Shown here: positions 1-64,000 of the stretch, in pieces | How positions within the stretch are numbered: position 1 is the first letter of the stretch | How the letters are laid out: every line of letters starts with the position of its first letter | Assembly (NCBI GenBank): GCA_964016885.1 | Contig: OZ024742.1 | Coordinates: forward strand, 35,278,001-35,342,000 | Source of the DNA: Eledone cirrhosa | Taxonomy: Eukaryota | Length of the DNA stretch: 64,000 nt | Direction: 5' to 3' | Notes under the pieces: generated by a model | Seen by the model: only the letters and a program-made list of their open reading frames with translations | The model's database searches: none | What the model was told of the DNA's origin: nothing | Program-made: the position numbers and the translations under genes

Positions 1-1011
1 AATGAAATGATTGGTTGGAGGTTAGAACAGGGTGGAATAATGTTTTTACAGATGTGTATACATGCAATTGTTTATGCGCTGATAGATATAGATATATGTA
101 TGATAGTGTGTGTATATGTGTATGTCATCATCATTTTATGCACACTTTTCACACTGGCATGGGTTGGATAGGTTATCACAGTCCAAGGCCAGATGGGTCA
201 GAACGATCTCATCTTGCTCATTATGTCATATATTTGGCATGGTTACTATGGCTAGATGTATTTTTGTGGCATTAGCACTACCACTTTACAGAGTACACTA
301 GGTGCATTTTAGCATAGCACCAGCACTAACACACTGCAGAGTGTACTGGGTGCATTTTATTGTGGCACCAGTTGATGTATGTATATGTATATATGATAGG
401 ATATGTATATATATATGCACACACACACACACACACACACACTCGTGTGTGTGTGTGTGTGTGTGTGATAGGAAGGACATCCAGCTGTGGAAACCGTGCC
501 AAATCTAGAATGTATGTAAGCAAGATATGGCTTCCAACCCTCTGTTAGGACAGTAACTATGATTAAATGTTGCCAGTTTGGAAAAGTGGATGTTTAATGG
601 CGATAATGATATTTATATGTATCTATATGTGAGTATGCATGTGTATGTTTATCACCCACACAGTTATTTCACCAAACAAGTGCATAAATAACGTCAAGAT
701 CAGCTTTGCCCTTCATACTTCTAGGGTCAATAAAATAAAGTATCAGTCAAATACTGAAGTTGATTTACTTTCCCATCCCACTAAATTGTTGGTCTTCTGC
801 CTGAATTAAAAAACTACTTTTTTTTAATTGTATACTATGTATTCCTAATTTGTATCCTATGTATACTTGTTACCTTTTTTTTCTCATTCCTATGTAAACT
901 CCACCTTCGTGTTGCAACTTGTTTCTGTAATATCTCCTTCAACTGATGCCCTTGTGACAAATAAAATAAATAACCATTGTTATTATTAAGAAGAAAGAAA
1001 GCAGTATTATT

Positions 1012-1500
1012 AAGGGCAGTGGTTTGGCAGTATCAGTAGAGCATCAGACACCATGCTTTGCAGCAAAAAGTTATGCCCCTTTATGATCTGAGTTCAAATC
1101 CTGCCATGGTTAACTTTGCCTTTCATCCTTACGGGGTTGATAAAATAAAGCACCAGTAATACACTGGGGTAATTGCTGGCCTTGTGCCAAAAAGTAGAAA
1201 TTATTGTTATTATTAAGGGCAGTGGTTTGGTAGTATCGGTAGAGCATCAGACACCATGCTTTTCAGCATAGTTATGGCCCTTTACCTTTCAACCTGATGG
1301 GGGTCGATAAAATAAAGCACCAGTAATACACTTGGGTAATTGCTGGCCTTGTGCCAAAAGTAGAAACTGAGTTCAAATCCTGCCGAGGTTAACTTTGCCT
1401 TTCATCCTTACGCGATCGATAAAATAAAGTACCAGTAATCTAATGGGTAGTTGCTGGCCTTGTGCCAATGGTAGAAACAATTATTATTATTATCATTATT
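1012..1500 (+). mobile_element. Tandem cluster of tRNA-derived SINE family A (about 3 partial or complete copies)
   Basis: A-box-like TGGCAGTATCGG, B-box GAGTTCAAATCC, core GTTAACTTTGCCTTTCATCCTTACGGGGTCGATAAAATAAAGTACCAG, (ATT)n tail. More than 12 copies in the window. Confidence 0.85.
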
Positions 1501-1502
1501 AT

Positions 1503-1800
1503 TTTGCCTGTTATCACTGCATTACCAAGCGCAGCTTTCTGCACCTTGGGTATGTATGTGCTGTGTGGTTTTTGGTGATGTTTGTTCTATTGTGTTGAGA
1601 ATAATCTTCGTAATGTGTGTGTGGTGCCTAGTAGTGATATTTTTTGTATGTTATATATATTTGTGAGTCCTGAAGTTTTGGTTATCTACCTGTCTGCGCG
1701 CTTTTTTATCATTCCTAGAGCATTGATAATTATAGGTTTTTGTCTTCAACATCCACATTTGGGTTATTTCTATCTCTAGATCTTTATATTTGGATATTAT
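1503..1800 (-). mobile_element. 3' fragment of Dong/R4-clade non-LTR retrotransposon (restriction-like endonuclease C-terminus)
   Basis: Minus strand reads SKYKDLEIEITQMW...IINALGMIKK...IQKISLLGTTHI, then a 3'UTR and (TAA)n tail. Confidence 0.8.
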
Positions 1801-1807
1801 TATTATT

Positions 1808-1985
1808 AGGATTGGCAGTATCGGTAGAGGGTTAGACGCCATGCTTTGACGCATAGAGTCATGCCATTCTGAGTTCAAATCCCGCCGAGGTTAACTTTGC
1901 CTTTCATCCTTTCGGGGTCGATAAAATAAAGTACCAGTAATACACTGGGTAATTGCTGGCCTTGTGCCAAATGTAGAAACAATAA
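1808..1985 (+). mobile_element. SINE family A
   Basis: Full A/B-box head and core, as at 1012-1500. Confidence 0.85.
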
Positions 1986-2009
1986 TCATTATAATCATTA
2001 TTATTTTCT

Positions 2010-2245
2010 TGGAGTCTCAGTCATTGATGTTATTTCACTGGAAAGTTTGTTCAAATGAACATCAAGTCTCTACCTGCAGCCTCAGATATTCAGGGTTCTT
2101 GCTGTTCCCAGCAAGCATGCCTTTTGAAGTGTTCCAGAAAAGGGTGCTGGACTAATGTTCTTTAACCATCTTTGAAAACTCTTTGAGATAGTAGCTAGTG
2201 CTCCTATGACAATCAGGAAAACTTTGATCTCATGACAGTCCCAAT
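2010..2245 (-). mobile_element. 3' fragment of a second Dong/R4-like LINE family (shorter copy at about 29515-29595)
   Basis: Minus strand reads [25 protein letters not shown]...LQKACLLGTARTL, with a (TAA)n-like tail. The 3'UTR recurs at about 29515. Confidence 0.7.
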
Positions 2246-2527
2246 TATCATTATTTCCTGTTTACCCACATCTCAACTGATTTTTTTCCTTTTATGGAAT
2301 TCTTTTGAAATTAGGGCTATCAGCAAATTAATGGGATCCAATGGGCTATTTATTTTCATCATCCAACTAAAACTTATCATTTTTTTATGTTTTCTGCATG
2401 GTTCTACCACCATTGTCATCTCATTTACCATCTCCACTCCCCACTTATTTCATTTCACCTTTTGTCTCACCTCTCGTCTCCTTTTTCCTCTAATCTCATG
2501 CTTCGTACTTCTGTCTTTGTTTTCCAG

Positions 2528-2633
2528 AAAGAAGTTTAAAACCCGGTCGGGAGACACTGTACGTCTGCTAGACTTACTCCAGGAAGGGATCAGCCGTGCT
2601 GAAGCAAAGCTACACGAAAAGGGACGTCATGAG
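2528..2633 (+). CDS. RARS1: Cytoplasmic arginyl-tRNA synthetase, internal coding exon (KFKTRSG, the KMSKS-equivalent loop)
   Basis: Polypyrimidine tract with ttccag acceptor and gag|gtaaat donor. Translates [35 protein letters not shown], matching metazoan ArgRS (human [17 protein letters not shown], recalled). Phase is compatible with the next exon. Confidence 0.95.
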
Positions 2634-5032
2634 GTAAATACTGATCCTTTTTTTTCTTCAAATTTTATTTCCCAGGTCTTGCAGAAGGGACAATGCCCTT
2701 AGACTGTGCAGGTCCTCTCAGGCTGGTTATATTGATGCTGTTGCCCTTCTCTGTAACCCTTCTCACACCAATCTGCTTGAAACCACTCCTGGTTCTATAA
2801 TATTGAGTTGTTTATTTTAAAGGGTTTATATTTATCTAAAAACTTTCCATTGTATGATAATGTATGTACACGTATGGGCAGACATACACATGCTTACATA
2901 TCAACTCACATATACACATTGATGCAAACTTACTCACTAGCATACATGTGCATTTACTTATACACATACACACTAACTCTCTCATATACATATAAACTCA
3001 CACATGTACACACGCACACGCACACACACACACACCGATGTGAATACACAGATATATATGTGCACACTGACAAACATGCATGCATCTATTGATGCACATA
3101 TGCATATGTGGTGTGCAGTGTGCACGGTAAAGAACTGCTTGGATGTCTATCAGGGTCGGTGCAATAGATAGATGCAAGGAATCAAATGCAGCAGATCAAA
3201 CACACACACATGGTGGTGCTGATGGTGGAGAGGATTGTTGTTGGTGGTGGTGACAGCGATGGAGTTGGTGATTGTAATCAGATATGATATTAACGGCATG
3301 GTGGTGAAGGGATGGAATGAATGATTCAGTGTGGAGGAGATGCACATTGGGAGGCAGGCAAGAGGGGAATGGTGCTGTGTTGGGAAGGCACTGGGCAGGA
3401 CAGGAGATGTTGGGTTTGAAGAAAGAAATAGAATGAAAGAATGTATGTATATGTTAGTGTGTGTACATGTATGCAGATAACTGCGTGTGCTTGTGTCCAT
3501 ATATATATGATTACATAGCTCTATGTGGGAGAAGGGATGCTGTGTTTGTATGTTACTAAATGTGTATACACACTTGTGTGTTTGAATATGTGTATGTGTA
3601 TGCATATATTCACATATATATAAGCACCAGTGTGTATGCATGTATGCACATGTCTGTCAGTGAGTGCATGTTTGTGTGTATTTATGTGTGATTGTATTCA
3701 TATGTGTATGTGTTTGTGCGTGTATGTATATATGTGTCATTGAGTGTATAAACACATACATATAGACTATATATGTATATGTGTGTATGTTACTGAACAT
3801 GTATACATGTTTGAGTGCATGTGCATTCTTCAGTGATTGCTTATACACATTTGTGTATATGTGTGTGTGTGTGTGTGCTTGTATGCATTTGTATATATGT
3901 GTATTTATATCTATTCATGTGTGTGCTTGTATACATGTGTGTATATGTGTATTTATATCTATATATGTGTATGTTTATATGCATTTGTGTATATGTGTAT
4001 TTATATCTATGTATGTGTGTGCTTGTATGCATTTGTGTATATGTGTATTTATATCTGTGTATGTGTGTGCTTGTATACATGTGTATATATGTGTATTTAT
4101 ATCTATGTGTGTGCTTGTATGCATGTGTGTCAATGAGTATCTGTGGTGATGGTGGTGTGGAATATTGATCAGAGGTGGAGATATTTTTCCAGGTAAATTT
4201 CAAAAGATTTCTTCCAAATCAATTGTTTTGAAGTGGAGATGGATGTAGGGTTGGGGAGGGGGAGATGAAAGATGAAATAGGAAAGAAAGGAAGGAGAGGG
4301 GATGGATATGGAAGGAAGAGAAAAAGAAGAAATAAGGTAACATGATGTGGGAATAGGGAGAGGTAAAAGAACATGAGAGAAGGGTAATAGAAGTGGTTTG
4401 GGAGTAGATACACTTATACTCACACACATAGACACTTCATCTTCATCATCATTTTGCATCTACTTTCCATGCTGGCATAAGTTGGTCAGGTTCTTACAGT
4501 CTGAGACCAGATGAGTCAGAACAATCCATTGTGGTACATTGCATATTTGGCATGGTTTCTACAGGTAGACACCCTCCTTAATGCCAACCACCTTACAAGG
4601 TGTACTAGGTGCATTTTCTTGTGACATCAGCACTATCACTTCACTGAGTGGACTGGGTATGTTTTATCATGGCACTAACACTTTACAGTGTATACTGGTA
4701 CCTGCACTAGTGAAGTTGTCACAAGCTAGGCCATATCTAAGACTGTATTATAGCACATCATCAGGCTGCTTGGTCATGTGTCCTCCTTCGTCTCTCTCTT
4801 CCACAGGATCCATCTACCTCAGGCTTTCAGCATTTTCTTTATAGAACTCCTGATCATCATACACATCTGCACAGTTGTTTTTTTTTGCTTATTATATCCA
4901 GTTCCTCTTTTACTTAGCATTTTTCTCAACTTACTTGTGCTTTGTCATTCAACCACACTGGCATTACACATCTAACAAAGTATGTATGCATACTGCATTT
5001 TTTTTTTTGTATATATATATATATATATGTAT

Positions 5033-5063
<31 letters not shown>

Positions 5064-5119
5064 CACATACATCATCATCATCATCATCATTTAACGTCCA
5101 TCTTCCATGCTAGCATAAT

Positions 5120-5358
5120 ATAATGTATAGAAATAAACACACAAAGAAGTGTGTTTTGAATTACATCGGTCGGAAACCACTCTGGTGCTATGCATATAAT
5201 CTATTACAAAAGGAAAATAAATAATAACCGGAAAAAATGAATTAAAATGTACTAACCATTTCAATAACTATTAAACTCTTGGACAAACTACAGTTAGTGT
5301 TTGTTTCCGACCCATGTAATTCAAAACACTTCTTTGTGTGTTTATTTCTATATATTAT
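5120..5358. repeat. About 55-bp inverted repeat pair with spacer
   Basis: ataatgtatagaaataaacacacaaagaagtgtgttttgaattacatcggtcggaaac pairs with gtttccgacccatgtaattcaaaacacttctttgtgtgtttatttctatatattat. Confidence 0.8.
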
Positions 5359-5446
5359 ATCATAAAGAGCCCAGTTTATATACTTTGAGCTCCTTAATTA
5401 CAGGGTATTAACGCGAGTTTTTAACTCCGTTTTTCATTTGCATACA

Positions 5447-5788
5447 CATTCATTTCATTTTCATTTCATTTTACGTCCGCTTTTTCCCTGCTTGCAAGGG
5501 TGGGACGGGAACTGATTCTGGCTTGATTTCTACAGCTGGATGCCCTTCCTAACACCAACCTCATTTACAGTGAGTGCTGGGTACTTTTTTGCCATGGCAC
5601 CTCTACGACCACTTTGCAGTGGAATGATTTGGACCCCAGTCTCTATCATCTCATTTCTACAGCTGAGTAAACTGGAGCAATGTGAAATAAAGTGTCTTGC
5701 TCAAGGAAACAACACATCACCCAGTCCGAGAATTGAACTCACAACCTTTCGATTGCAAGGCCAATGCTCTAACCACTAAGCCATGTGC

Positions 5789-5790
<2 letters not shown>
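5447..5790 (-). mobile_element. tRNA-derived SINE family B with RTE-type 3' tail
   Basis: Reverse complement of the copy at 20880-21222. Its 5' end abuts a (TA)n tract. Confidence 0.85.
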
Positions 5791-5885
<95 letters not shown>

Positions 5886-6501
5886 AGCTGGCACTTCATC
5901 AGTTACAACAACAAGTGCTCCAGTAGATACAATCAACCGAACAACCTGCTCGTAAAATTAACATGCAAGTTACTGAGCATTCCAGAAACACTCATACCCT
6001 TAATGTAGTTCTCAGGGAGATTCTGCATGACACAGAATGTGACAAGGCTGGCCCTTCGAATTACAGATACAACTCACTTTTGCCAGCTGAGTGGACTAGA
6101 GCAACATTAAATAAAGTGTCTTGCTCAAGGACAAAAACCCTACCAGAAATCGAACTCATGACCTTACCTTTATGAACCAAATACCCTAACCACATATATA
6201 TCCAGGGCTTTCTCACTCCTGTTGGAGGAACCGTCCTGCTTTCTGTTTGGTTTTCGTCATGTCAGGGGTGTAGCGGTACTCACCACACTTGGCCAATTGT
6301 GGGGTGGTGAGGCTATATAACCCATAGATGAGGTGGATGGCCATCGACACTGAGGAGTTCATCTTGGTTTTTGTGTTTGTAGGGGTTCCACTTACTCCCC
6401 TCACCAGACCAATGTCTGATGAAGGAGCCAGTTTAGTCGACAACCACTCAACCATGAAGCAGGTTGTACTTGATTGCATCGTACCAGTAGCAGGCAGAAG
6501 C

Positions 6502-6534
<33 letters not shown>

Positions 6535-6572
6535 ATTAAATAAATGGAAAACTATATTTATAAAACCATATT

Positions 6573-6638
6573 TATTTCATTATATATATTTCGGGGATAT
6601 CATATTAACAATATGCTATGCCTTCATCAGACAAAATA
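6573..6638 (-). ncRNA. Type I hammerhead ribozyme (mirror copy of 6798-6863)
   Basis: Exact reverse complement within the palindrome. Confidence 0.75.
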
Positions 6639-6797
6639 CAATATAAACAGTTTTATAGACAAATAGGTTCGACATACCGTTATAACACCGACTTCATTTG
6701 AAGAGGTTTACTCTGACAGCCAGAGTAAACCTCTTCAAATGAAGTCGGTGTTATAACGGTATGTCGAACCTATTTGTCTATAAAACTGTTTATATTG

Positions 6798-6863
6798 TAT
6801 TTTGTCTGATGAAGGCATAGCATATTGTTAATATGATATCCCCGAAATATATATAATGAAATA
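6798..6863 (+). ncRNA. Type I hammerhead ribozyme (Penelope-type, palindromic helix III)
   Basis: UAUUUUGU-CUGAUGA-helix II (CAUAUU/AAUAUG core)-GAAA-UAUAUA-UA^-AUGAAAUA. Helix I has 8 bp including 2 G-U pairs. Confidence 0.8.
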
Positions 6864-7119
6864 AATATGGTTTTATAAATATAGTTTTCCATTTATTTAA
6901 TATTGTAAATATACTCCAAATATTTGTCGAGTGCTTTTATACCAGTTATAAATATTTACTAGTTGTAACCCAACAATTTTAAATATAACTTTCCATATAT
7001 ATATATATATAGGCTTCTGCCTGCTACAGCTTTGTTAATAAAGGGCTCTTTAACATCTACACCAAATTTTGCATTTTCCTTATTCTATATATATATATAT
7101 ATGTATGTATATGTGTATA

Positions 7120-7670
7120 TGGTGGCTGCCAACTCGTTTTCGAGTACGGCCACTACTTTATATCCATGTAGGAGAACCCCTACCGATGCGCTGAACGAGT
7201 GTGACTTTTTAGTCCAGCCAGCGACTTGAAAACTCTCGTACAAACACTACACTTGTGACAATTACTGACACATAGTGCTGGGCCCATGGCACCATGTGAT
7301 GACAAGTGCAGAGAGATCTCCAGATATAATGCAATGCCTGTGCCGTGAAGCTTTTATAGTGAGCAAAGGCACTGCACAAAGCCAGTCCCACTCTCTTAAC
7401 CAAGATGATATTTACCAAAAAGAAGTACAATTCAACATCATTGGATACCATCAGGATTGCAGGTGTTATATCAGAGTTTTCCTTCTAGAATTCTGTCTTG
7501 ACAAAGGCTAAGAGGTCATCTTTCCCGGTGATTTTGGATGGCCATTGACTCTTAAGAGCTCCTTTGCCCTTTGACAGGTTTTGTTTTTAGTCCTGCAGGA
7601 TGTCCAAAGTCACCCTCCTCACCAAGAAACCTTGGTGGGGTTGCCAGTTTAGTCGCCAACGACCCGACCA
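7120..7670 (-). mobile_element. RTE/BovB-like LINE remnant with C-terminal C2H2 finger (3' part duplicated at 9301-9626)
   Basis: Minus strand reads HKCSVCTRVFKSLAGLKSHTRSAHR*, then a short 3'UTR ending at an (AT)/(ATAC) repeat. Confidence 0.65.
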
Positions 7671-7909
7671 TGTATGTATATATATACATATATACATACA
7701 TATATATAGAGTTAAAGAGTCCTTTATTAACAAAGCTGTGCTACATATTTCAATGACAATCACGGCTATGTGATTGTTCAATCATGTAACCAGTCATGTG
7801 ATGTCATCAGGCAGCATCTTTTCCAATCTAAAGACAAGAGAATGAACAGAAATTATGTTTTCATAGCCAAAGTCTGTTCCCTTAGTTTAGATTGGATTCT
7901 ACTAGATAC

Positions 7910-8247
7910 TATCATCATCATCATTTTACGTCCGCTTTTCCCTGCTTGCAAGGGTGGGACGGGAACTGATTCTGGCTTGATTTCTACAGCTGGATGCCCT
8001 TCCTAACACCAACCTCATTTACAGTGAGTGCTGGGTGCTTTTTTTCTGTGGCGCCTACCCAACCACTTTACAGTGTGGGCTGAGTGCTTTTTTTTCCGTG
8101 GCACCTCCACGACCACTTTACAGTGGAATAATAAGGACCCCAGTCCCTATCATCTCATTTCTACAGCTGAGTAAACTGGAGCAATGTGAAATAAAGTGTC
8201 TTGCTCAAGGAAACAAGACACTTTATTTCACATTGCTCCAGTTTACT
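7910..8247 (-). mobile_element. SINE family B, partial
   Basis: Same core (GAGCAAGACACTTTATTTCACATTGCTCCAG) and RTE-type tail with (GAT)n. Confidence 0.75.
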
Positions 8248-9244
8248 CATATGTATATATGTAAATATATGTGTGTGTGTGTGATAAAATGCACCCAGTA
8301 CATTGTGTATGGTGGTTGGTATTATGAAGGGCATTCAACCATAGAAACCTTGCTAAATACGTATCAGCAGGGTGAGGTCATTCCGACTCATGAGAGCTTG
8401 GAAAGAGAACTTAAAACGATGCTAACATGCATATATCCATGTTTATGTACAAGTATGTGTGTATTTGCTTGTCTCTACTCTGTGTATTTAATATCGCAGG
8501 TTGTTAAATTAGTTTAAGTTCCATGTAAACAGAGTTCCCATTGCTCAGCATAGGAACGATTGACTTTCGTCAAATCGGACCAAGGAAACAATGTTTCCAT
8601 TGATCTTTCCAGTTGCTAATACTATCTATCGGTCGTAACTCCAGATAGAAGGAGCAACGTGAAATAAAGTGTCTTGCTCAAGGACACAATGCATCGCCCG
8701 GTGCAAGAATTGAACTCACAACCTCACAATTGCAAATCCAATTCTCTAACCACTCAGCCACACGCCTTCACTATACTGCTCAGTATTTAGATGTATAAAA
8801 ATCTGTTCTTTACTATAGAATACTGCCCCAAAAACTATATCATCCAACCCATGCCAGTATGAAAATATAGATACGAAAACTGATTATGACGATGATATAT
8901 ATAAATTGTTAGGGTCAGAAGGCAAAATATATGCTGACAATGATGATGATGTATAAATAATTCTAAGGGTCAAAAGGCAGCTATCATCTTATAAATAAAC
9001 ATCAAAGATGTCAGGCTATCTGCCCACATTAACATATGGATTGCAAAATATTCAGTGCAATTGCCAAATTTATGATTATAAGGTGTTCATTTTTTTTTGT
9101 AATCAATCACAGGTACATAATTATATATATATACACACACACATGTGTGTGTGTTAGTGTACATATATGTATACATACGTTTTTGTCTGTGTACATACAT
9201 ATATACCCCCCCCCCCCCACAAACACTATATATATATATATTTA

Positions 9245-9289
<45 letters not shown>

Positions 9290-9664
9290 ATATATATATA
9301 TGGTGGTTGCCAACTCGTTTTCGAGTACGGCCACTACTTTATATCCATGTAGGAGAACCCCTACCGATGTACTGAACGAGTGTGACTCTTTAGTCCAGCC
9401 AGTGACTTGAAATCTCTCGTACAAACACTACACTTGTGACAATTATTGACACATAGTGCTGGGCCCATGGTACCATGTGACGACAAGTGCAGAGAGATCT
9501 CCAGATATAAAGCAATGCCTGTGCCGTGAAGCTTTTATAGTGGGCACTGCACAAAGCCAGTCCCACTCTCTTTACCAAGATGATATTTACCAAAAAGAAG
9601 AACAAGTCAACATCATTGGATACCATGCAAGCAGGGAGAAGCGGACGTAAAATGATGATGATGA

Positions 9665-9709
<45 letters not shown>

Positions 9710-10035
9710 TGTATATAGTTATATATATATATATATATATGCGTGTGTATATATATGTATATATATATATATATAATATGTATGTAGTGCTTGTGGGGGG
9801 GGGGGCGTATATATGTATGTACACAGACATGTGGGCATCCAGCTGTAGAAATCAAGCCAGAATCAGTTCCCGTCCCACCCTTGCAAGCAGGGAAAAGCGG
9901 ATGTAAAATGATGAAGAAGAAGTACACAGACAAAAAACGTATGTATACATATATGTACACTAACACACACACACACACACACACACGTATGCATATATGT
10001 ATACTAACACACACACACGTGTGTGTATATATATA

Positions 10036-10198
10036 TAACGCACCAGAATACTCAATACTTAGGGTAGTAGAGTGGGTAATAGGAAAATGTTCAAGACCCC
10101 GACGGCAGAGCTCAAGCCGTTTCGATGGCTATTTCTGGACTGAAATAGTCGTCGAAACGGCTTGAGCTCTGCCGTCGGGGTCTTGAAAATTTTCCTAT
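10036..10198 (-). mobile_element. Penelope-like terminal fragment (family B) with palindrome 10079-10198 centred on hammerhead helix II
   Basis: Contains GAAA-CGGC-UUGAGCUCU-GCCG-UC-GGGGUC (hammerhead 3' half) on both arms. Flanked by (TA)n. Homologues at 45881-46005 and 47575-47775. Confidence 0.7.
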
Positions 10199-10591
10199 AT
10201 ATATATATATCAATGTATCATTCTGTCCACTTCAAGATGAATTATGAGAACCTACATTGACCCTGGAAGAATTCCAACTGCAAACAGCGTACCACTGCTC
10301 TCACAAAAGGACCGCAGTGACTACTTAACACTTCAATGATTTGCATAATTTTGCATACTAATGAAGATACATGGTGATTAGGGACAACAGGTTAAAGAGT
10401 TAATCTAATACACCATATATATTTACATGAGAGATTAATGGTAAGAACAGGATTTGGATATTGTTGTTGTTAATGTTATCCAATGCTTTTGAGGAGGGTG
10501 TGAAGCTGCTACTGCCACTGCTAACATCACCAACAACAACATTGCTATTTCTACTGCCACCACTACCATTGCTATTAGTATTACATTACTA

Positions 10592-10796
10592 TGGTTTCTG
10601 ATTTAGGCACAAGGCCAGCAATTTTCGGGGAGGGGAAAGTCGATTAAATCTACTCCAGTGCATTACTGGTGCTTTTTTTTATCGACCCCTTAAGGATGAA
10701 AAGCTAAGTTGACCTTGGCGGGATTTGAACTCACAACATAAAGGACTTGCAAAGCATGCTGTCCAACGCTCTACCAATACTGCCAATCCACCTCCC
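10592..10796 (-). mobile_element. SINE family A (diverged)
   Basis: Reverse complement of the family A head and core. Confidence 0.75.
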
Positions 10797-11348
10797 ACAA
10801 CATTACTATTAGTACCACCATTACTACCTCCACCAGCACTACCACATTCACTACTATTCTGCTTCTCTTTATTATTTCAAGACCCATCTGTTTGTACTAA
10901 ACCGCCAACATACTTATCTACAAAAGTTGGATCTAACATAATTGATGTTGTCAATTAAAAAATTTAAATTATTTAAAAATGAGACGAAGGATGTAATGAT
11001 TTAGCAGAATATATCTAAACCTGGCTTTGTTATTGCAGATGTTTATAGTGTCTTTTCTGGAAGATAGATCTTTGTGAAAATTTACACTATGAGAGTAAAT
11101 ACTTCAATTTTTTTTTGTCATGCTGTCATAGGTCTCTTTTGTACTTTTTAATAATGTTTTACTTATTTGGTTTATGTGATAGTGGACATTAAGTTTATGA
11201 AGTGGCTTGTCATCATTTTATGTCTACTTTCTGTGCTGACATGGCTATTGGGTCCAGTGAAACAGGGAAGAAAACACTGCAATTTGAAATACTAGAATTG
11301 TTTTCAACACACTGATGTGTCTATCAGTATATTATTATAAACGTGCAA

Positions 11349-11540
11349 AGGGTGGTGGATTGTATTGGTAGAGGGTCAAACGCCATGCTTTTTAGCATGG
11401 AGTTATGACCCTTTACGGTCTGAGTTCAAATCCTGCTGAGGTTAACTTTGCCTTTTATCCTTACGGGGTCGATAAAATAAAGCACCAGTAATGCACTGGG
11501 ATAATTGCTGGCCTTGTGCCAAACGTAGAAACAATTATTA
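11349..11540 (+). mobile_element. SINE family A
   Basis: Full head and core with (ATT) tail. Confidence 0.85.
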
Positions 11541-12314
11541 TAAATGACAAATACAGACACACTTACAAAAATACACCACTCAGACATACATTCACACAAA
11601 CACATACATTTACACTAACACACACTCATTATCACCCTTTCCTTTCTCAGTCATCTCTAGTGTGTGACAGAAGGACAGAAGTCGCTCAAATTTATATATA
11701 GATTTAAAATTAATTAAACATGTTAAGTAATTTGTGTTAGGAAGAGCATCCAGCTGTAGCAATCAATATTTGGCATGGTCTGCAGCTGGATGCATATCCT
11801 AATACCAACCACCTTACAGGTTGTACTTGGTGCATTTTATCAAGGAACCAGCACTAGAGAAGTTGTCACACGTGTATATATGTCATCATCATTTTACAGC
11901 CAATTACCACATTGGCATAAATTTGACAGGTTTTCACGGTACGAAGCTAGATGAGCCAGAGCAACCTCATTTTACTCAACACATGCTTGTGTGTGTGTTT
12001 ATGTATGTATATAATGTTATACACATATATGTACGTGTTGTTTACAGGATGTTTATGAAAAACATTTGACAGCTTTCCACTGTGAATTTTTTTAGATTGT
12101 GACCACCATACATCCTTAGTTTCAGCAAAAACCCGGGGAAGCAACTAATAGCGTTGTTTCTCATTTGTTGGTGGTTGTCAAGTAAGCATATCAACCTACT
12201 TTCAGATGAGATGACAATAAGCTAGAATGTTATAGATTTCTTGCCTATGTATATGAGCTGATGAAACTCATTTGCATATGGAGCAATAGCTAGCCAGGCT
12301 TAAATTTAGAAACA

Positions 12315-12369
<55 letters not shown>

Positions 12370-12400
12370 ATAAATTTGCTGGTATTCAATATATTGAATA

Positions 12401-12523
12401 CTGGAAAGTCTTACACGTGTTTCAGTGCATTATGTAATCGGCCTATGAGACCTACATTAGTACCTAATCCATTATTTCCCATTGCTCAATAGTACTTAAT
12501 GTGTTTCTTCAGAGAAAACCCAG
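12401..12523 (-). ncRNA. Hammerhead-like ribozyme with extended helix II
   Basis: Minus strand: CUGG-GUUU-UCU-CUGAAGA-[about 80 nt, CAUUA...UAAUG]-GAAA-CACGUG-UA^-AGA-CUUU-CCAG. The base of helix II is imperfect. Confidence 0.6.
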
Positions 12524-12563
12524 GGAAAAAATGTGTTTGTGTGTGTATGTACATATGTGTGTG

Positions 12564-12599
<36 letters not shown>

Positions 12600-12959
12600 C
12601 ACACATACACCTCACCCAAACAGTAAAATCTAAATCTATGGCATCAACAGATCATGGTTGTAGTGGAGCCCCTCTCTTCCCCACCGGGAAAGATTTCAAA
12701 AATGGCTACAGTTCGAAGGGGAAGGGACATGTGCACCTTTGATTTTGGGGGTCACTATAGCTCAGTTGTGTTGGTGGTTTTTAGAGATAATGTTGCGTTA
12801 GGAAGGGAGGGAGGCTGCAGCTCTGCAAAGCCACCTCTTTCACCCACTCCTACCACTACATTTACACTGCCCTTCCTCCATGGAAAATAACCCCCTACCC
12901 CCAAGCTTCATCCTCTTCCTATACACACCCATTCAACAAGACCTCTCAGTTCACTTCCA

Positions 12960-13345
12960 CAACAAACTTCACCATCATCATCACCACCACCACCACACTC
13001 TTCATCTCAAATTCCCCCCCAGCCTTCACCACCACCACCACACTCTTCATCTCAAATTCCCCCCCAGCCTTCACCACCACCACCACCACACTCTTCATCT
13101 CAAATTCCCCCCCAGCCTTCACCACCACCACCACACTCTTCATCTCAAATTCCCCCCCAGCCTTCACCACCACCACCACCACACTCTTCATCTCAAATTC
13201 CCCTCCAGCCTTCACCACCACCATCACCACACTCTTCATCTCAAATTCCCCTCCAGCCTTCACCACCACCATGCTGCTCATCTCAAATTCCCCTCCAGCC
13301 TTCACCACCACCATGCTGCTCATCTCAAATTCACCACCACCACCA
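12960..13345. repeat. Minisatellite, about 39-42-bp unit (CAC)n-ACTCTTCATCTCAAATTCCCCCCCAGCCTT
   Basis: About 9 visible tandem units. Confidence 0.9.
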
Positions 13346-13719
13346 TCATCACCACCACCACCACCACAACCACCACTGTCATCATCATCATCACTTACTA
13401 CCACACTCATATCATATTCACCTCCAACCTTCACCATCACCACTTACCACCTCCCCCCACTTCGGTCATCTCTACCACCTCCCCCACTCCAGTCATCATC
13501 TCTACCACCTCCCCCCCACTTTGGTCATCATCTCTACCACACACCCCTCCCCCACTCCAGTCATCATCCCTACCACCTCCCCCCACCCCACACAACTTGG
13601 CTGTTTTCCCCCCAGTCTGAAATGGGTTAATAATGATTTATTAATTTGATTTACCTTATCACCCCCCCCCCTCCTCTCATTCTTCACCTCATAAAAAGTA
13701 TCCCTCCTGCCAGAAACCC

Positions 13720-16700
13720 ACCACCACTACTACTACTACTACACTACAACCATTCACTACCACCAGCCTCACTACTGCACACCACCACCACCCTCACTAC
13801 TGCACACCACCACTACTACCACCACCACCACCCTCACTACAGCACACCACCACTACTACCACTACCACCACCCTCACTACGGCACACCACCACTACTACC
13901 ACTACCCTCACTACTGCACACCACCACTACTACCACTACCACCAGCCTCACTACTGCACACCACCACTACTACCACCACCACCACCCTCACTACTGCACA
14001 CCACCACTACTACCACCACCACCACCCTCACTACTGCACACCACCACTACTACCACCACCACCACCCTCACTACAGCACACCACCACTACTACCACTACC
14101 ACCACCCTCACTACGGCACACCACCACTACTACCACTACCACCAGCCTCACTACTGCACACCACCACTACTACCACCACCACCACCCTCACTACGGCACA
14201 CCACAACTACTACCACTACCACCAGCCTCACTACTGCACACCACCACTACTACCACTACCACCAGCCTCACTACGGCACACCACAACTACTACCACTACC
14301 ACCAGCCTCACTACGGCACACCACAACTACTACCACCACCACCACCCTCACTACGGCACACCACAACTACTACCACTACCACCAGCCTCACTACTGCACA
14401 CCACCACCACCCTCACTACTGCACACCACAACTACTACCACTACCACCAGCCTCACTACTGCACACCACCACCACCCTCACTACTGCACACCACCACTAC
14501 TACCACTACCACCAGCCTCACTACGGCACACCACAACTACTACCACTACCACCACCCTCACTACTGCACACCACCACTACTACCACTACCACCACCCTCA
14601 CTACTGCACACCACCACTACTACCACTACCACCACCCTCACTACTGCACACCACCACTACTACCACTACCACCACCCTCACTACAGCACACCACCACTAC
14701 TACCACTACCACCACCCTCACTACGGCACACCACCACTACTACCACTACCACCACCCTCACTACTGCACACCACCACTACTACCACTACCACCAGCCTCA
14801 CTACTGCACACCACCACTACTACCACCACCACCACCCTCACTACGGCACACCACAACTACTACCACTACCACCAGCCTCACTACTGCACACCACCACCAC
14901 CCTCACTACTGCACACCACCACTACTACCACCACCACCACCCTCACTACGGCACACCACAACTACTACCACTACCACCACCCTCACTACTGCACACCACA
15001 ACTACTACCACTACCACCACCCTCACTACTGCACACCACCACTACTACCACTACCACCACCCTCACTACTGCACACCACCACTACTACCACCACTACTAC
15101 CACCACCACCACCCTCACTACGGCACACCACCACTACTACCACTACCACCACCCTCACTACTGCACACCACCACTACTACCACCACCACCACCCTCACTA
15201 CAGCACACCACCACTACTACCACTACCACCAGCCTCACTACTGCACACCACCACTACTACCACCACCACAACTACTACCACTACCACCAGCCTCACTACT
15301 GCACACCACCACTACTACCACCACCACCACCCTCACTACAGCACACCACCACTACTACCACTACCACCACCCTCACTACTGCACACCACCACTACTACCA
15401 CCACCACCACCCTCACTACGGCACACCACCACTACTACCACTACCACCACCCTCACTACTGCACACCACCACTACTACCACTACCACCACCCTCACTACT
15501 GCACACCACCACTACTACCACTACCACCACCCTCACTACGGCACACCACCACTACTAACACTACCACCACCCTCACTACTGCACACCACCACTACTACCA
15601 CTACCACCACCCTCACTACTGCACACCACCACTACTACCACTACCACCACCCTCACTACTGCACACCACCACTACTACCACTACCACCACCCTCACTACT
15701 GCACACCACCACTACTACCACTACCACCACCCTCACTACTGCACACCACCACTACTACCACTACCACCACCCTCACTACTGCACACCACCACTACTACCA
15801 CTACCACCACCCTCACTACTGCACACCACCACTACTACCACTACCACCACCCTCACTACTGCACACCACCACTACTACCACTACCACCACCCTCACTACG
15901 GCACACCACCACTACTACCACTACCACCACCCTCACTACTGCACACCACCACCACTACCACCCTCACTACTGCACACCACCACCACTACCACCCTCACTA
16001 CTGCACACCACCACCACCACCACCCTCACTACTGCACACCACCACCACTACCACCCTCACTACTGCACACCACCACCACTACCACCCTCACTACTGCACA
16101 CCACCACCACTACCACCCTCACTACTGCACACCACCACCACTACCACCCTCACTACTGCACACCACCACCACTACCACCCTCACTACTGCACACCACCAC
16201 CACTACCACCCTCACTACTGCACACCACCACCACTACCACCCTCACTACTGCACACCACCACCACTACCACCCTCACTACTGCACACCACCACCACTACC
16301 ACCCTCACTACTGCACACCACCACCACCACCACCCTCACTACTGCACACCACCACCACTACCACCCTCACTACTGCACACCACCACCACTACCACCCTCA
16401 CTACTGCACACCACCACCACTACCACCCTCACTACTGCACACCACCACCACTACCACCCTCACTACTGCACACCACCACCACTACCACCCTCACTACTGC
16501 ACACCACCACCACCACCACCCTCACTACTGCACACCACCACCACTACCACCCTCACTACTGCACACCACCACCACTACCACCCTCACTACTGCACACCAC
16601 CACCACCACCACCCTCACTACTGCACACCACCACCACTACCACCCTCACTACTGCACACCACCACCACTACCACCCTCACTACTGCACACCACCACCACT

Positions 16701-16810
16701 ACCACCCTCACTACTGCACACCACCACCACTACCACCACCACCACCTTCACTACTGCACACCACTACCACCACCACCACCCTCACTACTGCACACCACCA
16801 CCACTACCAC
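13720..16810. repeat. 3.1-kb minisatellite, 40-bp unit changing to a 31-bp unit (core CCTCACTACTGCACACCACCAC)
   Basis: Directly visible tandem array. The 1071-aa ORF is a by-product of it. Confidence 0.95.
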
Positions 16811-16912
16811 AACCATCTGAAGGAATCCTTCCTGGATAATTTGGATAATGATGATAACTAATGATTCTCATCATCTCCTGACACACACGTGTGTGTATAT
16901 ATATGTGTGTGT

Positions 16913-16943
<31 letters not shown>

Positions 16944-17513
16944 TATATGTATATATATATGTATATATATATATATGTATATATGTATGTGTGTATCTGT
17001 ATACATGTTTGTTTATAAATATTTGTATATATATGTGTGTGTGTTTGTATGTGTATGTATAAAAGAGAGGTAATAAGTTTTATTTTGGGATGTATATATC
17101 TGGTCCACATCGGGTCGGATGGGTTGATACGTGATTCTTGATTTCATTTGATTATAGTGGTCATGTTGTTGTTGGTGTTGTTGTTGTAGTAGTAGTAGTA
17201 GTAGTAGTAGTAGAGTGTCTGGGGGAGTAACAACAAGATTTAATGTTGGAGTAGAAATTGGGTATAATATAAGGATGATAAAGGTGACGTCGCTATATGT
17301 GTATGCTGATAAATCTTAATTACTAATCAATATCTGCCAATGTGTGCATGTGTGGATGTTTAGAAATCTCAGTCTGTGTGTGTATTTGTTTATATATATA
17401 AATATAAATTTGTATTGGTGCTACGATATAGTAATATACTTATAAATCTACATATTGTATATTTAACAATATATGGTATGTTTATGGAAAAAACATTTTG
17501 AAAGCCTTTCACT

Positions 17514-17877
17514 GTGAATTTTAAGGTTGTGATGAATGTCACATTTCTAGTTTCAGCAGAAGCAGGGGGAAGTAATCAACGATGCCACTGTTTCTCACTC
17601 ATAAGTGGTTGTCAAGACTACATATATCCCCACCTTTCCTGTAGAATTCTGCTTATGTTTATGAGCTGATGAACGCTCCATATGCAAATGAGTTTCTTCA
17701 GCTCATAAACGTAAGCAGAATTCCATAAGAATCCAGCTTATTTTAGCTTCAGCAAAAGCTGGGAGATACATAGTCTTGACAACCACTTATGAGTGAGAAA
17801 CAGTGGCATCGTTGATTACTTTCCTCTGCTTTTGCTGAAGCTAGGAATGTGACATTCGTCACAACCTTAAAATTCAC
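17514..17877. repeat. Imperfect long inverted repeat of a Penelope-like terminal family (single-orientation homologue at about 12060-12315)
   Basis: Outer arms gtgaattttaaggttgtga... and ...tcacaaccttaaaattcac. Centre is ATGAG-CTGATGA...TCTTCAG-CTCAT. Confidence 0.75.
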
Positions 17878-20502
17878 TCCCTGGTTTGAAGGTATCTTTC
17901 TCTCTTCCCATCACTTGTCCCAGACTAAAGAGCAATAAAAAAAAAAATAATAAAACAGTTGTCTGTCAATACAAATCATTAGGCAGAATCATCCTGGCCC
18001 TTTTGATACCCAACTATCTAAAACTGCCCCTGCTGATTCTACGAAACTTTGTGTAAGAACCTTTATTAAATCATGATCCAAACACCAGCTTAGCTGTTAA
18101 TGCCATGAACTACATGAAACCACAATTGCAATACATTCCTGAAAAGTGCAAAACAGTACCATAACTGAATCACATTAAATATTAAAGTCTTCACTCTACC
18201 TCTGCAATTTTTTACAATGATCTGTCCACTGTTAATTTTCATATTTGAACTAACAAACCTGTTTTGAGATATTTTCTGCCTAATCATTACAGGATGTTAA
18301 GAGTTGATAATAAGAGAAAATTACTTAAATCATTAAATTTCTCAATTCTTGATTAGTTTCAAAATTAAGTGGAAATCATAGGCAGTGCCTTTCATAAGAA
18401 ATATGCTAACGAGTGGGTTAATTAAGACTCTGGGAAGGGGGAAAAGCAAATATTAAACAAAACTGTTGATAAAAATTAGAATATTTTTACATAAAACTAA
18501 ATTTTAATTCATCAAATAAGTCTCCAGAAAGATTGACATTAAGATTGACATTAAGAGAGATCTTATTTCAGGATTTAACACATTAATATATATGAATATT
18601 TGCATGTATGTACATGTATATGTATGTATTTTTACATGTGAATATATAAATACAAAATGTTAATTACTCTAATGAATTTTTGATGTTAATTAGAAGGCAG
18701 ATAACATACCACACAGCCCCCCTCATATGAACCAGAATTAATGCCAATAAATCATATATCTTAAATAATATTAATTAATTGGTGTTAAAAGCAAATAATC
18801 AGAAAATTCTATAAAGATAGTTTTAAAAGGTTTGAAACAAAGTTGTATTGATATAGATATTAAAATATTCTTGGTAGTAATTTATATATCAAAATCTCTC
18901 AACAAAACAATTTTCAAATAATTTTGAAAATAATCAAGATTTAAGAGGGATTCATATAATAGTTATAATATAGTCAAATAAGTCTCTTAAATTACCCTTG
19001 GAGATGAAAAACAGATTGTAATAGGTGCCTGTATTATTCACCCCACCCGCAGCTGTGATAACCACTACACAAAAGCAACCTTTGTTTCTCTCTCCAAGAG
19101 TAACTTTCTTGACTTATTCAACTATTTTATAGTCATTGCCGCGGTTAACTTTGCCTTTCATCCTTACGGAGTCGATAAAATAAAGTACCAGTAATGTACT
19201 GGGTAATTGCTGGTCTTGTGCCAAAAGTAGAAACAATTATATATATAACGTAGATTTACATTGAATATTCAAGTGTCTTTTGTGGTTATGAAAACGGAAA
19301 AGGAAGGGGAAGGCAAGGGTTCTAGTGTCACAGAAGGATAGGGAGGGTGATAGACTCTGGACAAGACCAAAAAAGCATTCCTGCAGACAATGGCCAGCAA
19401 CACCTGCTGCAACAGCCACCCCACTTAGCAGGGCACCTTCCTATGCCCCAGCTTTTCATAATTAAAGCAAATAAATTGCAAAATTTCAGACTTGCCCAAT
19501 TTCTTCTTAAACTTTATTTCTAGTCAATTGTTAGTGGTGAAAAATTGGTCATGTCACTTTGGTGTAATGGTTATCACAGCTACCCAGCATATGGTAGATG
19601 CCTGGTTCAGTTCTGGCAGGCATCTCTGTCCACCCTTTTATCTTCTTAAGGGTAATTTACCCAGTTGTTTTTGCTAATGTACATACAGTCATCAACTGAA
19701 ATCACAGCCATTTTGTAATGTGATTGATGCTTGAAATCCTGTGTTTCATCTCCTTCAGAAAATTGCTTACCTGGTTGACATGGAACTTTAAATAGTATGT
19801 GTGTATGTATATATATATATTACCTTTGGCGTTATGCAGTAATACAGAAGATCCGAGTTCTGCCGAAGCTGAAGCATATAGGCAATATGCCCCCACGGCC
19901 CTCCGACTGTAAAGTGGTCTTGTAGGTGACATGACAAAAAGCACCCAGTACTCACTGTAAATGAGGTTGGTGTTAGGAAGGGCATCCCGCTGTAGAAACC
20001 GAGCCAAAATCAGTCCTGCATGAGTAAGATATGGTCACCTGACCTGGCATTGCCCACAACAGGACAACCCGTCTAACATGCTAGCGTGGAGACTGATGTA
20101 AAACGGTGATGATGATGATAAATATATATATATATTTATATATAGAATAGGGTTGAGAAGACTCTTCAGTTGTGTCAAGAGCACAACAAACTCTCTAGTG
20201 TTGGTGATATGATAAAATGCACCCAGTACACTCTGTAAAGAGATTGTTAGAAAGGGCTGTAAGCTGTGGAAAACTTACCAAACATGGGTAGAAAGGACTT
20301 TCCAGTTGTGTCAAAGACATGACAACCTCCCTTATGCTGATACCACAATAACATGCATAGCACACTCTGTAGATTGTAGGAACTTACCTAAGCCAGACGT
20401 GACACTGGCCCTCTGTGAGATCAGTGGCTCTAATTGAGTACTGACTTGGTCCAAGATGACCCATCCAATCCTTGCTAGCTGGAAAAATAGACATTAAATG
20501 AT

Positions 20503-20693
20503 AATTGTTTCTACTTTTGGCACAAGGCCAGCAATTAACCAGTGTATTACTGGTACTTTATTTTATCGACCTCGTAAGGATGAAAGCCAAAGTTAACCTC
20601 GGCAGGATTTGAACTCAGAATGGCAAGGGCCATAACTCTTTGCTGCAAAGCATGGCGTCCGACCCTTTACCAATACTGCCAATCCACCGCCAT
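20503..20693 (-). mobile_element. SINE family A
   Basis: Reverse complement of a full family A copy. Confidence 0.85.
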
Positions 20694-20879
20694 TAAATGA
20701 TAATGAAACATATAATGAAATTACTGTAGAGGTATGTATTTGGATAATATTCCTGACAAAGCAGAGATGGAGAATCCATTTAATGTAATTAAGTGTGTAA
20801 GATGATGTGAATATATGAGCAAATGTGTGTGTTTGTTTATATATATATATGTATGTTTGTATGTATGTATATCTATATA

Positions 20880-21222
20880 GGCACATGGCTTAGTGGTTAG
20901 AGCATTGACCTTGCAATCGAAAGGTTGTGAGTTCAATTCTAAGACCAGGTGATGTGTTGTTTCCTTGAGCAAGACACTTTATTTCACATTGCTCCAGTTT
21001 ACTCAGCTGTAGAAATGAGATGATAGGGACAAGGGTCCATATCATTCCACTGCAAAGTGGTCGTGGAGGTGCCACGGCAAAAAAAGCACCCAGCATTCAC
21101 TGTAAATGAGGTTGGTGTTAGGAAGGGCATCCAATTGTAGAAATCAAGCCAGAATTAGTTCCCGTCCCACCCTTGCAAGCAGGGAAAAAGCGGACGTAAA
21201 TTGAAATGATAATGATGATGAT
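20880..21222 (+). mobile_element. tRNA-derived SINE family B with RTE-derived tail
   Basis: tRNA-like head GGCACATGGCTTAGTGGTTAGAGC...GAGTTCAATTC. The tail GTTGGTGTTAGGAAGGGCATCC...GGACGTAAA-(GAT)n is shared with the adjacent RTE LINE 3'UTR. Confidence 0.85.
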
Positions 21223-21275
21223 GTAAGTATACATATATAATGTATGTATATATATATAATGTATGTATATGCAAA

Positions 21276-21310
<35 letters not shown>

Positions 21311-21313
<3 letters not shown>

Positions 21314-23190
21314 ATAGCGCAACTAATCAGAGAGAGAATTGACCTAGATGAAATGCAGTTCGGGTTTGTGTCAGGCAAAAGTACCACAGGCGCTCTTTTC
21401 ATAGTACGACAACTACAGGAGAAGTACCTAGCTAAAGGTAAACCCCTCTACTTAGCTTTTGTCGACTTGGAGAAGGCCTTCGACAGAGTCCCCCGCTCCA
21501 TTATCTGGTGGGCTCTTAGAAAACTAGGCGTTCACGAATGGCTTGTGAGGGCTATACAAGCCATGTATAAAGAAACAGTCAGCAAGGTTAGAATTAACAA
21601 CGAATATAGTGAAGAGTTTAGCGTAAAAGTTGGCGTCCATCAGGGCTCTGTTCTCAGCCCCCTACTATTTATTATTGCCCTTCAGGCTATAACAGAGGAG
21701 TTCAAGACAGGCTGCCCATGGGAACTCCTATACGCAGACGACCTGACACTCATAGCGGAATCAATGGCCGAGCTAGAGAAGAAATTCCAAACATGGAAGC
21801 ACGGCCTAGAGTCAAAAGGACTTAAAATTAACCTGGCTAAGACCAAAGTTCTAGTTTGTAGGAAAGAAAACAAGGCGGCGGTCCCTTCTGGGAAATGGTC
21901 GTGCTCGGTGTGTAGGAAAGGCGTAGGTAGAAACTCCATTTTATGTCCTAAATGCAAAGTATGGGTGCATAAAAGATGTTGTGGGATCACAGGTAAGCTA
22001 ACTAAGAACATAGATTTTACATGTGGCCGGTGTTCTGGTGCAATAAGTAGCAGCAAGTGCCCACAAAATACTAGCTCTTTCAATTGCGCAGAGGGTTCTA
22101 TAGAAATAGTGGACAGCTTCCGCTACCTGGGCGATAAAATCAGCAGTGGGGGAGGGTGCTCTGAAAGTACTGTAGCTAGAGTCAGAACTGGTTGGAAAAA
22201 GTTCAGAGAGCTTATACCACTATTAGCTGCTAAAGGGTTCTCCCTAAAAATGAAAGGCAGGTTGTACGATGCCTGCATACGAACAGCAATGTTGCATGGC
22301 AGTGAGACCTGGGCATTGTGTGCAGAGGATATACGCAGATTAGAGAGGAACGAAGCTTGCATGCTCCGCTGGATGTGTAACAGTAATATACGTGAACGGC
22401 AAAGCAGAAACGAACTAAGGAAAAAATTAGAGATAAGAAGGATCAGATGTTGTTTACTCGAGAGAAGGCTACGTTGGTATGGACACGTGATGCGCATGAA
22501 AGTCGATAGCTGTATAACAAAGTGCAGGGCAATAAAGATAGACGGTAGTCACGGAATAGGCAGACCTAGAAAAACCTGGGACGAGCTGATAAACTCCGAC
22601 ATCACACACTTACACCTCTCCAAGACAATGTCACTGGACCGAGACCTTTGGCGGTACTCAGTAATAGAGAAGACCCGCCTTACCTAAATACAAAGTAAAA
22701 CCTACTACAGTCAGTAGGCATCTCTAACAAAATACACCCCCCGTCCCACCACCCCCACCCCATCCACACCGCCCCTTTCAATGTAAAGTTATGTTGGTGC
22801 CACAACATCCAGGCCGAAACAAATGAGAACGTGTAGGTGTCACGACAAAAAAACACACAGTCCACGCTGTAATGTGGCCGTGTAGGCAATACGGTAAAAA
22901 CCTCCCAGCCCCACACTGTAAATGTGGTTGGTGTTAGGAAGGGCATCCAGCCGTAGAAAACCCGCCAGACAGTCCACGCTGTAATGTGGCCGTGTAGGCA
23001 ACACGGTAAAAACCTCCCAGCCTCACACTGTAAATGTGGTTGGTGTTAGGAAGGGCATCCAGCTGTAGAAAACCCGCCAGACAGTCCTATGCGAGCAAGA
23101 CAATCACTCTTGCCTCAAGTGGGACTACCCCCGTCCAAACCCATGCAAGCGTGGAACACGGACGTTAAACGTTGATGATGATGATGATGA
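21311..23190 (+). mobile_element. 5'-truncated RTE-clade LINE (RT with internal PHD finger); ORF open to 22687
   Basis: RT motifs QFGF, LAFVDLEKAFDRV, GVHQGSVLSP, LLYADD, FRYLG. RTE C-terminus [12 protein letters not shown]...GRPRKTW...DRDLWR. (GAT)n tail. 5' end abuts (TA)n. Confidence 0.93.
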
Positions 23191-23572
23191 CACACATGCG
23201 CATTTTTTATTCAAAGCTTTATTTTGAAAAGAAAAAAAGGATTTAAAAAATCAATGTACATCATAACACAGAGTTTTAACATATTTACTATTTCTATTGG
23301 TGATAATAATAATAATAATAATAATAATAATGTTTTCTTTATTAACCACAAGGGTTTACATAAAGTAGACATTTAGGACAGTACAGGACAATACAGGACG
23401 GTACAAATGGGCATTTCTGCGTGTAAAAAAAACGGAGGTTGAAATAAAATAACAAAGAAAAATTCCCCAATAGGGGGGAAACTTCCGAGGGACATTTGTG
23501 GAGAAAGCCCATTAAAAGACCACAGTGGCCCTGACCACCAGGGCAAGTGCCCTCTCCCAGTTTTCCACCTTT

Positions 23573-26500
23573 AATTTACAGACACATACTCAGAGAAAGC
23601 CCATTCATTCGGGCCATACTTGCTTCTCTCACCCATCTTTCAACAAAATGCTGGGAAGAGAGCACTTCCCTCTCTACCCTGATTTTCCTTTTCAAATGAA
23701 ATTTGAAAAAGTTAATCAGGGCATCACCGAAGAGGTAAGTGCTCGTCTTCAGCCCTTTCAAACGTGTCCACCATACTATCTCTTTCGCCATGGCCACCAG
23801 AGAGATAAAAACTGCCTACCCTTCCCGGCTAAAGGAAGGGGGCGGGGCAATCCTCACGATGGACTCAGCTGATAGCTGGATCCGTCCTACACGTGACAGC
23901 AGGTGTTCGACATAAATCCACAAGTCAGCAATGCTCGGACACTGGACGAGTGCGTGCAGGACGGTTTCGTCGCCCTGCGCGCATCTCGGACATACCCGGC
24001 TGACGGCACCTCCATGCCTGTAGAGTTTATCCCGAACTGGCAAGGCTCCTCGGTAGCACTGCCAGGCCAGGGATTTCTGGAAGTTGTCCATAGGCCCCGG
24101 CCCGAAAGTCCTTCCGAAGAGATTGGCTAGTTGATTTTCGTCGACGCCTAGAGTTTCTCCAAGTACATCGTCGCTCTTCCCCTCCACTAATCCCCTATAG
24201 AACGCCAAGGTGGAGTTTCCACCGATCACATTGCCCGAATGGTCGAGGGCTGTGAGCGCCTGAAGACATTCCAGTCTCCAAGCGCTCCCTCTCGGTTTTC
24301 GCTTGACCCAGGACTGCAGCTCCGTCAAGGAGACGAGCTGGGGAAAAACGTGTCTAGCAAACGGCGACCACACCTGATCACCGTCGAGGAAGAGGTGGAG
24401 ATGTCGTAGCCTGAGCGCGTGTCTGCGCATCATCAGCCACGGCATGCCCAGCCCTCCACGTAGCGGGTGTTGACAGCAGATGGACCGCCTGACCATCGGA
24501 GCGCGTCCCTTGCACAAGAAGCGAAACAGCAAACGCTCCAGCGCAGTCAGGCGGGGCTTAGGACAAGGTACGACGGTCAGGCGGTAGTAGATGACGGATG
24601 CGATGTACGCATTCGCCACCTCCGCTCGACCTTTCAGGGATAGCTTCCTCTCGGCCCATTTCTGGGTGAGAGAAGCCACCCTGCTGGTCACCTCGTCCCA
24701 GTTTTTGTCCGTCTGAAGGTCTGGACCGAACCAGACCCCTAGCAATTTAACCGGTCCGTCCGTCCAGCGCCCGACGACGCTGTTGGACGGCATGGACCTG
24801 CCTCTCCAGGTGCCGAGCTGCAGGCCCACTGACTTTTCCTGGTTGATCATTGCTCCTGTCACCGCTTCGTATTCTCTTAGTGTAGTGCTGATCGCCTCGA
24901 TGTGTTTGGCGTTCGACACCACTACGGTGACATCGTCGGCATATGCTGACACGGATCTTCCGCATCCTAGTTCGCGCGGGACCCCCCTCAACGTCTCCAG
25001 TTTGTGCAGTAATGGCTCGAGAGTCAATACGTACAATAGGGACGAGAGGGGACATCCTTGGCGGACCGAGCGCATGATGTTGAACGGTTCCGAAAGGTGA
25101 CCGTTCACTCTCACTACAGAGCAGATGTCGCTGTGCATGGCAGCGATCCAGCCTCTGAAGACGGGCCCAAAGCCAGCCGCCCTCAGGACTGCCGCTAAGT
25201 AACGATGGTCGACCCTATCGAAGGCTTTCGATTGATCTAAATTGATCAAAGACCCACCCTTGCCAGGTTCCCTAGCTACCCTCTCTACGATGTATCGCAT
25301 GAGGTGGAGGTTGTCGTGGATGGATCTGTCGGGAATGGCGCATGTCTGTGCCTCTCCCACCAGACCACCAACGACAAGCGCCAACCTCTTTGCTAGCACC
25401 TTGGCCAAAATCTTGAACTCTGTGTTTAGCAGAGTTATGGGCCTAAAATTATCTATGTTATCCCCCTTGTTCGGATCCTTTCTCAGCAGCGCCACCGCTC
25501 CTCGTCTCACAGAGCTGGGAATTCTCCCGTTCTGTTGCCAGTTGTAGTAGACGTCCGCCAAGAGGCCTCCGAACAAGTTTGGCATTTGTACGTAAAGTTC
25601 ATAGGGCAGACCATCCAAACCAGGCGATTTACCCCTTGTGCTGCCAGTCATTGCATCCCGTACTTCAGCGGTTGTTATCGGCTTTTCGCAACACTCCGCC
25701 TCAGTGGCCGAAAGCCGTGGCAGTCCGTCGAGGTAGACACTAAAGTCCATCCCTCGATCCGGCCCGCCACTGCCCCCGAACAGTTGAGCGAAGTGTCGCT
25801 GAAAAGTTTCACACATTTGCCCGGAATCGAGTAGCATGCGCCTGTCGTGGTCCACCAAAGACCGGATCGTGGCTTTATTGCCACAACGCGCCTCCGCCAC
25901 TCAGGCCCATTGAACGGCTTTCGTCCCCTCGTGTCTGAGAGCACGCACCCTAGCTCTGACAACGCAGCCTTCGTGCTTTGCATTGAAGAATTGGTCAAGG
26001 GCCAATTTCGCCGCAAGTACGTCGGTCGCGATGCCTTTGCTAAGCGCCTCATCTAATTTTCTAACTAGTTCTCCCTCTGCTCTATTTTTCTCTATTGCTA
26101 AAGTCTTACTAAACCTAATGGACTCTATTCTAATTGCTCTTTTCAGAGCAAACCACCACTTGTTGTTGACGATGGCCCCCGTCAACGCCCGCTTAACTAG
26201 TTCGCTAATCCGGTCTCTGTAGGCCTTGCGCGCTGGTAAGGACGCGTTTAGCTTCCAGTAGCCGGGTCCTCGCCTATGAAGCCTATCTAAGTCAAGCACA
26301 CAGATCACGAATTTGTGGTCCGTGTAGCTGACTATCTTGAATTGTGGACAACCTATGCTAGACCTATCTATTTCCCTACAAAATACTCTATCTAGATATG
26401 ATCTGGATGACCCTATGCGATTTGTCCAAGTCCACATTGGTACATTCGGGAAATCCATTCGGTACCTGTCAGACAGTTCAAAACGTCTGAGCAGGTTGGT

Positions 26501-26996
26501 GAGACTCTTGCACCCTCCTTCCCTATCCACTAATCCCACACAATCCCAGCGTGCATCTAAGATCCCGTTCCAGTCGCCCACTAACACTAAAGAGTGGGAC
26601 GTTCCAAGAAAGGTCTCCAGACGCCGGAAGAAATCAGGCCGCCCTGCTCCTGTCGGGGCATAGACGGCCACTAACCTGAAAGCTTGCCCGTCTCCGCTGG
26701 TCACGTCCAGCACCACCAACTTATCTTCTGGGTCCAGGAAGATGGCCCGTATGGCAAGATCCAAACCTCTCCGAAAAAGCACAGCAACTCCTCCCCCCGA
26801 TCCCGGACGGCTGGGAGATGCGTACACATCGTAGCCGCCGAAGATCGGTGCGAAAGCCTGTGCTTCGGAGATTCTGGTCTCGCTGATGGCCACTACATCT
26901 ATGTTTAGTGACCTGAGGTCGTTGAGCAGGTGGCCCTGCTTCCATGACGACCCCAAGCCACGCGCATTTATGCTGCCTATTCTGAGTGAGGTCATG
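23573..26996 (-). pseudogene. Tx1 ORF2 (APE-RT-zinc motif) with two in-frame nonsense codons
   Basis: One frame from MTSLRIGSINARG to the C-terminus, interrupted by TGA (about 25901, plausibly from CGA) and TAG (about 23816; GAG in the related copy at about 56376). Confidence 0.85.
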
Positions 26997-27512
26997 TTGA
27001 AAAGGAGTGGAAAAGATGGGAAAGACCACTTACCTTCTCGTAGAGGAAGGACGGTTTTTCCATCCTTTTCACTGCTTGTGGCCTCCTCAGGAAGGATGTC
27101 CTTATAAATCCTCCTGGAGAGTGCTTGTCGGAAGTCTCCGATGTCTTTGGGGAATTTTTGTTTTAGTATCATGTACGTTTTCTGTGTGATGCGAGTGATT
27201 TGTATGTGTGGAGGTGGTGTGAATTTTGGGGTTGTTGTGTAGTCTTTTTCTGTAATGCTGGTGTTGTGTTGGATGTAGTGTAATAATTGCTTGTTCAAAT
27301 TTAATGCTGTGTAGTGTGTATCGTTTTGGTTGTTTTGTTTTGTTTGCGTTTGTTGTGGGTTTGTTTCTGTTTCGCATTTTGGTGACTTTTGTGGTGTAGG
27401 TGATGGTGGTGTTGGAGTTAATGATGGTGATGGTGTTGGTGTTTGGGTTGATGGGGTTGGTGATGCTGGTGTGGATGGTGGCATATCTGTCCTAACTTTT
27501 TTGTTTCTTAGT

Positions 27513-29028
27513 TTATTTGTTTCCCTCTGTATTTTGTTTTTGGAGGGGGAAGGAAGAGAATTTTTTTCTTTTTTGGTTTCTTTTTGTTTTTCCGGATATC
27601 GTTTCCCACTCCTCGTCGTCACAATCTGTCTCCAGTTGTGATAGGCCGGGGAGTGGAAAATCCTCCACAGCCGTTAGTTTTGGTTGTGGTGTGGTGGATG
27701 GTGTAGGCACTGGTGCTAGTTCTGAAGCGTTGGGTGGTGGTGGTGTTGGTGTTGGTTTTGCTGGTGGTGGTAGTGGTGTTGGTTTTGCTACTGTTGCTGG
27801 GGTTGTTGCTGTTATAGTTGCTTCTGTTGTTGCTGCTACAGTTGTTGCTGCCATCTCTGCTACTGGTGGTGTTGATGGTTGTGTCACTGGGGTGGGTAGG
27901 AGAGGTGGCCTCAACCTTTTAGCCTGAGGGCAGAAAGCCCTTAGGTGGGTTCCTTCACCACAAACGACACACCTAGGTCTTCTGCCCTCGACAATTACCG
28001 TGAGGTGGCTGCCGTCAGTGAGGTCTATTACCTCTGGGATCTCCTCAATGCTTTTTTGGTCCGCTTGGATTAGGAGCTCCATCCCAGATCCGGACCAGTT
28101 TTCCTGCTTTTCTTTTGCTATTGCTATTATTTTCGTGTTGGCTTCGATGCCGGCGAGGACAGCCGCTATTAGCCAGGGAATTTCGATGGCCGGTGGAACG
28201 TGGGTCACCCTGATCTTTACGAGTCTCTGGCCACAATAGCTTGGGACGAGTGTGAAGTCGTCACTTTTTAATGGGGCCATGGAGTGTTCTCTAGCCTCCT
28301 CTGGTGTTTCAAAGAACACATCCACGGTTCCATACTTTTTCCCACGTCTGATGTGGGTTTTTCTTGCCCACACATGTCCCAAAGCTTTTTGGATTTGGGA
28401 CTCGGATGCCCGTTCCACTCGGCACGATTTTACATTTATTGTTCTATATGACACGGTGCATAGGCGCCGATGCTCCATTTTATTAGGTGGGGGGGGGGGT
28501 GAGGCTGACCCTGTACCCATCTTTCTTTACCATTTGTTTGGCATTTTCTAAATCCTCTTGAGTTACCGTGAATGCTGCGAACTGTTTTGCTACTATGGCG
28601 AAACTGAGGGTCGGTTTTATAATGTCATTGTTGTTGTTGCTATCGTTATTTGTGTTAATATTAATTTTAGTTTCAGTTGTGGTGGTGATGACGTCAGTCG
28701 TCTTTGGTGCGGAAGAGTCCGTTTTGCTTGATTTCATTTCGACATCACGAGTTAATTTATTTTTTCTTCTTTTGTTTCTGTTGTCGCGGTGGTGGTGGGG
28801 GTGGTGGTTGTCGCGGTGGTGGTGGTGGTGGTGGAGGCTTTAACACCTGCAGTCATTGGTAATGGCGGGAAATGAATGTCTGCCTGAGACAAATTTAAAA
28901 TATTGCTACTGCTTATATTTTTTTTTGTGTTGGCAAACGTAGTAACATTTACAATGGTGGTGTCAGTGTGAGGTGTTATTTTGTGAGGAAGGCTTTCAGC
29001 TGCTTCGTGCAGAGGGGAATTAGCCATT
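27513..29028 (-). pseudogene. Tx1 ORF1 (nucleic-acid chaperone, zinc knuckle), frameshifted
   Basis: Segments MANSPLHE..., MKSSKTD... and ...PPPPNKMEHRR...CVVCGEGTHLRAFC join across frameshifts, one in the G-run at about 28488-28499. Confidence 0.7.
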
Positions 29029-29879
29029 TTTTTCAAAGAAATTTTTGGATAATAATAAAAGTTAAAATTTTGGGCACAAGGCCCCAATCTTTTTGGGTGT
29101 CCTTTTCGGAAAACAATGTATGTGTGCTTATAAACAGTTAACAATAAAATTTTCCATAAATGGCAATTTTTAACAAACGGAAAAAACAAACCTTTGCGGA
29201 GCTCACGATGATACGATTTACTACGTAGGTCGCCAATAATAATAATAATAATAATAACAATAATTACAAATATAATAATTGAAAATGAGAAAATTCTGAT
29301 AGATCAATATTTTGTTTCAGATTTCAACTTTGTATCTTGAAACTAATAAAAATGAAAGTTAGGAAGGGAAACAATAAAATAAAATAAACTTAAAATATTT
29401 TCACCGAATTATGAACAAATGCAAGGATTTTTAAGAGAGTTTTTAGTTTCATTCAAATAGATGTTTTGTTTAGGTGGCATTAATAATATTATTATTATTA
29501 TTATTATTGTTCTTTGAGTCTCAGTCATTGATGTTAGTTAACTGGAAAGTTTGTTGAAATGAATATCAAGCCACTACCTGCAGCCTCAGATATTCTTATT
29601 TATTATTATTATTGACTTCTGAAGCGAAAGCACGCTTCGCATCAGCTCTGTTAAATTTCCAATTTTTTTTTTTTTATTTTTCAACCGACTCTAACCTTTT
29701 GATGGAGTTTTAAACTTGACAAGAGTTTGGAGGAACTGACCTGCTTGTCACAGGTGGTGCAGTCATGTTCACTTGAATCCCCTACACTCACACCTTTACG
29801 GGAGCGGGTGTCGACTGTTAATTTTCAGAAAAAAAAATTATAACATGGACACCACTGGTAAGAAGGGATAACAGTGAAA

Positions 29880-30256
29880 TATCTCATATATATGTATATA
29901 TATGTATCATCATCATCATCATATATGTATGTATGTATATATATATATAAGTATATATATTTATATATGACTATATATATATGTATATATATATATGTAT
30001 ATGTATATATATATATATGTATATATATATGTGTATATATATGTATATATATATGTATATATATATAAAATACGTAGTTAAGAAAGCCACAACAATGCAG
30101 AGGGAAATCTTGAGGTAGGAAGTGAATGATAGATAGGAGAAACAGGTGAAAGTGAAAATTGACAGAGACAAAGATGAAAACAAAACAGAGGTAGAAGGGT
30201 TACCGTAGTGGAGATTATATATATATGTATATATATGTATATATTATATATATATG

Positions 30257-30309
<53 letters not shown>

Positions 30310-30531
30310 CTATATATATATATATATATATCTATATATATATATGTATATATATATGTATATATATGTATATATATATATATGTATATATATATATGTA
30401 TATATATATGTATATATATGTATATATATATAATATATATGTATATATATGTATATATATATATATATAATATATATGTATATATATGTATATATATATA
30501 TATATAATATATATGTATATATATGTATGTA

Positions 30532-30563
<32 letters not shown>

Positions 30564-30618
30564 CATACATATACATACATATGCATATACATGTATGATG
30601 ATGATGATGATACATATG

Positions 30619-30649
<31 letters not shown>

Positions 30650-30798
30650 GTATATATGTATATATATGTATATATATATATGTATATATATATATGTATA
30701 TATATGTATATATATATATGTATATATATATCTATATATATATGTATATATATCTATATATATATATGTATATATATCTATATATATATGTATATATA

Positions 30799-30851
<53 letters not shown>

Positions 30852-30870
30852 GTATATATATATATGTATA

Positions 30871-30957
<87 letters not shown>

Positions 30958-31062
30958 GTATATATATATATATATATATCTATATATATGTATATATATG
31001 TATATATATATATATATATATCTATATATATGTATATATGTGTATGTATATATATACATATA
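29880..31062. repeat. Very long compound (TA)n/(TATG)n tracts
   Basis: Directly visible, with a short unique insert at about 30070-30210. Confidence 0.95.
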
Positions 31063-32127
31063 GATTGTACATGTGGCCAGTGCTCTGGTGCAATAAGTAG
31101 CAGCAAGTGCCCACAAAATACTAGCTCTTTCAATTGCGCAGAGGGTTCTATAGAAATAGTGGACAGCTTCCGTTACCTGGGTGACAAAATCAGCAGTGGG
31201 GGAGGGTGCTCTGAAAGTACAGTAGCTAGAGTCAGAACTGGATGGAAAAAGTTCAGAGAGCTTATACCATTATTAGCCGTTAAAGGGTTCTCTCTAAAAA
31301 TGAAAGGCAGGTTGTATGATGCCTGCATACGAACAGCAATGTTGCATGGCAGTGAGACCTGGGCATTGTGTGCAGAGGATATACGCAGACTAGAGAGGAA
31401 CGAAGCTTGCATGCTCCGCTGGATGTGTAATAGTAACATACGTGAACGGCAAAGCATAAGCGAACTAAGGAAAAAATTAGAAATAAGAGGGATCAGATGT
31501 TGTTTACTCAAGAGAAGGCTACGTTGGTATGGTCACGTGATGCGCATGAAAGACGACAGCTGTATAACAAAGTGCAGGGCAATAAAGATAGACGGTAGCT
31601 ACGGAGTAGGCAGACCCAGAAAAACCTGGGACGAGCTGATAAATTCCGACCTCACACACTTACACCTCTCCAAGACAATGTCACTGGACCGAGACCTTTG
31701 GCGGTATTCAGTAATAGAGAAGACCCGCCTTACCTAAATACAAAGTAAAACCTACTACAGTCAGTAGGCATCTCTAACAAAATACACCCCCGTCCCACCA
31801 CCACCACCCCCATCCACACCACCCCCTCCTATGTAAAGTTATGTTGGTGCCACAACATCCAGGCCGAAACAAATGAGATCGTGTAGGTATCACGACAAAA
31901 AAACACACAGTCCACGCTGTAATGTGGCCGTGTAGGCAACACGGTAAAAACCTCCCAGCCCCACACTGTAAATGTGGTTGGTGTTAGGAAGGGCATCCAG
32001 CTGTAGAAAACCCGCCAGACAGTCCTATGCGAGCAAGACAATCACTCTTGCCTCAAGTGGGAAAACCCCCGTCCAAACCCATGCAAGCGTGGAACACGGA
32101 CGTTAAACGATGATGATGATGATGATG
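31063..32127 (+). mobile_element. Second, more truncated copy of the PHD-RTE LINE, embedded in (TA)n
   Basis: Near-identical to 22010-23190 apart from the 3'UTR duplication. (GAT)n tail. Long (TA)n on both sides. Confidence 0.93.
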
Positions 32128-32208
<81 letters not shown>

Positions 32209-32209
32209 G

Positions 32210-32296
<87 letters not shown>

Positions 32297-32297
32297 G

Positions 32298-32346
<49 letters not shown>

Positions 32347-32389
32347 GTATATATATATATGTATATATATATATGTATATATATATATG

Positions 32390-32421
<32 letters not shown>

Positions 32422-32521
32422 TATGTATACATGTATATATATGTATATATATATATATATATATGTATACATGTATATATATGTATATATATATATGTAT
32501 ATATATGTATATATATATATG

Positions 32522-32600
<79 letters not shown>

Positions 32601-32625
32601 GTATATATATGCATGTATATATATG

Positions 32626-32663
<38 letters not shown>

Positions 32664-32763
32664 TGTATTTTATTTTATATATATGTATGTATATATATAT
32701 GTATTTTATTTTATATATATGTATGTATATATATATGTATTTTATATATATATATATATATAT
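32128..32763. repeat. Compound (TA)n tract
   Basis: Directly visible. Confidence 0.95.
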
Positions 32764-33449
32764 AGAAAAAGAGAAAAAGGGGGAGAAAGAGCATTCCTGT
32801 CAAAAACTGCAGCGGAGATGATGGAAGACAGTGTCTCTTAATGGAGACAAAAGCAAAACAACAAAACCATATTATTTTAAATTATACGGTTTTTTAATAC
32901 AGTAAATAAAAATATCGTGAACACAACTAGCAAGAATAACAACAGCAATAACAACAATAATGAAAACAGCAATAACAACAAAAACAGCAGCAATGAAATT
33001 GAAAAAGACAATAACAGACACAATTATAACAATGAAAACATCGACAACAATAACAGCAACAACAACAACGAGCCAGCAATTCAACCAAAAATGCCAGGAC
33101 TAGCAGTGAGATATCTTTCGCTGGTGCTACAAAATCTTTTTTGCAATGAATCGTCTACTCCTAGGAAGAAGTAAAGTAAGCTAGAGTGCTGTTGGAAAGA
33201 GCCGACCATACAGTCAACCTCAACACCCCTAGAGACACCAATCAAAATATGGTGTATCACACAGTACCCCATTATTATTGGATTAACCCCTTAGCATTTA
33301 CATTACTCTATATTTACTATTGTATTTTCATGGAAATGGTTTTATCTCACATAATATCCAATCTATAAGATTTTGATATTATTTATTTGGGGAACAACAC
33401 TTTAACATAAGTATGAGTGGCTGGTTGTGGCCGATTTTAATGTTAAAGA

Positions 33450-33980
33450 GTTAAAACCTAGAAAAGTGGAGAGAGCATCAGAAACACAAATTAAAAAAAA
33501 AACCTACATACAAAGGAGCAGGGCTTTTGGCACGGTGGAGGTGAGATTTGCAAAAGATCTCATTCCCTACAACCCTTACAAAATGACAAGATCCTACTAG
33601 TCTCTTATTACTGCAGACAGGGACTGGTAAGGTTCTGCATACAACAGGTACCACCTGAAATAACCATTGATAGACATGGAGGAAAACTAGTTAAGGTTAA
33701 GGGTGGAAATTTTCATCGAAACCAGTCAAAGGAATGTGGATACAATTCCTGAACAGTTACATCTCCCAGACAGCATCATCCTACCCATTAGGGTAGAAGG
33801 AACGAAGGCCAAGAGCCGGAAAGCAACAGACACATATTCATACACCTACACCTCCACCACAACTAGCAACCTCACCACCATCAACACCACAACAGACACC
33901 AACAACATCCCAAGCAAAACCAAACCCACATCCACAACAACAACAACAGGATACAAACATCACACACTACACAGCAATGA
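33450..33980 (+). mobile_element. Degenerate Tx1 ORF1 fragment
   Basis: KVERASETQIK...GTVEVRF...QVPPEI...EIFIETSQRNVDTIPEQLHLPDSIILPIRVEG resembles RVERASESQIQK...GTVDVFF...HVPPAI...ELLIQADQKSIEEIPEVIDLTDGSHLTVIVEG of the 23-29 kb element. Confidence 0.7.
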
Positions 33981-34104
33981 ATAAGTTTTTATAATGTGTT
34001 GTGTATATGTTCATTTCACATGTGCTTTTATGCATATTCTGCTTATATGTTTGTGTATGTTTCTTTCACTCTATTCCATTTGGCTAATGTTTGTTTTTCC
34101 CCAG

Positions 34105-34218
34105 GTATTAACTGCTGAGGAACTTGATCAAGCAAAGAAATCCATTGCCTATGGTTGTATCAAGTATGCGGACTTATCCAAAAATTGTACTCACGATTAT
34201 GTCTTCTCTTTTGACCGG
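34105..34218 (+). CDS. RARS1: Arginyl-tRNA synthetase coding exon
   Basis: ccccag acceptor, cgg|gtaagc donor, 114 nt. [38 protein letters not shown] contains the ArgRS motif [11 protein letters not shown]. Confidence 0.96.
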
Positions 34219-35128
34219 GTAAGCCAAATCAACCATCATTGTCATTACAAATATATCTCCTGTTGTTGTTTAGCCAGAGTTTATCTTTGCTTGAACAGAC
34301 TTATGACCAAAGCTATTCAATCTGTGATCAGCCCATCATATTTTTATGTGCATTAAAACCATGTCTTTCTTTCTTCCCCATGTTAATAGGGTGTAATTTA
34401 AGGGAGATTTGACAGCTATTTCCAGCAGGTTGAGCAAGCATCACATAAAAGCTCCTCCATAGGATTATCTTAAGCCAATGTTTATAATAATTTGCCTATG
34501 TTTGAAACCTTTATTACAAAATAATACCATTATTGCTGATAGGAAGGACAATCAACTGTAGAAATATTTAAAAAATGGAACATATGTGCCAAACATTAAC
34601 CTGCACTGAATAAAACCATGGTGATACAGCTAGTCTGCTGACACAGACTGGCTGGATCATGACTACATTATCCATGGGCTTTGTCTTCCTCCCTTTTTTC
34701 CACCCTATCACCAATGTCAAAGGGCCATGGTTGCTGCCCATCCTCCTCCAACTAAACCAAATGAAAGTCTAAAGGAAGGACAATATTCATAATATCCACA
34801 GGCTCCAAATTTAATGATAGATCAATGTGTTTATGTTGATAATGTCTGAACATAGATATCTCGGTTTAAAACATCTCTACTGGGAACTAATTATTGGCTC
34901 ATTGAAAATGAATAAAGATAAGCTATAATATTAATTAACTAAAAAATGTTCATATGATTTTAAATGAAACTTGTCAGATACTACCTTGTAATATTATTTT
35001 CTCCAGCAACTTAGACAGGGAGGGAAGGGGTGTAACTGTCACTCTTTGTTTTTGCCTCTCAGATAATGTTGTTTTTGTTACTCACTTAATTAATGTGTCT
35101 TTGTCGTTCACCCACTCTTTGACAACAG

Positions 35129-35187
35129 ATGCTGGATGATCGTGGTAACACAGCAGCATATTTGTTGTATGCCTACACAAGAATACG
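35129..35187 (+). CDS. RARS1: Arginyl-tRNA synthetase coding exon
   Basis: caacag acceptor, cg|gtaagt donor, 59 nt. MLDDRGNTAAYLLYAYTRIR contains the conserved ArgRS GNTAAYL motif. Confidence 0.96.
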
Positions 35188-35745
35188 GTAAGTTCTCTAA
35201 CCATTGCTTACCTTCCCACTCCATGCTGCCCCTCACAGAAGTTAATCTTAATCTGTTGGAAACACATAGTAACAGAAGAGATTGTATTAATTTGGATGCC
35301 TTTCTCTATCTGTCTACCTATCTCCTCTCTCTCTCTACCTATCTCCTCTCTCTCTCTCTCCCTCTGCTTTCATCTCCACTATATTTCAGTTTCTTTCACC
35401 CTCTCTCTCTCTCTCTTATAAAATGGTTGGAGTTAGGAAGGGCATCCAGCCATAAAACCATGCCAAAATATGAAACATATGGTCAAGACATGGATCCCTG
35501 ACCAGTCAAGTTGTGGACTGTAGCCACCCATCCAACCTTTGCCAACATGAAAAGCAGACATGAAATGATGAAGGTGATGATATATCATTTTACATCCATT
35601 TTTCTTTGCTGGCAAGTCAATACATAATTGGAGCTACTATCCTAGACAGGCTGGGAGCCACATCTCCTTCCAGTTTTGGAAGGTTAAATATATCATCATC
35701 ACCATTTTACGTCCATTTTTCCATGCTAGCATGGGTTATATATAT

Positions 35746-36565
35746 AAGGTCACAGAAAGTGTCATAGCACAGCTGATTAGGGAACGAGTTAATCTAGATG
35801 AGATGCAGTTTGGATTTGTACCAGGTAAAAGTACAATGGTTGCCCTCTCCCTTGTAAGACAACTGCAGGAGAAATACCTAGCTAAAGGTAAATCCCTCTT
35901 TTGTAGACCTGGAGAAAGCTTTTGACAGAGTCCCCTGTTCCTTTATCTGGTGGGCTCTTAGAAAATTTGGAGTAGACGAGTGGTTTGTGAAGACAGTGCA
36001 AGCATTGTATAGAGGAACAGTCAGTAAGGTCAGAATTAACAATGACTACAACAAAGAATTTAGCATGCAGCTTGGTGTCCAACAGGGCTCAGTTCTTAGC
36101 CCTTTCCTGTTTATTATCGTCCTGCAGACAATAACAGAGGAGTTTAAGACTGGCTATCCATGGGAACTCCTGTATACAGATGACCTAACCCGTATAACTG
36201 AATCTATAGTTGAATTAGAGATGAAATTCTGAACCTGGAAACACAGCCTAGAATGAAAAGGTCTTAAAGTCATCTTGGCAAAAACTAAAGTCCTAGTAAG
36301 TAGAAAAAAAAACAAGGCCCAGATCTCCTCAAGGAAATGGCCCTGCTCAGTGTGCAAAAAAAAAGGGTAGGTAGACATTCCATCCCAAATGCAAAATATG
36401 GGTACACAAGAGATGTAGTGGGATCTCAGGCAGCCATAGAAACGAAGCCCAAATCAGTTCCGTATAAGTGAAACATGGTCCTCTGACCTGGATCTCTCAC
36501 AATAGGACAGGCCGTCCTACCTATGCTAACGTGGAAAATGGACATTTAACAATGATGATAATGAT
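35746..36565 (+). mobile_element. Older, internally deleted PHD-RTE LINE copy
   Basis: VIAQLIRERVNLDEMQFGF...QQGSVLSP...LLYTDD with frameshifts and stops, then an RTE 3' end. Confidence 0.85.
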
Positions 36566-37988
36566 AATTGTATTATTAGAACTGTTGGGCTGGTTATGAA
36601 TTTTGAATGCTGTACACTTTTTTCCCGTCTCTAGGGGATTATGCCCAATTTGTTAGGCTATTTTTCATAGTCAATACCTGCATTGAAGCTGTTAACTTTA
36701 AGCTAACATACAGTCAAAAGATAATATATATGTTTCTCTTTTCTTCACTCTATTGTTTGTGCTTTGATGAATCAAAAAGTGTAAATAGGAATGCAATGTC
36801 CAGATGTTATTGTTGTTGTTACTGCTGTTATTCTATCTTCTGATGTTATTGTAGTTGTTACAGTTGATGTTGGTGTAGTGGTGGTTCAGATTTTTCTTTA
36901 TTACTGATGTATCAGTTGTTGTACTTCTGTTGTTATTGTTGTTATTGCCACTTGTTGTAATACTTTAAGCAACAAGAGCGCCACTACACCAAAACAGCAT
37001 AAACAGTCGTTTACTACTGCAGCTGAAGTTTGTCACAGGAAGAAATGCTAAATCTATTTAACAAGTTTTCACTAATTTTCCTCTCACTATTGGGTAGATG
37101 ATAGGCTGTGTGTATCCTTATTGGTAATTGTGAATGTGCATGTATTTGTAATTGTTTCTAGGTGTCTGTGATTGTATGTATGCGTGTGTGTTTGTACATT
37201 ATATATGACTGTCTCTTTAGTGTACCTGTTATCTGTGTATATATGTGTGAGTGTGCATGTGAATATTTGTGAGTAGCTGATGGATGTGCACGTCTGTGTG
37301 TGTGTGCATGCAAAGTGGTTAGAAATAGGAAGGGCATCCAGCCATAGAACACTTGCCAAACAAAGGGTCAGGAGAACTCTTCAGCTGTGTCAAAGACATG
37401 ACAGCCTTCCTAGTGCTGGTGCCACAATAAAATTCACTCAGTAGAGCATGGGAATGTTTTGTAAGTGCGATGCGAGTCCCCCCACCCCAACTCAAACGAG
37501 CACTCAGTAGAGTGCAGGAATGTAAATAGCACAATGCAGCCTTCCTATCTATCTAAAAGGACAGTAGCTCACTTGTGTACTTAATCAGTCTGTGACAACC
37601 CATCCAACTGCTGCTAGCAGGGAGAATCAACATTAAATGATGATATGTGTAGTGTGCCTGTTATATGTGTATATGCATGTTGTGTATTTGATTATGTGTA
37701 GTGTGTGTGTGTTAGTGCATGTGTGTAATCTAAGCCCTTTTGATTCCAGACCATCAGAAACCATCTTTTGTTCTCTGATACAAAACTATTATTAATCAAT
37801 CAATAGATCACACTGCTTGCATGGATTCCCTTGACTCTCTGTCACCATCCTATTCTATTGTTCTAGTATTATTAAATCGCACACAAATTTTTGATGATTT
37901 TGTGACTTTCATTAGAAATATGGTATTGAAAAGGTTATATGTTCTATGAATTAATTGTTGTATCATGTAATGTCATGTTTTCTTATAG

Positions 37989-38071
37989 GTCAGTAGCGCC
38001 ATCTTGGCCAGGTCTCAAAAGTGAGACTACAAGAAGCCATCAGCTGTAATATTGACTTGAATGATGTGTTA
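37989..38071 (+). pseudogene. Degenerate duplicate of the 5' part of RARS1 exon 38207-38454 (pseudoexon)
   Basis: ttatag|gtcagtagcgccatcttggccaggtctcaaaagtgagactacaagaagccatcagctgtaatattgacttg aligns with ctatag|gtctatagcccgtcttgcccaggtctccaaagagaagctccaaaaggaagcagtcagttgtactattgattta. It has a +1 insertion and is followed by gtgagt. Confidence 0.8.
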
Positions 38072-38206
38072 GTGAGTGTCTGAATGTGTACGAGTATGTA
38101 TATACATGAAAGTGTGTTTATTTGTATATGTCTACAAATATGTATAGGTATGTATGTATGAAAGCATGTTGTTATGTCATATAATGTATTTTCCATTGTC
38201 CTATAG

Positions 38207-38454
38207 GTCTATAGCCCGTCTTGCCCAGGTCTCCAAAGAGAAGCTCCAAAAGGAAGCAGTCAGTTGTACTATTGATTTAAGCCATGAGAAGGAGTGGAAA
38301 TTGGCCAAGTGTATTATGAGGTTTGCTGATGTTATCCAGAAGGTTCTTTCTGACCTCCTCCTTCATTCTGTCTGTGACTATGTCTATGAGTTGGCCACAG
38401 TCTTTACAGAGTTCTATGACCAATGTTACTGTATTGAGAAAGACCGCACCACAG
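38207..38454 (+). CDS. RARS1: Arginyl-tRNA synthetase coding exon (DALR anticodon-binding domain)
   Basis: ctatag acceptor, acag|gtacag donor, 248 nt. Translates [17 protein letters not shown]...[14 protein letters not shown]...[17 protein letters not shown]. Confidence 0.96.
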
Positions 38455-38514
38455 GTACAGAGTTTGTTATTTGAGATTTTGTGAGATTTTTTGTAGGGGG
38501 AACAGTGGAAGAAT

Positions 38515-38931
38515 TAATGTTTGTAGTGGTTGTGGTGGGAGCAGTTATGTTTGTAGTGGTTGTAGTGGGAGTGGTGGGAGCAGTGATGTTTGTAGTGGGA
38601 GTGGTGGGAACAGTGATGTTTGTAGTGGGTGGGAACAGTGATGTTTGTAGTGGTTGTGGTGGGAACAGTGATGTTTGTAGTGGTTGTGGTGGGAGCAGTG
38701 ATGTTTGTAGTGGTTGTGGTGGGAGCAGTGATGTTTGTAGTGGTTGTGGTGGGAGCAGTGATGTTTGTAGTGGTTGTGGTGGGAGCAGTGATGTTTGTAG
38801 TGGTTGTGGTGGGAGCAGTGATGTTTGTAGTGGTTGTGGTGGGAGCAGTGATGTTTGTAGTGGTTGTGGTGGGAGCAGTGATGTTTGTAGTGGTTGTGGT
38901 GGGAGCAGTGATGTTTGTAGTGGTTGTGGTG
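38515..38931. repeat. 30-bp minisatellite (GATGTTTGTAGTGGTTGTGGTGGGAGCAGT) in the last RARS1 intron
   Basis: About 13 tandem units. Confidence 0.95.
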
Positions 38932-39003
38932 TTTTTATTTATGTACATTATCTGATTTGAACCTGACTTACTCTGGTTTCATGTTTTTTGGGTGTTTTTT
39001 CAG

Positions 39004-39113
39004 GGGAAATAATTAAAGTAAACATGAGTCGTTTGCTGCTCTGTGAAGCCACTGCCAATGTAATTCACACCGTATTCAACATCCTGGGTATCCAACCTGT
39101 AAGCAAGATGTAA
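39004..39113 (+). CDS. RARS1: Arginyl-tRNA synthetase terminal coding exon
   Basis: tttcag acceptor. (G)EIIKVNMSRLLLCEATANVIHTVFNILGIQPVSKM-TAA ends in the characteristic ArgRS C-terminal Met. Confidence 0.96.
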
Positions 39114-39204
39114 AGCTAATGCTGAAGAGGGGACCATTCCTATCCACCACAATACACATATACAATAATATAAGATGGTGTCTATCATGTCCTCACGATT
39201 TCTA

Positions 39205-39230
39205 AATAAATTTCTTCATGAGAAAATAAA
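39205..39230 (+). promoter_or_regulatory. Candidate polyadenylation signals of RARS1
   Basis: Two AATAAA hexamers (39205-39210, 39225-39230) about 90-115 nt after the stop codon, followed by T-rich sequence. Confidence 0.5.
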
Positions 39231-40249
39231 AAAATATATATATCTATATATTTGTACCAGTCTTTGACTTTTTGTAATTTTAATTTCAAGAACCTTTTGT
39301 TATTAAAGTACCAGCTAATTACTCGGGTCAATGTAATCAACTTATCCCTTTTCTACCATATTGCTGGCCTTGTGCCAAAACTAGAAGCCATTGTTGTTGT
39401 TATTATCAAAATTGTTAGTGTTGACAAAATGCCATGCAGTAATAATTACACCAATGACAAATGTACATGCCATGTCTAAGTCTAAAGTCTGTCTTAAGCT
39501 ATTTAAGTCTCGTTAGGTCAGTACTTATCCTGATTTCATGACGTGAAGTGACTGAGAGTACAATACTCCCCACTGGACAGGATGACAGTCCATCGCAGGT
39601 TTAAACCCCCAGCTATTGCTGGTACTTATTTTCAGCTGAGTATACTGAAGCAACATGAAATGAAGTATTTTTCTCAAGAATACAACAAGCAACCCAGCTC
39701 GGGAATCGAACCCACAACATTATGATCGTAAGTCCATCACCCTTACCACTAGGCTACATGCCTTCTAGACGTAGACTTAGACTTTTAGAATGACAAATGT
39801 ATGTCCCTTCACTATAGTAGAAAACATGTCCAAGGTGCCACACAGAGGGATCAAACTTGAACTTGAAACCACGTGGTTGTGAATTGAACTCCTTAACCAC
39901 AGAACCTTTCTTCCTACCTAATTGTTTGTAATATTGTACTTTAACCCTTTTGATACTAAACTGCCTAAAACAACCTGAAACCACATGGTTGTGAAGCAAG
40001 TTTGTTGACCACACAGCTGTGCCTGCACCTCAGCCATGCTTGCATGGAGGTTGTGTGTGTGTATTGAACCACCATCAGTTCTGATGTCAAGTGTTCCAGT
40101 CATTTGAACAACAATACAATCTGTTTCTGAAATAATCGTGAAAGTAGCTGAATATTCCACTGAAATGGGTATATAGATATAAAATAGTAAATGTAAGTAT
40201 GTGTGTGTGTATGTGTATATATATATGATGATGATGATATATATATATA

Positions 40250-40489
40250 TATAAACAATGAGTTATATGGTTTGTTGATTATTCAACAAAGTTAATTTCA
40301 TAACAGATTAGAAGCACTCTACAATATTTATCTGGAGTATCATTAATATTAATAAATGGAAAATATCTTTATAAAACCATATTTATTTTATTATACGTAT
40401 TTCAAGGGTACTTAAATATTAGTACCCTTGAAATACGTATAATAAAATAAATATGGTTTTATAAAGATATTTTCCATTTATTAATATTA
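40250..40489 (-). mobile_element. Penelope-like terminal fragment (family A) with palindrome 40344-40489 centred on hammerhead helix II
   Basis: AAGGGTACT-taaatatt-AGTACCCTT-GAAA-TACGTA-TA-ATAAAATA. The flank is homologous to 6864-6940 and 53004-53145. Confidence 0.75.
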
Positions 40490-41118
40490 TTAATATATAT
40501 ATATAAATATGGCTGACTCATGTGTGCTAAATGGCCCAAATCTCTGGAAAAGAACCAAAGTGATAATCCCAATTTCAAAAAATGAAACAAGAAAGATTAC
40601 TCTGGAGGAATCTCCTTGTTAAGCCACCCCGGTAAAGTTTATGCGAGGTGTCTGGCAAAGAGATGTAGGAATACTGTTGACTCCAAGCTAGCTGACAATG
40701 TGAGTTTCACCCCAGACATAGCCCAGCCAACCAAATATGTGGCAGGTCTTTGAGAAATTGTGGAAGTATTATCAAGAAATGTATACTTCTTTCATGGACT
40801 TCAAAAAGGCATACAACCATTATGTTAAGGGTACACAGTGTACCCTTAACATAATTCTCAGGGAGAGCGTGGAAGATGGACGTTAAACAATGATGATGAT
40901 GATTCTGTATGATAAGGCTGGTCCTTTGAATTACAAATACAGTTTGACTGGCTTCCAAATAATTTCCATCTACCCAATTTTACTCACAAGGCTTGGGTTG
41001 ATTTGGGACTATGGTACATGACTTGCGCAAGATGCCACACAGTGGGATGGAATCTGGGACCTTATAATTGTAAAGTAAACTTCTTAACCAGCCAACAATG
41101 TCAATGCATATTGAATAA

Positions 41119-41151
<33 letters not shown>

Positions 41152-43049
41152 CCCAAACATGCATGATGTATAACTACTTTTTTCAATTTATTCCTAGAGT
41201 CAGCATAAAAAAATATTCTGTTAAATTATAAAAAGAATTACAAGAGTTTTTTTAAATATGTTTTCCCTTTCTTCATCTCTCTCTCTCTTCTCCCTTTTGT
41301 CCCACTCCCACTTACCCTCCTTCCTCTTCTCCTTGAAAATATTTCATTTCCTATCCATCAAGATTACGTCCTTGTTATATTAATTTAGGCTGTAGTGGGT
41401 GTGGAAGGCTATTAATTTCCAGTCAATTTTCTGTATAACTTTAACTTGTTAATAATTAGATGAGTTAAAAGTGTAATTATAGTGGTGGTGGTGGCGATTA
41501 CAGTATGAAGGTGTGTGGCTTAGTGGTTAGGGTGTTGTGCTTGTAATTATAAGGTCATGAGTTTGATACCTGGATCAGTTGGTGTGTTGCATCCTTAACC
41601 ATGACACTTCATTTCACATTGCTTCAGTTTACTCAGCTTGGAAAAAATGAATTGTGATAACATTAGTGCCAAGCTATATCAGCCTTTCCCTTTCACTTGG
41701 GACATCCTATATGGTGTGTATATATGTTCTGACATCACTGATGCCAGGCTGTATTGGTGTTTGCCTTTATAACAACAGTGATGGGGGAAATAGGAGACTG
41801 GCATGCATGAATGACTAGTAGCCTTCCATAGAATAACTGCCCAGGTTTGCACATTAGAGAGGAACTTTCAGTTGTAAATCTATGGTCAGTTATGACAAAA
41901 AGAGGTCTATTGTGGGGAGTAGTACAGGTAGCTGCAGGGCTAGGGGTGATGTCCATGTGGTTGCTGTGACAATGGGAACAAACCAGGCAAGGCTGTGTTG
42001 TAAGACAGTTGGGCTCATGGTCATAAGGTCATGTGTTCGACTTCCAAACAAGGTGATATATTGTATTCTTTATTCCATGTTTCTCCTGTCCACTTAACTA
42101 GAAAGAGTGAGTAGTAGCAGCAACAGCTGGGGGTTAACCTTACAACTCGGTGGTATCTAATTCAGGTAGGAGGTAGGGTAACTTTCTACTTTTATTTCTT
42201 TCCACATATCTTTTCTGGCTCCATGTGTTCTTAGTTCAAATCCTACATCCTATCATCGACTTAAAATAGAAAAGAAAAACAGGCCTTTGGGGAACCTGAC
42301 TATCGGTGGTAAGCAAGCAAGCCAATATCATGGAACAACATGTTGATTGGACTAACATCTTGGTTGAATCAACCAATGAAAATTCATGACTACTAGATCT
42401 CTGCAATGAAACAGGATAACTACTTGAAAAAAACAAAAATCAAATAAATAAATAACTATATAAACTCCCTGACCAATGAAGTGTGTGTCCATCTGAAGGT
42501 CAAACAACACCACTCAGATCTAATTGCTAACCTTATTAACTAGGTATGATAATTGTAATTATAAAATCTACACTAGAGACCAAACCAAGAAGGTGGTGTT
42601 TGGGGTGAGAATAGAATTGTTTCAAGTTAGTTGAATGTTTTTTACTTTTGTTTTCACTTTTTTAAATCAACTTTTCATTCTTTTTACAGTGTTGTAGTTC
42701 AAATTGGTGGTGTTGCATTGTGGGATGGAATAATTGGAGCAAGAGATTAGTTTAAGTGGGGGTAGGAGTGAGAAAATATAAATAGAGAATATTGTATGAA
42801 TTATAAGTGTGTGCAATTCTAATTTTTGAATACTATTAATAATAATCCTATCCAACATTGGCACAAAACCAGCTATTACATCGAACCCAGTACACAACTG
42901 GTACTTTATTTTATCAACCCTGGAAGGATGAAAGGCAAAGTTTACCTCAGCAGAATTTGAACTCAGACCATAGAAAGTTGTAACTAAATACCACATCACA
43001 TTTTGTCCAATGCTCTACCAATCTACTGCCTTTATACTGTTAATAATAA

Positions 43050-43225
43050 TTGTTTCTACTTTTTGCACAAGGCCAGCAAATACCCAGTACATTACTGGTA
43101 CTTTATTTTATCGACCCCGTAAGGATGAAAAACAAAGTTAACCTCGACGGGATTTGAACTCAGACCGTAAAGGAACATAACTATGCTAGAAAGCATGGCG
43201 TCCAACCCTCTACCGATACCACCCT
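43050..43225 (-). mobile_element. SINE family A (older copy adjacent at about 42850-43030)
   Basis: Reverse complement of the family A core. Confidence 0.8.
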
Positions 43226-44140
43226 CTTAATAATTATATTAATGGTTTCTGCTTCAGGCACTAAACCAGCAATTATAGGTCGGTGGCTATGTCGATCACG
43301 TCTAGCTCAGAAGTTGATTTGAACTCATTATGAATTATTATGGTTTCTGATTAAAACACAAGGAGAGCAACTTTGAGGGGAATTTAAAGTCGATTATATC
43401 GACTTCAGTTCTTGACTGGTACTTCACTTTATTTTGAACTAATATATATATATATATATATATATGACCTGTTGTTAACCATATATAAATACACACATAT
43501 ATATATTTAACCACGTCATCCCCTAACACTTTGAGTACAACAGAACAGAGAACGTCCATTTATAATATTTAAATAAGGTTGTCGACTGCTGACAAAGCCA
43601 AGGGACAATCAACATAAGAAAACAAATGAAGGACACAAATAGGTTATGGTGAGTGGTGGAGGGAATGGTGGGGTTGGAATGTTTGTTGCAATGTGGTGTT
43701 TATGTTGGTAGTGATAGTGTTGTTGTTGTTGTCGTGAGTGGTCGAGGGAATACGGTTGGGATGTTTGTGCAATATAGAGCTTATGTTGGTAGTGAGGGTG
43801 GTGGTGGTGGTGGTAAATGTGGTGAAGAAATTGGGCTGGGGTGGGGACCCCTTACAACATGGGAACCATGACAGAAACACACATACACAATAAAATAAAA
43901 AAACTGAAAATGTCATTCTGAGATATAGTTATCAGGCCTGAAGTTGTTTGCAAAGATCACGATTTGTATTGTAAAACAAAACGGTTTGAAGACTGTAAAT
44001 CGATGAATATGACACGTAGACTCTTTATATTTGTGGACATGGCAACTCCATAGAGAGACATGATCTGTTATCCATTATTCAGAAACATTTACGTGGGTTT
44101 ATCATTATTACAATATATATGTATATTTATCATTATTACA

Positions 44141-44522
44141 ATCGGTAGAGAGTCTGACGCCATGCTTTAACGTATAGAGTTGCAGCCCTTGCCATTCTGA
44201 GTTCAAATCCCGCCAAGGTTAACTTTGCCTTTCATCCTTACGGGGTCGATAAAATAAAGTACCAGTAATGCACTGGGTAATTGCTGGCCTTGTGCCAAAA
44301 CGTAGAAACAATTATTATAATATGTAAGGGCGGTGGATTGGCAGTATCGGTAGAGGGTCCGACGCTATGCTTTGCAGCAAAGAGTTACGGCCCTTTCTGG
44401 TCTGAGTTCAAATCCCGCCGAGGTTAACTTTGCCTTTCATCCTTACGGGGTCGATAAAATAAAGTACCAGTAATACGCTAGGATAATTTCTGGCCTTGTG
44501 CCAAAAGTAGAAACAATTATTA
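44141..44522 (+). mobile_element. Two tandem SINE family A copies
   Basis: Head-to-tail copies with A/B boxes. Confidence 0.85.
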
Positions 44523-44583
44523 CAATATGTATATAAATGTATGTGTGGTATATATAAATGATTCTTTTATGTTAAAACATTTA

Positions 44584-44631
<48 letters not shown>

Positions 44632-44689
44632 GTATGCGTGTGTGTGAGAGGGTGAGAGAAGGTGGTGCCATCTTTCGTCCGTAGCATTT

Positions 44690-45440
44690 AAGAGCTGAAG
44701 CAGGCTTGGTGTGGCACCAGATGGCAGGAAAACCCTTGGATCAATCATAGAGTCAAAGATGTCATCCGAGCAAAGAAGGAGGCCTTCAAAGCTTGGCTTG
44801 AAAATAAGGTCATCCTTCTTACATTTGCGGTACAAGACGCAGCAGAGACAGTAAAAGCATGTAAAGTCAAGCCATAGGAGTACTTTGGGGTTAAACTGGA
44901 ATCCAATTTTAGATCAGCAAATAAAGTGTTCTGGCACGCATCCTTAGACTTCGTAATAAGAAGTCCTCTTCCAGACCTGCTAATATCCGAGATGTTAAAA
45001 GCATTAAATAGAGAAGGTATTCTCTGGCTGACTCATATGTGCCATGTGGACTGGATCTCTGGAGAGGCACCTAAGCAATGGCAATCAGAAGTGATAATCC
45101 CAATTTTCAAAAAGAGAGATTGCTCCAACTATAAAGGGATCTGTTTGTTAAGCCACCCTAGTAAAGTCTATGTTAAGTGTCTGGCAAAGAGATGTAGAGA
45201 GATTGTCTCGTCCAAGCTAGCTGGTGAGCTGTCTGGTTTTTCCATAATGAACATTCGATAACGAGAAGAAGGGAAGTAGGTCCCTATCTTCAATTCGGTA
45301 TTCTTGCCAAACTTGATCTATGAACACGAATATTGGGTAATGACTGAAAGAATATGATCGCGAATACAAGCGGTCTTTGGAGTAAAGTTACTTGAGAGAG
45401 CGGGTAGTTCAGAGATGAGAGAGTCACTCCGGTTCTTTTG
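44690..45440 (+). mobile_element. Degenerate RTE (Expander/Rex3-like) RT fragment; related piece at about 40510-40830
   Basis: EMLKALNREGILWLT...PKQWQSEVIIPIFKKRDCSNYKGICLLSHPSKVY. Confidence 0.7.
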
Positions 45441-45795
45441 CTCTATATACAAATGAGCTTCGTCGGCCGATGTTCACAAGCTTTTGCCTTATACTCGTAT
45501 TCGCATCCAAGAAGGTGTTAGCCCCTCTGAAACAGTGTCGTTAGAGTGCTTTCACTTGCTAGACCAGTGGTGGTTCATCACTGCTTCTAAAATTTCATAG
45601 CGAAGGCTATAATAGTGTTTATTTACATAGACATTTTGTATATGATTTAATATACAACTCCAGTAACACACACGTATATATATATCAGATAGTGTGTGAA
45701 TCTTTTCATATATATATATATATACACACACACATATATATATATGTGTGTATATATTTATATATGTATATATATATGAAAAGATTCACACACTA

Positions 45796-45839
<44 letters not shown>

Positions 45840-46289
45840 GTGTGTGTTACTGGAGTTGTATATTAAATCATATACAAAATCGAAACGGCTTGAGCTCTGT
45901 CGTCGGGGTCATACTTTTTCCTATTTCCCACTCTACTACCCTAAGTATTGAGTACTCTGGTGCGTTATGGTCCATCTGTTTCTTTACTACAATTCCTTTG
46001 TTATGTATATATATATATATGTGTGTGTAAATGGAATGTCTAATAACGTAGTTTCCTTATAAAACAAATTTCCTATATTTAGAACTTTGGAGTTTTATGA
46101 ACTTTTATGCCCGACGGCTAAACTAAAATTGTTTTGATAATAAATGAAGTCTATCCGCGTGCGAGGTTACACGTTAACTTAAAGGTGGGGGAATACGTTC
46201 GGGGAGTAGAGGGGAGGTTTGGAATGAAACAAAAGTTAAAAACAAAATAATCAAAATCTAAGATATTACAAGAACGAAATAGTACTACA

Positions 46290-46507
46290 ATTCTCCTCCG
46301 TTCTTCATCGGACATGTTGAGACCAAAACCCTCGTATTTTGTTTGGTGATGTCGCTTTAAATTGTACTCTTTGAACACAGCGATTGTCTCTTGACACAGC
46401 AAACATACCGCCTTATTCCCGGCACAGGTAAAAGAATACTTGTGTAACCAATCTTCTTGGAATACACGACATTCTTGGTCAATTTTGTGCTTTTTAGCAG
46501 AAGTCAT
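46290..46507 (-). mobile_element. hAT (Charlie/GTF2IRD2-like) transposase N-terminal fragment
   Basis: KKHKIDQECRVFQEDW..Y.F....KAVCLLCQETIAVFKEYNLKRHH is a BED-type zinc finger. Confidence 0.75.
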
Positions 46508-47164
46508 TATTATGTTTAGAAGAAATTATGTGGTGGAAACGAAATGCGGATGTCAACAGGGCGCGCAAGCTCTCCTATCCCCATGTCATCTCAAGAGATT
46601 CTGGTATTGAAATCCAGGACTTGGCAACGGCAATGAACGACAGACCCACGTGAGATCAATTGTTGAGTTCATTTCGGCTGAGGCCGCCGGATGATGATGA
46701 TGATGATGATGATGATGAAAACTCTGTGATTGTGTGCTTGTCTGAAATTTAATACTGTCAAAACGGCGCATAATGAGAAGATACTTTGAAAGGAGTTGCC
46801 CCTGATATAAGAATACAAATTGAATAAAACAAGTTTCGAATAAATCGGAGCACAGGATTCCAAGATACGGGGTTTTTCCGGGTACCTTCATAAATAGAGA
46901 GAGAGAGAGAGAGAAAGATAGAGAGAAAGGGATAGTGGTTGTGAGAGAGTATATTGAAAATGAGACACAGAGGGAGAGAGAAAGAGAAGGAAAATGGAAG
47001 AGAGAGAGGGTTGGTGGTGGTGTTGAATGAAATTATAACTGGTGACTTCAAAGAATCGAATACAACATTAGTGTTTCCTGCTAAATAGAAAGGGTTTCTA
47101 AGTGTATGTGTGTGTCTGTGACCAGTGTAGAAAGGCCATAGCCACCCATATATATATATATATA

Positions 47165-47540
47165 CACGAGGGCAATCCCAAAAGTAAGGTCTCCTTCTGA
47201 TATTGCAACTTTTCTGTTAAAATCCTGTGGATGGTGCTTCGGGAAACCCCAGGAACCAAAATGCAGAGAGCATCCAGAGTGATCCGCCGATCTTTACGCA
47301 TGTTTTCCTCGGAAGGGAAAATCCTTTTGGGATTACTCTCGTAATAATAACTGCGCAAAATTCGTACTTGGCGGTAGCGTTCAACGGGAGCTCCATTCTC
47401 GACGGCTTCCAAGCCAAGATTGAGCATCCCAGCGAAGCGCGTGCGTGCTTGTTTGGGAGTGAAGGAAGCACCAATCACAACAGTGTTGCCAACAGCCGTA
47501 CGAACATCGCTTTGGAGACCTTATTTTGGGGATTACCCTC

Positions 47541-47543
<3 letters not shown>
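47165..47543 (-). mobile_element. Internally deleted mariner element (MITE-like)
   Basis: About 30-bp TIRs cacgagggcaatcccaaaagtaaggtctcc / ggagaccttattttggggattaccctcgta, flanked by TA. Internal mariner HTH remnant RKDRRITLDAL...VSRSTIHRILTEKLQYQK. Confidence 0.85.
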
Positions 47544-47574
<31 letters not shown>

Positions 47575-47579
<5 letters not shown>

Positions 47580-47772
47580 AACCAGTAAGACCCCGACAGC
47601 TGAGCTCAAGCCGTTTCGACGGCTAATTCTGGACGAGTCCAGAATTAGCCGTCGAAACGGCTTGAGCTCAGCTGTCGGGGTCTTACTGGTTCCTATTACC
47701 CACTCTACTACCTCAAGTATTGAGTACTTTGGTGCGTTATGGTCCACCTGGTTCCTTACCACATTTCCTTCG

Positions 47773-47775
<3 letters not shown>
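47575..47775 (+). mobile_element. Penelope-like terminal fragment (family B) with perfect palindrome 47575-47696
   Basis: 60-bp arms around a 2-nt centre. Contains GAAA-CGGC-TTGAGCTCA-GCTG-TC-GGGGTC. (TA)n on both sides. Confidence 0.75.
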
Positions 47776-47802
<27 letters not shown>

Positions 47803-47806
<4 letters not shown>

Positions 47807-49739
47807 AATCAAAAAGAACAGAAAGATGCAGTAAAAGAGATTTATTCGGTTCTAACGTACGTTTCAATAGACATCAATTTGCCTAGATCTCGCTGCATCT
47901 ATAATATTATATAGTTAGTAGAGCATTCGACATCCAATGTACAATTGATTCCATATCATCAGAGATTATGTTTACCGTACCAGAATGTTCAGGTTTTTAT
48001 AGGAATTCAAGTGAAGTTGAAGTAGAGAAGAAGGAGTATGTGACAAAGATGAGAGAGATAGGGGGTTTTTCATAGTTGTTGAGGTAAAACAGAGGGGAGG
48101 ATAAAATACGATAATGAAGTCTAGATATGGACTAGTCCAACTGTGTGTGTGCTAGGGAGATGGTAGACGTTGATAGGTTTATGATCTATGATACATGGAG
48201 GCAGGGGAGATTAGGCCGAGTGACTTGTAAAGTATGTAGGAGGAGATGTTGAATAGGGGAGATGTGGTCAATAAAAGGCATAGCAATAATCCATGGGGAC
48301 AGATAGAGGAGGTAGAAGGAAGATAGAGGAAAGCAGAAGTCGCAGGATCAAATCAAGCCAGGTTTGTATTTCGAGAACGTAGCCTTGAGTCTGTGATTGC
48401 AATATAGAGTCCTTTCCGTTCTGTTGTTGAGAAGAGTATAATTGGATTTTAGTATGTAAAATAGCTCCATATTGCATAATCGGCAGTAAGGCTGGCCTGC
48501 ACGATATGCGGAAGCACTAGAAAGTTTTGTCCATTTCAAAGTGTATTGCAGGTTACTTTCGCGCAACTGCCAAATTGTATTGGCTAAGGTAGTTACGGAA
48601 CGGTATTTGATGTTCTTCATCGAACTACGGTGTTGGTACCAACGAGATTTAAAAGTGGTAGAGGTACAGCCGATATAATGCCATCTCCGGTTATTCGATT
48701 CAACGGTGCATTGATACACCATATTGGATTCCATGCATTTGTTATTCAGAGGGCAACGATCAGGTAGGTTGCAGTTGCACTTATCAGCTCTTGTAGTATT
48801 ATTATCTTGTACAGGTTGCGTTAGGTTTATATGTGTGTCTGCTGCAGGAGGGTTTACATTCAGTGGTTGAGAGTTAGAGGAAGTGTTAATGTAGTTTGGG
48901 GTGCTTCGTGTGGATGTGCTGACTAATCGTTTGGAGTTAAGTTTTTTAATAATTAGATCGAGATTGGGTGCTGTAGAATATGAAAGCTTAATGGACCTTA
49001 GATTTAGTATTTTAGCGTATCGATGTGCAGGAGGAAAATGTGTTTTGATTAAATTGAAGAAAAGTGAAGAAATTTTAGGAGATGTTGAGGCATTGTATAT
49101 ACTTTTGAGTACAACCTGACTGAAACAAATTTCTTGGATGTAACATTTAATCTAGAGACGGGGGAAATCCGCCCATTCCATAAATCTAATGAAAATATTA
49201 TGTATGTTGACCATAAATCTAATCATCCACCCTCGGTTATACGGTCTATCCCTCGGGCCATCTCCCTTAGAATATCACGCCTGTCATCTACCCCCCAGGT
49301 CTTTAGTGAGCACGCTTACTACTATAACAACGCGCTTAAGGCGGCTGGATACCAAGACAAAATAGAGTACATAGATCCAGCACACCAATATAGAAATAAG
49401 GGCTCACAACGCACTAGCATAAACAATAATATAGGTACGATACACAACATACACTTTCCGCATAGGCATAGTCGAAATAGAAGCACACAACCCAACCTAG
49501 CTAGAAAGCGGAATCGTAGCTACCTTTGGTACAACCCAATATACAATGCCTCAACATCTCCTAAAATTTCTTCACTTTTCTTCAATTTAATCAAAACACA
49601 TTTTCCTGCTGCACATCGATACGCTAAAATACTAAATCTAAGGTCCATTAAGCTTTCATATTCTACAGCACCCAATCTCGATCTAATTATTAAAAAAACT
49701 TAACTCCAAACGATTAGTCAGCACATCCACACGAAGCAC
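47803..49739. mobile_element. Penelope-like element with 5' inversion (GIY-YIG part on -, RT thumb part on +)
   Basis: Minus: CNCNLPDRCPLNNKC..SNMVYQCTV...YIGCT...FKSRWYQH...CRLCNMELFYI...LLNNRTE...CNH. Plus: FLDVTFNL...YVDHKSNHPPSVIRSIP...RISRLSS. 48901-49100 is the inverted copy of 49540-49739. Confidence 0.92.
47847..47977 (-). ncRNA. Type I hammerhead ribozyme with extended helix II, downstream of the Penelope GIY-YIG ORF
   Basis: Minus strand: CGGU...UCU-CUGAUGA-UA-UGGAAUCAAUU-[about 60 nt]-AAUUGAUGUCUA-UU-GAAA-CGUACG-UU^-AGA-ACCG. Confidence 0.75.
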
Positions 49740-50378
49740 ATTTGACTAAACTTTATTTGTTCCAATCTAATATATGTTTAACGCAGCCTAAAGCCTTCTT
49801 ATATTATATCTAACTTTGAAGGTTGACTTTGCCTTTCATCCTTACGGGGTCGATAAAATAAAGTACCAGTAATGCATTGGGTAATTGCTGGCCTTGTGCC
49901 TAAAGTAGAAACAATTATATCTAACTTTGAGTCAAAATAGATAGAAGATATCTGAATTAATTTCCAATACCATCGTCACATCTACACTATCAGCTGATTT
50001 GCATTTTTTGCACCTTTTAGTATGGCGGATATTTAAATATATTTACATTACCAATAATATTTAATACGACCCTAAAGTAGTATATGCAGGAAGTGCTGGA
50101 CTCTGAAAAAGATTTCTTCTAGTTGTTTATAAATTTGCACCTTTTCCAGTAACCCCTAATATTTTAATATTATTATAAGACTTTAAATAATATGTTTGCC
50201 ATCCTAAAATGGAGAAATTTCAATTTTTAAAAATTAAAATTTTTTTTTAACTAGTTAAGTTTTTCCAAATATCTAAAATTAAAGTTAATTTAAGTACTTT
50301 TTGTAATAAAAAAAACTTAATTTCTCTTGTTTATTAATGTCATATTAAAAATGTTAACTGTAGATAAATAACCTTGAT

Positions 50379-52274
50379 ATGATGTCTACTGCAAAGAGGC
50401 TGAAGTTAGATACCAGCAGTAAGGTTAGACAGTGGTGTGATGATTATGTTAGATATGGATTTCAAAAAGCTGACACTAAAAAAGATACACCAGATCAGCC
50501 CATGTGTTTGCTATGTTCAAAAGTTCTATCAAATAGCTGTTTAAATCCTGCAAAACTTAAAAGACACCTTGATACTAATCACACCAATGATAAAAGCAAG
50601 TCACTGGAATACTTTACTTCGCTGAAAAACAACATCAAAAAATCACAAGCTAATATGTATGACTTGTTTTGTAAAAAGTCAGATAGAAATAAAGCTTTAA
50701 CAAGAACATCTTTTGAAATTTCACATTTGATTGGTAAAAACAAGAAACCATTTACATTAGGAGAACAGTTAATTCTGCCAAGTATAAAAATGTCTACAGA
50801 GAATCTTTTTGAAAGCTGCAGTATTAAGGACAAAGAAAAATTAAGCCAGTTACCATTGTCAGCAAATACCGTAAAAAGAAGGATAATTGATATTTCTTCT
50901 GATATAGAAAATCAGATACTAACTGCACTAAAGAAAAGCACATGTTTTGGTCTGCAAGTGGACGAAACTACGGATATTAATAACAAGGCTCAATTAATTT
51001 GCTATGTACGGTTTGTAGACCTTGATAAAAAAGAATTAGTAGAAGAGTATTTGTTTTGTCTGGTATTAGACATCACAACTAAAGGTCAAGATATATTCAA
51101 TAAAATTGAAGAGTATTTTTTAAAAAATGGTGTATCTTGGAGCAAGTTGACTTCAATAACAACAGATGGAGCAGCTGCAATAACTGGTAAAAATTCTGGT
51201 TTAATTGCAAAAATTAAAGAACAGACCCCAAATTGTATTTCAAATTATTGTATGATTCATTGAGAGGTTTTGTGTTCAAAAAAATTCAAAGACAGAGATG
51301 CTCAAATATTAAATGACCAGCTGAAAGACATTGTCAAAATTATCAATTTGATCCATGCAAGAGCAACAAATTCTAGAATGTTTGAATCTATTTGTGAATC
51401 TTCTAGAAGTAATTATAATAGATTGTTATTGAACAATGATGTGCGTTGGCTGTCTTTTGGGGATGCTATGAAGAGAGTTTTTGAACTGAGAGAAGAAATA
51501 ATAGTTTTTCTAAAAAAAACAGAATGATGAAAGAGCAAATGTATTAGAAACCATTGAATGGAATGTGCAACTCGCTTATTTAGTAGACATTTTTGGTGAA
51601 CTGAACAAACTAAATAAGTGTCTTCAGGGTAACAATGCAGATATTTTTACTTCAATCAATTTTATTACATATTTTCAATCAAAATTAAACATCTTTATAA
51701 AAAGAATTGAATCGGACAATTACTCATTACTTTCAAACCTTGAAATAGAGCTTAAAAAGAGAGAAGATTTTGACTCCAGCAATCTAAAGAAGATTATTCT
51801 TTCTCATTTAAATGGGCTTTCCACAAGTTTTTCAGATTATTTTGACTTGATGGAAAAAGATATTGTTAGCGGAAATTTATGGATAAAAACCCGTTCACCG
51901 AGATCGAGCAGTTAGTGTCAGAAAATGACGCTGGAAAGTGTAAAAATTTACTACCTGCACAATGCTTACATCAGTTGATGGATTTGAATTCAAACGAAGA
52001 CCTGAAAGTGATATTCGAAAGCAGAAAGAAAGAACTATGGATCGACTTATTCTTGATTGGGGAGTTTAATGAAATCAGCCAACTTGCATTGAAATATTTG
52101 ACTTTATTCCCATCTAGCTACTTGTGCGAAGGGTTTTCGCAGTTGGTAGAAATCTGCACAAAGAAGATGAATAAACTGTCAGCAATTGACGAGTGTATGA
52201 GACTGGCATTAACTAGTGTTGAACCTCGATTTTCTAGATTCACTGATGAGGCGCAGCAGCAGAAAAGCCACTAG
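50379..52274 (+). pseudogene. hAT Buster/Charlie-type transposase (ZBED5/SCAND3-like), disrupted
   Basis: BED finger (PMCLLC...KLKRHL), DETTD, TDGA, CMIH, VRW and YLCE-GFS motifs. Stop at 51261 and frameshifts at A-runs near 51520 and 51885. Confidence 0.9.
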
Positions 52275-52411
52275 TTAATTGTATTCGATTACATACACAC
52301 GCATGAAACACTAAAATAAATAAATACTTTATTTTTTTGTTTGAAAAGTTTTGTATTGTATAGGTTCCGTGAAGAATTCAAAATATTTAGAGGGTTTCTC
52401 GGTTTTAGAAA

Positions 52412-52434
52412 GGTTGGCGACCACTGCCCTAAGG
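52412..52434 (+). mobile_element. Right TIR of the hAT element and candidate 8-bp target site
   Basis: GGTTGGCGACCACTG (reverse complement CAGTGGTCGCCAACC), then CCCTAAGG, which fits the Buster NNNTANNN target. No left TIR found. Confidence 0.7.
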
Positions 52435-52914
52435 TACTTGAATCTTCAATCCCTGTAGTGGCAGTAAGTTATTTCACCAACACTCAACATATATATATAC
52501 CACAAATAATATCATAAACTTAGAGAAGAAGACGTAAAGCAACAAAGAAATATAGAAGGGGAGTTGAAAGGGAAGATGTGGAGACAAAAGAAGGGAAAAT
52601 AAAGAAAAGAAGAAAAGGAAAGGATAAAGAAAAGGAGAGGACAAAAAAGCCGTTGTATTCAGACCCTAAACAGAAAATTCAAAAATTATTTTTATTATTT
52701 ATCAATGAATGCCGCTTGCATTGGAATACGCTTTAATTAATTATTTCCCTTCTTTTCTCTCCACATCTTCCCTTTCAACTCCCCTTCTATATTTCTTTGT
52801 TGTTTTACGTCTTCTTCTCTAAGTTTATCATATTATTTGTGATATATATATATGTTGAGTATTGGGGAATAACTTACTGCCACTACAGGGATTGAAGATT
52901 CAAGTACCTTAGGG
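52427..52914. repeat. About 157-bp inverted repeat upstream of a hammerhead (Penelope-like terminus, family A)
   Basis: 52427-52584 pairs with 52758-52914, with a few mismatches. Confidence 0.85.
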
Positions 52915-52940
52915 TTATGTCGTATATCCAATCTCTTATA

Positions 52941-53003
52941 TATTTTATCTGATGAAAACGTACTGAAACACCATTGTACCTTTGAAATATGTATAATAAA
53001 ATA
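52941..53003 (+). ncRNA. Type I hammerhead ribozyme (family A)
   Basis: UAUUUUAU-CUGAUGA-AAACGUAC...GUACCUUU-GAAA-UAUGUA-UA^-AUAAAAUA. Helix I is a perfect 8 bp. Confidence 0.8.
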
Positions 53004-53156
53004 TATACTTTGGTTATGATAATATTTCTCATTTATTAATATTTTGAATAATATTATAGATACTCCAGATAAATTCCAGTCGAATGCTTCTAATCTATTG
53101 TAAAATTGAATTCGTTGAATAATCAACGAACCATATAAACGTTTGATTATATATAT

Positions 53157-53219
<63 letters not shown>

Positions 53220-53537
53220 TACAAACATATATATATACACACACATATGGTGGTGGTGGTGGTGCTGGTAGTGGTAAGGGGTAGTGTTAGTGTTGGGGTG
53301 GAGATAAAAGTAGTGGTGATGGTAGTATTGGTGATGATAATAGCAACGCCGTGTCCGGTGAACCCACAGGGAGAGAAGGTAATTAATCAGTTAATTAGTA
53401 AATTAGATAGCTAATGAATTAGTTAGTTAGTTAGTTAATTAATTAATTAGACAAAGAACAAAAAATAAAATTCATATAGTTCAATGAAGAAGTCTGATAT
53501 TGAACTTCGGAAATATAATATAAAATTATAAAATATG

Positions 53538-53583
<46 letters not shown>

Positions 53584-54024
53584 TATATATATTTGTGTGT
53601 GTGTGTGTGTATATGTGTGCGTGTGTGTGTATGTAACTTACTCATTTACATTACTAACTCACCCCACCCCGCCACACATAGTTGTACGTATATATATGTG
53701 TGTATGATTGTACATCTGCGTGTGCACGCACCACCGCCAGTGCTACCACCACCACCACCGCCTCCACCACCACCAGTGCCACTGCCACCACCAAAACCCC
53801 CACCCACCCACCCAAGCCACAACCACCACCACCAGTGCCACCACCACCACCGCCGCCACCACCACCTACATACATGCATATGTAGACATACACATGCACC
53901 CGTTTATGTGCATATTCACACTACCTGTTGAGGAGAAATTACAACTGACGGAAACAAAGCAGAATGAGGCAAAGGAACCATGGTGGGAACGCCGCATTGA
54001 AAATGACATAGGTTTGCAGTTGAG

Positions 54025-54215
54025 CCCCTAGCAGTGGAGACCTCTCGTGTCCTTGACCCGAGGGCTACTTCCCTACTTGCCACCATAGGCGCTGAGCTGG
54101 CTAGCCGCAGGTGGGAGCCTCGTCAGATGGAATGGTTCTTCCACCGCATCTCCCTTACCATCCTCCTAGGAAACGCCTTCTCCATTCTGTCCGCCGGAGC
54201 TGTAGGGCGGCCAGA
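54025..54215 (+). mobile_element. CRE-like non-LTR retrotransposon C-terminal (RLE) fragment; further pieces at 54808-54945 and about 57415-57555
   Basis: AVETSRVLDPRA...EPRQMEWFFHRISLTILLGNAFSIL, EPRELEWLFQRISRAVLRGNAFSIL and GESREGAWLFQRISLAI match the (L/F)FQRIS..I.RGNA end of CRE-type ORFs (recalled). Confidence 0.65.
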
Positions 54216-54370
54216 ACGTGGGACCCCATTTGCTCATAATACAGAGAGAGAGATGGGGAGGGCAGGAGAGATGGAGGTGATGACAGTGGGAGTTCGCCTC
54301 TTCTGTGTTCGGACCTGGTGTCCAGCGTCAGCTGTCCATAAGGAGGCTGTAATTCATCTACTATTATCTA

Positions 54371-54563
54371 GGGGTGGTGGATTGGCAGTATCGGTAGAGG
54401 GCCGGACACCATGCTTTGACGCATAGAGTTACGGCCCTTGCCATTCTGAGTTCAAATCCCGCCGAGGTTAACTTTGCCTTTCATCCTTACGGGGTCGATA
54501 AAATAAAGTACCAGTTATGCACTGGGTAATTGCTGGCCTTGTGCCAAAAGTAGAAACAACTAT
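54371..54563 (+). mobile_element. SINE family A
   Basis: Full copy. Confidence 0.85.
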
Positions 54564-55121
54564 TAACTAGGGCACCAGGGGTGTTTGGAACATAGCTTCA
54601 CACACATCTCACGTTACTGTTACTGTCCCTGATCAAGTCACTAGCTTGACAAGGCGATATTTAAGTAAAATTGAGTTATGGTTTAGAAGAAAATAGAAAA
54701 AGGGGAAAAAGACTGATCGAGAGACATAAGACAAAAAATATAAACTATGGAAGAATGATTTCTATACAGTAATGCAACAAAGGATTTTGTCGAAAAGGCT
54801 AGATCACCAACATAGGCGCTGAGCTGGCCAGCCGCAGGTGTGAGCCTCGCGAGCTGGAATGGCTTTTCCAGCGCATCTCCCGTGCCGTCCTCCGGGGAAA
54901 CGCCTTCTCCATTCTGTCCGCCGGAGCTGTGGGGAGGCCACCAATATGATTGACTGACTTGTCATTTTATCAGTCAGATGTTCTAATGATTCTATATATA
55001 TATGTCATAGTATATTACAGCATATTGAAGAAACACGTTTAAAACAAGGAGACTATGGAACAGCATAAAACGATATGAGAAATTGTTTTTATATTTTATC
55101 TATATTCTATATCTCCTATAC

Positions 55122-55182
<61 letters not shown>

Positions 55183-55203
55183 TTGTCTATCTATCTATCT
55201 ATT

Positions 55204-56841
55204 TGGAACCGGGACTACGAAAAGCGGGGTCGGCCTACGCCGATGACGTGACAGTAATGGTGTCGAGCACCTCGCAAATCGGGAAGATCGGCACCTTACT
55301 GGAGGAATACGAAAGGTTCACAGGAGCGAACTTGAACCGGGACAAATCCGTCGGTTTGCAACTCGGAACGTGGAGAGGCAAACCGATGCCTTCCGATGGC
55401 GTCGTCAGACGCTGGACGGAAGGACCGGTAAAGCTGCTCGGGGTCTGGTTTGGTCCCGACCTCCAGGTGGAGAAGAACTGGAACGAGGTGACGGCCAAGG
55501 TGTTTGCGCTCACCCAGAAGTGAGCCGAGTGAAAACTATCCTTGAAAGGTTGAGCGGAGGTGGCGAACACTTTTATAGCGTCCGTCATTTACTACCGCTT
55601 GACCGTCGTGCCTTGTCCAGCCAAAACGCTCACCAAAATGGAGCGCGCGCTCTTCCAATTCCTTTGTAAGAAACGGGCTCCTTTGGTGAGAAGAACCATC
55701 TGCTGCCAACACCCTTCAAATGGAGGGCTGGGGTTGCCGTGGCTGACGATGCGCAAACATGCGCTCAGGCTGCGGCACCTCCATCTATTCCTCACCAGAC
55801 AACCGGTGTGGGCCCCGTTCGTGAGGCGAGCCTTCCCACGACTTGTCTCGCTGACTGAGCTGCAGTCCTGGGTCAAGCAAAGACCGAGGAAAATGGGCGA
55901 CTGGCTCATCGAATGTGCTCAGGTGCTCACAGTCCTCTGGCAAACGGACCCGGCGATCAGTGGGGACTCCACTTCGACATTCTATAGAGAGTTGGTCCGC
56001 AGCAAGTGCGACGACACGCTCGGAGAAACTCTAGGCGTAGAGGAGGACGAACTGGCCAGTCTGTTCGGTAGGACCTTCCGCCCGAGATCAATGGACAATT
56101 TCCAAAAGTCCCTGGCCTGGCAGTGTTACCGAGGAGCTCTATCAATTCGAGACAAGCTCTACAGACACGGGCGCCCGGGTAGGGACCCTTCGAAAAAGAT
56201 CTGTCCGAGATGCGTGCGCGACGAGGAAACCGTCGCGCACGCATTTGTACACTGCTCGGGCGTTACCGACCTGTGGGGCTATGTAGAACGACTATTGTCG
56301 CGGGTGGGACCAATCCAGTTGACCACCGAGTCCATTGTCATGATCAAACCACCACCCTCCTTCAAAAACGAAGGAGAGGCGGTTTTCCGATGTGTTATGG
56401 CTATGGTGAAAGAGGTTATATGGTGGACGAGGTTAAAAGGGCTGAGGTCAGACACCTTTCTCTCCGGCGAGCAACTGATTCGTTTTTTCAAATATCATTT
56501 TGGAAGAAGAATCAGGATGGAGAGAGAGGTGCTGTACCCCAGCAAATTTTATAAAAGGTGGGTGAATGTGGCAAAGATGGCCCGAGTGGTTGGGCCTTCT
56601 CTCTATATAAGCCTGTAAGTTGAGGAAAAAGAGGAAGGGAGTACTCACTCTTGGTGCTCCTGGAGATGAGGGTTGTACATTTGTTCGGGGTGTGTACAAC
56701 CCCTGTGTAATGCCTCCCCCCTATTGGGGATATCAATTGTTATTTGTTATTTTATTAATAGTTTTATTTTCATATACCTGTATGTAAACTCCCCATTTGT
56801 ATTTGTCCCCTTCTTTTGTGCCCTTGTGGCTAATAAAGAAA
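55204..56841 (+). mobile_element. 5'-truncated Tx1-clade LINE inserted in an (ATCT)n microsatellite
   Basis: SAYADDVTV...KSVGLQLGTWRG...GPVKLLGVWFGPDLQ...CPRCVRDEETVAHAFVHC is homologous to the 23-29 kb element. Ends CCCTTGTGGCTAATAAAGAAA. (ATCT)n at 55122-55200 and 56844-56897. Confidence 0.93.
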
Positions 56842-56842
56842 T

Positions 56843-56897
<55 letters not shown>

Positions 56898-56904
56898 ACT
56901 AAAA

Positions 56905-57110
56905 AGAATATGGGAACAGAACTAAGCAAGTATAGGAGAATAGGTTGTTCCAAAATAATCCAAAACATTTCTTCCGTACTTTAGAAGGAGACAATGGGAA
57001 GGATGTTGTTCCTAAGGTTGACCAGGCCAATGAGTTCTGGAACGGGATATGGGGAAACACTGCGATGCATAGAAGGGATACCGAGTGGGAAGAAACCACC
57101 AAGAAAGAAT
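56905..57110 (+). mobile_element. Dong/R4-like pre-RT fragment (related piece KEPWWERRIE at about 53930-54010)
   Basis: FQNNPKHFFRTL...ANEFWNGIWG....HRRDTEW resembles the R4-clade region upstream of RT (recalled). Confidence 0.55.
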
Positions 57111-58491
57111 TAATGGCGTGGATGCCATTGCGGCTGTTAGGGTTGGTTGTTTTGTTGTTGTTGTTGTTGTTGTAGGTGACGATGTTCGTGGGGTTTATTT
57201 GATGATTCCCACTGCTTGTTTTGACCGAGTCAAGGTCAGCAACAACCAGTCTATAAATAGATTGAAAGCCACAGGCTGAAAAATGTCGGTTGCGGAAGCT
57301 GTGGCTCTCGTCCTAACCGCAGCATCCAGGATGTGGGAAAAAGCAAAAGAGTTACTAACAGTGACGACCCAGACAAGGCACCTGCCTCTTGACCAGGGGC
57401 ACAGGGTAAGGCCGTCAGGCCGCTGACTGCGAGGTTCCTCTCTTTACTGTTGGCTCGCCTAATAGAGGTAAGTGGCGAATCTCGTGAGGGCGCTTGGTTG
57501 TTCCAGCGCATTAGCCTCGCCATCACTCAATCAACGCTGCGAGTGTGCTGGCTTGCCTAAAAAATCATTAGAAAGGTTGCCCGGTACTCCTCGCGACGTT
57601 GCTGTCTTTTGCCCTGGTGTTGGCTCAGTTGTTCACCCCTTCCTTTACATTTTCTTTAATATTGTAACATTAAAAAAATATATCTTTCTGAATAAATCGC
57701 GAGCTATTTATAATGTTATCTAAGCATTTCTAATGTTATTTATGTATACATTTAAAACATTTTTTATGTTATTCTACTGTAAATGTATTTATATTCTCTA
57801 AAAAATACAATAATAGATTGATGTCTCCTCTTCCTTGAAGTAGCTAGGGCTGCCATCAAGTCTTGTCATCAAGTCTATTTTAACAGAATGGTGGTGGTGG
57901 GTTATACTATTTATAGTACAGTTAATTTGTTCTTTTTCTTCGCCATTTTTGAAAACGTGCAGCTTATGAGAAATTATAACTTTAAAAATTGTGTCTGCTG
58001 CTGTTGTTGTTGTAGATGTTGCTATCGAGGTTACAAATTTCCCATTGTTCTAAACCATCGCAATCTTCTCATATTTCACTAAATTGAAATAAGATTACTT
58101 CAAATCCGTAAAAAGCAAAATCTTTTCGTTTTCTTTTCGGGCTTAGAAAATAAAAACAAATAAAAATAATAAAAAAACCATAAAGAGGATTCAAAGGAAA
58201 GAAAATTCAGAGAAATTCGGATAACCCCCTCCACACACACACACACACACACACTACACCCTACCACACTCCGCCCCCACCTCGTAATCTATAATCTTTT
58301 GGAACTTAATAATCGATCGATGACCGAAACACGAAATCTTTCTGAATTATTACGTGTGAATGTGGGCGCGCAGGCGTGTGTGTGTGTGTTTGTTTGTGTG
58401 TGTGTGTTTGTTTGTGTGTGTGAATGTGTGTGTGTGTGTGTTTGTGTGTGTGAATGTGTGTGTGTATGTGTGTGTGTGTTTGTGTGTATGA

Positions 58492-58572
<81 letters not shown>

Positions 58573-58599
58573 GTGTTAAAGTGTTTTTTCTCTCACATT

Positions 58600-59200
58600 T
58601 CTATTTCTATCTTAAAAATATATTTTCATACTGAAAATTTTATTTTCGTATTTATAATTATATTTTCATATTGAAAATTGTATTTTCATATTACAAATTT
58701 TGTTTTCATATTGAAAATTATATTTTTATATGAAAACTGTATTTTGAAATCAAAATTTATCTTCGTATTGAAAATTGTATTTTCATCTGAAGATTTTATT
58801 TTCGTATGACAATTATATTTTCATATTGAAATTGTGTATCATATCAAAAATTGTATTTTTATATATATAAAAAAATCGATTTTATATAATGAAATTCTGT
58901 TTTCATACCGAAATTATACTTTGATAGGGAAATTGTATTTTTATATGAAAATTGTATTTTCATGTAGATTTTTATATTAGAAAGTGTATTGTAACTGCAT
59001 TTTACATATCAAAATTTTATCGTCGTATTGTAATTGCATTTTACATATGAACAATCTATTTTTACATGAAAATTCTATTTCAGTGTGAATATTGTATTTT
59101 CATTTGAAAATTGCATTTTAAAATTGTGTATTGTATTTCCGCATGAAAATTATGTTTTCATGATGAAAATTGTATTCTCATTTAGTCATTGTGTAATTCA
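58600..59200. repeat. Degenerate about 20-21-bp satellite (TGAAAATTGTATTTTCATAT-like)
   Basis: Recurrent GAAAATTGTATTTTCAT units. Confidence 0.75.
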
Positions 59201-59439
59201 TGTCATATTTTCATTTAATACAAAAACTTACATTTTCCAGTTAAAATATATTTCCTGTTAGAATTTACCTATTTTTACTTGTTATATATATTGGAGACTG
59301 GTAACATGAGAGCAATGGTGAAGTCAGGGCAGGCCTAGAAAGGCAGAGATGAGAATATAATCTGATAAGCACTCACACAGAAGGCCACCTTATAGACTGA
59401 CAAATCGGAATGTGACTTGGAAATTACATGGAAAAAGAT

Positions 59440-60445
59440 TATGGATTGCCACTCTGAACGTCGGCACTATGATAAACATGACTGAGGGTGTTCTTGCCAC
59501 TCTGAACGTCGGCACTATGATAACATGACTGAGGGTGTTCTTGCCACTCTGAACGTCGGCTCTATGATAAACATGACTGAGGGTGTTCTTGCCACTCTGA
59601 ACGTCGGCACTATGATAAACATGACTGAGGGTGTTCTTGCGACTCTGAACGTCGGCACTATGATAAACATGACTGACGGTCTTCTTAGTCTGTTGGAAGA
59701 AAAGGCGTTTGATGTTATTGGATTGTCAGAGACAAGAATAATAGAGTGACAGGAAGACGGTACATAATAATTACACGCTTTTCTAGGAGTCATGGTGTTG
59801 ATATTATGATTAGCAATAACCTGGGTGACAGGTTATCGGTGAAGCTGAAGAATGAAGATCTTGACACCATCCTGATCTATGCTCCACAATAATTGTTTCT
59901 ACTTTTGGCACAAGGCCAGCAATTACCTAGTGCATTACTGGTACTTTATTTTATCGACCCTGTAAGGATGAAAGGCAAAGTTAACCTCGTGGGATTTGAA
60001 CTCAAACCATAAAGGGCCGTAACTCTATGCTGCAAAGCATGGCGTCAGGCCCTCTACCGATACTGCCAATTCACTCCCACAATAATTGTTTCTACTTTAG
60101 GCACAAGGCCAGCAATTACTCAGTGCATTACTGGTACTTTATTTTATCGACCTCGTAAGGATGAAACGCAAAGACAACCTCGGCGGGATTTGAATTCAGA
60201 TCGTAAAGGGACGTAACTATGCAGGAAAGCATGGCGTCCAACCCTCTACCGATACTGCCAATTCACTCCCACAATAATTGTTTCTACTTTAGGCACAAGG
60301 CCAGCAATTTCCCAGTGCATTACTGGTACTTTATTTTATCGACCCCGTAAGGATGAAAGGCAAAGTAGGAGTGATGGCCTGACAGAGAGACGAATGGATC
60401 TAGACAACATGATCATCATGGGTGACATCAATAGTCACGTGGACG
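59440..60445 (+). mobile_element. Degenerate LINE APE endonuclease remnant with a 48-bp tandem expansion, interrupted by three SINE A copies (59890-60365, minus)
   Basis: WIATLNVGTM...FDVIGLSETR ... ILIYAP | SINEs | MIIMGDINSHV gives APE motifs N, E, YAP and GDxN in order. Confidence 0.75.
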
Positions 60446-61311
60446 ATAAACTGAAATGACTCACTTCTACAGACCGGGAAACGCCAGATTTTGAAGCAAA
60501 AGAAAATGAGCAGCATGTTGCCCAGAGGTCAGCATGTGTAGTCACTAACATCAGTTGCTAACATCAGAACAAGAGTTTAAATTACTTCTACACCTATACA
60601 AAGGCCACCATATGCCTTAACTAAGATGTAAACAAATCTAAAACAAACCCATGCTATCCACAACATCAAACAAATGCAAATCCTAATCCTACAATAAATT
60701 CTACCCACCATACAGACACCGTACCAGTTATAGATTCAAAGACGCCTTCAAAACCATGCCCAGCCTTGAAGTTAAAACAATAACAAACCTGTTCAAATTG
60801 CTGGTATGGGGGCGACACGATATTATAGAAAGAATGATTTCAGTAATAAAACAAGAATAAAACGTATTTTTCTTTGTATATTTCTTGTTGATGTAAGTGT
60901 TATTTTATTTTTTTTTTAAAAACGAGAAAAAAATAAACGTGATGTAATGTCAGTTTGAAGATAATTTTTTTACCGTTTAACTGCAGGAAGTAATAATATC
61001 TATTTGTTTAATGGGATGGAAAATTATCACAGATCGACTTGATTATCTCCAAATGATATATTTAATCGATCTACAAGAATTTCCTATAATAAGAAATTAA
61101 TAGATAAATTATTTCTTACGTTTTCTGTTAGCGGAATGAGGCTTTCGCGTGCTGAAGAATCTATGCATTAATCTATTTCCTATGCGAGAATCAGAAAGTG
61201 GCAAATCAAAGTAAAATTTCTAGTTAAAATGATAATTTTGATGTTTGCAACAAAGTATGAGATATTTTTAAAACATCACTATGGTAGCCAATACATTTGG
61301 TGATTTTTTTC

Positions 61312-62235
61312 TTTATTGTCTATAGTTTCTAAGGTGGCAAATTGGCAGTGTTGTTATAGCTTCTTATAGTCTATAGTTTCTAAGGTGGCAAATTGGCAGT
61401 GTTGTTATAGCTTCTTATTGTCTATAGTTTCTAAGGTGGCAAATTGGCAGTGTTGTTATAGCTTCTTATAGTCTATAGTTTCTAAGGTGGCAAATTGGCA
61501 GTGTTGTTATAGCTTCTTATTGTCTATAGTTTCTAAGGTGGCAAATTGGCAGTGTTGTTATAGCTTCTTATAGTCTATAGTTTCTAAGGTGGAAAATTGG
61601 CAGTGTTGTTATAGCTTCTTATAGTCTATAGTTTCTAAGGTGGCAAATTGGCAGTGTTGTTATAGCTTCTTATTGTCTATAGTTTCTAAGGTGGCAAATT
61701 GGCAGTGTTGTTATAGCTTCTTATAGTCTATAGTTTCTAAGGTGGCAAATTGGCAGTGTTGTTATAGCTTCTTATTGTCTATAGTTTCTAAGGTGGCAAA
61801 TTGGCAGTGTTGTTATAGCTTCTTATTGTCTATAGTTTCTAAGATGGCAATTTGGCAGTGTTGTTATAGCTTCTTATTGTCTATAGTTTCTAAGGTGGCA
61901 AATTGGCAGTGTTGTTATAGCTTCTTATTGTCTATAGTTTCTAAGGTGGCAAATTGGCAGTGTTGTTATAGCTTCTTATTGTCTATAGTTTCTAAGGTGG
62001 CAATTTGGCAGTGTTGTTATAGCTTCTTATTGTCTATAGTTTCTAAGGTGGCAAATTGGCAGTGTTGTTATAGCTTCTTATTGTCTATAGTTTCTAAGGT
62101 GGCAAATTGGCAGTGTTGTTATAGCTTCTTATTATCTATAGTTTCTAAGGTGGCAAATTGGCAGTGTTGTTATAGCTTCTTATTGTCTATAGTTTCTAAT
62201 GTGGCAAATTGGCAGTGTTGTTATAGCTTCTTATT
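61312..62235. repeat. 51-bp minisatellite, about 18 copies (TCTATAGTTTCTAAGGTGGCAAATTGGCAGTGTTGTTATAGCTTCTTATTG)
   Basis: Highly homogeneous tandem array, followed by a SINE body. Confidence 0.95.
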
Positions 62236-62429
62236 AAAGGCTTCAGTAATTGCTCTGACTCTCTACGTTCTGAGTTTAAATAACGTCGACGTCAACTTTG
62301 ACTTTCATCCTTTTGTGAATCCACAAAGAGAAATTGGAATATGTCTCTAGCCCAGTTCATTTTCACACATTCATCAATGCACACATGTACTCGTACACAC
62401 ACATATATATTATATCATTATGCACACAA

Positions 62430-62615
62430 TTGGCAGTATCAGTAGAGGGTCGGACGCCATTCTTTGCAGCATAGAGTTACGTTCCTTTACCGTCTGAGTT
62501 CAAATCCCGCCGAGGTTAATTTTCCCTTTCATCCTTACGGGGTCGATGAAATAAAGTATCAGTAATACACTGGGATAATTGCTGGCCTTGTGCCCAAAAT
62601 AGAAACAATTATATT
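62430..62615 (+). mobile_element. SINE family A
   Basis: Head and core match. Confidence 0.85.
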
Positions 62616-62892
62616 ATTATACACAAACATTCATATACGCACACGCGTGCACACAAACGCGCATTTTATGTATGAAGTAACAAAGTCTCAACTTAAAATG
62701 CTTTTATTCCATATCAAACGATAAATATGCTTCACAGATTATCGGCTCGAAGTCGTAATCGATATGACGGACCAGACTCCGGTCTTGATATGCTCATCAG
62801 GCATGTAGATTTAAATCAAAACATTTCCATCCCTGGGGCACTGCTTCCTACCGATATTTATATATATATATCTATATATATCTATATATATC

Positions 62893-62926
<34 letters not shown>

Positions 62927-64000
62927 GCGAAATCCATCTCCATATACTGACCCCTAAACAACACGATGTTTAGTTTTTCTTTATTTCAAATTGACTCCAG
63001 CCAGTCTAGAGAAATTAGCCAACTTGAGGTTATTTGAGATAACATTTTCTTCAACGCATTCTCCCCTCGTTTCTCGACAGAGACAAATATCACATGGAGT
63101 TGCTCTAGCAAGCAGATAGGTGTAACGCTTACGCAAAAACGCCAGCCCTCTCGACAGGGTTGGCACCTCCATAAAAGTTAGTCCAATGTATTTTGTCAGA
63201 CTACTACTGCAAACTAACCACACAAACATAATATACAATTCTCTTGGTTCCTTGTTATTTTATCACACTGTCGACAATAGCTTAGACAAATTATTTTCTT
63301 TATAAAAAAAACTATATTAGTGATGTTTGTTATTATTCATCGGATATTGTTAATGGCAGCTTTACTTTCAGACTTCAGCCACACATCTCAACTCACTGAG
63401 ACATACAGACTCAATTAATTTTCCATAAGTCACAATCATTCTCACAGCGCTTATATGGTAGAGAGCAATTCAAGGAATCACCCATCAATCCAACAACATA
63501 ACTACTACATCTCAGACCTGCCAACTTCTAAAAACCCAAACGGGGAGCACCATGAAAAAAAGGGCTTCAAAACGGGTAGAAATGAGGCAAAATGGGGGAC
63601 ATTTTACATAATGAAAGCTATATCCATTTTCACAAGAGAAAACTTCTCTCACCCACCCACTTCGGGGTGGGGGGTCTCCACGTCGGACGGGGAGAGTTGA
63701 CAAGTCTGACATCAGCCACGCCAAAATGAACAATGATACAAAATTCAAACCATCTCTCACGCTGCATCTAAAATATACAAGCATCTCTACATTGGTGACC
63801 CTGACTCATCGAACAGCCTTTGGATGCATTTTCTGACGCATTTGCTGATGTTGCATGCAGCTTTCGGATAATATGGGAAAACAACGACAGCAATATCATT
63901 CGCCTCGTAACAGTTGTTGATCCCTGATTTATAAGAAGTAATCTGATCAACAATGAAATTTTCAACTACTTTCGAAAACCAAAACCAACTACACACACGC

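What the first reader, a model, noticed from the sequence alone, without database searches (positions are those of the whole stretch)
6573..53003. Several hammerhead families with covarying palindromic helix III
Seen: after the GAAA core, independent copies carry different but self-complementary hexamers followed by UH. These are UAUAUA (6848), UACGUA (40434), UAUGUA (52988, wobble), CACGUG (12414-12419, minus) and CGUACG (47856-47861, minus). Family B has CGGC-UUGAGCUC(U/A)-GC(C/U)G-UC. Helix I is kept through U-G/U-A exchanges (UAUUUUGU/AUGAAAUA versus UAUUUUAU/AUAAAAUA). One copy lies directly 3' of a GIY-YIG ORF. Inference: several Penelope-like lineages with a dimer-dependent self-cleavage module are abundant here (at least 8 complete or partial motifs in 64 kb). 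I do not know of these cephalopod families having been characterised.
Basis: partly seen in the sequence, partly recalled or inferred. Interest (0 to 1): 0.75.

Follow-up and report, generated by a model that had tools for sequence, protein, structure and literature searches.

The report
Penelope-type hammerhead motifs, palindromic third stem
The window holds remains of several Penelope-like jumping genes, each carrying a hammerhead self-cutting RNA motif whose third stem is a six-base self-complementary loop that likely lets two copies pair to cut; this kind is already published, and most copies here are broken halves or mirror-image inserts that are predicted to be inert.

Summary
They exceed chance: 10 core matches against a mean of 2.2 in shuffles, and 4 perfectly palindromic hexamers against 0.04, with 0 of 200 shuffles reaching 4.

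Five motifs have both core halves: 6806+, its mirror at 6630-, 52949+, 47962- and 12512-. Seven are 3' halves only: 40434 on both arms and the five family B sites.

Copies elsewhere in the same genome show real covariation in helices I and II. They carry at least 14 different self-complementary hexamers.

Six endonuclease ORF lineages each have their own hammerhead motif downstream. One has a 798-aa ORF with RT-like and GIY-YIG-like motifs. All show the Penelope insertion signs: 5' truncation, head-to-head inverted copies and (TA)n targets. Complete versions of the two half-motif families exist elsewhere in the genome.

This matches the published minimal, palindromic-helix-III hammerheads of Penelope-like elements (PMC4209133). 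I therefore class these as new members of a known kind, in a cephalopod-like genome. Cutting and dimer dependence are untested, and no RNA data were available.

The scan has noted the same class before, including in two other windows of this genome.

The parts
6529..6907 (.). Head-to-head (mirror-image) pair of family A ends. The arms are about 183 bp, and (TA)n lies on the left flank.
   Evidence: Read from the sequence. The long hairpin was picked up as false miRNA matches.
6798..6863 (+). Complete family A hammerhead motif: helix I 5' strand 6798-6805, CTGATGA 6806-6812, helix II 6813-6843, GAAA 6844-6847, TATATA 6848-6853, TA 6854-6855, helix I 3' strand 6856-6863. The first helix II pair is A.C in this copy.
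   Evidence: Related copies (L036, L083, L101) have A-U at that pair.
6573..6638 (-). Mirror copy of the same complete motif on the minus strand (CTGATGA starts at 6630).
10040..10200 (.). Family B head-to-head insert: a long-tailed copy on the minus strand and a short inverted arm on the plus strand. The 3' half motifs are at 10101-10123 (-) and 10154-10176 (+). There is no CTGANGA.
12401..12526 (-). Old, decayed family D motif: CTGAAGA 12506-12512, an 86-nt helix II region, GAAA 12420-12423, CACGTG 12414-12419, TA 12412-12413. The core-proximal part of helix II has three mismatches in this copy.
   Evidence: Other genome copies are 71-86% identical, and 8 of the 15 aligned copies (window copy included) keep a complete core.
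40340..40490 (.). Fold-back insert of the TACGTA-type family A end, with the junction at hammerhead helix II. The 3' half motifs are at 40422-40449 (+) and 40384-40411 (-). There is no CTGANGA. The natural 10-nt loop 2 is kept at the centre.
   Evidence: The complete form exists elsewhere. This fold-back form is found at only 4 places in the genome.
45881..45990 (+). Family B copy truncated at its 5' end just before GAAA. The half motif is at 45882-45904, and the tail runs into a TA-rich repeat.
47579..47775 (.). Family B head-to-head insert: a short inverted arm, then a long-tailed plus-strand copy ending at (TA)n (47776-47800). The half motifs are at 47595-47617 (-) and 47654-47676 (+).
47800..49100 (-). 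5'-truncated copy of the autonomous Penelope-like element (family C). The ORF part, 48351-49100, matches P0001 residues 549-798 at 98%. The 3' region is 47800-48347, with a complete hammerhead motif at about 47845-47975: CTGATGA 47956-47962, a 90-nt helix II region, GAAA 47862-47865, CGTACG 47856-47861, TT 47854-47855.
49100..49739 (+). Inverted internal fragment of the same element (P0001 residues 399-601, 97%), joined head to head to the copy on its left.
52427..53062 (+). Family A1 element. An internal inverted repeat (52427-52598 and 52744-52914) flanks a 145-nt centre. A complete hammerhead motif follows at 52941-53003: CTGATGA 52949-52955, GAAA 52984-52987, TATGTA 52988-52993, TA 52994-52995, predicted cut after 52995.

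Best explanation
These are hammerhead motifs of the minimal, palindromic-helix-III type carried at the 3' ends of several Penelope-like retroelement lineages, and they likely cut only when two copies pair.

Shown:
- Each motif has the CUGANGA and GAAA cores and a UH site.
- Helices I and II covary.
- A six-base self-complementary stretch lies between A15.1 and U16.1, and it differs among lineages.
- Each lineage's motif lies downstream of its own ORF, which carries RT-like and GIY-YIG-like motifs.
- Insertions are 5'-truncated, often joined head to head, and often sit in (TA)n.

Inferred:
- Two RNAs would pair their palindromes into an 8-bp intermolecular helix III, giving the active double hammerhead proposed for such elements and for newt and axolotl repeats.
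- The head-to-head inserts would arise at integration, when both DNA ends prime reverse transcription or the cDNA folds back.
- The seven half motifs, and the copies buried in perfect palindromes, are predicted to be inert.
For: Chance is excluded in the window.

Across 108 loci of the same genome plus the window, 153 core matches fall into 57 families. Sixteen families have a Watson-Crick palindromic hexamer and 4 more are palindromic with G.U; about 1 would be expected at 1/64. Of the 15 families that pass an independent helix I/II filter, 11 are palindromic.

Families chosen only for a palindromic hexamer pair at helix I positions 1-4 in 80-90% of cases, against 35-65% in the other families. 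That is 84 of 120 helix I cells paired, against a mean of 56 and a maximum of 75 in 2000 partner permutations.

On 15 diverse family A motifs, 88.4% of cells pair against 74.3% when shuffled (0 of 500 shuffles as high). Fourteen of 19 pairs have changes on both sides. Slid registers give 28-56%. That set was chosen for palindromic hexamers, so only helices I and II count as a test there.

ORF link. L092 holds a 798-aa ORF that reads YRDD, a Cys-rich linker and VYQ...YIG, with the motif 385 nt after its stop. An inverted truncated copy and a partial direct repeat lie upstream of the ORF. Five further endonuclease lineages each have their own motif downstream.

Complete forms of the half motifs exist:
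- Family B: a recurrent 79-nt form, seen in 8 of the 100 listed places (142 pattern hits against 0 control). In L101, helix I reads ACCCC/GGGGU.
- TACGTA type: 193 exact matches against 0 control.

Published descriptions match, from passages I read:
- Palindromic 15.2-16.2 and loop 3, and dimer action (PMC4209133).
- Inverted 5'-truncated copies and a (TA)n bias (PMC8557442).
- A Penelope-like protein that extends both DNA strands (PMC11167929).
Against: - No Rfam hammerhead model matched, even at E up to 10 on stretches of 91-331 bases.
- The 10.1-11.1 pair is G-C in only 2 of 15 family A motifs. The fourth helix II pair is never a standard pair.
- The A/U-only palindromes would give weak duplexes.
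- Predicted homodimers form the intermolecular helix III for the L017 and full family B motifs, but not for the two window family A motifs.
- No expression or cleavage data could be had.
- In the one Penelope-like element tested in vitro, hammerhead mutants did not change insertion, and no reads ended at the cut site (PMC11167929, passages).
- Pfam support for RT and GIY-YIG is weak or sub-threshold.
Confidence: 0.8

Rival explanations
1. The palindrome is mainly an RNA-RNA dimerisation site, a kissing loop that pairs two transcripts for two-template integration. Hammerhead cutting would be secondary or vestigial.
For: Family B has a stable 5-bp helix III, so it does not need a partner to form that helix. 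Yet it keeps a six-base palindrome inside a 9-nt loop. Head-to-head and partial tandem inserts imply that two templates or two priming events were used. Hammerhead mutants did not affect insertion in vitro in another Penelope-like element (PMC11167929, passages).
Against: The catalytic boxes and the UH site are kept across very divergent lineages. Pure dimerisation would not require that. The same palindrome is shared by families with different helix I. No binding data exist.
Confidence: 0.15
2. The palindromic hexamers are not selected. They would reflect shared ancestry plus symmetric CpG decay and a TA-rich composition, and the core matches would be chance.
For: Several differences can arise by CpG deamination on both strands, for example CGTACG to CATATG, or TACGTA to TATGTA and TATATA. 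Single-step variants such as CGTATG occur. The genome is full of (TA)n. Old family D copies lose the palindrome: of the 8 copies (of 15 aligned) that keep a complete core, 4 keep CACGTG.
Against: TGATCA, CAATTG, CCGCGG, CGGCCG, CTCGAG, CGATCG, TTTAAA and TGCGCA cannot be derived from one another by CpG decay. Sixteen of 57 families are palindromic against about 1 expected. Helices I and II covary independently. Shuffled and reversed controls are near zero.
Confidence: 0.03
3. The mirror-image inserts (6529-6907, 40340-40490, 10040-10200, 47579-47775) are DNA transposons of the MITE or foldback kind, with incidental hammerhead-like strings.
For: They have long, perfect terminal inverted repeats and are small. 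Rfam scores them as plant-miRNA-like hairpins.
Against: The arms are unequal: one ends at an internal site, the other runs through a longer tail. Among 29 other family B copies there are more than a dozen different centre junction strings, and 3 copies clearly have no inverted arm at all. The same sequences lie downstream of RT/endonuclease ORFs. The autonomous element shows the same head-to-head form.
Confidence: 0.02

Closest known systems
Minimal and palindromic-helix-III hammerheads in the terminal repeats of metazoan Penelope-like elements (Cervera and de la Pena 2014, PMC4209133; passages read)
   Same: Type I motif with CUGANGA and GAAA cores. A long helix II. Helix III is reduced to a self-complementary stretch at 15.2-16.2 or loop 3. 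Many covarying families occur per genome. The motif lies in the element's terminal repeat. Dimer action is proposed.
   Different: Here the self-complementary stretch is nearly always six bases closed by A15.1-U16.1; that paper describes 2-4-nt loops or none. The 10.1-11.1 pair is mostly A-U or G.U rather than G-C. The fourth helix II pair is a conserved mismatch in family A. The host is a cephalopod-like genome, which is not among those discussed in the passages I read.
Newt and axolotl type I hammerheads (HHR_Amex1) in non-LTR retrozymes (PMC7229834; passages read)
   Same: Helix III is a single base pair capped by a palindromic loop. Activity is weak as a monomer and efficient as a dimer.
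   Different: Those have a tetraloop, conserved loop 1-loop 2 contacts and tandem arrays expressed as circular RNAs. Here there is a hexaloop, and copies are dispersed or head to head. In the first 100 listed places, I counted 1 direct pair against 8 inverted pairs by hand. No expression data were available.
Insertion architecture of endonuclease-positive Penelope-like elements (Craig et al. 2021, PMC8557442; Mob DNA 2024, PMC11167929; passages read)
   Same: 5' truncation, partial tandem repeats, an inverted 5'-truncated copy at the 5' end, a (TA)n target bias, a Cys-rich linker before GIY-YIG, and internal initiation of reverse transcription.
   Different: Clade placement (Neptune, Nematis, Hydra or other) was not determined here. 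Family B shows two 3' ends: the short arm stops at an internal CCTAT next to (TA)n.
Retroviral dimerisation initiation sites
   Same: Works-like comparison only: a six-base self-complementary sequence in a hairpin loop, as in the 9-nt loop of family B helix III.
   Different: There is no evidence here of kissing-loop dimers or of a packaging role. This is not a membership claim.

Membership tests
Hammerhead ribozyme (type I) | Conserved cores CUGANGA and GAAA, with a UH cleavage site in the right order | tested here: met
   Met by 5 motifs (6806+, 6630-, 52949+, 47962-, 12512-). Not met by 7 half motifs (40434 on both arms and the five family B sites).
Hammerhead ribozyme (type I) | Helices I and II base-paired and supported by covariation | tested here: met
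   88.4% of cells paired against 74.3% shuffled (0 of 500 as high), and 12 of the 15 helix I/II pairs have changes on both sides; 84 of 120 helix I cells paired against a permuted maximum of 75.
Hammerhead ribozyme (type I) | Match to a curated Rfam hammerhead covariance model | tested here: not met
   There were no matches at gathering score. No hammerhead family appeared among all matches at E up to 10 on 6560-6890, 52925-53015 and L017 3040-3135. In the whole-window E-value run only the best 150 of 257 matches were shown.
Hammerhead ribozyme (type I) | Site-specific self-cleavage | not testable with these tools
   This needs in vitro transcription or end-specific RNA sequencing.
Penelope-like-element minimal/palindromic hammerhead | Self-complementary 15.2-16.2 or loop 3 | tested here: met
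   Twenty of 57 families are palindromic (16 Watson-Crick). At least 14 different hexamers occur. Length 6 predominates over 2, 4, 8 and 10.
Penelope-like-element minimal/palindromic hammerhead | [quoted passage not shown] | tested here: not met
   In 15 family A motifs the first helix II pair is A-U in 8, G.U in 3, G-C in 2 and unpaired in 2. An extra nucleotide is not needed to draw helix II.
Penelope-like-element minimal/palindromic hammerhead | Location in the terminal repeat or 3' end of an element that encodes RT and GIY-YIG | tested here: met
   One search gives the distance of each motif from the stop codon: family C +385, L032 +512, L058 +496, A1 +1089 to +1276, full family B +1180, L099 +188. 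Searches show a partial direct repeat upstream of the ORF.
Penelope-like-element minimal/palindromic hammerhead | Active as a dimer | not testable with these tools
   Only folding predictions are available, and they are mixed.
Penelope-like element, C-terminal endonuclease type | Reverse transcriptase domain | tested here: inconclusive
   YRDD is read in P0001. The profile's best solved-structure match is a retron RT at E 0.017. RVT_1 matches 1 of 22 aligned relatives. An Atlas cluster at score 0.96 carries RVT_1 in 92% of its members. Pfam finds nothing in P0001 itself.
Penelope-like element, C-terminal endonuclease type | C-terminal GIY-YIG endonuclease after a Cys-rich linker | tested here: inconclusive
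   Pfam GIY-YIG matches the window ORF at E 0.005, below the cut-off. It matches 2 of 22 relatives. Atlas clusters carry GIY-YIG in 26-50% of members. The motif letters are read.
Penelope-like element, C-terminal endonuclease type | 5' truncation, partial tandem repeat and an inverted 5'-truncated copy | tested here: met
   L092; window 47800-49739; paired minus/plus matches 1.5-3 kb apart.
Animal non-LTR retrozymes | Short head-to-tail tandem units, each carrying a hammerhead | tested here: not met
There are no direct repeats in 52300-53150. The window copies are single or head to head.

The most novel reading that the evidence does not exclude
The six-base palindrome is first of all an RNA pairing site. 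It brings two element transcripts together so that both ends of the cut target can be primed. This would produce the head-to-head and partial-tandem inserts. Hammerhead cutting would be a secondary use of the same pairing.
Probability: 0.1. Interest if true: 0.55.

Novelty: new member of a known kind. Interest (0 to 1): 0.25.

Why it matters
This finding adds a cephalopod-like genome to the hosts of Penelope-type hammerheads. That genome holds many thousands of such motifs in many lineages.

The motifs escape the curated Rfam hammerhead models, so standard annotation undercounts them.

The range of palindromes in one genome is a ready-made set of natural compensatory variants for testing the dimer model.

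It does not change what is known about how these motifs work.

Tried and rejected
- Rfam at gathering and at E-value thresholds gave no hammerhead hit. It returned only false miRNA and snoRNA matches to hairpins and microsatellites.
- Sequencing runs: no RNA holder was listed, so expression and cut-site ends could not be examined.
No fold comparison was made.
- Pfam on P0001 and on four relatives gave nothing useful.
- I tested the idea that the hammerhead helix II loop is a general hot spot for the head-to-head junction. It holds for family B: most of the 29 copies have an inverted arm, and the right arm always starts at the same base. It does not hold for the TACGTA subfamily, where 4 places (3 of them within 55 kb on one contig) have the fold-back against 193 complete motifs. 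I dropped it as a general rule.
- A family-specific dimerisation code is weakened, because TATATA is shared by 4 families, TATGTA by 3 and CAATTG by 2.
- My first helix filter (helix I at least 5 of 6, helix II at least 3 of 4) passed only 1 of the 10 window matches. It was too strict for motifs with a mismatch next to the core.
- The first pattern call failed on the gap limit, and I replaced it with a script.
- One literature search was badly framed and returned only cephalopod biology papers.
- The MITE reading was rejected (see rivals).


Full report
**Observation**

The family B string occurs exactly five times.

The window has 10 matches to CTGANGA-N8..120-GAAA-N6-TH. 200 dinucleotide-preserving shuffles give a mean of 2.18 and a maximum of 7. 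Four matches have a Watson-Crick palindromic hexamer, against a mean of 0.04, and 0 of 200 shuffles reach 4. The reversed window gives 3 matches, none palindromic. Two of the four palindromic matches are the two arms of one mirror-image insert.

Of all 222 GAAA-N6-TH strings in the window, 9 are palindromic. Six of those belong to the motifs discussed here.

**What is complete and what is not**

Five motifs have both core halves:
- 6806+ and its mirror at 6630-
- 52949+
- 47962-
- 12512-

Seven are 3' halves only:
- The 40434 site is a fold-back. Both arms start at helix II and lack CTGANGA.
- The five family B sites are two head-to-head inserts (10040-10200 and 47579-47775) and one 5'-truncated copy (45881-45990).

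The window's 6806 copy has A.C at the first helix II pair, where related copies have A-U. The 12512 copy has three mismatches next to the core. It belongs to an old family: other genome copies are 71-86% identical, and 8 of the 15 aligned copies keep a complete core.

**Are they real hammerhead motifs?**

Rfam finds none, even at E up to 10 on short stretches. The case therefore rests on covariation.

I collected 112 loci of the window's own genome around copies of four families. Their flanks held many further motifs by chance. After excluding the four loci that are the window's own place, 108 loci plus the window gave 153 core matches in 57 families. Sixteen families have a Watson-Crick palindromic hexamer and 4 more are palindromic with G.U. 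Of the 15 families that pass an independent helix I/II filter, 11 are palindromic.

I then took families chosen only for the palindrome. They pair at helix I positions 1-4 in 80-90% of cases, against 35-65% in the rest. That is 84 of 120 helix I cells, against a mean of 56 and a maximum of 75 in 2000 partner permutations. About 18 different helix I sequence pairs are involved, for example TTTAT/ATAAA, ACTGC/GCAGT, ACCCG/CGGGA and GCCTT/AAGGC.

On an alignment of 15 diverse family A motifs, 88.4% of cells pair, against 74.3% in shuffles (0 of 500 as high). Fourteen of 19 pairs have changes on both sides, and slid registers give 28-56%. That set was picked for palindromic hexamers, so only helices I and II are a test there.

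The hexamers seen are TATATA, TATGTA, TACGTA, TGCGCA, CAATTG, CTCGAG, TGATCA, CATATG, CGATCG, TTTAAA, CGTACG, TAATTA, CCGCGG, CGGCCG and CACGTG. Length six predominates.

**Link to Penelope-like elements**

The 47962(-) motif lies 386 nt after the stop of a truncated ORF. A copy elsewhere (L092) has a 798-aa open frame that reads YRDD, a Cys-rich linker and a VYQ...YIG stretch. Its motif lies 385 nt after the stop. An inverted truncated copy and a partial direct repeat lie upstream of that ORF. In the window, the minus-strand copy (47800-49100) is joined head to head to an inverted internal fragment (49100-49739).

Database support for the domains is weak:
- Pfam gives only a sub-threshold GIY-YIG match and nothing for the whole ORF.
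- Relatives at 25-35% identity carry PF26215 and PF28514.
- Atlas clusters name these HTH_animal and DUF8422, together with GIY-YIG and, in one cluster, RVT_1.
- A profile of 22 relatives has a retron RT as its best solved match, at E 0.017.

tblastn of this ORF against all fetched loci found five further endonuclease lineages, 29-69% identical. Each has its own motif downstream on the same strand:

| Lineage | Hexamer | Distance after stop |
|---|---|---|
| L032 | CATATG | +512 |
| L058 | CACTTG | +496 |
| L002, L020 (family A1) | TATGTA | +1089 to +1276 |
| L102 | full family B motif | +1180 |
| L099 | CAATTG | +188 |

Families A and B in the window are therefore 3' ends of such elements, not separate kinds of repeat.

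**The half motifs have complete relatives**

For family B, a recurrent 79-nt form begins with CTGAGGA and runs into the family B helix III. It is seen in 8 of the 100 listed places (142 pattern hits against 0 in the reversed control, though many of the 142 are chance or neighbouring cores). In L101, helix I reads ACCCC/GGGGT.

For the TACGTA type, 193 exact matches carry CTGANGA and a natural helix II with the usual mismatch, against 0 control. The window's fold-back form occurs at 4 places: the window itself and three on one contig within 55 kb.

**Abundance**

The TATGTA-type pattern alone has 6,774 exact matches against 0 control. The TACGTA type has 769 against 0.

**How the mirror-image inserts likely arise (inferred)**

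I examined 29 other long-tailed family B copies. Most have an inverted arm abutting them, and 3 clearly have none. The right arm always starts at the same base. The short arm always ends at an internal CCTAT next to (TA)n. The centre carries more than a dozen different small junction strings.

This fits independent joining events at each insertion, as expected if both DNA ends prime reverse transcription. That has been shown in vitro for another Penelope-like protein (PMC11167929, passages). A cDNA fold-back would also fit. The layout itself is published (PMC8557442, passages).

**Function (inferred)**

The published model is that such motifs cut as dimers through an extended helix III (PMC4209133 and PMC7229834, passages).

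Folding predictions here are mixed. Homodimers of the L017 and full family B motifs form the intermolecular helix III. Those of the two window family A motifs do not.

No RNA run was listed for this sequence. Cutting is therefore untested.

**Host**

One host exon in the window (an arginyl-tRNA ligase fragment) is 86% identical to a protein named from Argonauta hians. It was the only match among 19 candidates. This agrees with a cephalopod origin but is thin evidence.

**Literature**

Searches for hammerhead together with Penelope-like, cephalopod, octopus, mollusc and retrozyme terms found no paper that characterises cephalopod hammerhead families. A giant squid genome paper lists 235 Rfam hammerhead_1 loci without analysis (PMC6962438, passage). 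PMC7229834 has no mention of cephalopods. I did not open any supplements.

**Earlier notes of this scan**

Earlier notes describe the same class in other genomes and in two other windows of this genome. One of them concludes that the palindromes are not a family code, which my counts support.

**Verdict**

These are new members of a published kind. Most copies in this window are truncated or buried in hairpins.

Noticed in passing
Alignment A1 columns 19 and 48; window 52959 with 52980, and 6816 with 6840: The fourth pair of helix II is never a standard pair in any of 15 diverse family A motifs, and is mostly C.C. The pairs on both sides of it covary. This suggests a conserved non-canonical element. 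Its role is unknown.
   Followed up: partly
window 10040-10200 and 47579-47775; L021-L050: Family B inserts have two different 3' ends. The short inverted arm stops at an internal CCTAT next to (TA)n. The long arm runs about 100 nt further to another (TA)n junction. This suggests two start sites for reverse transcription on one template. The centre junctions differ among copies.
   Followed up: partly
window 40384-40449: In the fold-back, the natural 10-nt loop 2 is kept at the centre. The usual helix II mismatch is replaced by a perfect complement (AAGGGTAC instead of AAGCGTAC), as expected from copying one arm off the other. This form is rare: 4 places in the genome.
   Followed up: yes
window 47776-47800: One (TA)n tract received two elements tail to tail: family B on the plus strand and the autonomous family C element on the minus strand.
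   Followed up: no
window 13755-16815: A C/A-rich minisatellite with a period of about 40 nt and about 79 copies. It is open in three plus-strand frames for over 1000 codons and has no Pfam match.
   Followed up: partly
window 21260-22687 (+), 23816-27673 (-), 50364-51263 (+), about 2510-2640 (+): Other content of the window: an RT ORF with a PHD finger; a LINE-like element with endonuclease/exonuclease/phosphatase, RVT_1 and zf-RVT domains; an ORF with BED finger and DUF4371, as in hAT-like transposases; and one exon of a host arginyl-tRNA ligase gene.
   Followed up: no
L095, L100 and listing: A further hammerhead-like family has a short helix II (GGTCACA...TGTGGC) and a non-palindromic stretch after GAAA. 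It recurs next to family B insertions and may be a different design.
   Followed up: no

Follow-up and report, generated by a model that had tools for sequence, protein, structure and literature searches.

Endonuclease-bearing (EN+) Penelope-like elements insert as head-to-head copies and partial tandems with a tail on one side only, and their insertions show a palindrome at the inverted junction and promoter motifs in the pseudo-LTRs (Craig et al. 2021, PMC8557442; Arkhipova et al. 2013, PMC3846280). The origin of the inverted repeats and the one-sided tail is stated to be open (PMC8557442), and the inverted junctions have been read as self-priming on an antisense template (PMC3846280). In vitro, the enzyme of the Anolis element Poseidon cuts and extends both target strands with uncleaved RNA as template, and it begins reverse transcription (RT) at two sites that delimit the tail (Frangieh et al. 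2024, PMC11167929); the accessible text of that study neither explains inverted arms nor maps 5' ends. LINE-1 twin priming involves a second priming on the same RNA and leaves an inverted piece, small indels at the junction and, at complete 5' ends, an untemplated extra G that marks the cap (PMC4859970). The minimal hammerheads of Penelope-like elements are type I, with a short helix I, G10.1-C11.1, a U3-A8 variant and a long helix II bulged at its 5' end, and dual motifs 100-700 bp apart on opposite strands have already been described (Cervera and de la Pena 2014, PMC4209133). Our search of open main-text literature found no study of Penelope-like elements that deals with the position of the axis, with twin priming or with run-off.

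Palindromic stubs and their source element

Within a 64-kb stretch of Eledone cirrhosa DNA (the window), three insertions are palindromes, at 10079-10198 (arms of 57 nt, loop of 6 nt), 40344-40489 (69 and 8) and 47575-47696 (60 and 2). As the original prediction had it, each holds the 3' half of a type I hammerhead twice, in inverted orientation, and the half with the 5' core box is absent. The fold of 47575-47696 reached z = -21.8, a score matched by 0 of 200 shuffles. This insertion consists of a tail-less family B arm on the minus strand (47575-47634, element positions +61 back to +2, where +1 is a 5' wall in loop II), a single G at 47635, and a plus-strand arm from +1 to +61 (47636-47696) made up of the end of loop II, the helix II 3' strand, the 3' core box (47654), helix III and the helix I 3' strand, with the cleavage site after 47676. 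A single-copy 80-nt tail (47697-47776, plus strand, +62 to +141) and then (TA)n follow. The other family B insertion pairs an older-subfamily arm with a short tail (10035-10141, minus strand, wall to +105) with a tail-less arm (10142-10198, plus strand, +7 to +61) that ends in (TA)n, and a lone arm with its tail at 45880-46004 (plus strand, +17 to +141) has no inverted partner. A further palindrome, A-related and overlooked in the original prediction, lies at 6523-6913; its 193-bp arms each hold a complete hammerhead (core at 6806 on the plus strand). The window also contains a complete family A hammerhead inside a long arm (52949-53000, plus strand), which agrees with other long copies over 244 nt upstream of the 3' core box, and a lone older family C arm (12049-12310, minus strand, with its core at 12175-12181 on that strand).

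The palindromes consist of pseudo-LTR stubs, set head to head, from Penelope-like retrotransposons. Those of family B (10035-10198 and 47575-47776) are pseudo-LTR pieces of an intact element, L321, which bears out the Penelope-like origin first proposed. The 141 nt of arm and tail from 47636 are identical to the pseudo-LTR/ORF junction of L321, where the tail runs on into the ORF-bearing body. L321 has an uninterrupted 786-codon frame flanked by two family B pseudo-LTRs (direct repeats at 4848 and 7966 of its locus), with an inverted arm upstream at 2350; the inverted arm carries the tail, and so does the upstream direct repeat but not the other. Partial-tandem pseudo-LTRs, an inverted 5' copy and an optional tail make up the EN+ pattern. 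In their described form, these insertions (PMC8557442, PMC3846280) differ from ours, in which both arms are stubs of 60-140 nt present in thousands of copies, the tail measures 80 nt as against 30-40, and a family-specific wall is mapped at the junction. A non-LTR retrozyme, which consists of head-to-tail tandem units each with a complete hammerhead (10.64898/2026.07.22.740005), was rejected as an identity for the B stubs, which lie head to head and lack the 5' core.

The translated single ORF of L321 carries, as judged by eye, RT and then GIY-YIG endonuclease motifs. Atlas neighbours of the protein (0.96-0.99) carry the HTH_animal, GIY-YIG and RVT_1 families; Pfam and PDB searches with the L321 protein gave no match. 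Its assignment to the Hydra type is by motifs compared by eye with section 11 of PMC8557442: DKT, a CxCX5C linker, and CxxC plus CxH beside E and N are present, and CCHH is absent, as in that clade. Like the C-terminal EN+ elements of the Hydra clade (PMC8557442), L321 has a single ORF, a unit near 3 kb, a hammerhead in the pseudo-LTR and a (TA)n target; unlike them, it has RWR in place of RWK, a core mostly of the U3-A8 type and a long helix II.

Complete family B copies with an upstream core (n = 35) hold a type I hammerhead with both core boxes, three helices (helix I of 5 bp, helix III of 4 bp), a 30-nt loop II, G10.1-C11.1 and the cleavage triplet. Such a core had been predicted for this family and is present, but the predicted sequence was wrong: 27 of the 35 cores are U3-A8 and five are C3-G8. 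When we searched with the C3-G8 pattern, a short gap gave 0 of 30 loci with helix I (chance junctions) and a wider gap gave 5 of 30. Across 10 copies, 93.7% of the cells are paired, compared to 25-56% for slid partners, and the helices contain no two-sided change. The L321 hammerhead is predicted to fold as a three-way junction, at a z of only -0.6, and an Rfam scan of the window returned no hammerhead among the matches listed (best 150 of 155, E <= 1). Family B shares all the features given above for the minimal Penelope hammerheads (PMC4209133), and departs from those described there in its 4-bp helix III and in a 30-nt loop II that appears to hold a predicted transcription start.

Arm ends and the axis of symmetry

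The 5' ends of the arms pile up at a family-specific wall, which lies in loop II in family B and just upstream of the core in family F. In an unbiased 1.46-Mb sample, 46 of 53 family B arms have their end 0-29 nt upstream of the 3' core box (on this scale +1 is 18), two end at 30-44, none at 45-150 and five beyond 150. For family F, 38 of 55 arms end within -8 to +2 of a point 30 nt behind a TATA box; five are shorter, none ends at +3 to +38 and 12 are long, and TATA and CCAAT boxes stand at near-constant spacing in 9 long copies. Family D has a loose wall and, in its 1 long reference, no TATA box at -30. Family A has no sharp wall, its 33 arms spreading from 8 to >500 nt with seven at 90-99.

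The original prediction placed the axis of the palindromes in the helix II hairpin and proposed that the cDNA snaps back on helix II and primes itself, so that this helix would set the axis of inverted termini generally. Breakpoints in family B do cluster sharply inside loop II, and the family A palindrome at 40344-40489 is a rare true helix II join that retains its native 8-nt loop II (40413-40420, with the 3' core box at 40430); three further A2 places likewise keep the loop and switch inside the helix. The hairpin at the family B axis, however, is not helix II: it was created by the inversion, and the native helix II 5' strand and loop are absent. For snap-back, cDNA synthesis would have to continue past the loop and reach the 5' strand; 0 of the 53 family B arms end there, and the mechanism fails. 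A search of 3.0 Gb gave 0 matches to the precise junction that fold-back on helix II would leave (the left part of the query fits 22 of 30 native copies), whereas joins stopping short of it number 8,419 genome-wide, against 24 through a small apical hairpin. Helix II joins in family A come to 9 matches at 5 places, compared to 1,608 arms, and two cDNAs that anneal through helix II would explain these few just as well.

Other families place the axis elsewhere: in C, D, F and G it is upstream of the core. The family C head-to-head insertion at 17514-17877 (a 77% palindrome with its junction near 17673-17675) had been put forward as the reverse case, both arms keeping the 5' core box, but the box in question sits on the antisense strand. 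Its true U3-A8 hammerheads are complete in both arms (17776-17820 on the plus strand, core 17776-17782; about 17570-17615 on the minus strand, core 17609-17615), and the axis lies 60-100 nt upstream of the cores. By eye, the arrangement first supposed, with 5' core box, helix II and 3' core box on one strand, was found at 0 of 30 family C loci; the hammerhead is on the other strand, where the pattern fits 6 of the 30 loci as well as 3 of 3 arms in the window. With its axis 88-94 nt upstream of complete cores, the palindrome at 6523-6913 is a counter-example as well. Helix II snap-back is refuted as a general rule, and we give it very little credence as the determinant of the axis; joins made through helix II pairing exist but are rare.

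What, then, sets the wall? In the predicted fold of family B, the wall also falls on the 3' side of the apical loop that closes an extended helix II, and twin priming might be combined with an RT stall or an RNA cut at that loop in place of a transcription start, which would retain a role for the ribozyme fold. Across 10 copies, 90% of the apical stem is paired and many arms extend to -3 to -6 in the listed join rows, but no apical pair shows a two-sided change. Moreover, 6,792 family B arms read through loop II, so the wall is no absolute block, and yet none of the 53 sampled arms stops in the interval of 45-150 nt. Given that the family F wall is equally sharp outside helix II, at TATA+30, and that a stall or cut leaves the extra G unexplained, we consider this version quite unlikely.

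A predicted transcription start at the wall is consistent with the boxes upstream of it. In the 35 complete family B copies, which are related and are not independent lineages, a TATA-like word stands at -29 to -31 in 31, a CArG box (3 variants) at -62 to -65 in 26 (0.8% in shuffles), and CCAAT occurs in 21, in 20 of them at -87 to -92. The TATA-like word consists of the very bases that form the 5' strand of helix II and so is not independent evidence, and no downstream promoter element was seen by eye at +28 to +32. Arms retain the bases that precede the wall, which led us to reject a 3' splice site there. None of the 35 complete copies and none of 100 listed native rows has an extra G before +1, but 12 of 100 listed join rows, counted by eye, have one, and family B joins with G on both arms give 658 matches. 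The plus-strand G at 47635, a candidate cap-derived base, is missing from the matching source copy, which has T there. The commonest base before +1 in the listed join rows is T (71 of 100), indistinguishable from native T, and in four of the 12 rows with G the loop is a single base, read as C on the opposite strand.

Pairs of arms and their centres

Of 52 family B arm pairs, 47 have exactly one tail, four have none and one has both. In nearly every pair, one arm begins at the end of the tail (+141) and its partner at the end of the pseudo-LTR (+61). Single arms that lack a tail and stop at +61 are also common, so +61 is a start site in its own right. The last 3 nt of each start site match the (TA)n target, whereas no homology to the target is reported in the accessible text on Poseidon (PMC11167929). 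In 41 of the 52 pairs the two arms differ at no more than one of 9 diagnostic columns, compared to about 21% between insertions; three pairs (L059, L065 and L297) join different subfamilies. Among 26 head-to-head pairs, 19 overlap almost fully and seven do not overlap, their tail arm starting at +55 or later.

These pairs bear on a simpler scheme, in which a single cDNA reaches the 5' end of the RNA and folds back there through microhomology rather than helix II; its 3' end is then extended on the cDNA itself and anneals to the target again at +61. Arkhipova et al. 2013 (PMC3846280) put forward self-priming of this broad type. It would account for the one-subfamily arms of 41 pairs and for the short inverted copies of nearby arm sequence in many centres, but the seven non-overlapping pairs have no copied region in common, the tail-less arm often extends further 5' than its supposed template, and neither the three mixed pairs nor the common single arms at +61 fit. 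We therefore judge it unlikely. Against twin priming, same-subfamily arms are equally expected from copying of the first cDNA, and non-overlapping pairs are partly explicable as later deletions. Six head-to-head joins of families B and D (L031, L040, L051, L060, L075 and L082) were set aside as evidence: the loci had been picked by a D motif, and nested insertion into one microsatellite fits them too.

The centres carry short templated or untemplated additions, and we counted 19 distinct centres by eye among 30 copies of 92-100% identity. Because centres differ between near-identical copies, the palindromes likely form anew at each insertion, in keeping with the early expectation of no single pre-formed founder. 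The window's own centre recurs in 11 of the 30 copies, which were selected for likeness to the window copy, so some re-amplification may have occurred. MITE-like amplification from a few founders, with centres later scrambled by cruciform breakage, could draw on that recurrence and on four copies 100% identical over 196 nt. It is extremely improbable given the 19 centres in 30 young copies, subfamily differences that appear on both arms simultaneously, an asymmetric tail, an arm that equals the non-palindromic source, and ends shared with single arms, non-overlapping pairs and long arms. Nor did we find the one inherited centre and fixed ends of a MITE from a pre-formed founder.

A proposed twin-priming model and its implications

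The reading we favour, and hold to be probable, is that one RNA undergoes twin priming, that the copies run off where its transcription starts and that their ends are then joined. The element's enzyme would cut both strands of the (TA)n target, and one RNA would be copied twice, from both sides of the cut; both cDNAs would run off the predicted start and be joined. The wall would be the capped 5' end of a transcript begun in the upstream pseudo-LTR, and the RT start sites, 61 and 141 nt from it, would yield strong-stop-like cDNAs. A tail-primed enzyme that displaced the first cDNA would give overlapping arms and a palindrome, and one that stalled at the second start site would give arms without overlap. 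In family B the start would fall in loop II, with a promoter overlapping the hammerhead, so that the match to helix II would be a coincidence of promoter position; the transcript is predicted to begin as a half ribozyme, unable to cut itself at its 5' end.

Inversions in L1 are not known to duplicate the copied region, unlike the near-full overlap here, which needs strand displacement or a second RNA. The second priming on one RNA, the inverted piece, the small junction indels and the extra G are shared with LINE-1 (PMC4859970). Cutting and extension of both target strands and the two starts that bound the tail, seen in vitro for Poseidon, are here inferred from DNA, and the family B arms cross the cleavage site, in line with Poseidon's uncleaved template (PMC11167929).

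A more specific proposal, to which we give slightly less than even odds, is that the inverted-plus-tail signature reflects twin priming on one RNA by a dimeric enzyme displacing its own first cDNA; that the stub palindromes are strong-stop products mapping family transcription starts to within a few bases; and that the family B core promoter lies inside the hammerhead (TATA-like word in helix II, initiator in loop II), its transcripts starting as half a ribozyme.

The stubs amount to a natural experiment with thousands of junctions. These junctions rule out the helix II snap-back model and weigh against simple self-priming. The favoured model predicts that the axis follows the RNA 5' end, that both strands are primed, and that displacement or stalling occurs at the second start site. 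If it is true, palindrome centres would map the promoters of dead families from DNA alone, and ribozyme and core promoter would use the same bases.

Palindromes in the window and across the genome

Three short palindromes, at 10079-10198, 40344-40489 and 47575-47696, lie where the original prediction placed them in the window (G000:C3:35278001-35342000 of a 3.0-Gb genome) and stand far above chance (z = -21.8 for 47575-47696). The family C head-to-head insertion at 17514-17877 is likewise a palindrome, and an older one, but its hammerhead and the motif that had been noticed lie on opposite strands. The same scan gave a fifth palindrome, related to family A, at 6523-6913 with 193-bp arms. In 864 kb of the genome, a loose filter returned 90 inverted structures, some being simple-repeat palindromes; many of the 90 have a hammerhead 5′ core box in each arm, with 3 to 514 nt separating box and axis.

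The window holds other repeats as well. A palindrome with 36-bp arms (8156-8261) lies inside a common dispersed repeat, and a further palindromic element, centered on (TA)n (45633-45879), directly adjoins a single family B arm. A family A head-to-head insertion (52427-52598 and 52744-53150) has a left arm that is a 96% inverted copy and begins at an unusual point, ∼35 nt upstream from the core of the ribozyme. There are also a 966-bp direct repeat (22010-22975 and 31060-32025; 96% identity, 9 kb apart), a tandem array of 51-bp period (61313-62235; ∼98% identical), and a dispersed repeat of ∼190 bp with >10 copies, some in tandem (44141-44521, 54362-54565, 59888-60366, and others).

Family B hammerhead and its source element

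All 40 scored matches to 47575-47770 consist of a palindrome plus a one-sided tail, and the 30 family B palindrome loci that we fetched have (TA)n surroundings and unrelated flanks. By eye, these 30 palindromes have 19 distinct centers, with the window's own center recurring in 11; amplification from preformed founders is the least probable of the explanations we weighed.

The upstream core that had been predicted for family B was found in 35 complete hammerhead copies, with U3-A8 in 27, C3-G8 in 5, and other combinations in 3. The U3-A8 core is common to families B and C and is missed by standard descriptors; relative to it, the C3-G8 form of five copies is a compensatory pair. The helix III loop of family B holds a 6-nt palindrome through which two RNAs could pair.

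A source-type element, L321 (G000:C1:11224001-11234000), is an intact Penelope-like element with a frame at 4878-7235. It is composed of an inverted arm, an upstream pseudo-LTR with tail, a 786-codon frame with RT and GIY-YIG motifs, and a downstream pseudo-LTR without tail. A Pfam search with its protein gave no match; the motifs appear to fit the Hydra clade as described in the open-access text of PMC8557442. The window's right arm and tail (47636-47776) are identical to the L321 upstream junction over 141 nt; a G comes just before this stretch in the window, where L321 has T. We defined the first common base as +1. It belongs to loop II, which is 30 nt long and contains a small apical hairpin, with +1 on the 3′ side of this hairpin. 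The tails of families B and F have, by eye, an 11-nt word in common, a candidate enzyme binding site.

Arm ends, helix II and predicted promoters

If cDNA folded back on helix II and primed itself there, as the original prediction proposed, the loop would be crossed and an arm would end in the 5′ strand of the helix. We mapped 53 family B arms (2 from a diverged relative) in an unbiased sample of 1,464,000 bases, made up of the window plus 14 blocks of 100 kb each, and scored arm ends in nucleotides before the 3′ core box, a scale that puts +1 at 18 and the helix II 5′ strand at 45-56. Eight arms ended at 0-7 nt, 10 at 8-12, 15 at 13-17, 10 at 18-22, 3 at 23-29, 2 at 30-44, none at 45-150, and 5 beyond 150. 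Genome-wide, by exact patterns under which one palindrome may count twice, the exact helix II fold-back junction of family B had 0 matches (the left part of the pattern fits 22 of 30 native copies) and the apical hairpin junction 24, while joins in which both arms stop at +1, separated by ≤14 nt, had 8,419 and arms reading natively through loop II 6,792.

Of the 30 family A arms that we fetched, 27 run beyond helix II, and helix II joins in this family gave nine matches at five places, against 1,608 arms. One of these places is the window's 40344 copy, and two are identical and 30 kb apart. Because the native loop is kept at four of the five places, the helix II event is real in family A, but at five places against 1,608 arms it is rare; two cDNAs annealing through helix II would give the same product. 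Given the arm ends and junction counts in family B, the rarity in family A, and the opposite strand of the ribozyme in family C, the rule of a helix II axis fails in all three, and snap-back on helix II is very unlikely to set the axis. The hairpin at the axis of family B palindromes, formerly taken for helix II, is a product of the inversion itself.

Family F offers the cleanest case for what sets the axis. We mapped 55 F arms from the 1,464,000-base sample and the flanks of fetched loci. In nine long copies the 3′ core box is preceded, at 53-57 nt, by a TATA box, with CCAAT farther upstream; 38 of 43 short arms end at -8 to +2 of TATA+30 and none at +3 to +38. This wall precedes the 5′ core box by a few bases, outside helix II, and the family B wall lies beside the apical hairpin; an RT stall or RNA cut at the apical loop ranks third among the explanations and is improbable. 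Support for a wall at the predicted transcription start is weaker or absent in families A and D.

Promoter boxes (CArG, CCAAT, TATA, and initiator) are named and spaced here in the usual way. Among the 35 complete B copies, a CArG box lies at -62 to -65 in 26, CCAAT is found in 21 (mostly at -87 to -92), and a TATA-like word at -29 to -31, which is the helix II 5′ strand, in 31; +1 falls inside an initiator-like word. A predicted promoter within the family B hammerhead is likely. Promoters and transcription starts in Penelope-like pseudo-LTRs have already been published, with the open-access text of PMC3846280 among the sources.

No G precedes +1 in native B copies (0 of 35 complete copies; 0 of 100 among the native matches listed). 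A G is present in 12 of 100 among the join matches listed, in 8 of 30 palindrome arms, and in 2 of 23 arms with other partners. Both arms carry it in 658 matches, versus ∼120 expected if arms were independent, an expectation obtained by simple arithmetic although the patterns do not nest strictly. These counts suggest, without proving, that the G may be a copied cap; cap-derived extra G is known at L1 5′ ends, according to the text available for PMC4859970.

Formation of the palindromes

We compared 52 family B arm pairs, excluding loci L001-L030 because they had been picked for likeness. One tail was present in 47 pairs, none in 4, and two in 1. At nine diagnostic columns the arms were identical in 27 pairs and differed at one column in 14, a level (≤1 difference) that ∼21% of arms from different insertions reach; the remaining 11 comprise 7 gap artifacts, 3 true subfamily mixes, and 1 pair differing at two columns. 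Since identity within pairs is above that between insertions, both arms usually derive from one RNA or one source. Six loci (L031, L040, L051, L060, L075, and L082) join a family D arm head-to-head with a B arm, each arm ending close to its 5′ wall; nested insertion or the use of two RNAs at a single break could account for them.

Of the 45 B insertions in the unbiased sample, 26 have the head-to-head arrangement. Nineteen of these pairs overlap (one, with an internal deletion, was classed otherwise by the script). In the other seven the arms share no region, and the tail arm begins between +55 and +97, at the second start site or past it. Self-priming was proposed for these elements in 2013 (PMC3846280), and fold-back of cDNA at the run-off end is the second-ranked explanation, albeit an unlikely one: copying of the first cDNA cannot yield the seven nonoverlapping pairs unless a deletion came later. 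At the start sites +61 and +141 (+105 in the 10035 copy), the last 3 nt match the target. PMC11167929 describes a Penelope-like enzyme that in vitro cuts and extends both strands, with two start sites bounding the tail and the RNA uncleaved, and the start sites mapped here fit this result.

For the anatomy, source, walls, and counts that we observed, the best account, and a probable one, is twin priming on one RNA, run-off at the transcription start, and end joining. Transcription from the upstream pseudo-LTR would begin at the wall, which would put the cap 61 and 141 nt away from the two start sites. A dimer would use the two ends left by cutting the (TA)n target to prime at both sites, and both cDNAs would run off the RNA end, the second displacing the first or stalling. 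The center would then arise by end joining, accompanied by trimming and short additions. Long arms would derive from the downstream pseudo-LTR.

We compared these results with PMC11167929, PMC4209133, PMC8557442, PMC3846280, PMC2377424, PMC4859970, and one 2026 preprint. They already describe inverted arms with tails, palindromes at the junctions, and hammerheads within pseudo-LTRs (PMC8557442, PMC3846280, and PMC4209133). We found no description of an axis with a fixed position, of twin priming, or of run-off for Penelope-like elements in the open-access literature, taken without supplements (those of PMC8557442 may list family B). The new ribozyme role first envisaged is not upheld, as the palindromes are a known kind of insertion and the helix II rule fails. 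The gain is a more precise and testable explanation of stub palindrome formation, together with a likely promoter inside the hammerhead.

Follow-up and report, generated by a model that had tools for sequence, protein, structure and literature searches.

Several LINEs of the Tx1 type insert into microsatellites. Kibi uses (TC)n and Koshi (TTC)n in teleosts, and crocodilian Tx1 elements use (TTCC)n/(TTTC)n (PMC4494074, PMC3812793). The Tx1L element of Xenopus laevis inserts into Tx1D and sits in a non-autonomous piggyBac derivative (PMC4494074, PMC1950540, PMC1919474); its endonuclease nicks its own site in vitro, and grafting the Tx1L hairpin onto L1, a distant enzyme, did not transfer specificity (PMC1950540). 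Waldo inserts at ACAY, Mino at AC and Dong at (TAA)n (PMC3812793). SART1, TRAS1 (telomeric repeats) and R1Bm, members of the R1 clade that also carry an APE endonuclease, occupy distinct sites in short repeats (PMC7265360, PMC1919474), and target-like RNA ends are proposed to aid priming in SART1 and R1Bm (PMC7265360). According to a review, the mechanism of microsatellite targeting is not well understood (PMC3812793). Targeting of microsatellites by Tx1 elements, tetranucleotides included, is thus already known (PMC4494074), and the units ATT and TATC appear to be unreported: a search of the open literature returned no report of a Tx1 element on either, although both targets may already be named in Repbase. 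A study of Octopus vulgaris counted 80 L1-Tx1 families, 13 of them recently active, and the available portion of its text, together with one supplement, contained no target-site analysis (PMC13282606).

Results

The window, a 64,000-nucleotide stretch of the Eledone cirrhosa genome (contig OZ024742.1), contains two Tx1-like LINEs, which we call A and B. Element A is a full-length but damaged copy of 5,903 bp on the minus strand (23332–29234) and belongs to subfamily A1 of an ATT lineage. As the initial annotation had claimed, (ATT)n directly adjoins it on both sides, at 29235–29256 on the 5' side (minus strand; the target repeat, including its duplicated part) and at 23303–23331 on the 3' side (minus strand; TRF: ATA x 9.7, 100%), and in 30/30 best matches to its 5' end the same start base directly follows (ATT)n. 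ORF1 (27030–29027, minus strand) has low-complexity ends, is frameshifted in this copy and gave no match in Pfam; a motif near 27960 is presumably zinc-knuckle-like. ORF2 (23576–26995, minus strand) encodes an APE endonuclease, a reverse transcriptase (RT) and a C-terminal zinc finger (PF03372, PF00078 and PF13966) and is interrupted by two stops, at 25901–25903 and 23816–23818. The end of ORF1 carries a GTAAGT (27028–27033, minus strand) that resembles a splice donor; GTRRGT is kept at this position in all 12 references in which the start of ORF2 was located. The conserved 3' terminus (23332–23358, minus strand) places AATAAA six bases before the junction, without poly(A).

Element B, on the plus strand (55203–56843), is a 5'-truncated copy of TATC-lineage subfamily B1. 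Its truncation point lies inside the RT, and the ORF2 remnant contains three stops and stops at 56618. The tetranucleotide repeat annotated on both sides was confirmed as (TATC)n, at 55122–55202 at the truncation point (plus strand; TRF: TCTA x 20.2) and at 56844–56901 on the 3' side (plus strand; TRF: TATC x 14.5). The limits first given for B, 55204–56841, were about right in position; the family match starts at 55202–55203, with a T of microhomology, and the 3' end reaches 56843, two bases past GAAA. A and B share 72% identity across 1,397 bases, and the common features ascribed to them were recovered: all three protein blocks occur in the translations of both, and the 3' end is common over 21 bases.

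Both elements are Tx1-like, as proposed. They are APE/RT LINEs with the domain order of the Tx1 clade, namely two ORFs, the second with an N-terminal APE domain, an RT and a C-terminal zinc finger. Compared by phmmer with the same ORF2 query, Xenopus Tx1L scored 246 bits and human L1 ORF2p 149 bits, and the nearest named protein was that of Tx1L (YTX2_XENLA, 32% identity). ORF2 is shorter here (~1,140 versus 1,308 residues in Tx1L), as is the endonuclease hairpin, by two residues. RT trees that included Tx1L, but neither L1 nor a Repbase reference, gave a weak link to Tx1L (64/92). An Argonauta protein is 71% identical, in keeping with an octopod host.

Exact copies of the shared 21-base 3' end number 13,404 genome-wide, compared to 0 for the reversed control, and a variant of it has a further 13,975 (control: 138). 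A looser form of the end followed by ATTATT has 18,464 matches (control: 25), and the same form followed by TATCTA has 16,497 (control: 5). Our main table comprises 320 loci (1.45 Mb after merging), drawn from the top-scoring matches of A and B, from 99 of the first 100 matches of the 21-base end, ~70 of the first 100 variant-end matches and loci from the listing of subfamily A6; because the sample is partly position-ordered and partly best-hit, the shares given below describe these loci and are not genome estimates. Ends were assigned to a lineage by 3' UTR, not by flank. We kept 285 of 310 ends, dropping 25 that either fell below 85% identity to a family or had B6, a family described below, as their nearest; five of the kept ends are B6. 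In none of the 285 ends is AATAAA followed within 30 bases by a run of at least eight A, in keeping with the absence of poly(A) noted initially for A and B.

To relate lineage to flanking repeat, we classified the first 16 bases of each 3' flank. The ATT lineage gave 125 ATT, 22 other and no TATC flanks (n = 147), and the TATC lineage gave 80 TATC, 53 other and no ATT flanks (n = 133), corresponding to good-repeat shares of 85% and 60%, respectively. This link is not due to chance, as the family-specific repeat occurs at a random position at only 0.3–0.4%. The first five flank bases were ATTAT in 122/147 ATT-lineage ends and TATCT in 104/133 TATC-lineage ends. The TATC lineage is looser, with insertions also in TA, TC, TACC and TGTC runs. 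A genome pattern search restricted to the shared end followed by (CA), (GT), (TC) or (GA) found 331 matches, some counted twice (control: 9), and no family of appreciable size with this 3' end on (CA)n or (TC)n; among the 100 matches listed, nearly all were TC behind TATC-type ends. The present lineages are flanked by ATT or TATC rather than by (TC)n or (TTC)n, the targets of Kibi and Koshi; TC flanks form a small class within the TATC lineage. Tabulated by subfamily, flanks do not vary at random, and there are no crossovers in 280 3' flanks. One Tx1-like lineage has thus split into an ATT branch and a TATC branch, and none of the copies examined sits in the repeat of the other branch.

The ATT branch includes subfamilies A1, A1b, A2, A3, A6 and A7 plus older ones, and the TATC branch includes B1–B5, so that the radiation of microsatellite-specific families postulated at the outset amounts to at least six ATT and at least five TATC subfamilies and one MITE-targeting family. 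A1b combines the ORF2 of A1 with a different 5' UTR and ORF1. About 125 of the 149 listed A6 matches have an open frame of 1,150 residues, (ATT)n lay on both sides in 8/8 A6 copies checked, and identity was 98.8–99.7%; A6 is very young. Intact ORF2 copies also exist in A1, A1b, B2 and B5. In the RT tree, all families form one clade (100/99) and the TATC families form a clade (100/100) nested in the ATT families (94/93), with ATT monophyly rejected (AU test, p = 0.00013). A and B are accordingly related, as branches of one lineage, but are not the sister families they had been called. In the endonuclease tree, both target classes are clades (SH-aLRT 87 for ATT, which is under the tool's strong mark, and 95 for TATC), and a tree of the C-terminal region did not resolve the two classes. 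Judged by these trees, target class is tracked better by the endonuclease than by the RT, a conflict that could stem from an exchange of RTs between the lineages or from more rapid change of the endonuclease. The earlier suggestion of switched specificities holds in that the two targets do not overlap, but the trees disagree on how the switch arose, the RT tree placing TATC within ATT and the endonuclease tree making the two classes sisters. A metagenome scan for the ancestral target in relatives of 50–54% identity found nothing.

Because a 5'-truncated copy cannot carry a repeat on its 5' end, the sequence upstream of the truncation is informative about whether the repeat is a target or an added tail. 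Of 216 copies with a 5' boundary, 60 with an uncertain boundary were excluded from the counts. Upstream of the truncation, we found 10 ATT, 0 TATC and 27 other sequences for 37 ATT-lineage copies and 35 TATC, 0 ATT and 34 other sequences for 69 TATC-lineage copies, again against a background of 0.3–0.4%. Scored by 5-base cores (background 2.5–2.7%), own versus other cores numbered 18 versus 0 of 37 in the ATT lineage and 45 versus 2 of 69 in the TATC lineage. Full-length ATT copies had (ATT)n upstream in 39/39 cases versus 10/37 for truncated copies (p = 1e-12). Truncated copies without an upstream repeat may have lost target sequence when the 5' end was joined, or may have been damaged later. 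At imperfect sites, target duplications of 11–22 bp were present in 14/106 truncated copies (10 of the TATC lineage, 4 of the ATT lineage), compared to a mean of 0.13 and a maximum of 2 in 500 sets of shuffled pairs. A first count of 24/151 (shuffle mean 5.8) was inflated by full-length copies and was replaced by this truncated-only count. The duplications begin at the first flank base, and the repeat core therefore belongs to the duplicated target. The flanking repeats are targets, not tails, as had been proposed. Large flank shares at both ends together with target duplication, as observed here, characterize target-specific Tx1 families, for which a published survey applied a 20% flank threshold to gene and transposon targets (PMC4494074).

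The endonucleases of the two lineages are 62–66% identical and differ at 13 positions that are fixed within each lineage. One of these, Ile in the ATT lineage and Ser in the TATC lineage, occupies the alignment position of the L1 hairpin tip, in the loop defined between T192 and S202 (PMC1950540); another two form a pair at 61–62. Fixed differences make up 13 of 147 variable sites in the endonuclease and 21 of 474 elsewhere, a marginal enrichment (p = 0.059), and the C-terminal region has as many (13) as the endonuclease; sorting by target is expected of any lineage marker as well. A structural model of the A6 endonuclease (pLDDT 94.8) aligned with the L1 endonuclease with Z 30.4 and an rmsd of 2.4 over 229 residues, which supports a predicted L1-type fold and says nothing on specificity.

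A third target is used by B6, which lies inside the TATC clade in RT trees and has at least 51 exact genome matches of a 37-base marker. In 30/30 loci, B6 is joined to the same base of a 72-bp unit, which is part of a MITE that has TTAA ends and occurs in at least 4,402 copies; one empty MITE of this family lies unoccupied in the window (33283–33454, plus strand). The B6 site agrees with the TATC register at 7/10 bases. Its endonuclease keeps the B1 hairpin and is changed in a different loop (residues 115–123). An identical odd 5' junction occurs in 23/26 B6 copies. Between copies, the 72-bp unit adjoining B6 is 95.8% alike and a second upstream unit 95.5%, compared to 96.2% for the LINE and 86.0% for empty MITEs. 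Identical junctions, internal deletions and TTAA ends suggested that B6 might be cargo of a composite transposon. This possibility was ruled out by a comparison of MITE tails around B6 (87.0%, 86 pairs), empty MITEs (88.5%, 326 pairs) and the LINE (98.2%, 435 pairs): the tails are as divergent as the empties while the LINEs are alike, so the B6 insertions were independent.

Discussion

The ATT and TATC branches sit at the same register in their respective repeats, and their endonucleases probably nick different sequences. We propose as the most likely explanation that the endonuclease would set a short core and that RNA reaching into the flanking repeat would help priming. A nick made by the APE domain in the (AAT)n or (GATA)n strand would fall at this core (ATTAT or TATCT on the top strand) and would be the starting point of reverse transcription, and a second nick ~15 bp away would give the duplication. 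With AATAAA six bases from the end, the transcript would run into the flanking repeat and could pair with the nicked strand, which would account for the exactness of the junction as well as for the lack of poly(A). Target sequence persists on either side of every insertion, so that copies come to be stacked head to tail. The role of the endonuclease is suggested by the endonuclease tree, by the presence of cores at off-repeat sites and by the Tx1L precedent, and RNA-aided priming by the position of AATAAA, the lack of poly(A), the contrast between full-length and truncated copies and the SART1/R1Bm precedent. Counting against this explanation, B6 acquired another target while its hairpin stayed that of B1, 53/133 TATC-lineage 3' flanks consist of imperfect or different repeats, and 27/37 ATT-lineage and 34/69 TATC-lineage truncated copies have no good repeat upstream. 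The marginal enrichment of fixed differences in the endonuclease, the support for the ATT clade in the endonuclease tree, below the strong mark, and the failed graft of the Tx1L hairpin also speak against it.

Alternatively, RNA might be the main guide, with loose nicking of AT-rich DNA and a repeat from the donor flank that picks the site by pairing; one copy landing in a new repeat would then found a family. The upstream repeats of full-length ATT copies, so much more frequent than those of truncated ones, look as if the 5' end also carries target, and B6, with its single odd 5' junction, an adjoining unit as homogeneous as the LINE, an unchanged B1 hairpin and a site resembling the TATC register, would fit such a scheme. 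We nevertheless consider it unlikely. Off-repeat insertions begin with the family core, and the core lies within the duplication, which means that it was in the target; the dinucleotide search for this 3' end revealed no daughter family on (TC)n or (CA)n, almost all of the listed matches being TATC-lineage ends at TC; the second upstream unit of B6 is equally homogeneous, so that array homogeneity may explain the likeness; and the endonuclease clusters by target, whereas the RT does not. That the repeats are instead tails added by the element, with upstream repeats left by stacking or by passive survival, is highly improbable: stacking is common (40/147 ATT-lineage ends abut the 5' end of another copy), the genome is rich in microsatellites and about half or more of the truncated copies lack a good upstream repeat (27/37 and 34/69), but duplications that begin at the first base past the element leave no space for an added tail, many of the upstream repeats are part of unique DNA or of a SINE end rather than of another copy, and passive survival would not yield zero crossovers, one strand and one register.

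Returning to an endonuclease-set core with RNA-aided priming, we tentatively raise the possibility of two target changes by different routes in one young lineage, the difference between ATT and TATC arising through a dozen endonuclease substitutions and the move from TATC to the 72-bp MITE unit through an RNA-borne target. If so, the two routes could be told apart by swaps between the naturally intact ORF2 copies that exist for both microsatellite classes. More generally, endonucleases that are 62–66% identical, with non-overlapping targets, 13 fixed differences and intact copies, make target switching directly testable.

Like Kibi, Koshi and the crocodilian Tx1 elements, these are Tx1-type APE LINEs in microsatellites, with related families on different units, tetranucleotides included; here, however, the units are ATT and TATC, both in one genome, with ~35,000 ends. 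With ~35,000 copies, the lineage splits, lengthens and links microsatellites across the octopod genome. Compared to Tx1L, A and B use simple repeats, and B6 resembles Tx1L in using a single site within a non-autonomous element with TTAA ends; B6 came to this independently of Tx1L, since its origin lies within the TATC clade. SART1, TRAS1 and R1Bm differ, in the accounts cited above, in their clade, in the poly(A) of SART1 and in having been tested biochemically, whereas the present lineages are known from sequence. Dong, as summarized in the review, uses the same repeat as the ATT lineage in the opposite orientation; we take Dong to belong to the R4 clade, with another class of endonuclease.

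A neighbouring element with a C-terminal restriction-like motif is tentatively labelled R4-like from that motif, and a PDB search with its ORF returned no match. It lies tail to tail with 30/147 ATT-lineage ends.

Exchange of the 5′ module and neighbours of ATT-lineage copies

Subfamily A1b of the ATT lineage differs from A1, another subfamily of that lineage, by a swap of the 5′ module with the target unchanged: sequence comparison showed that the two have ORF2 in common (about 95%), and that the 2.26-kb 5′ UTR and ORF1 of A1b (loci L130, L133, L142, L144, L149–L153, L160, L168, and L177) are unrelated to those of A1. At 30 of the 147 ATT-lineage 3′ ends sorted by 3′ UTR, a second non-LTR element in the opposite direction terminates in the same ATT/AAT array (3′ flanks of L042, L044, L046, L052, L060, L065, L073, and L090). 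This element carries a C-terminal restriction-like motif, by which it is probably of the Dong/R4 type. ATT-lineage copies often landed where (ATT)n follows a SINE-like 3′ end (L096, L105, L112, L164, and L177).

72-bp units beside B6

For B6, the TATC-clade family that targets the 72-bp unit of a TTAA-ended MITE, adjoining units were about 95% alike between loci (L272–L274 and L351–L370), compared to 86% for single units of MITEs lacking B6. The LINE may have spread or seeded the 72-bp arrays.

Donor-like motifs and other features of the window

A splice-donor-like motif, GTRRGT, coincides with the ORF1 end in all 12 reference subfamily sequences with a located ORF2 start, and in the full-length LINE A lies at 27028–27033 (minus strand); the register of the ORF1 stop codon relative to it differs between the A6 and A7 references and those of A1 and B. 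A second motif, GTAAG/GTGAG, occurs 20–40 bases from the 5′ ends of several references. Both motifs are possibly splice or U1-binding signals.

Domain searches also identified, on the plus strand, a partial RT followed by a PHD finger, belonging to another LINE type (21260–22687), and a DUF4371 match (50364–51263) that is probably a DNA-transposon remnant. Strand skew is extreme in a 3-kb CAC-rich tandem array of about 79 copies of a 40-bp unit (13755–16815).
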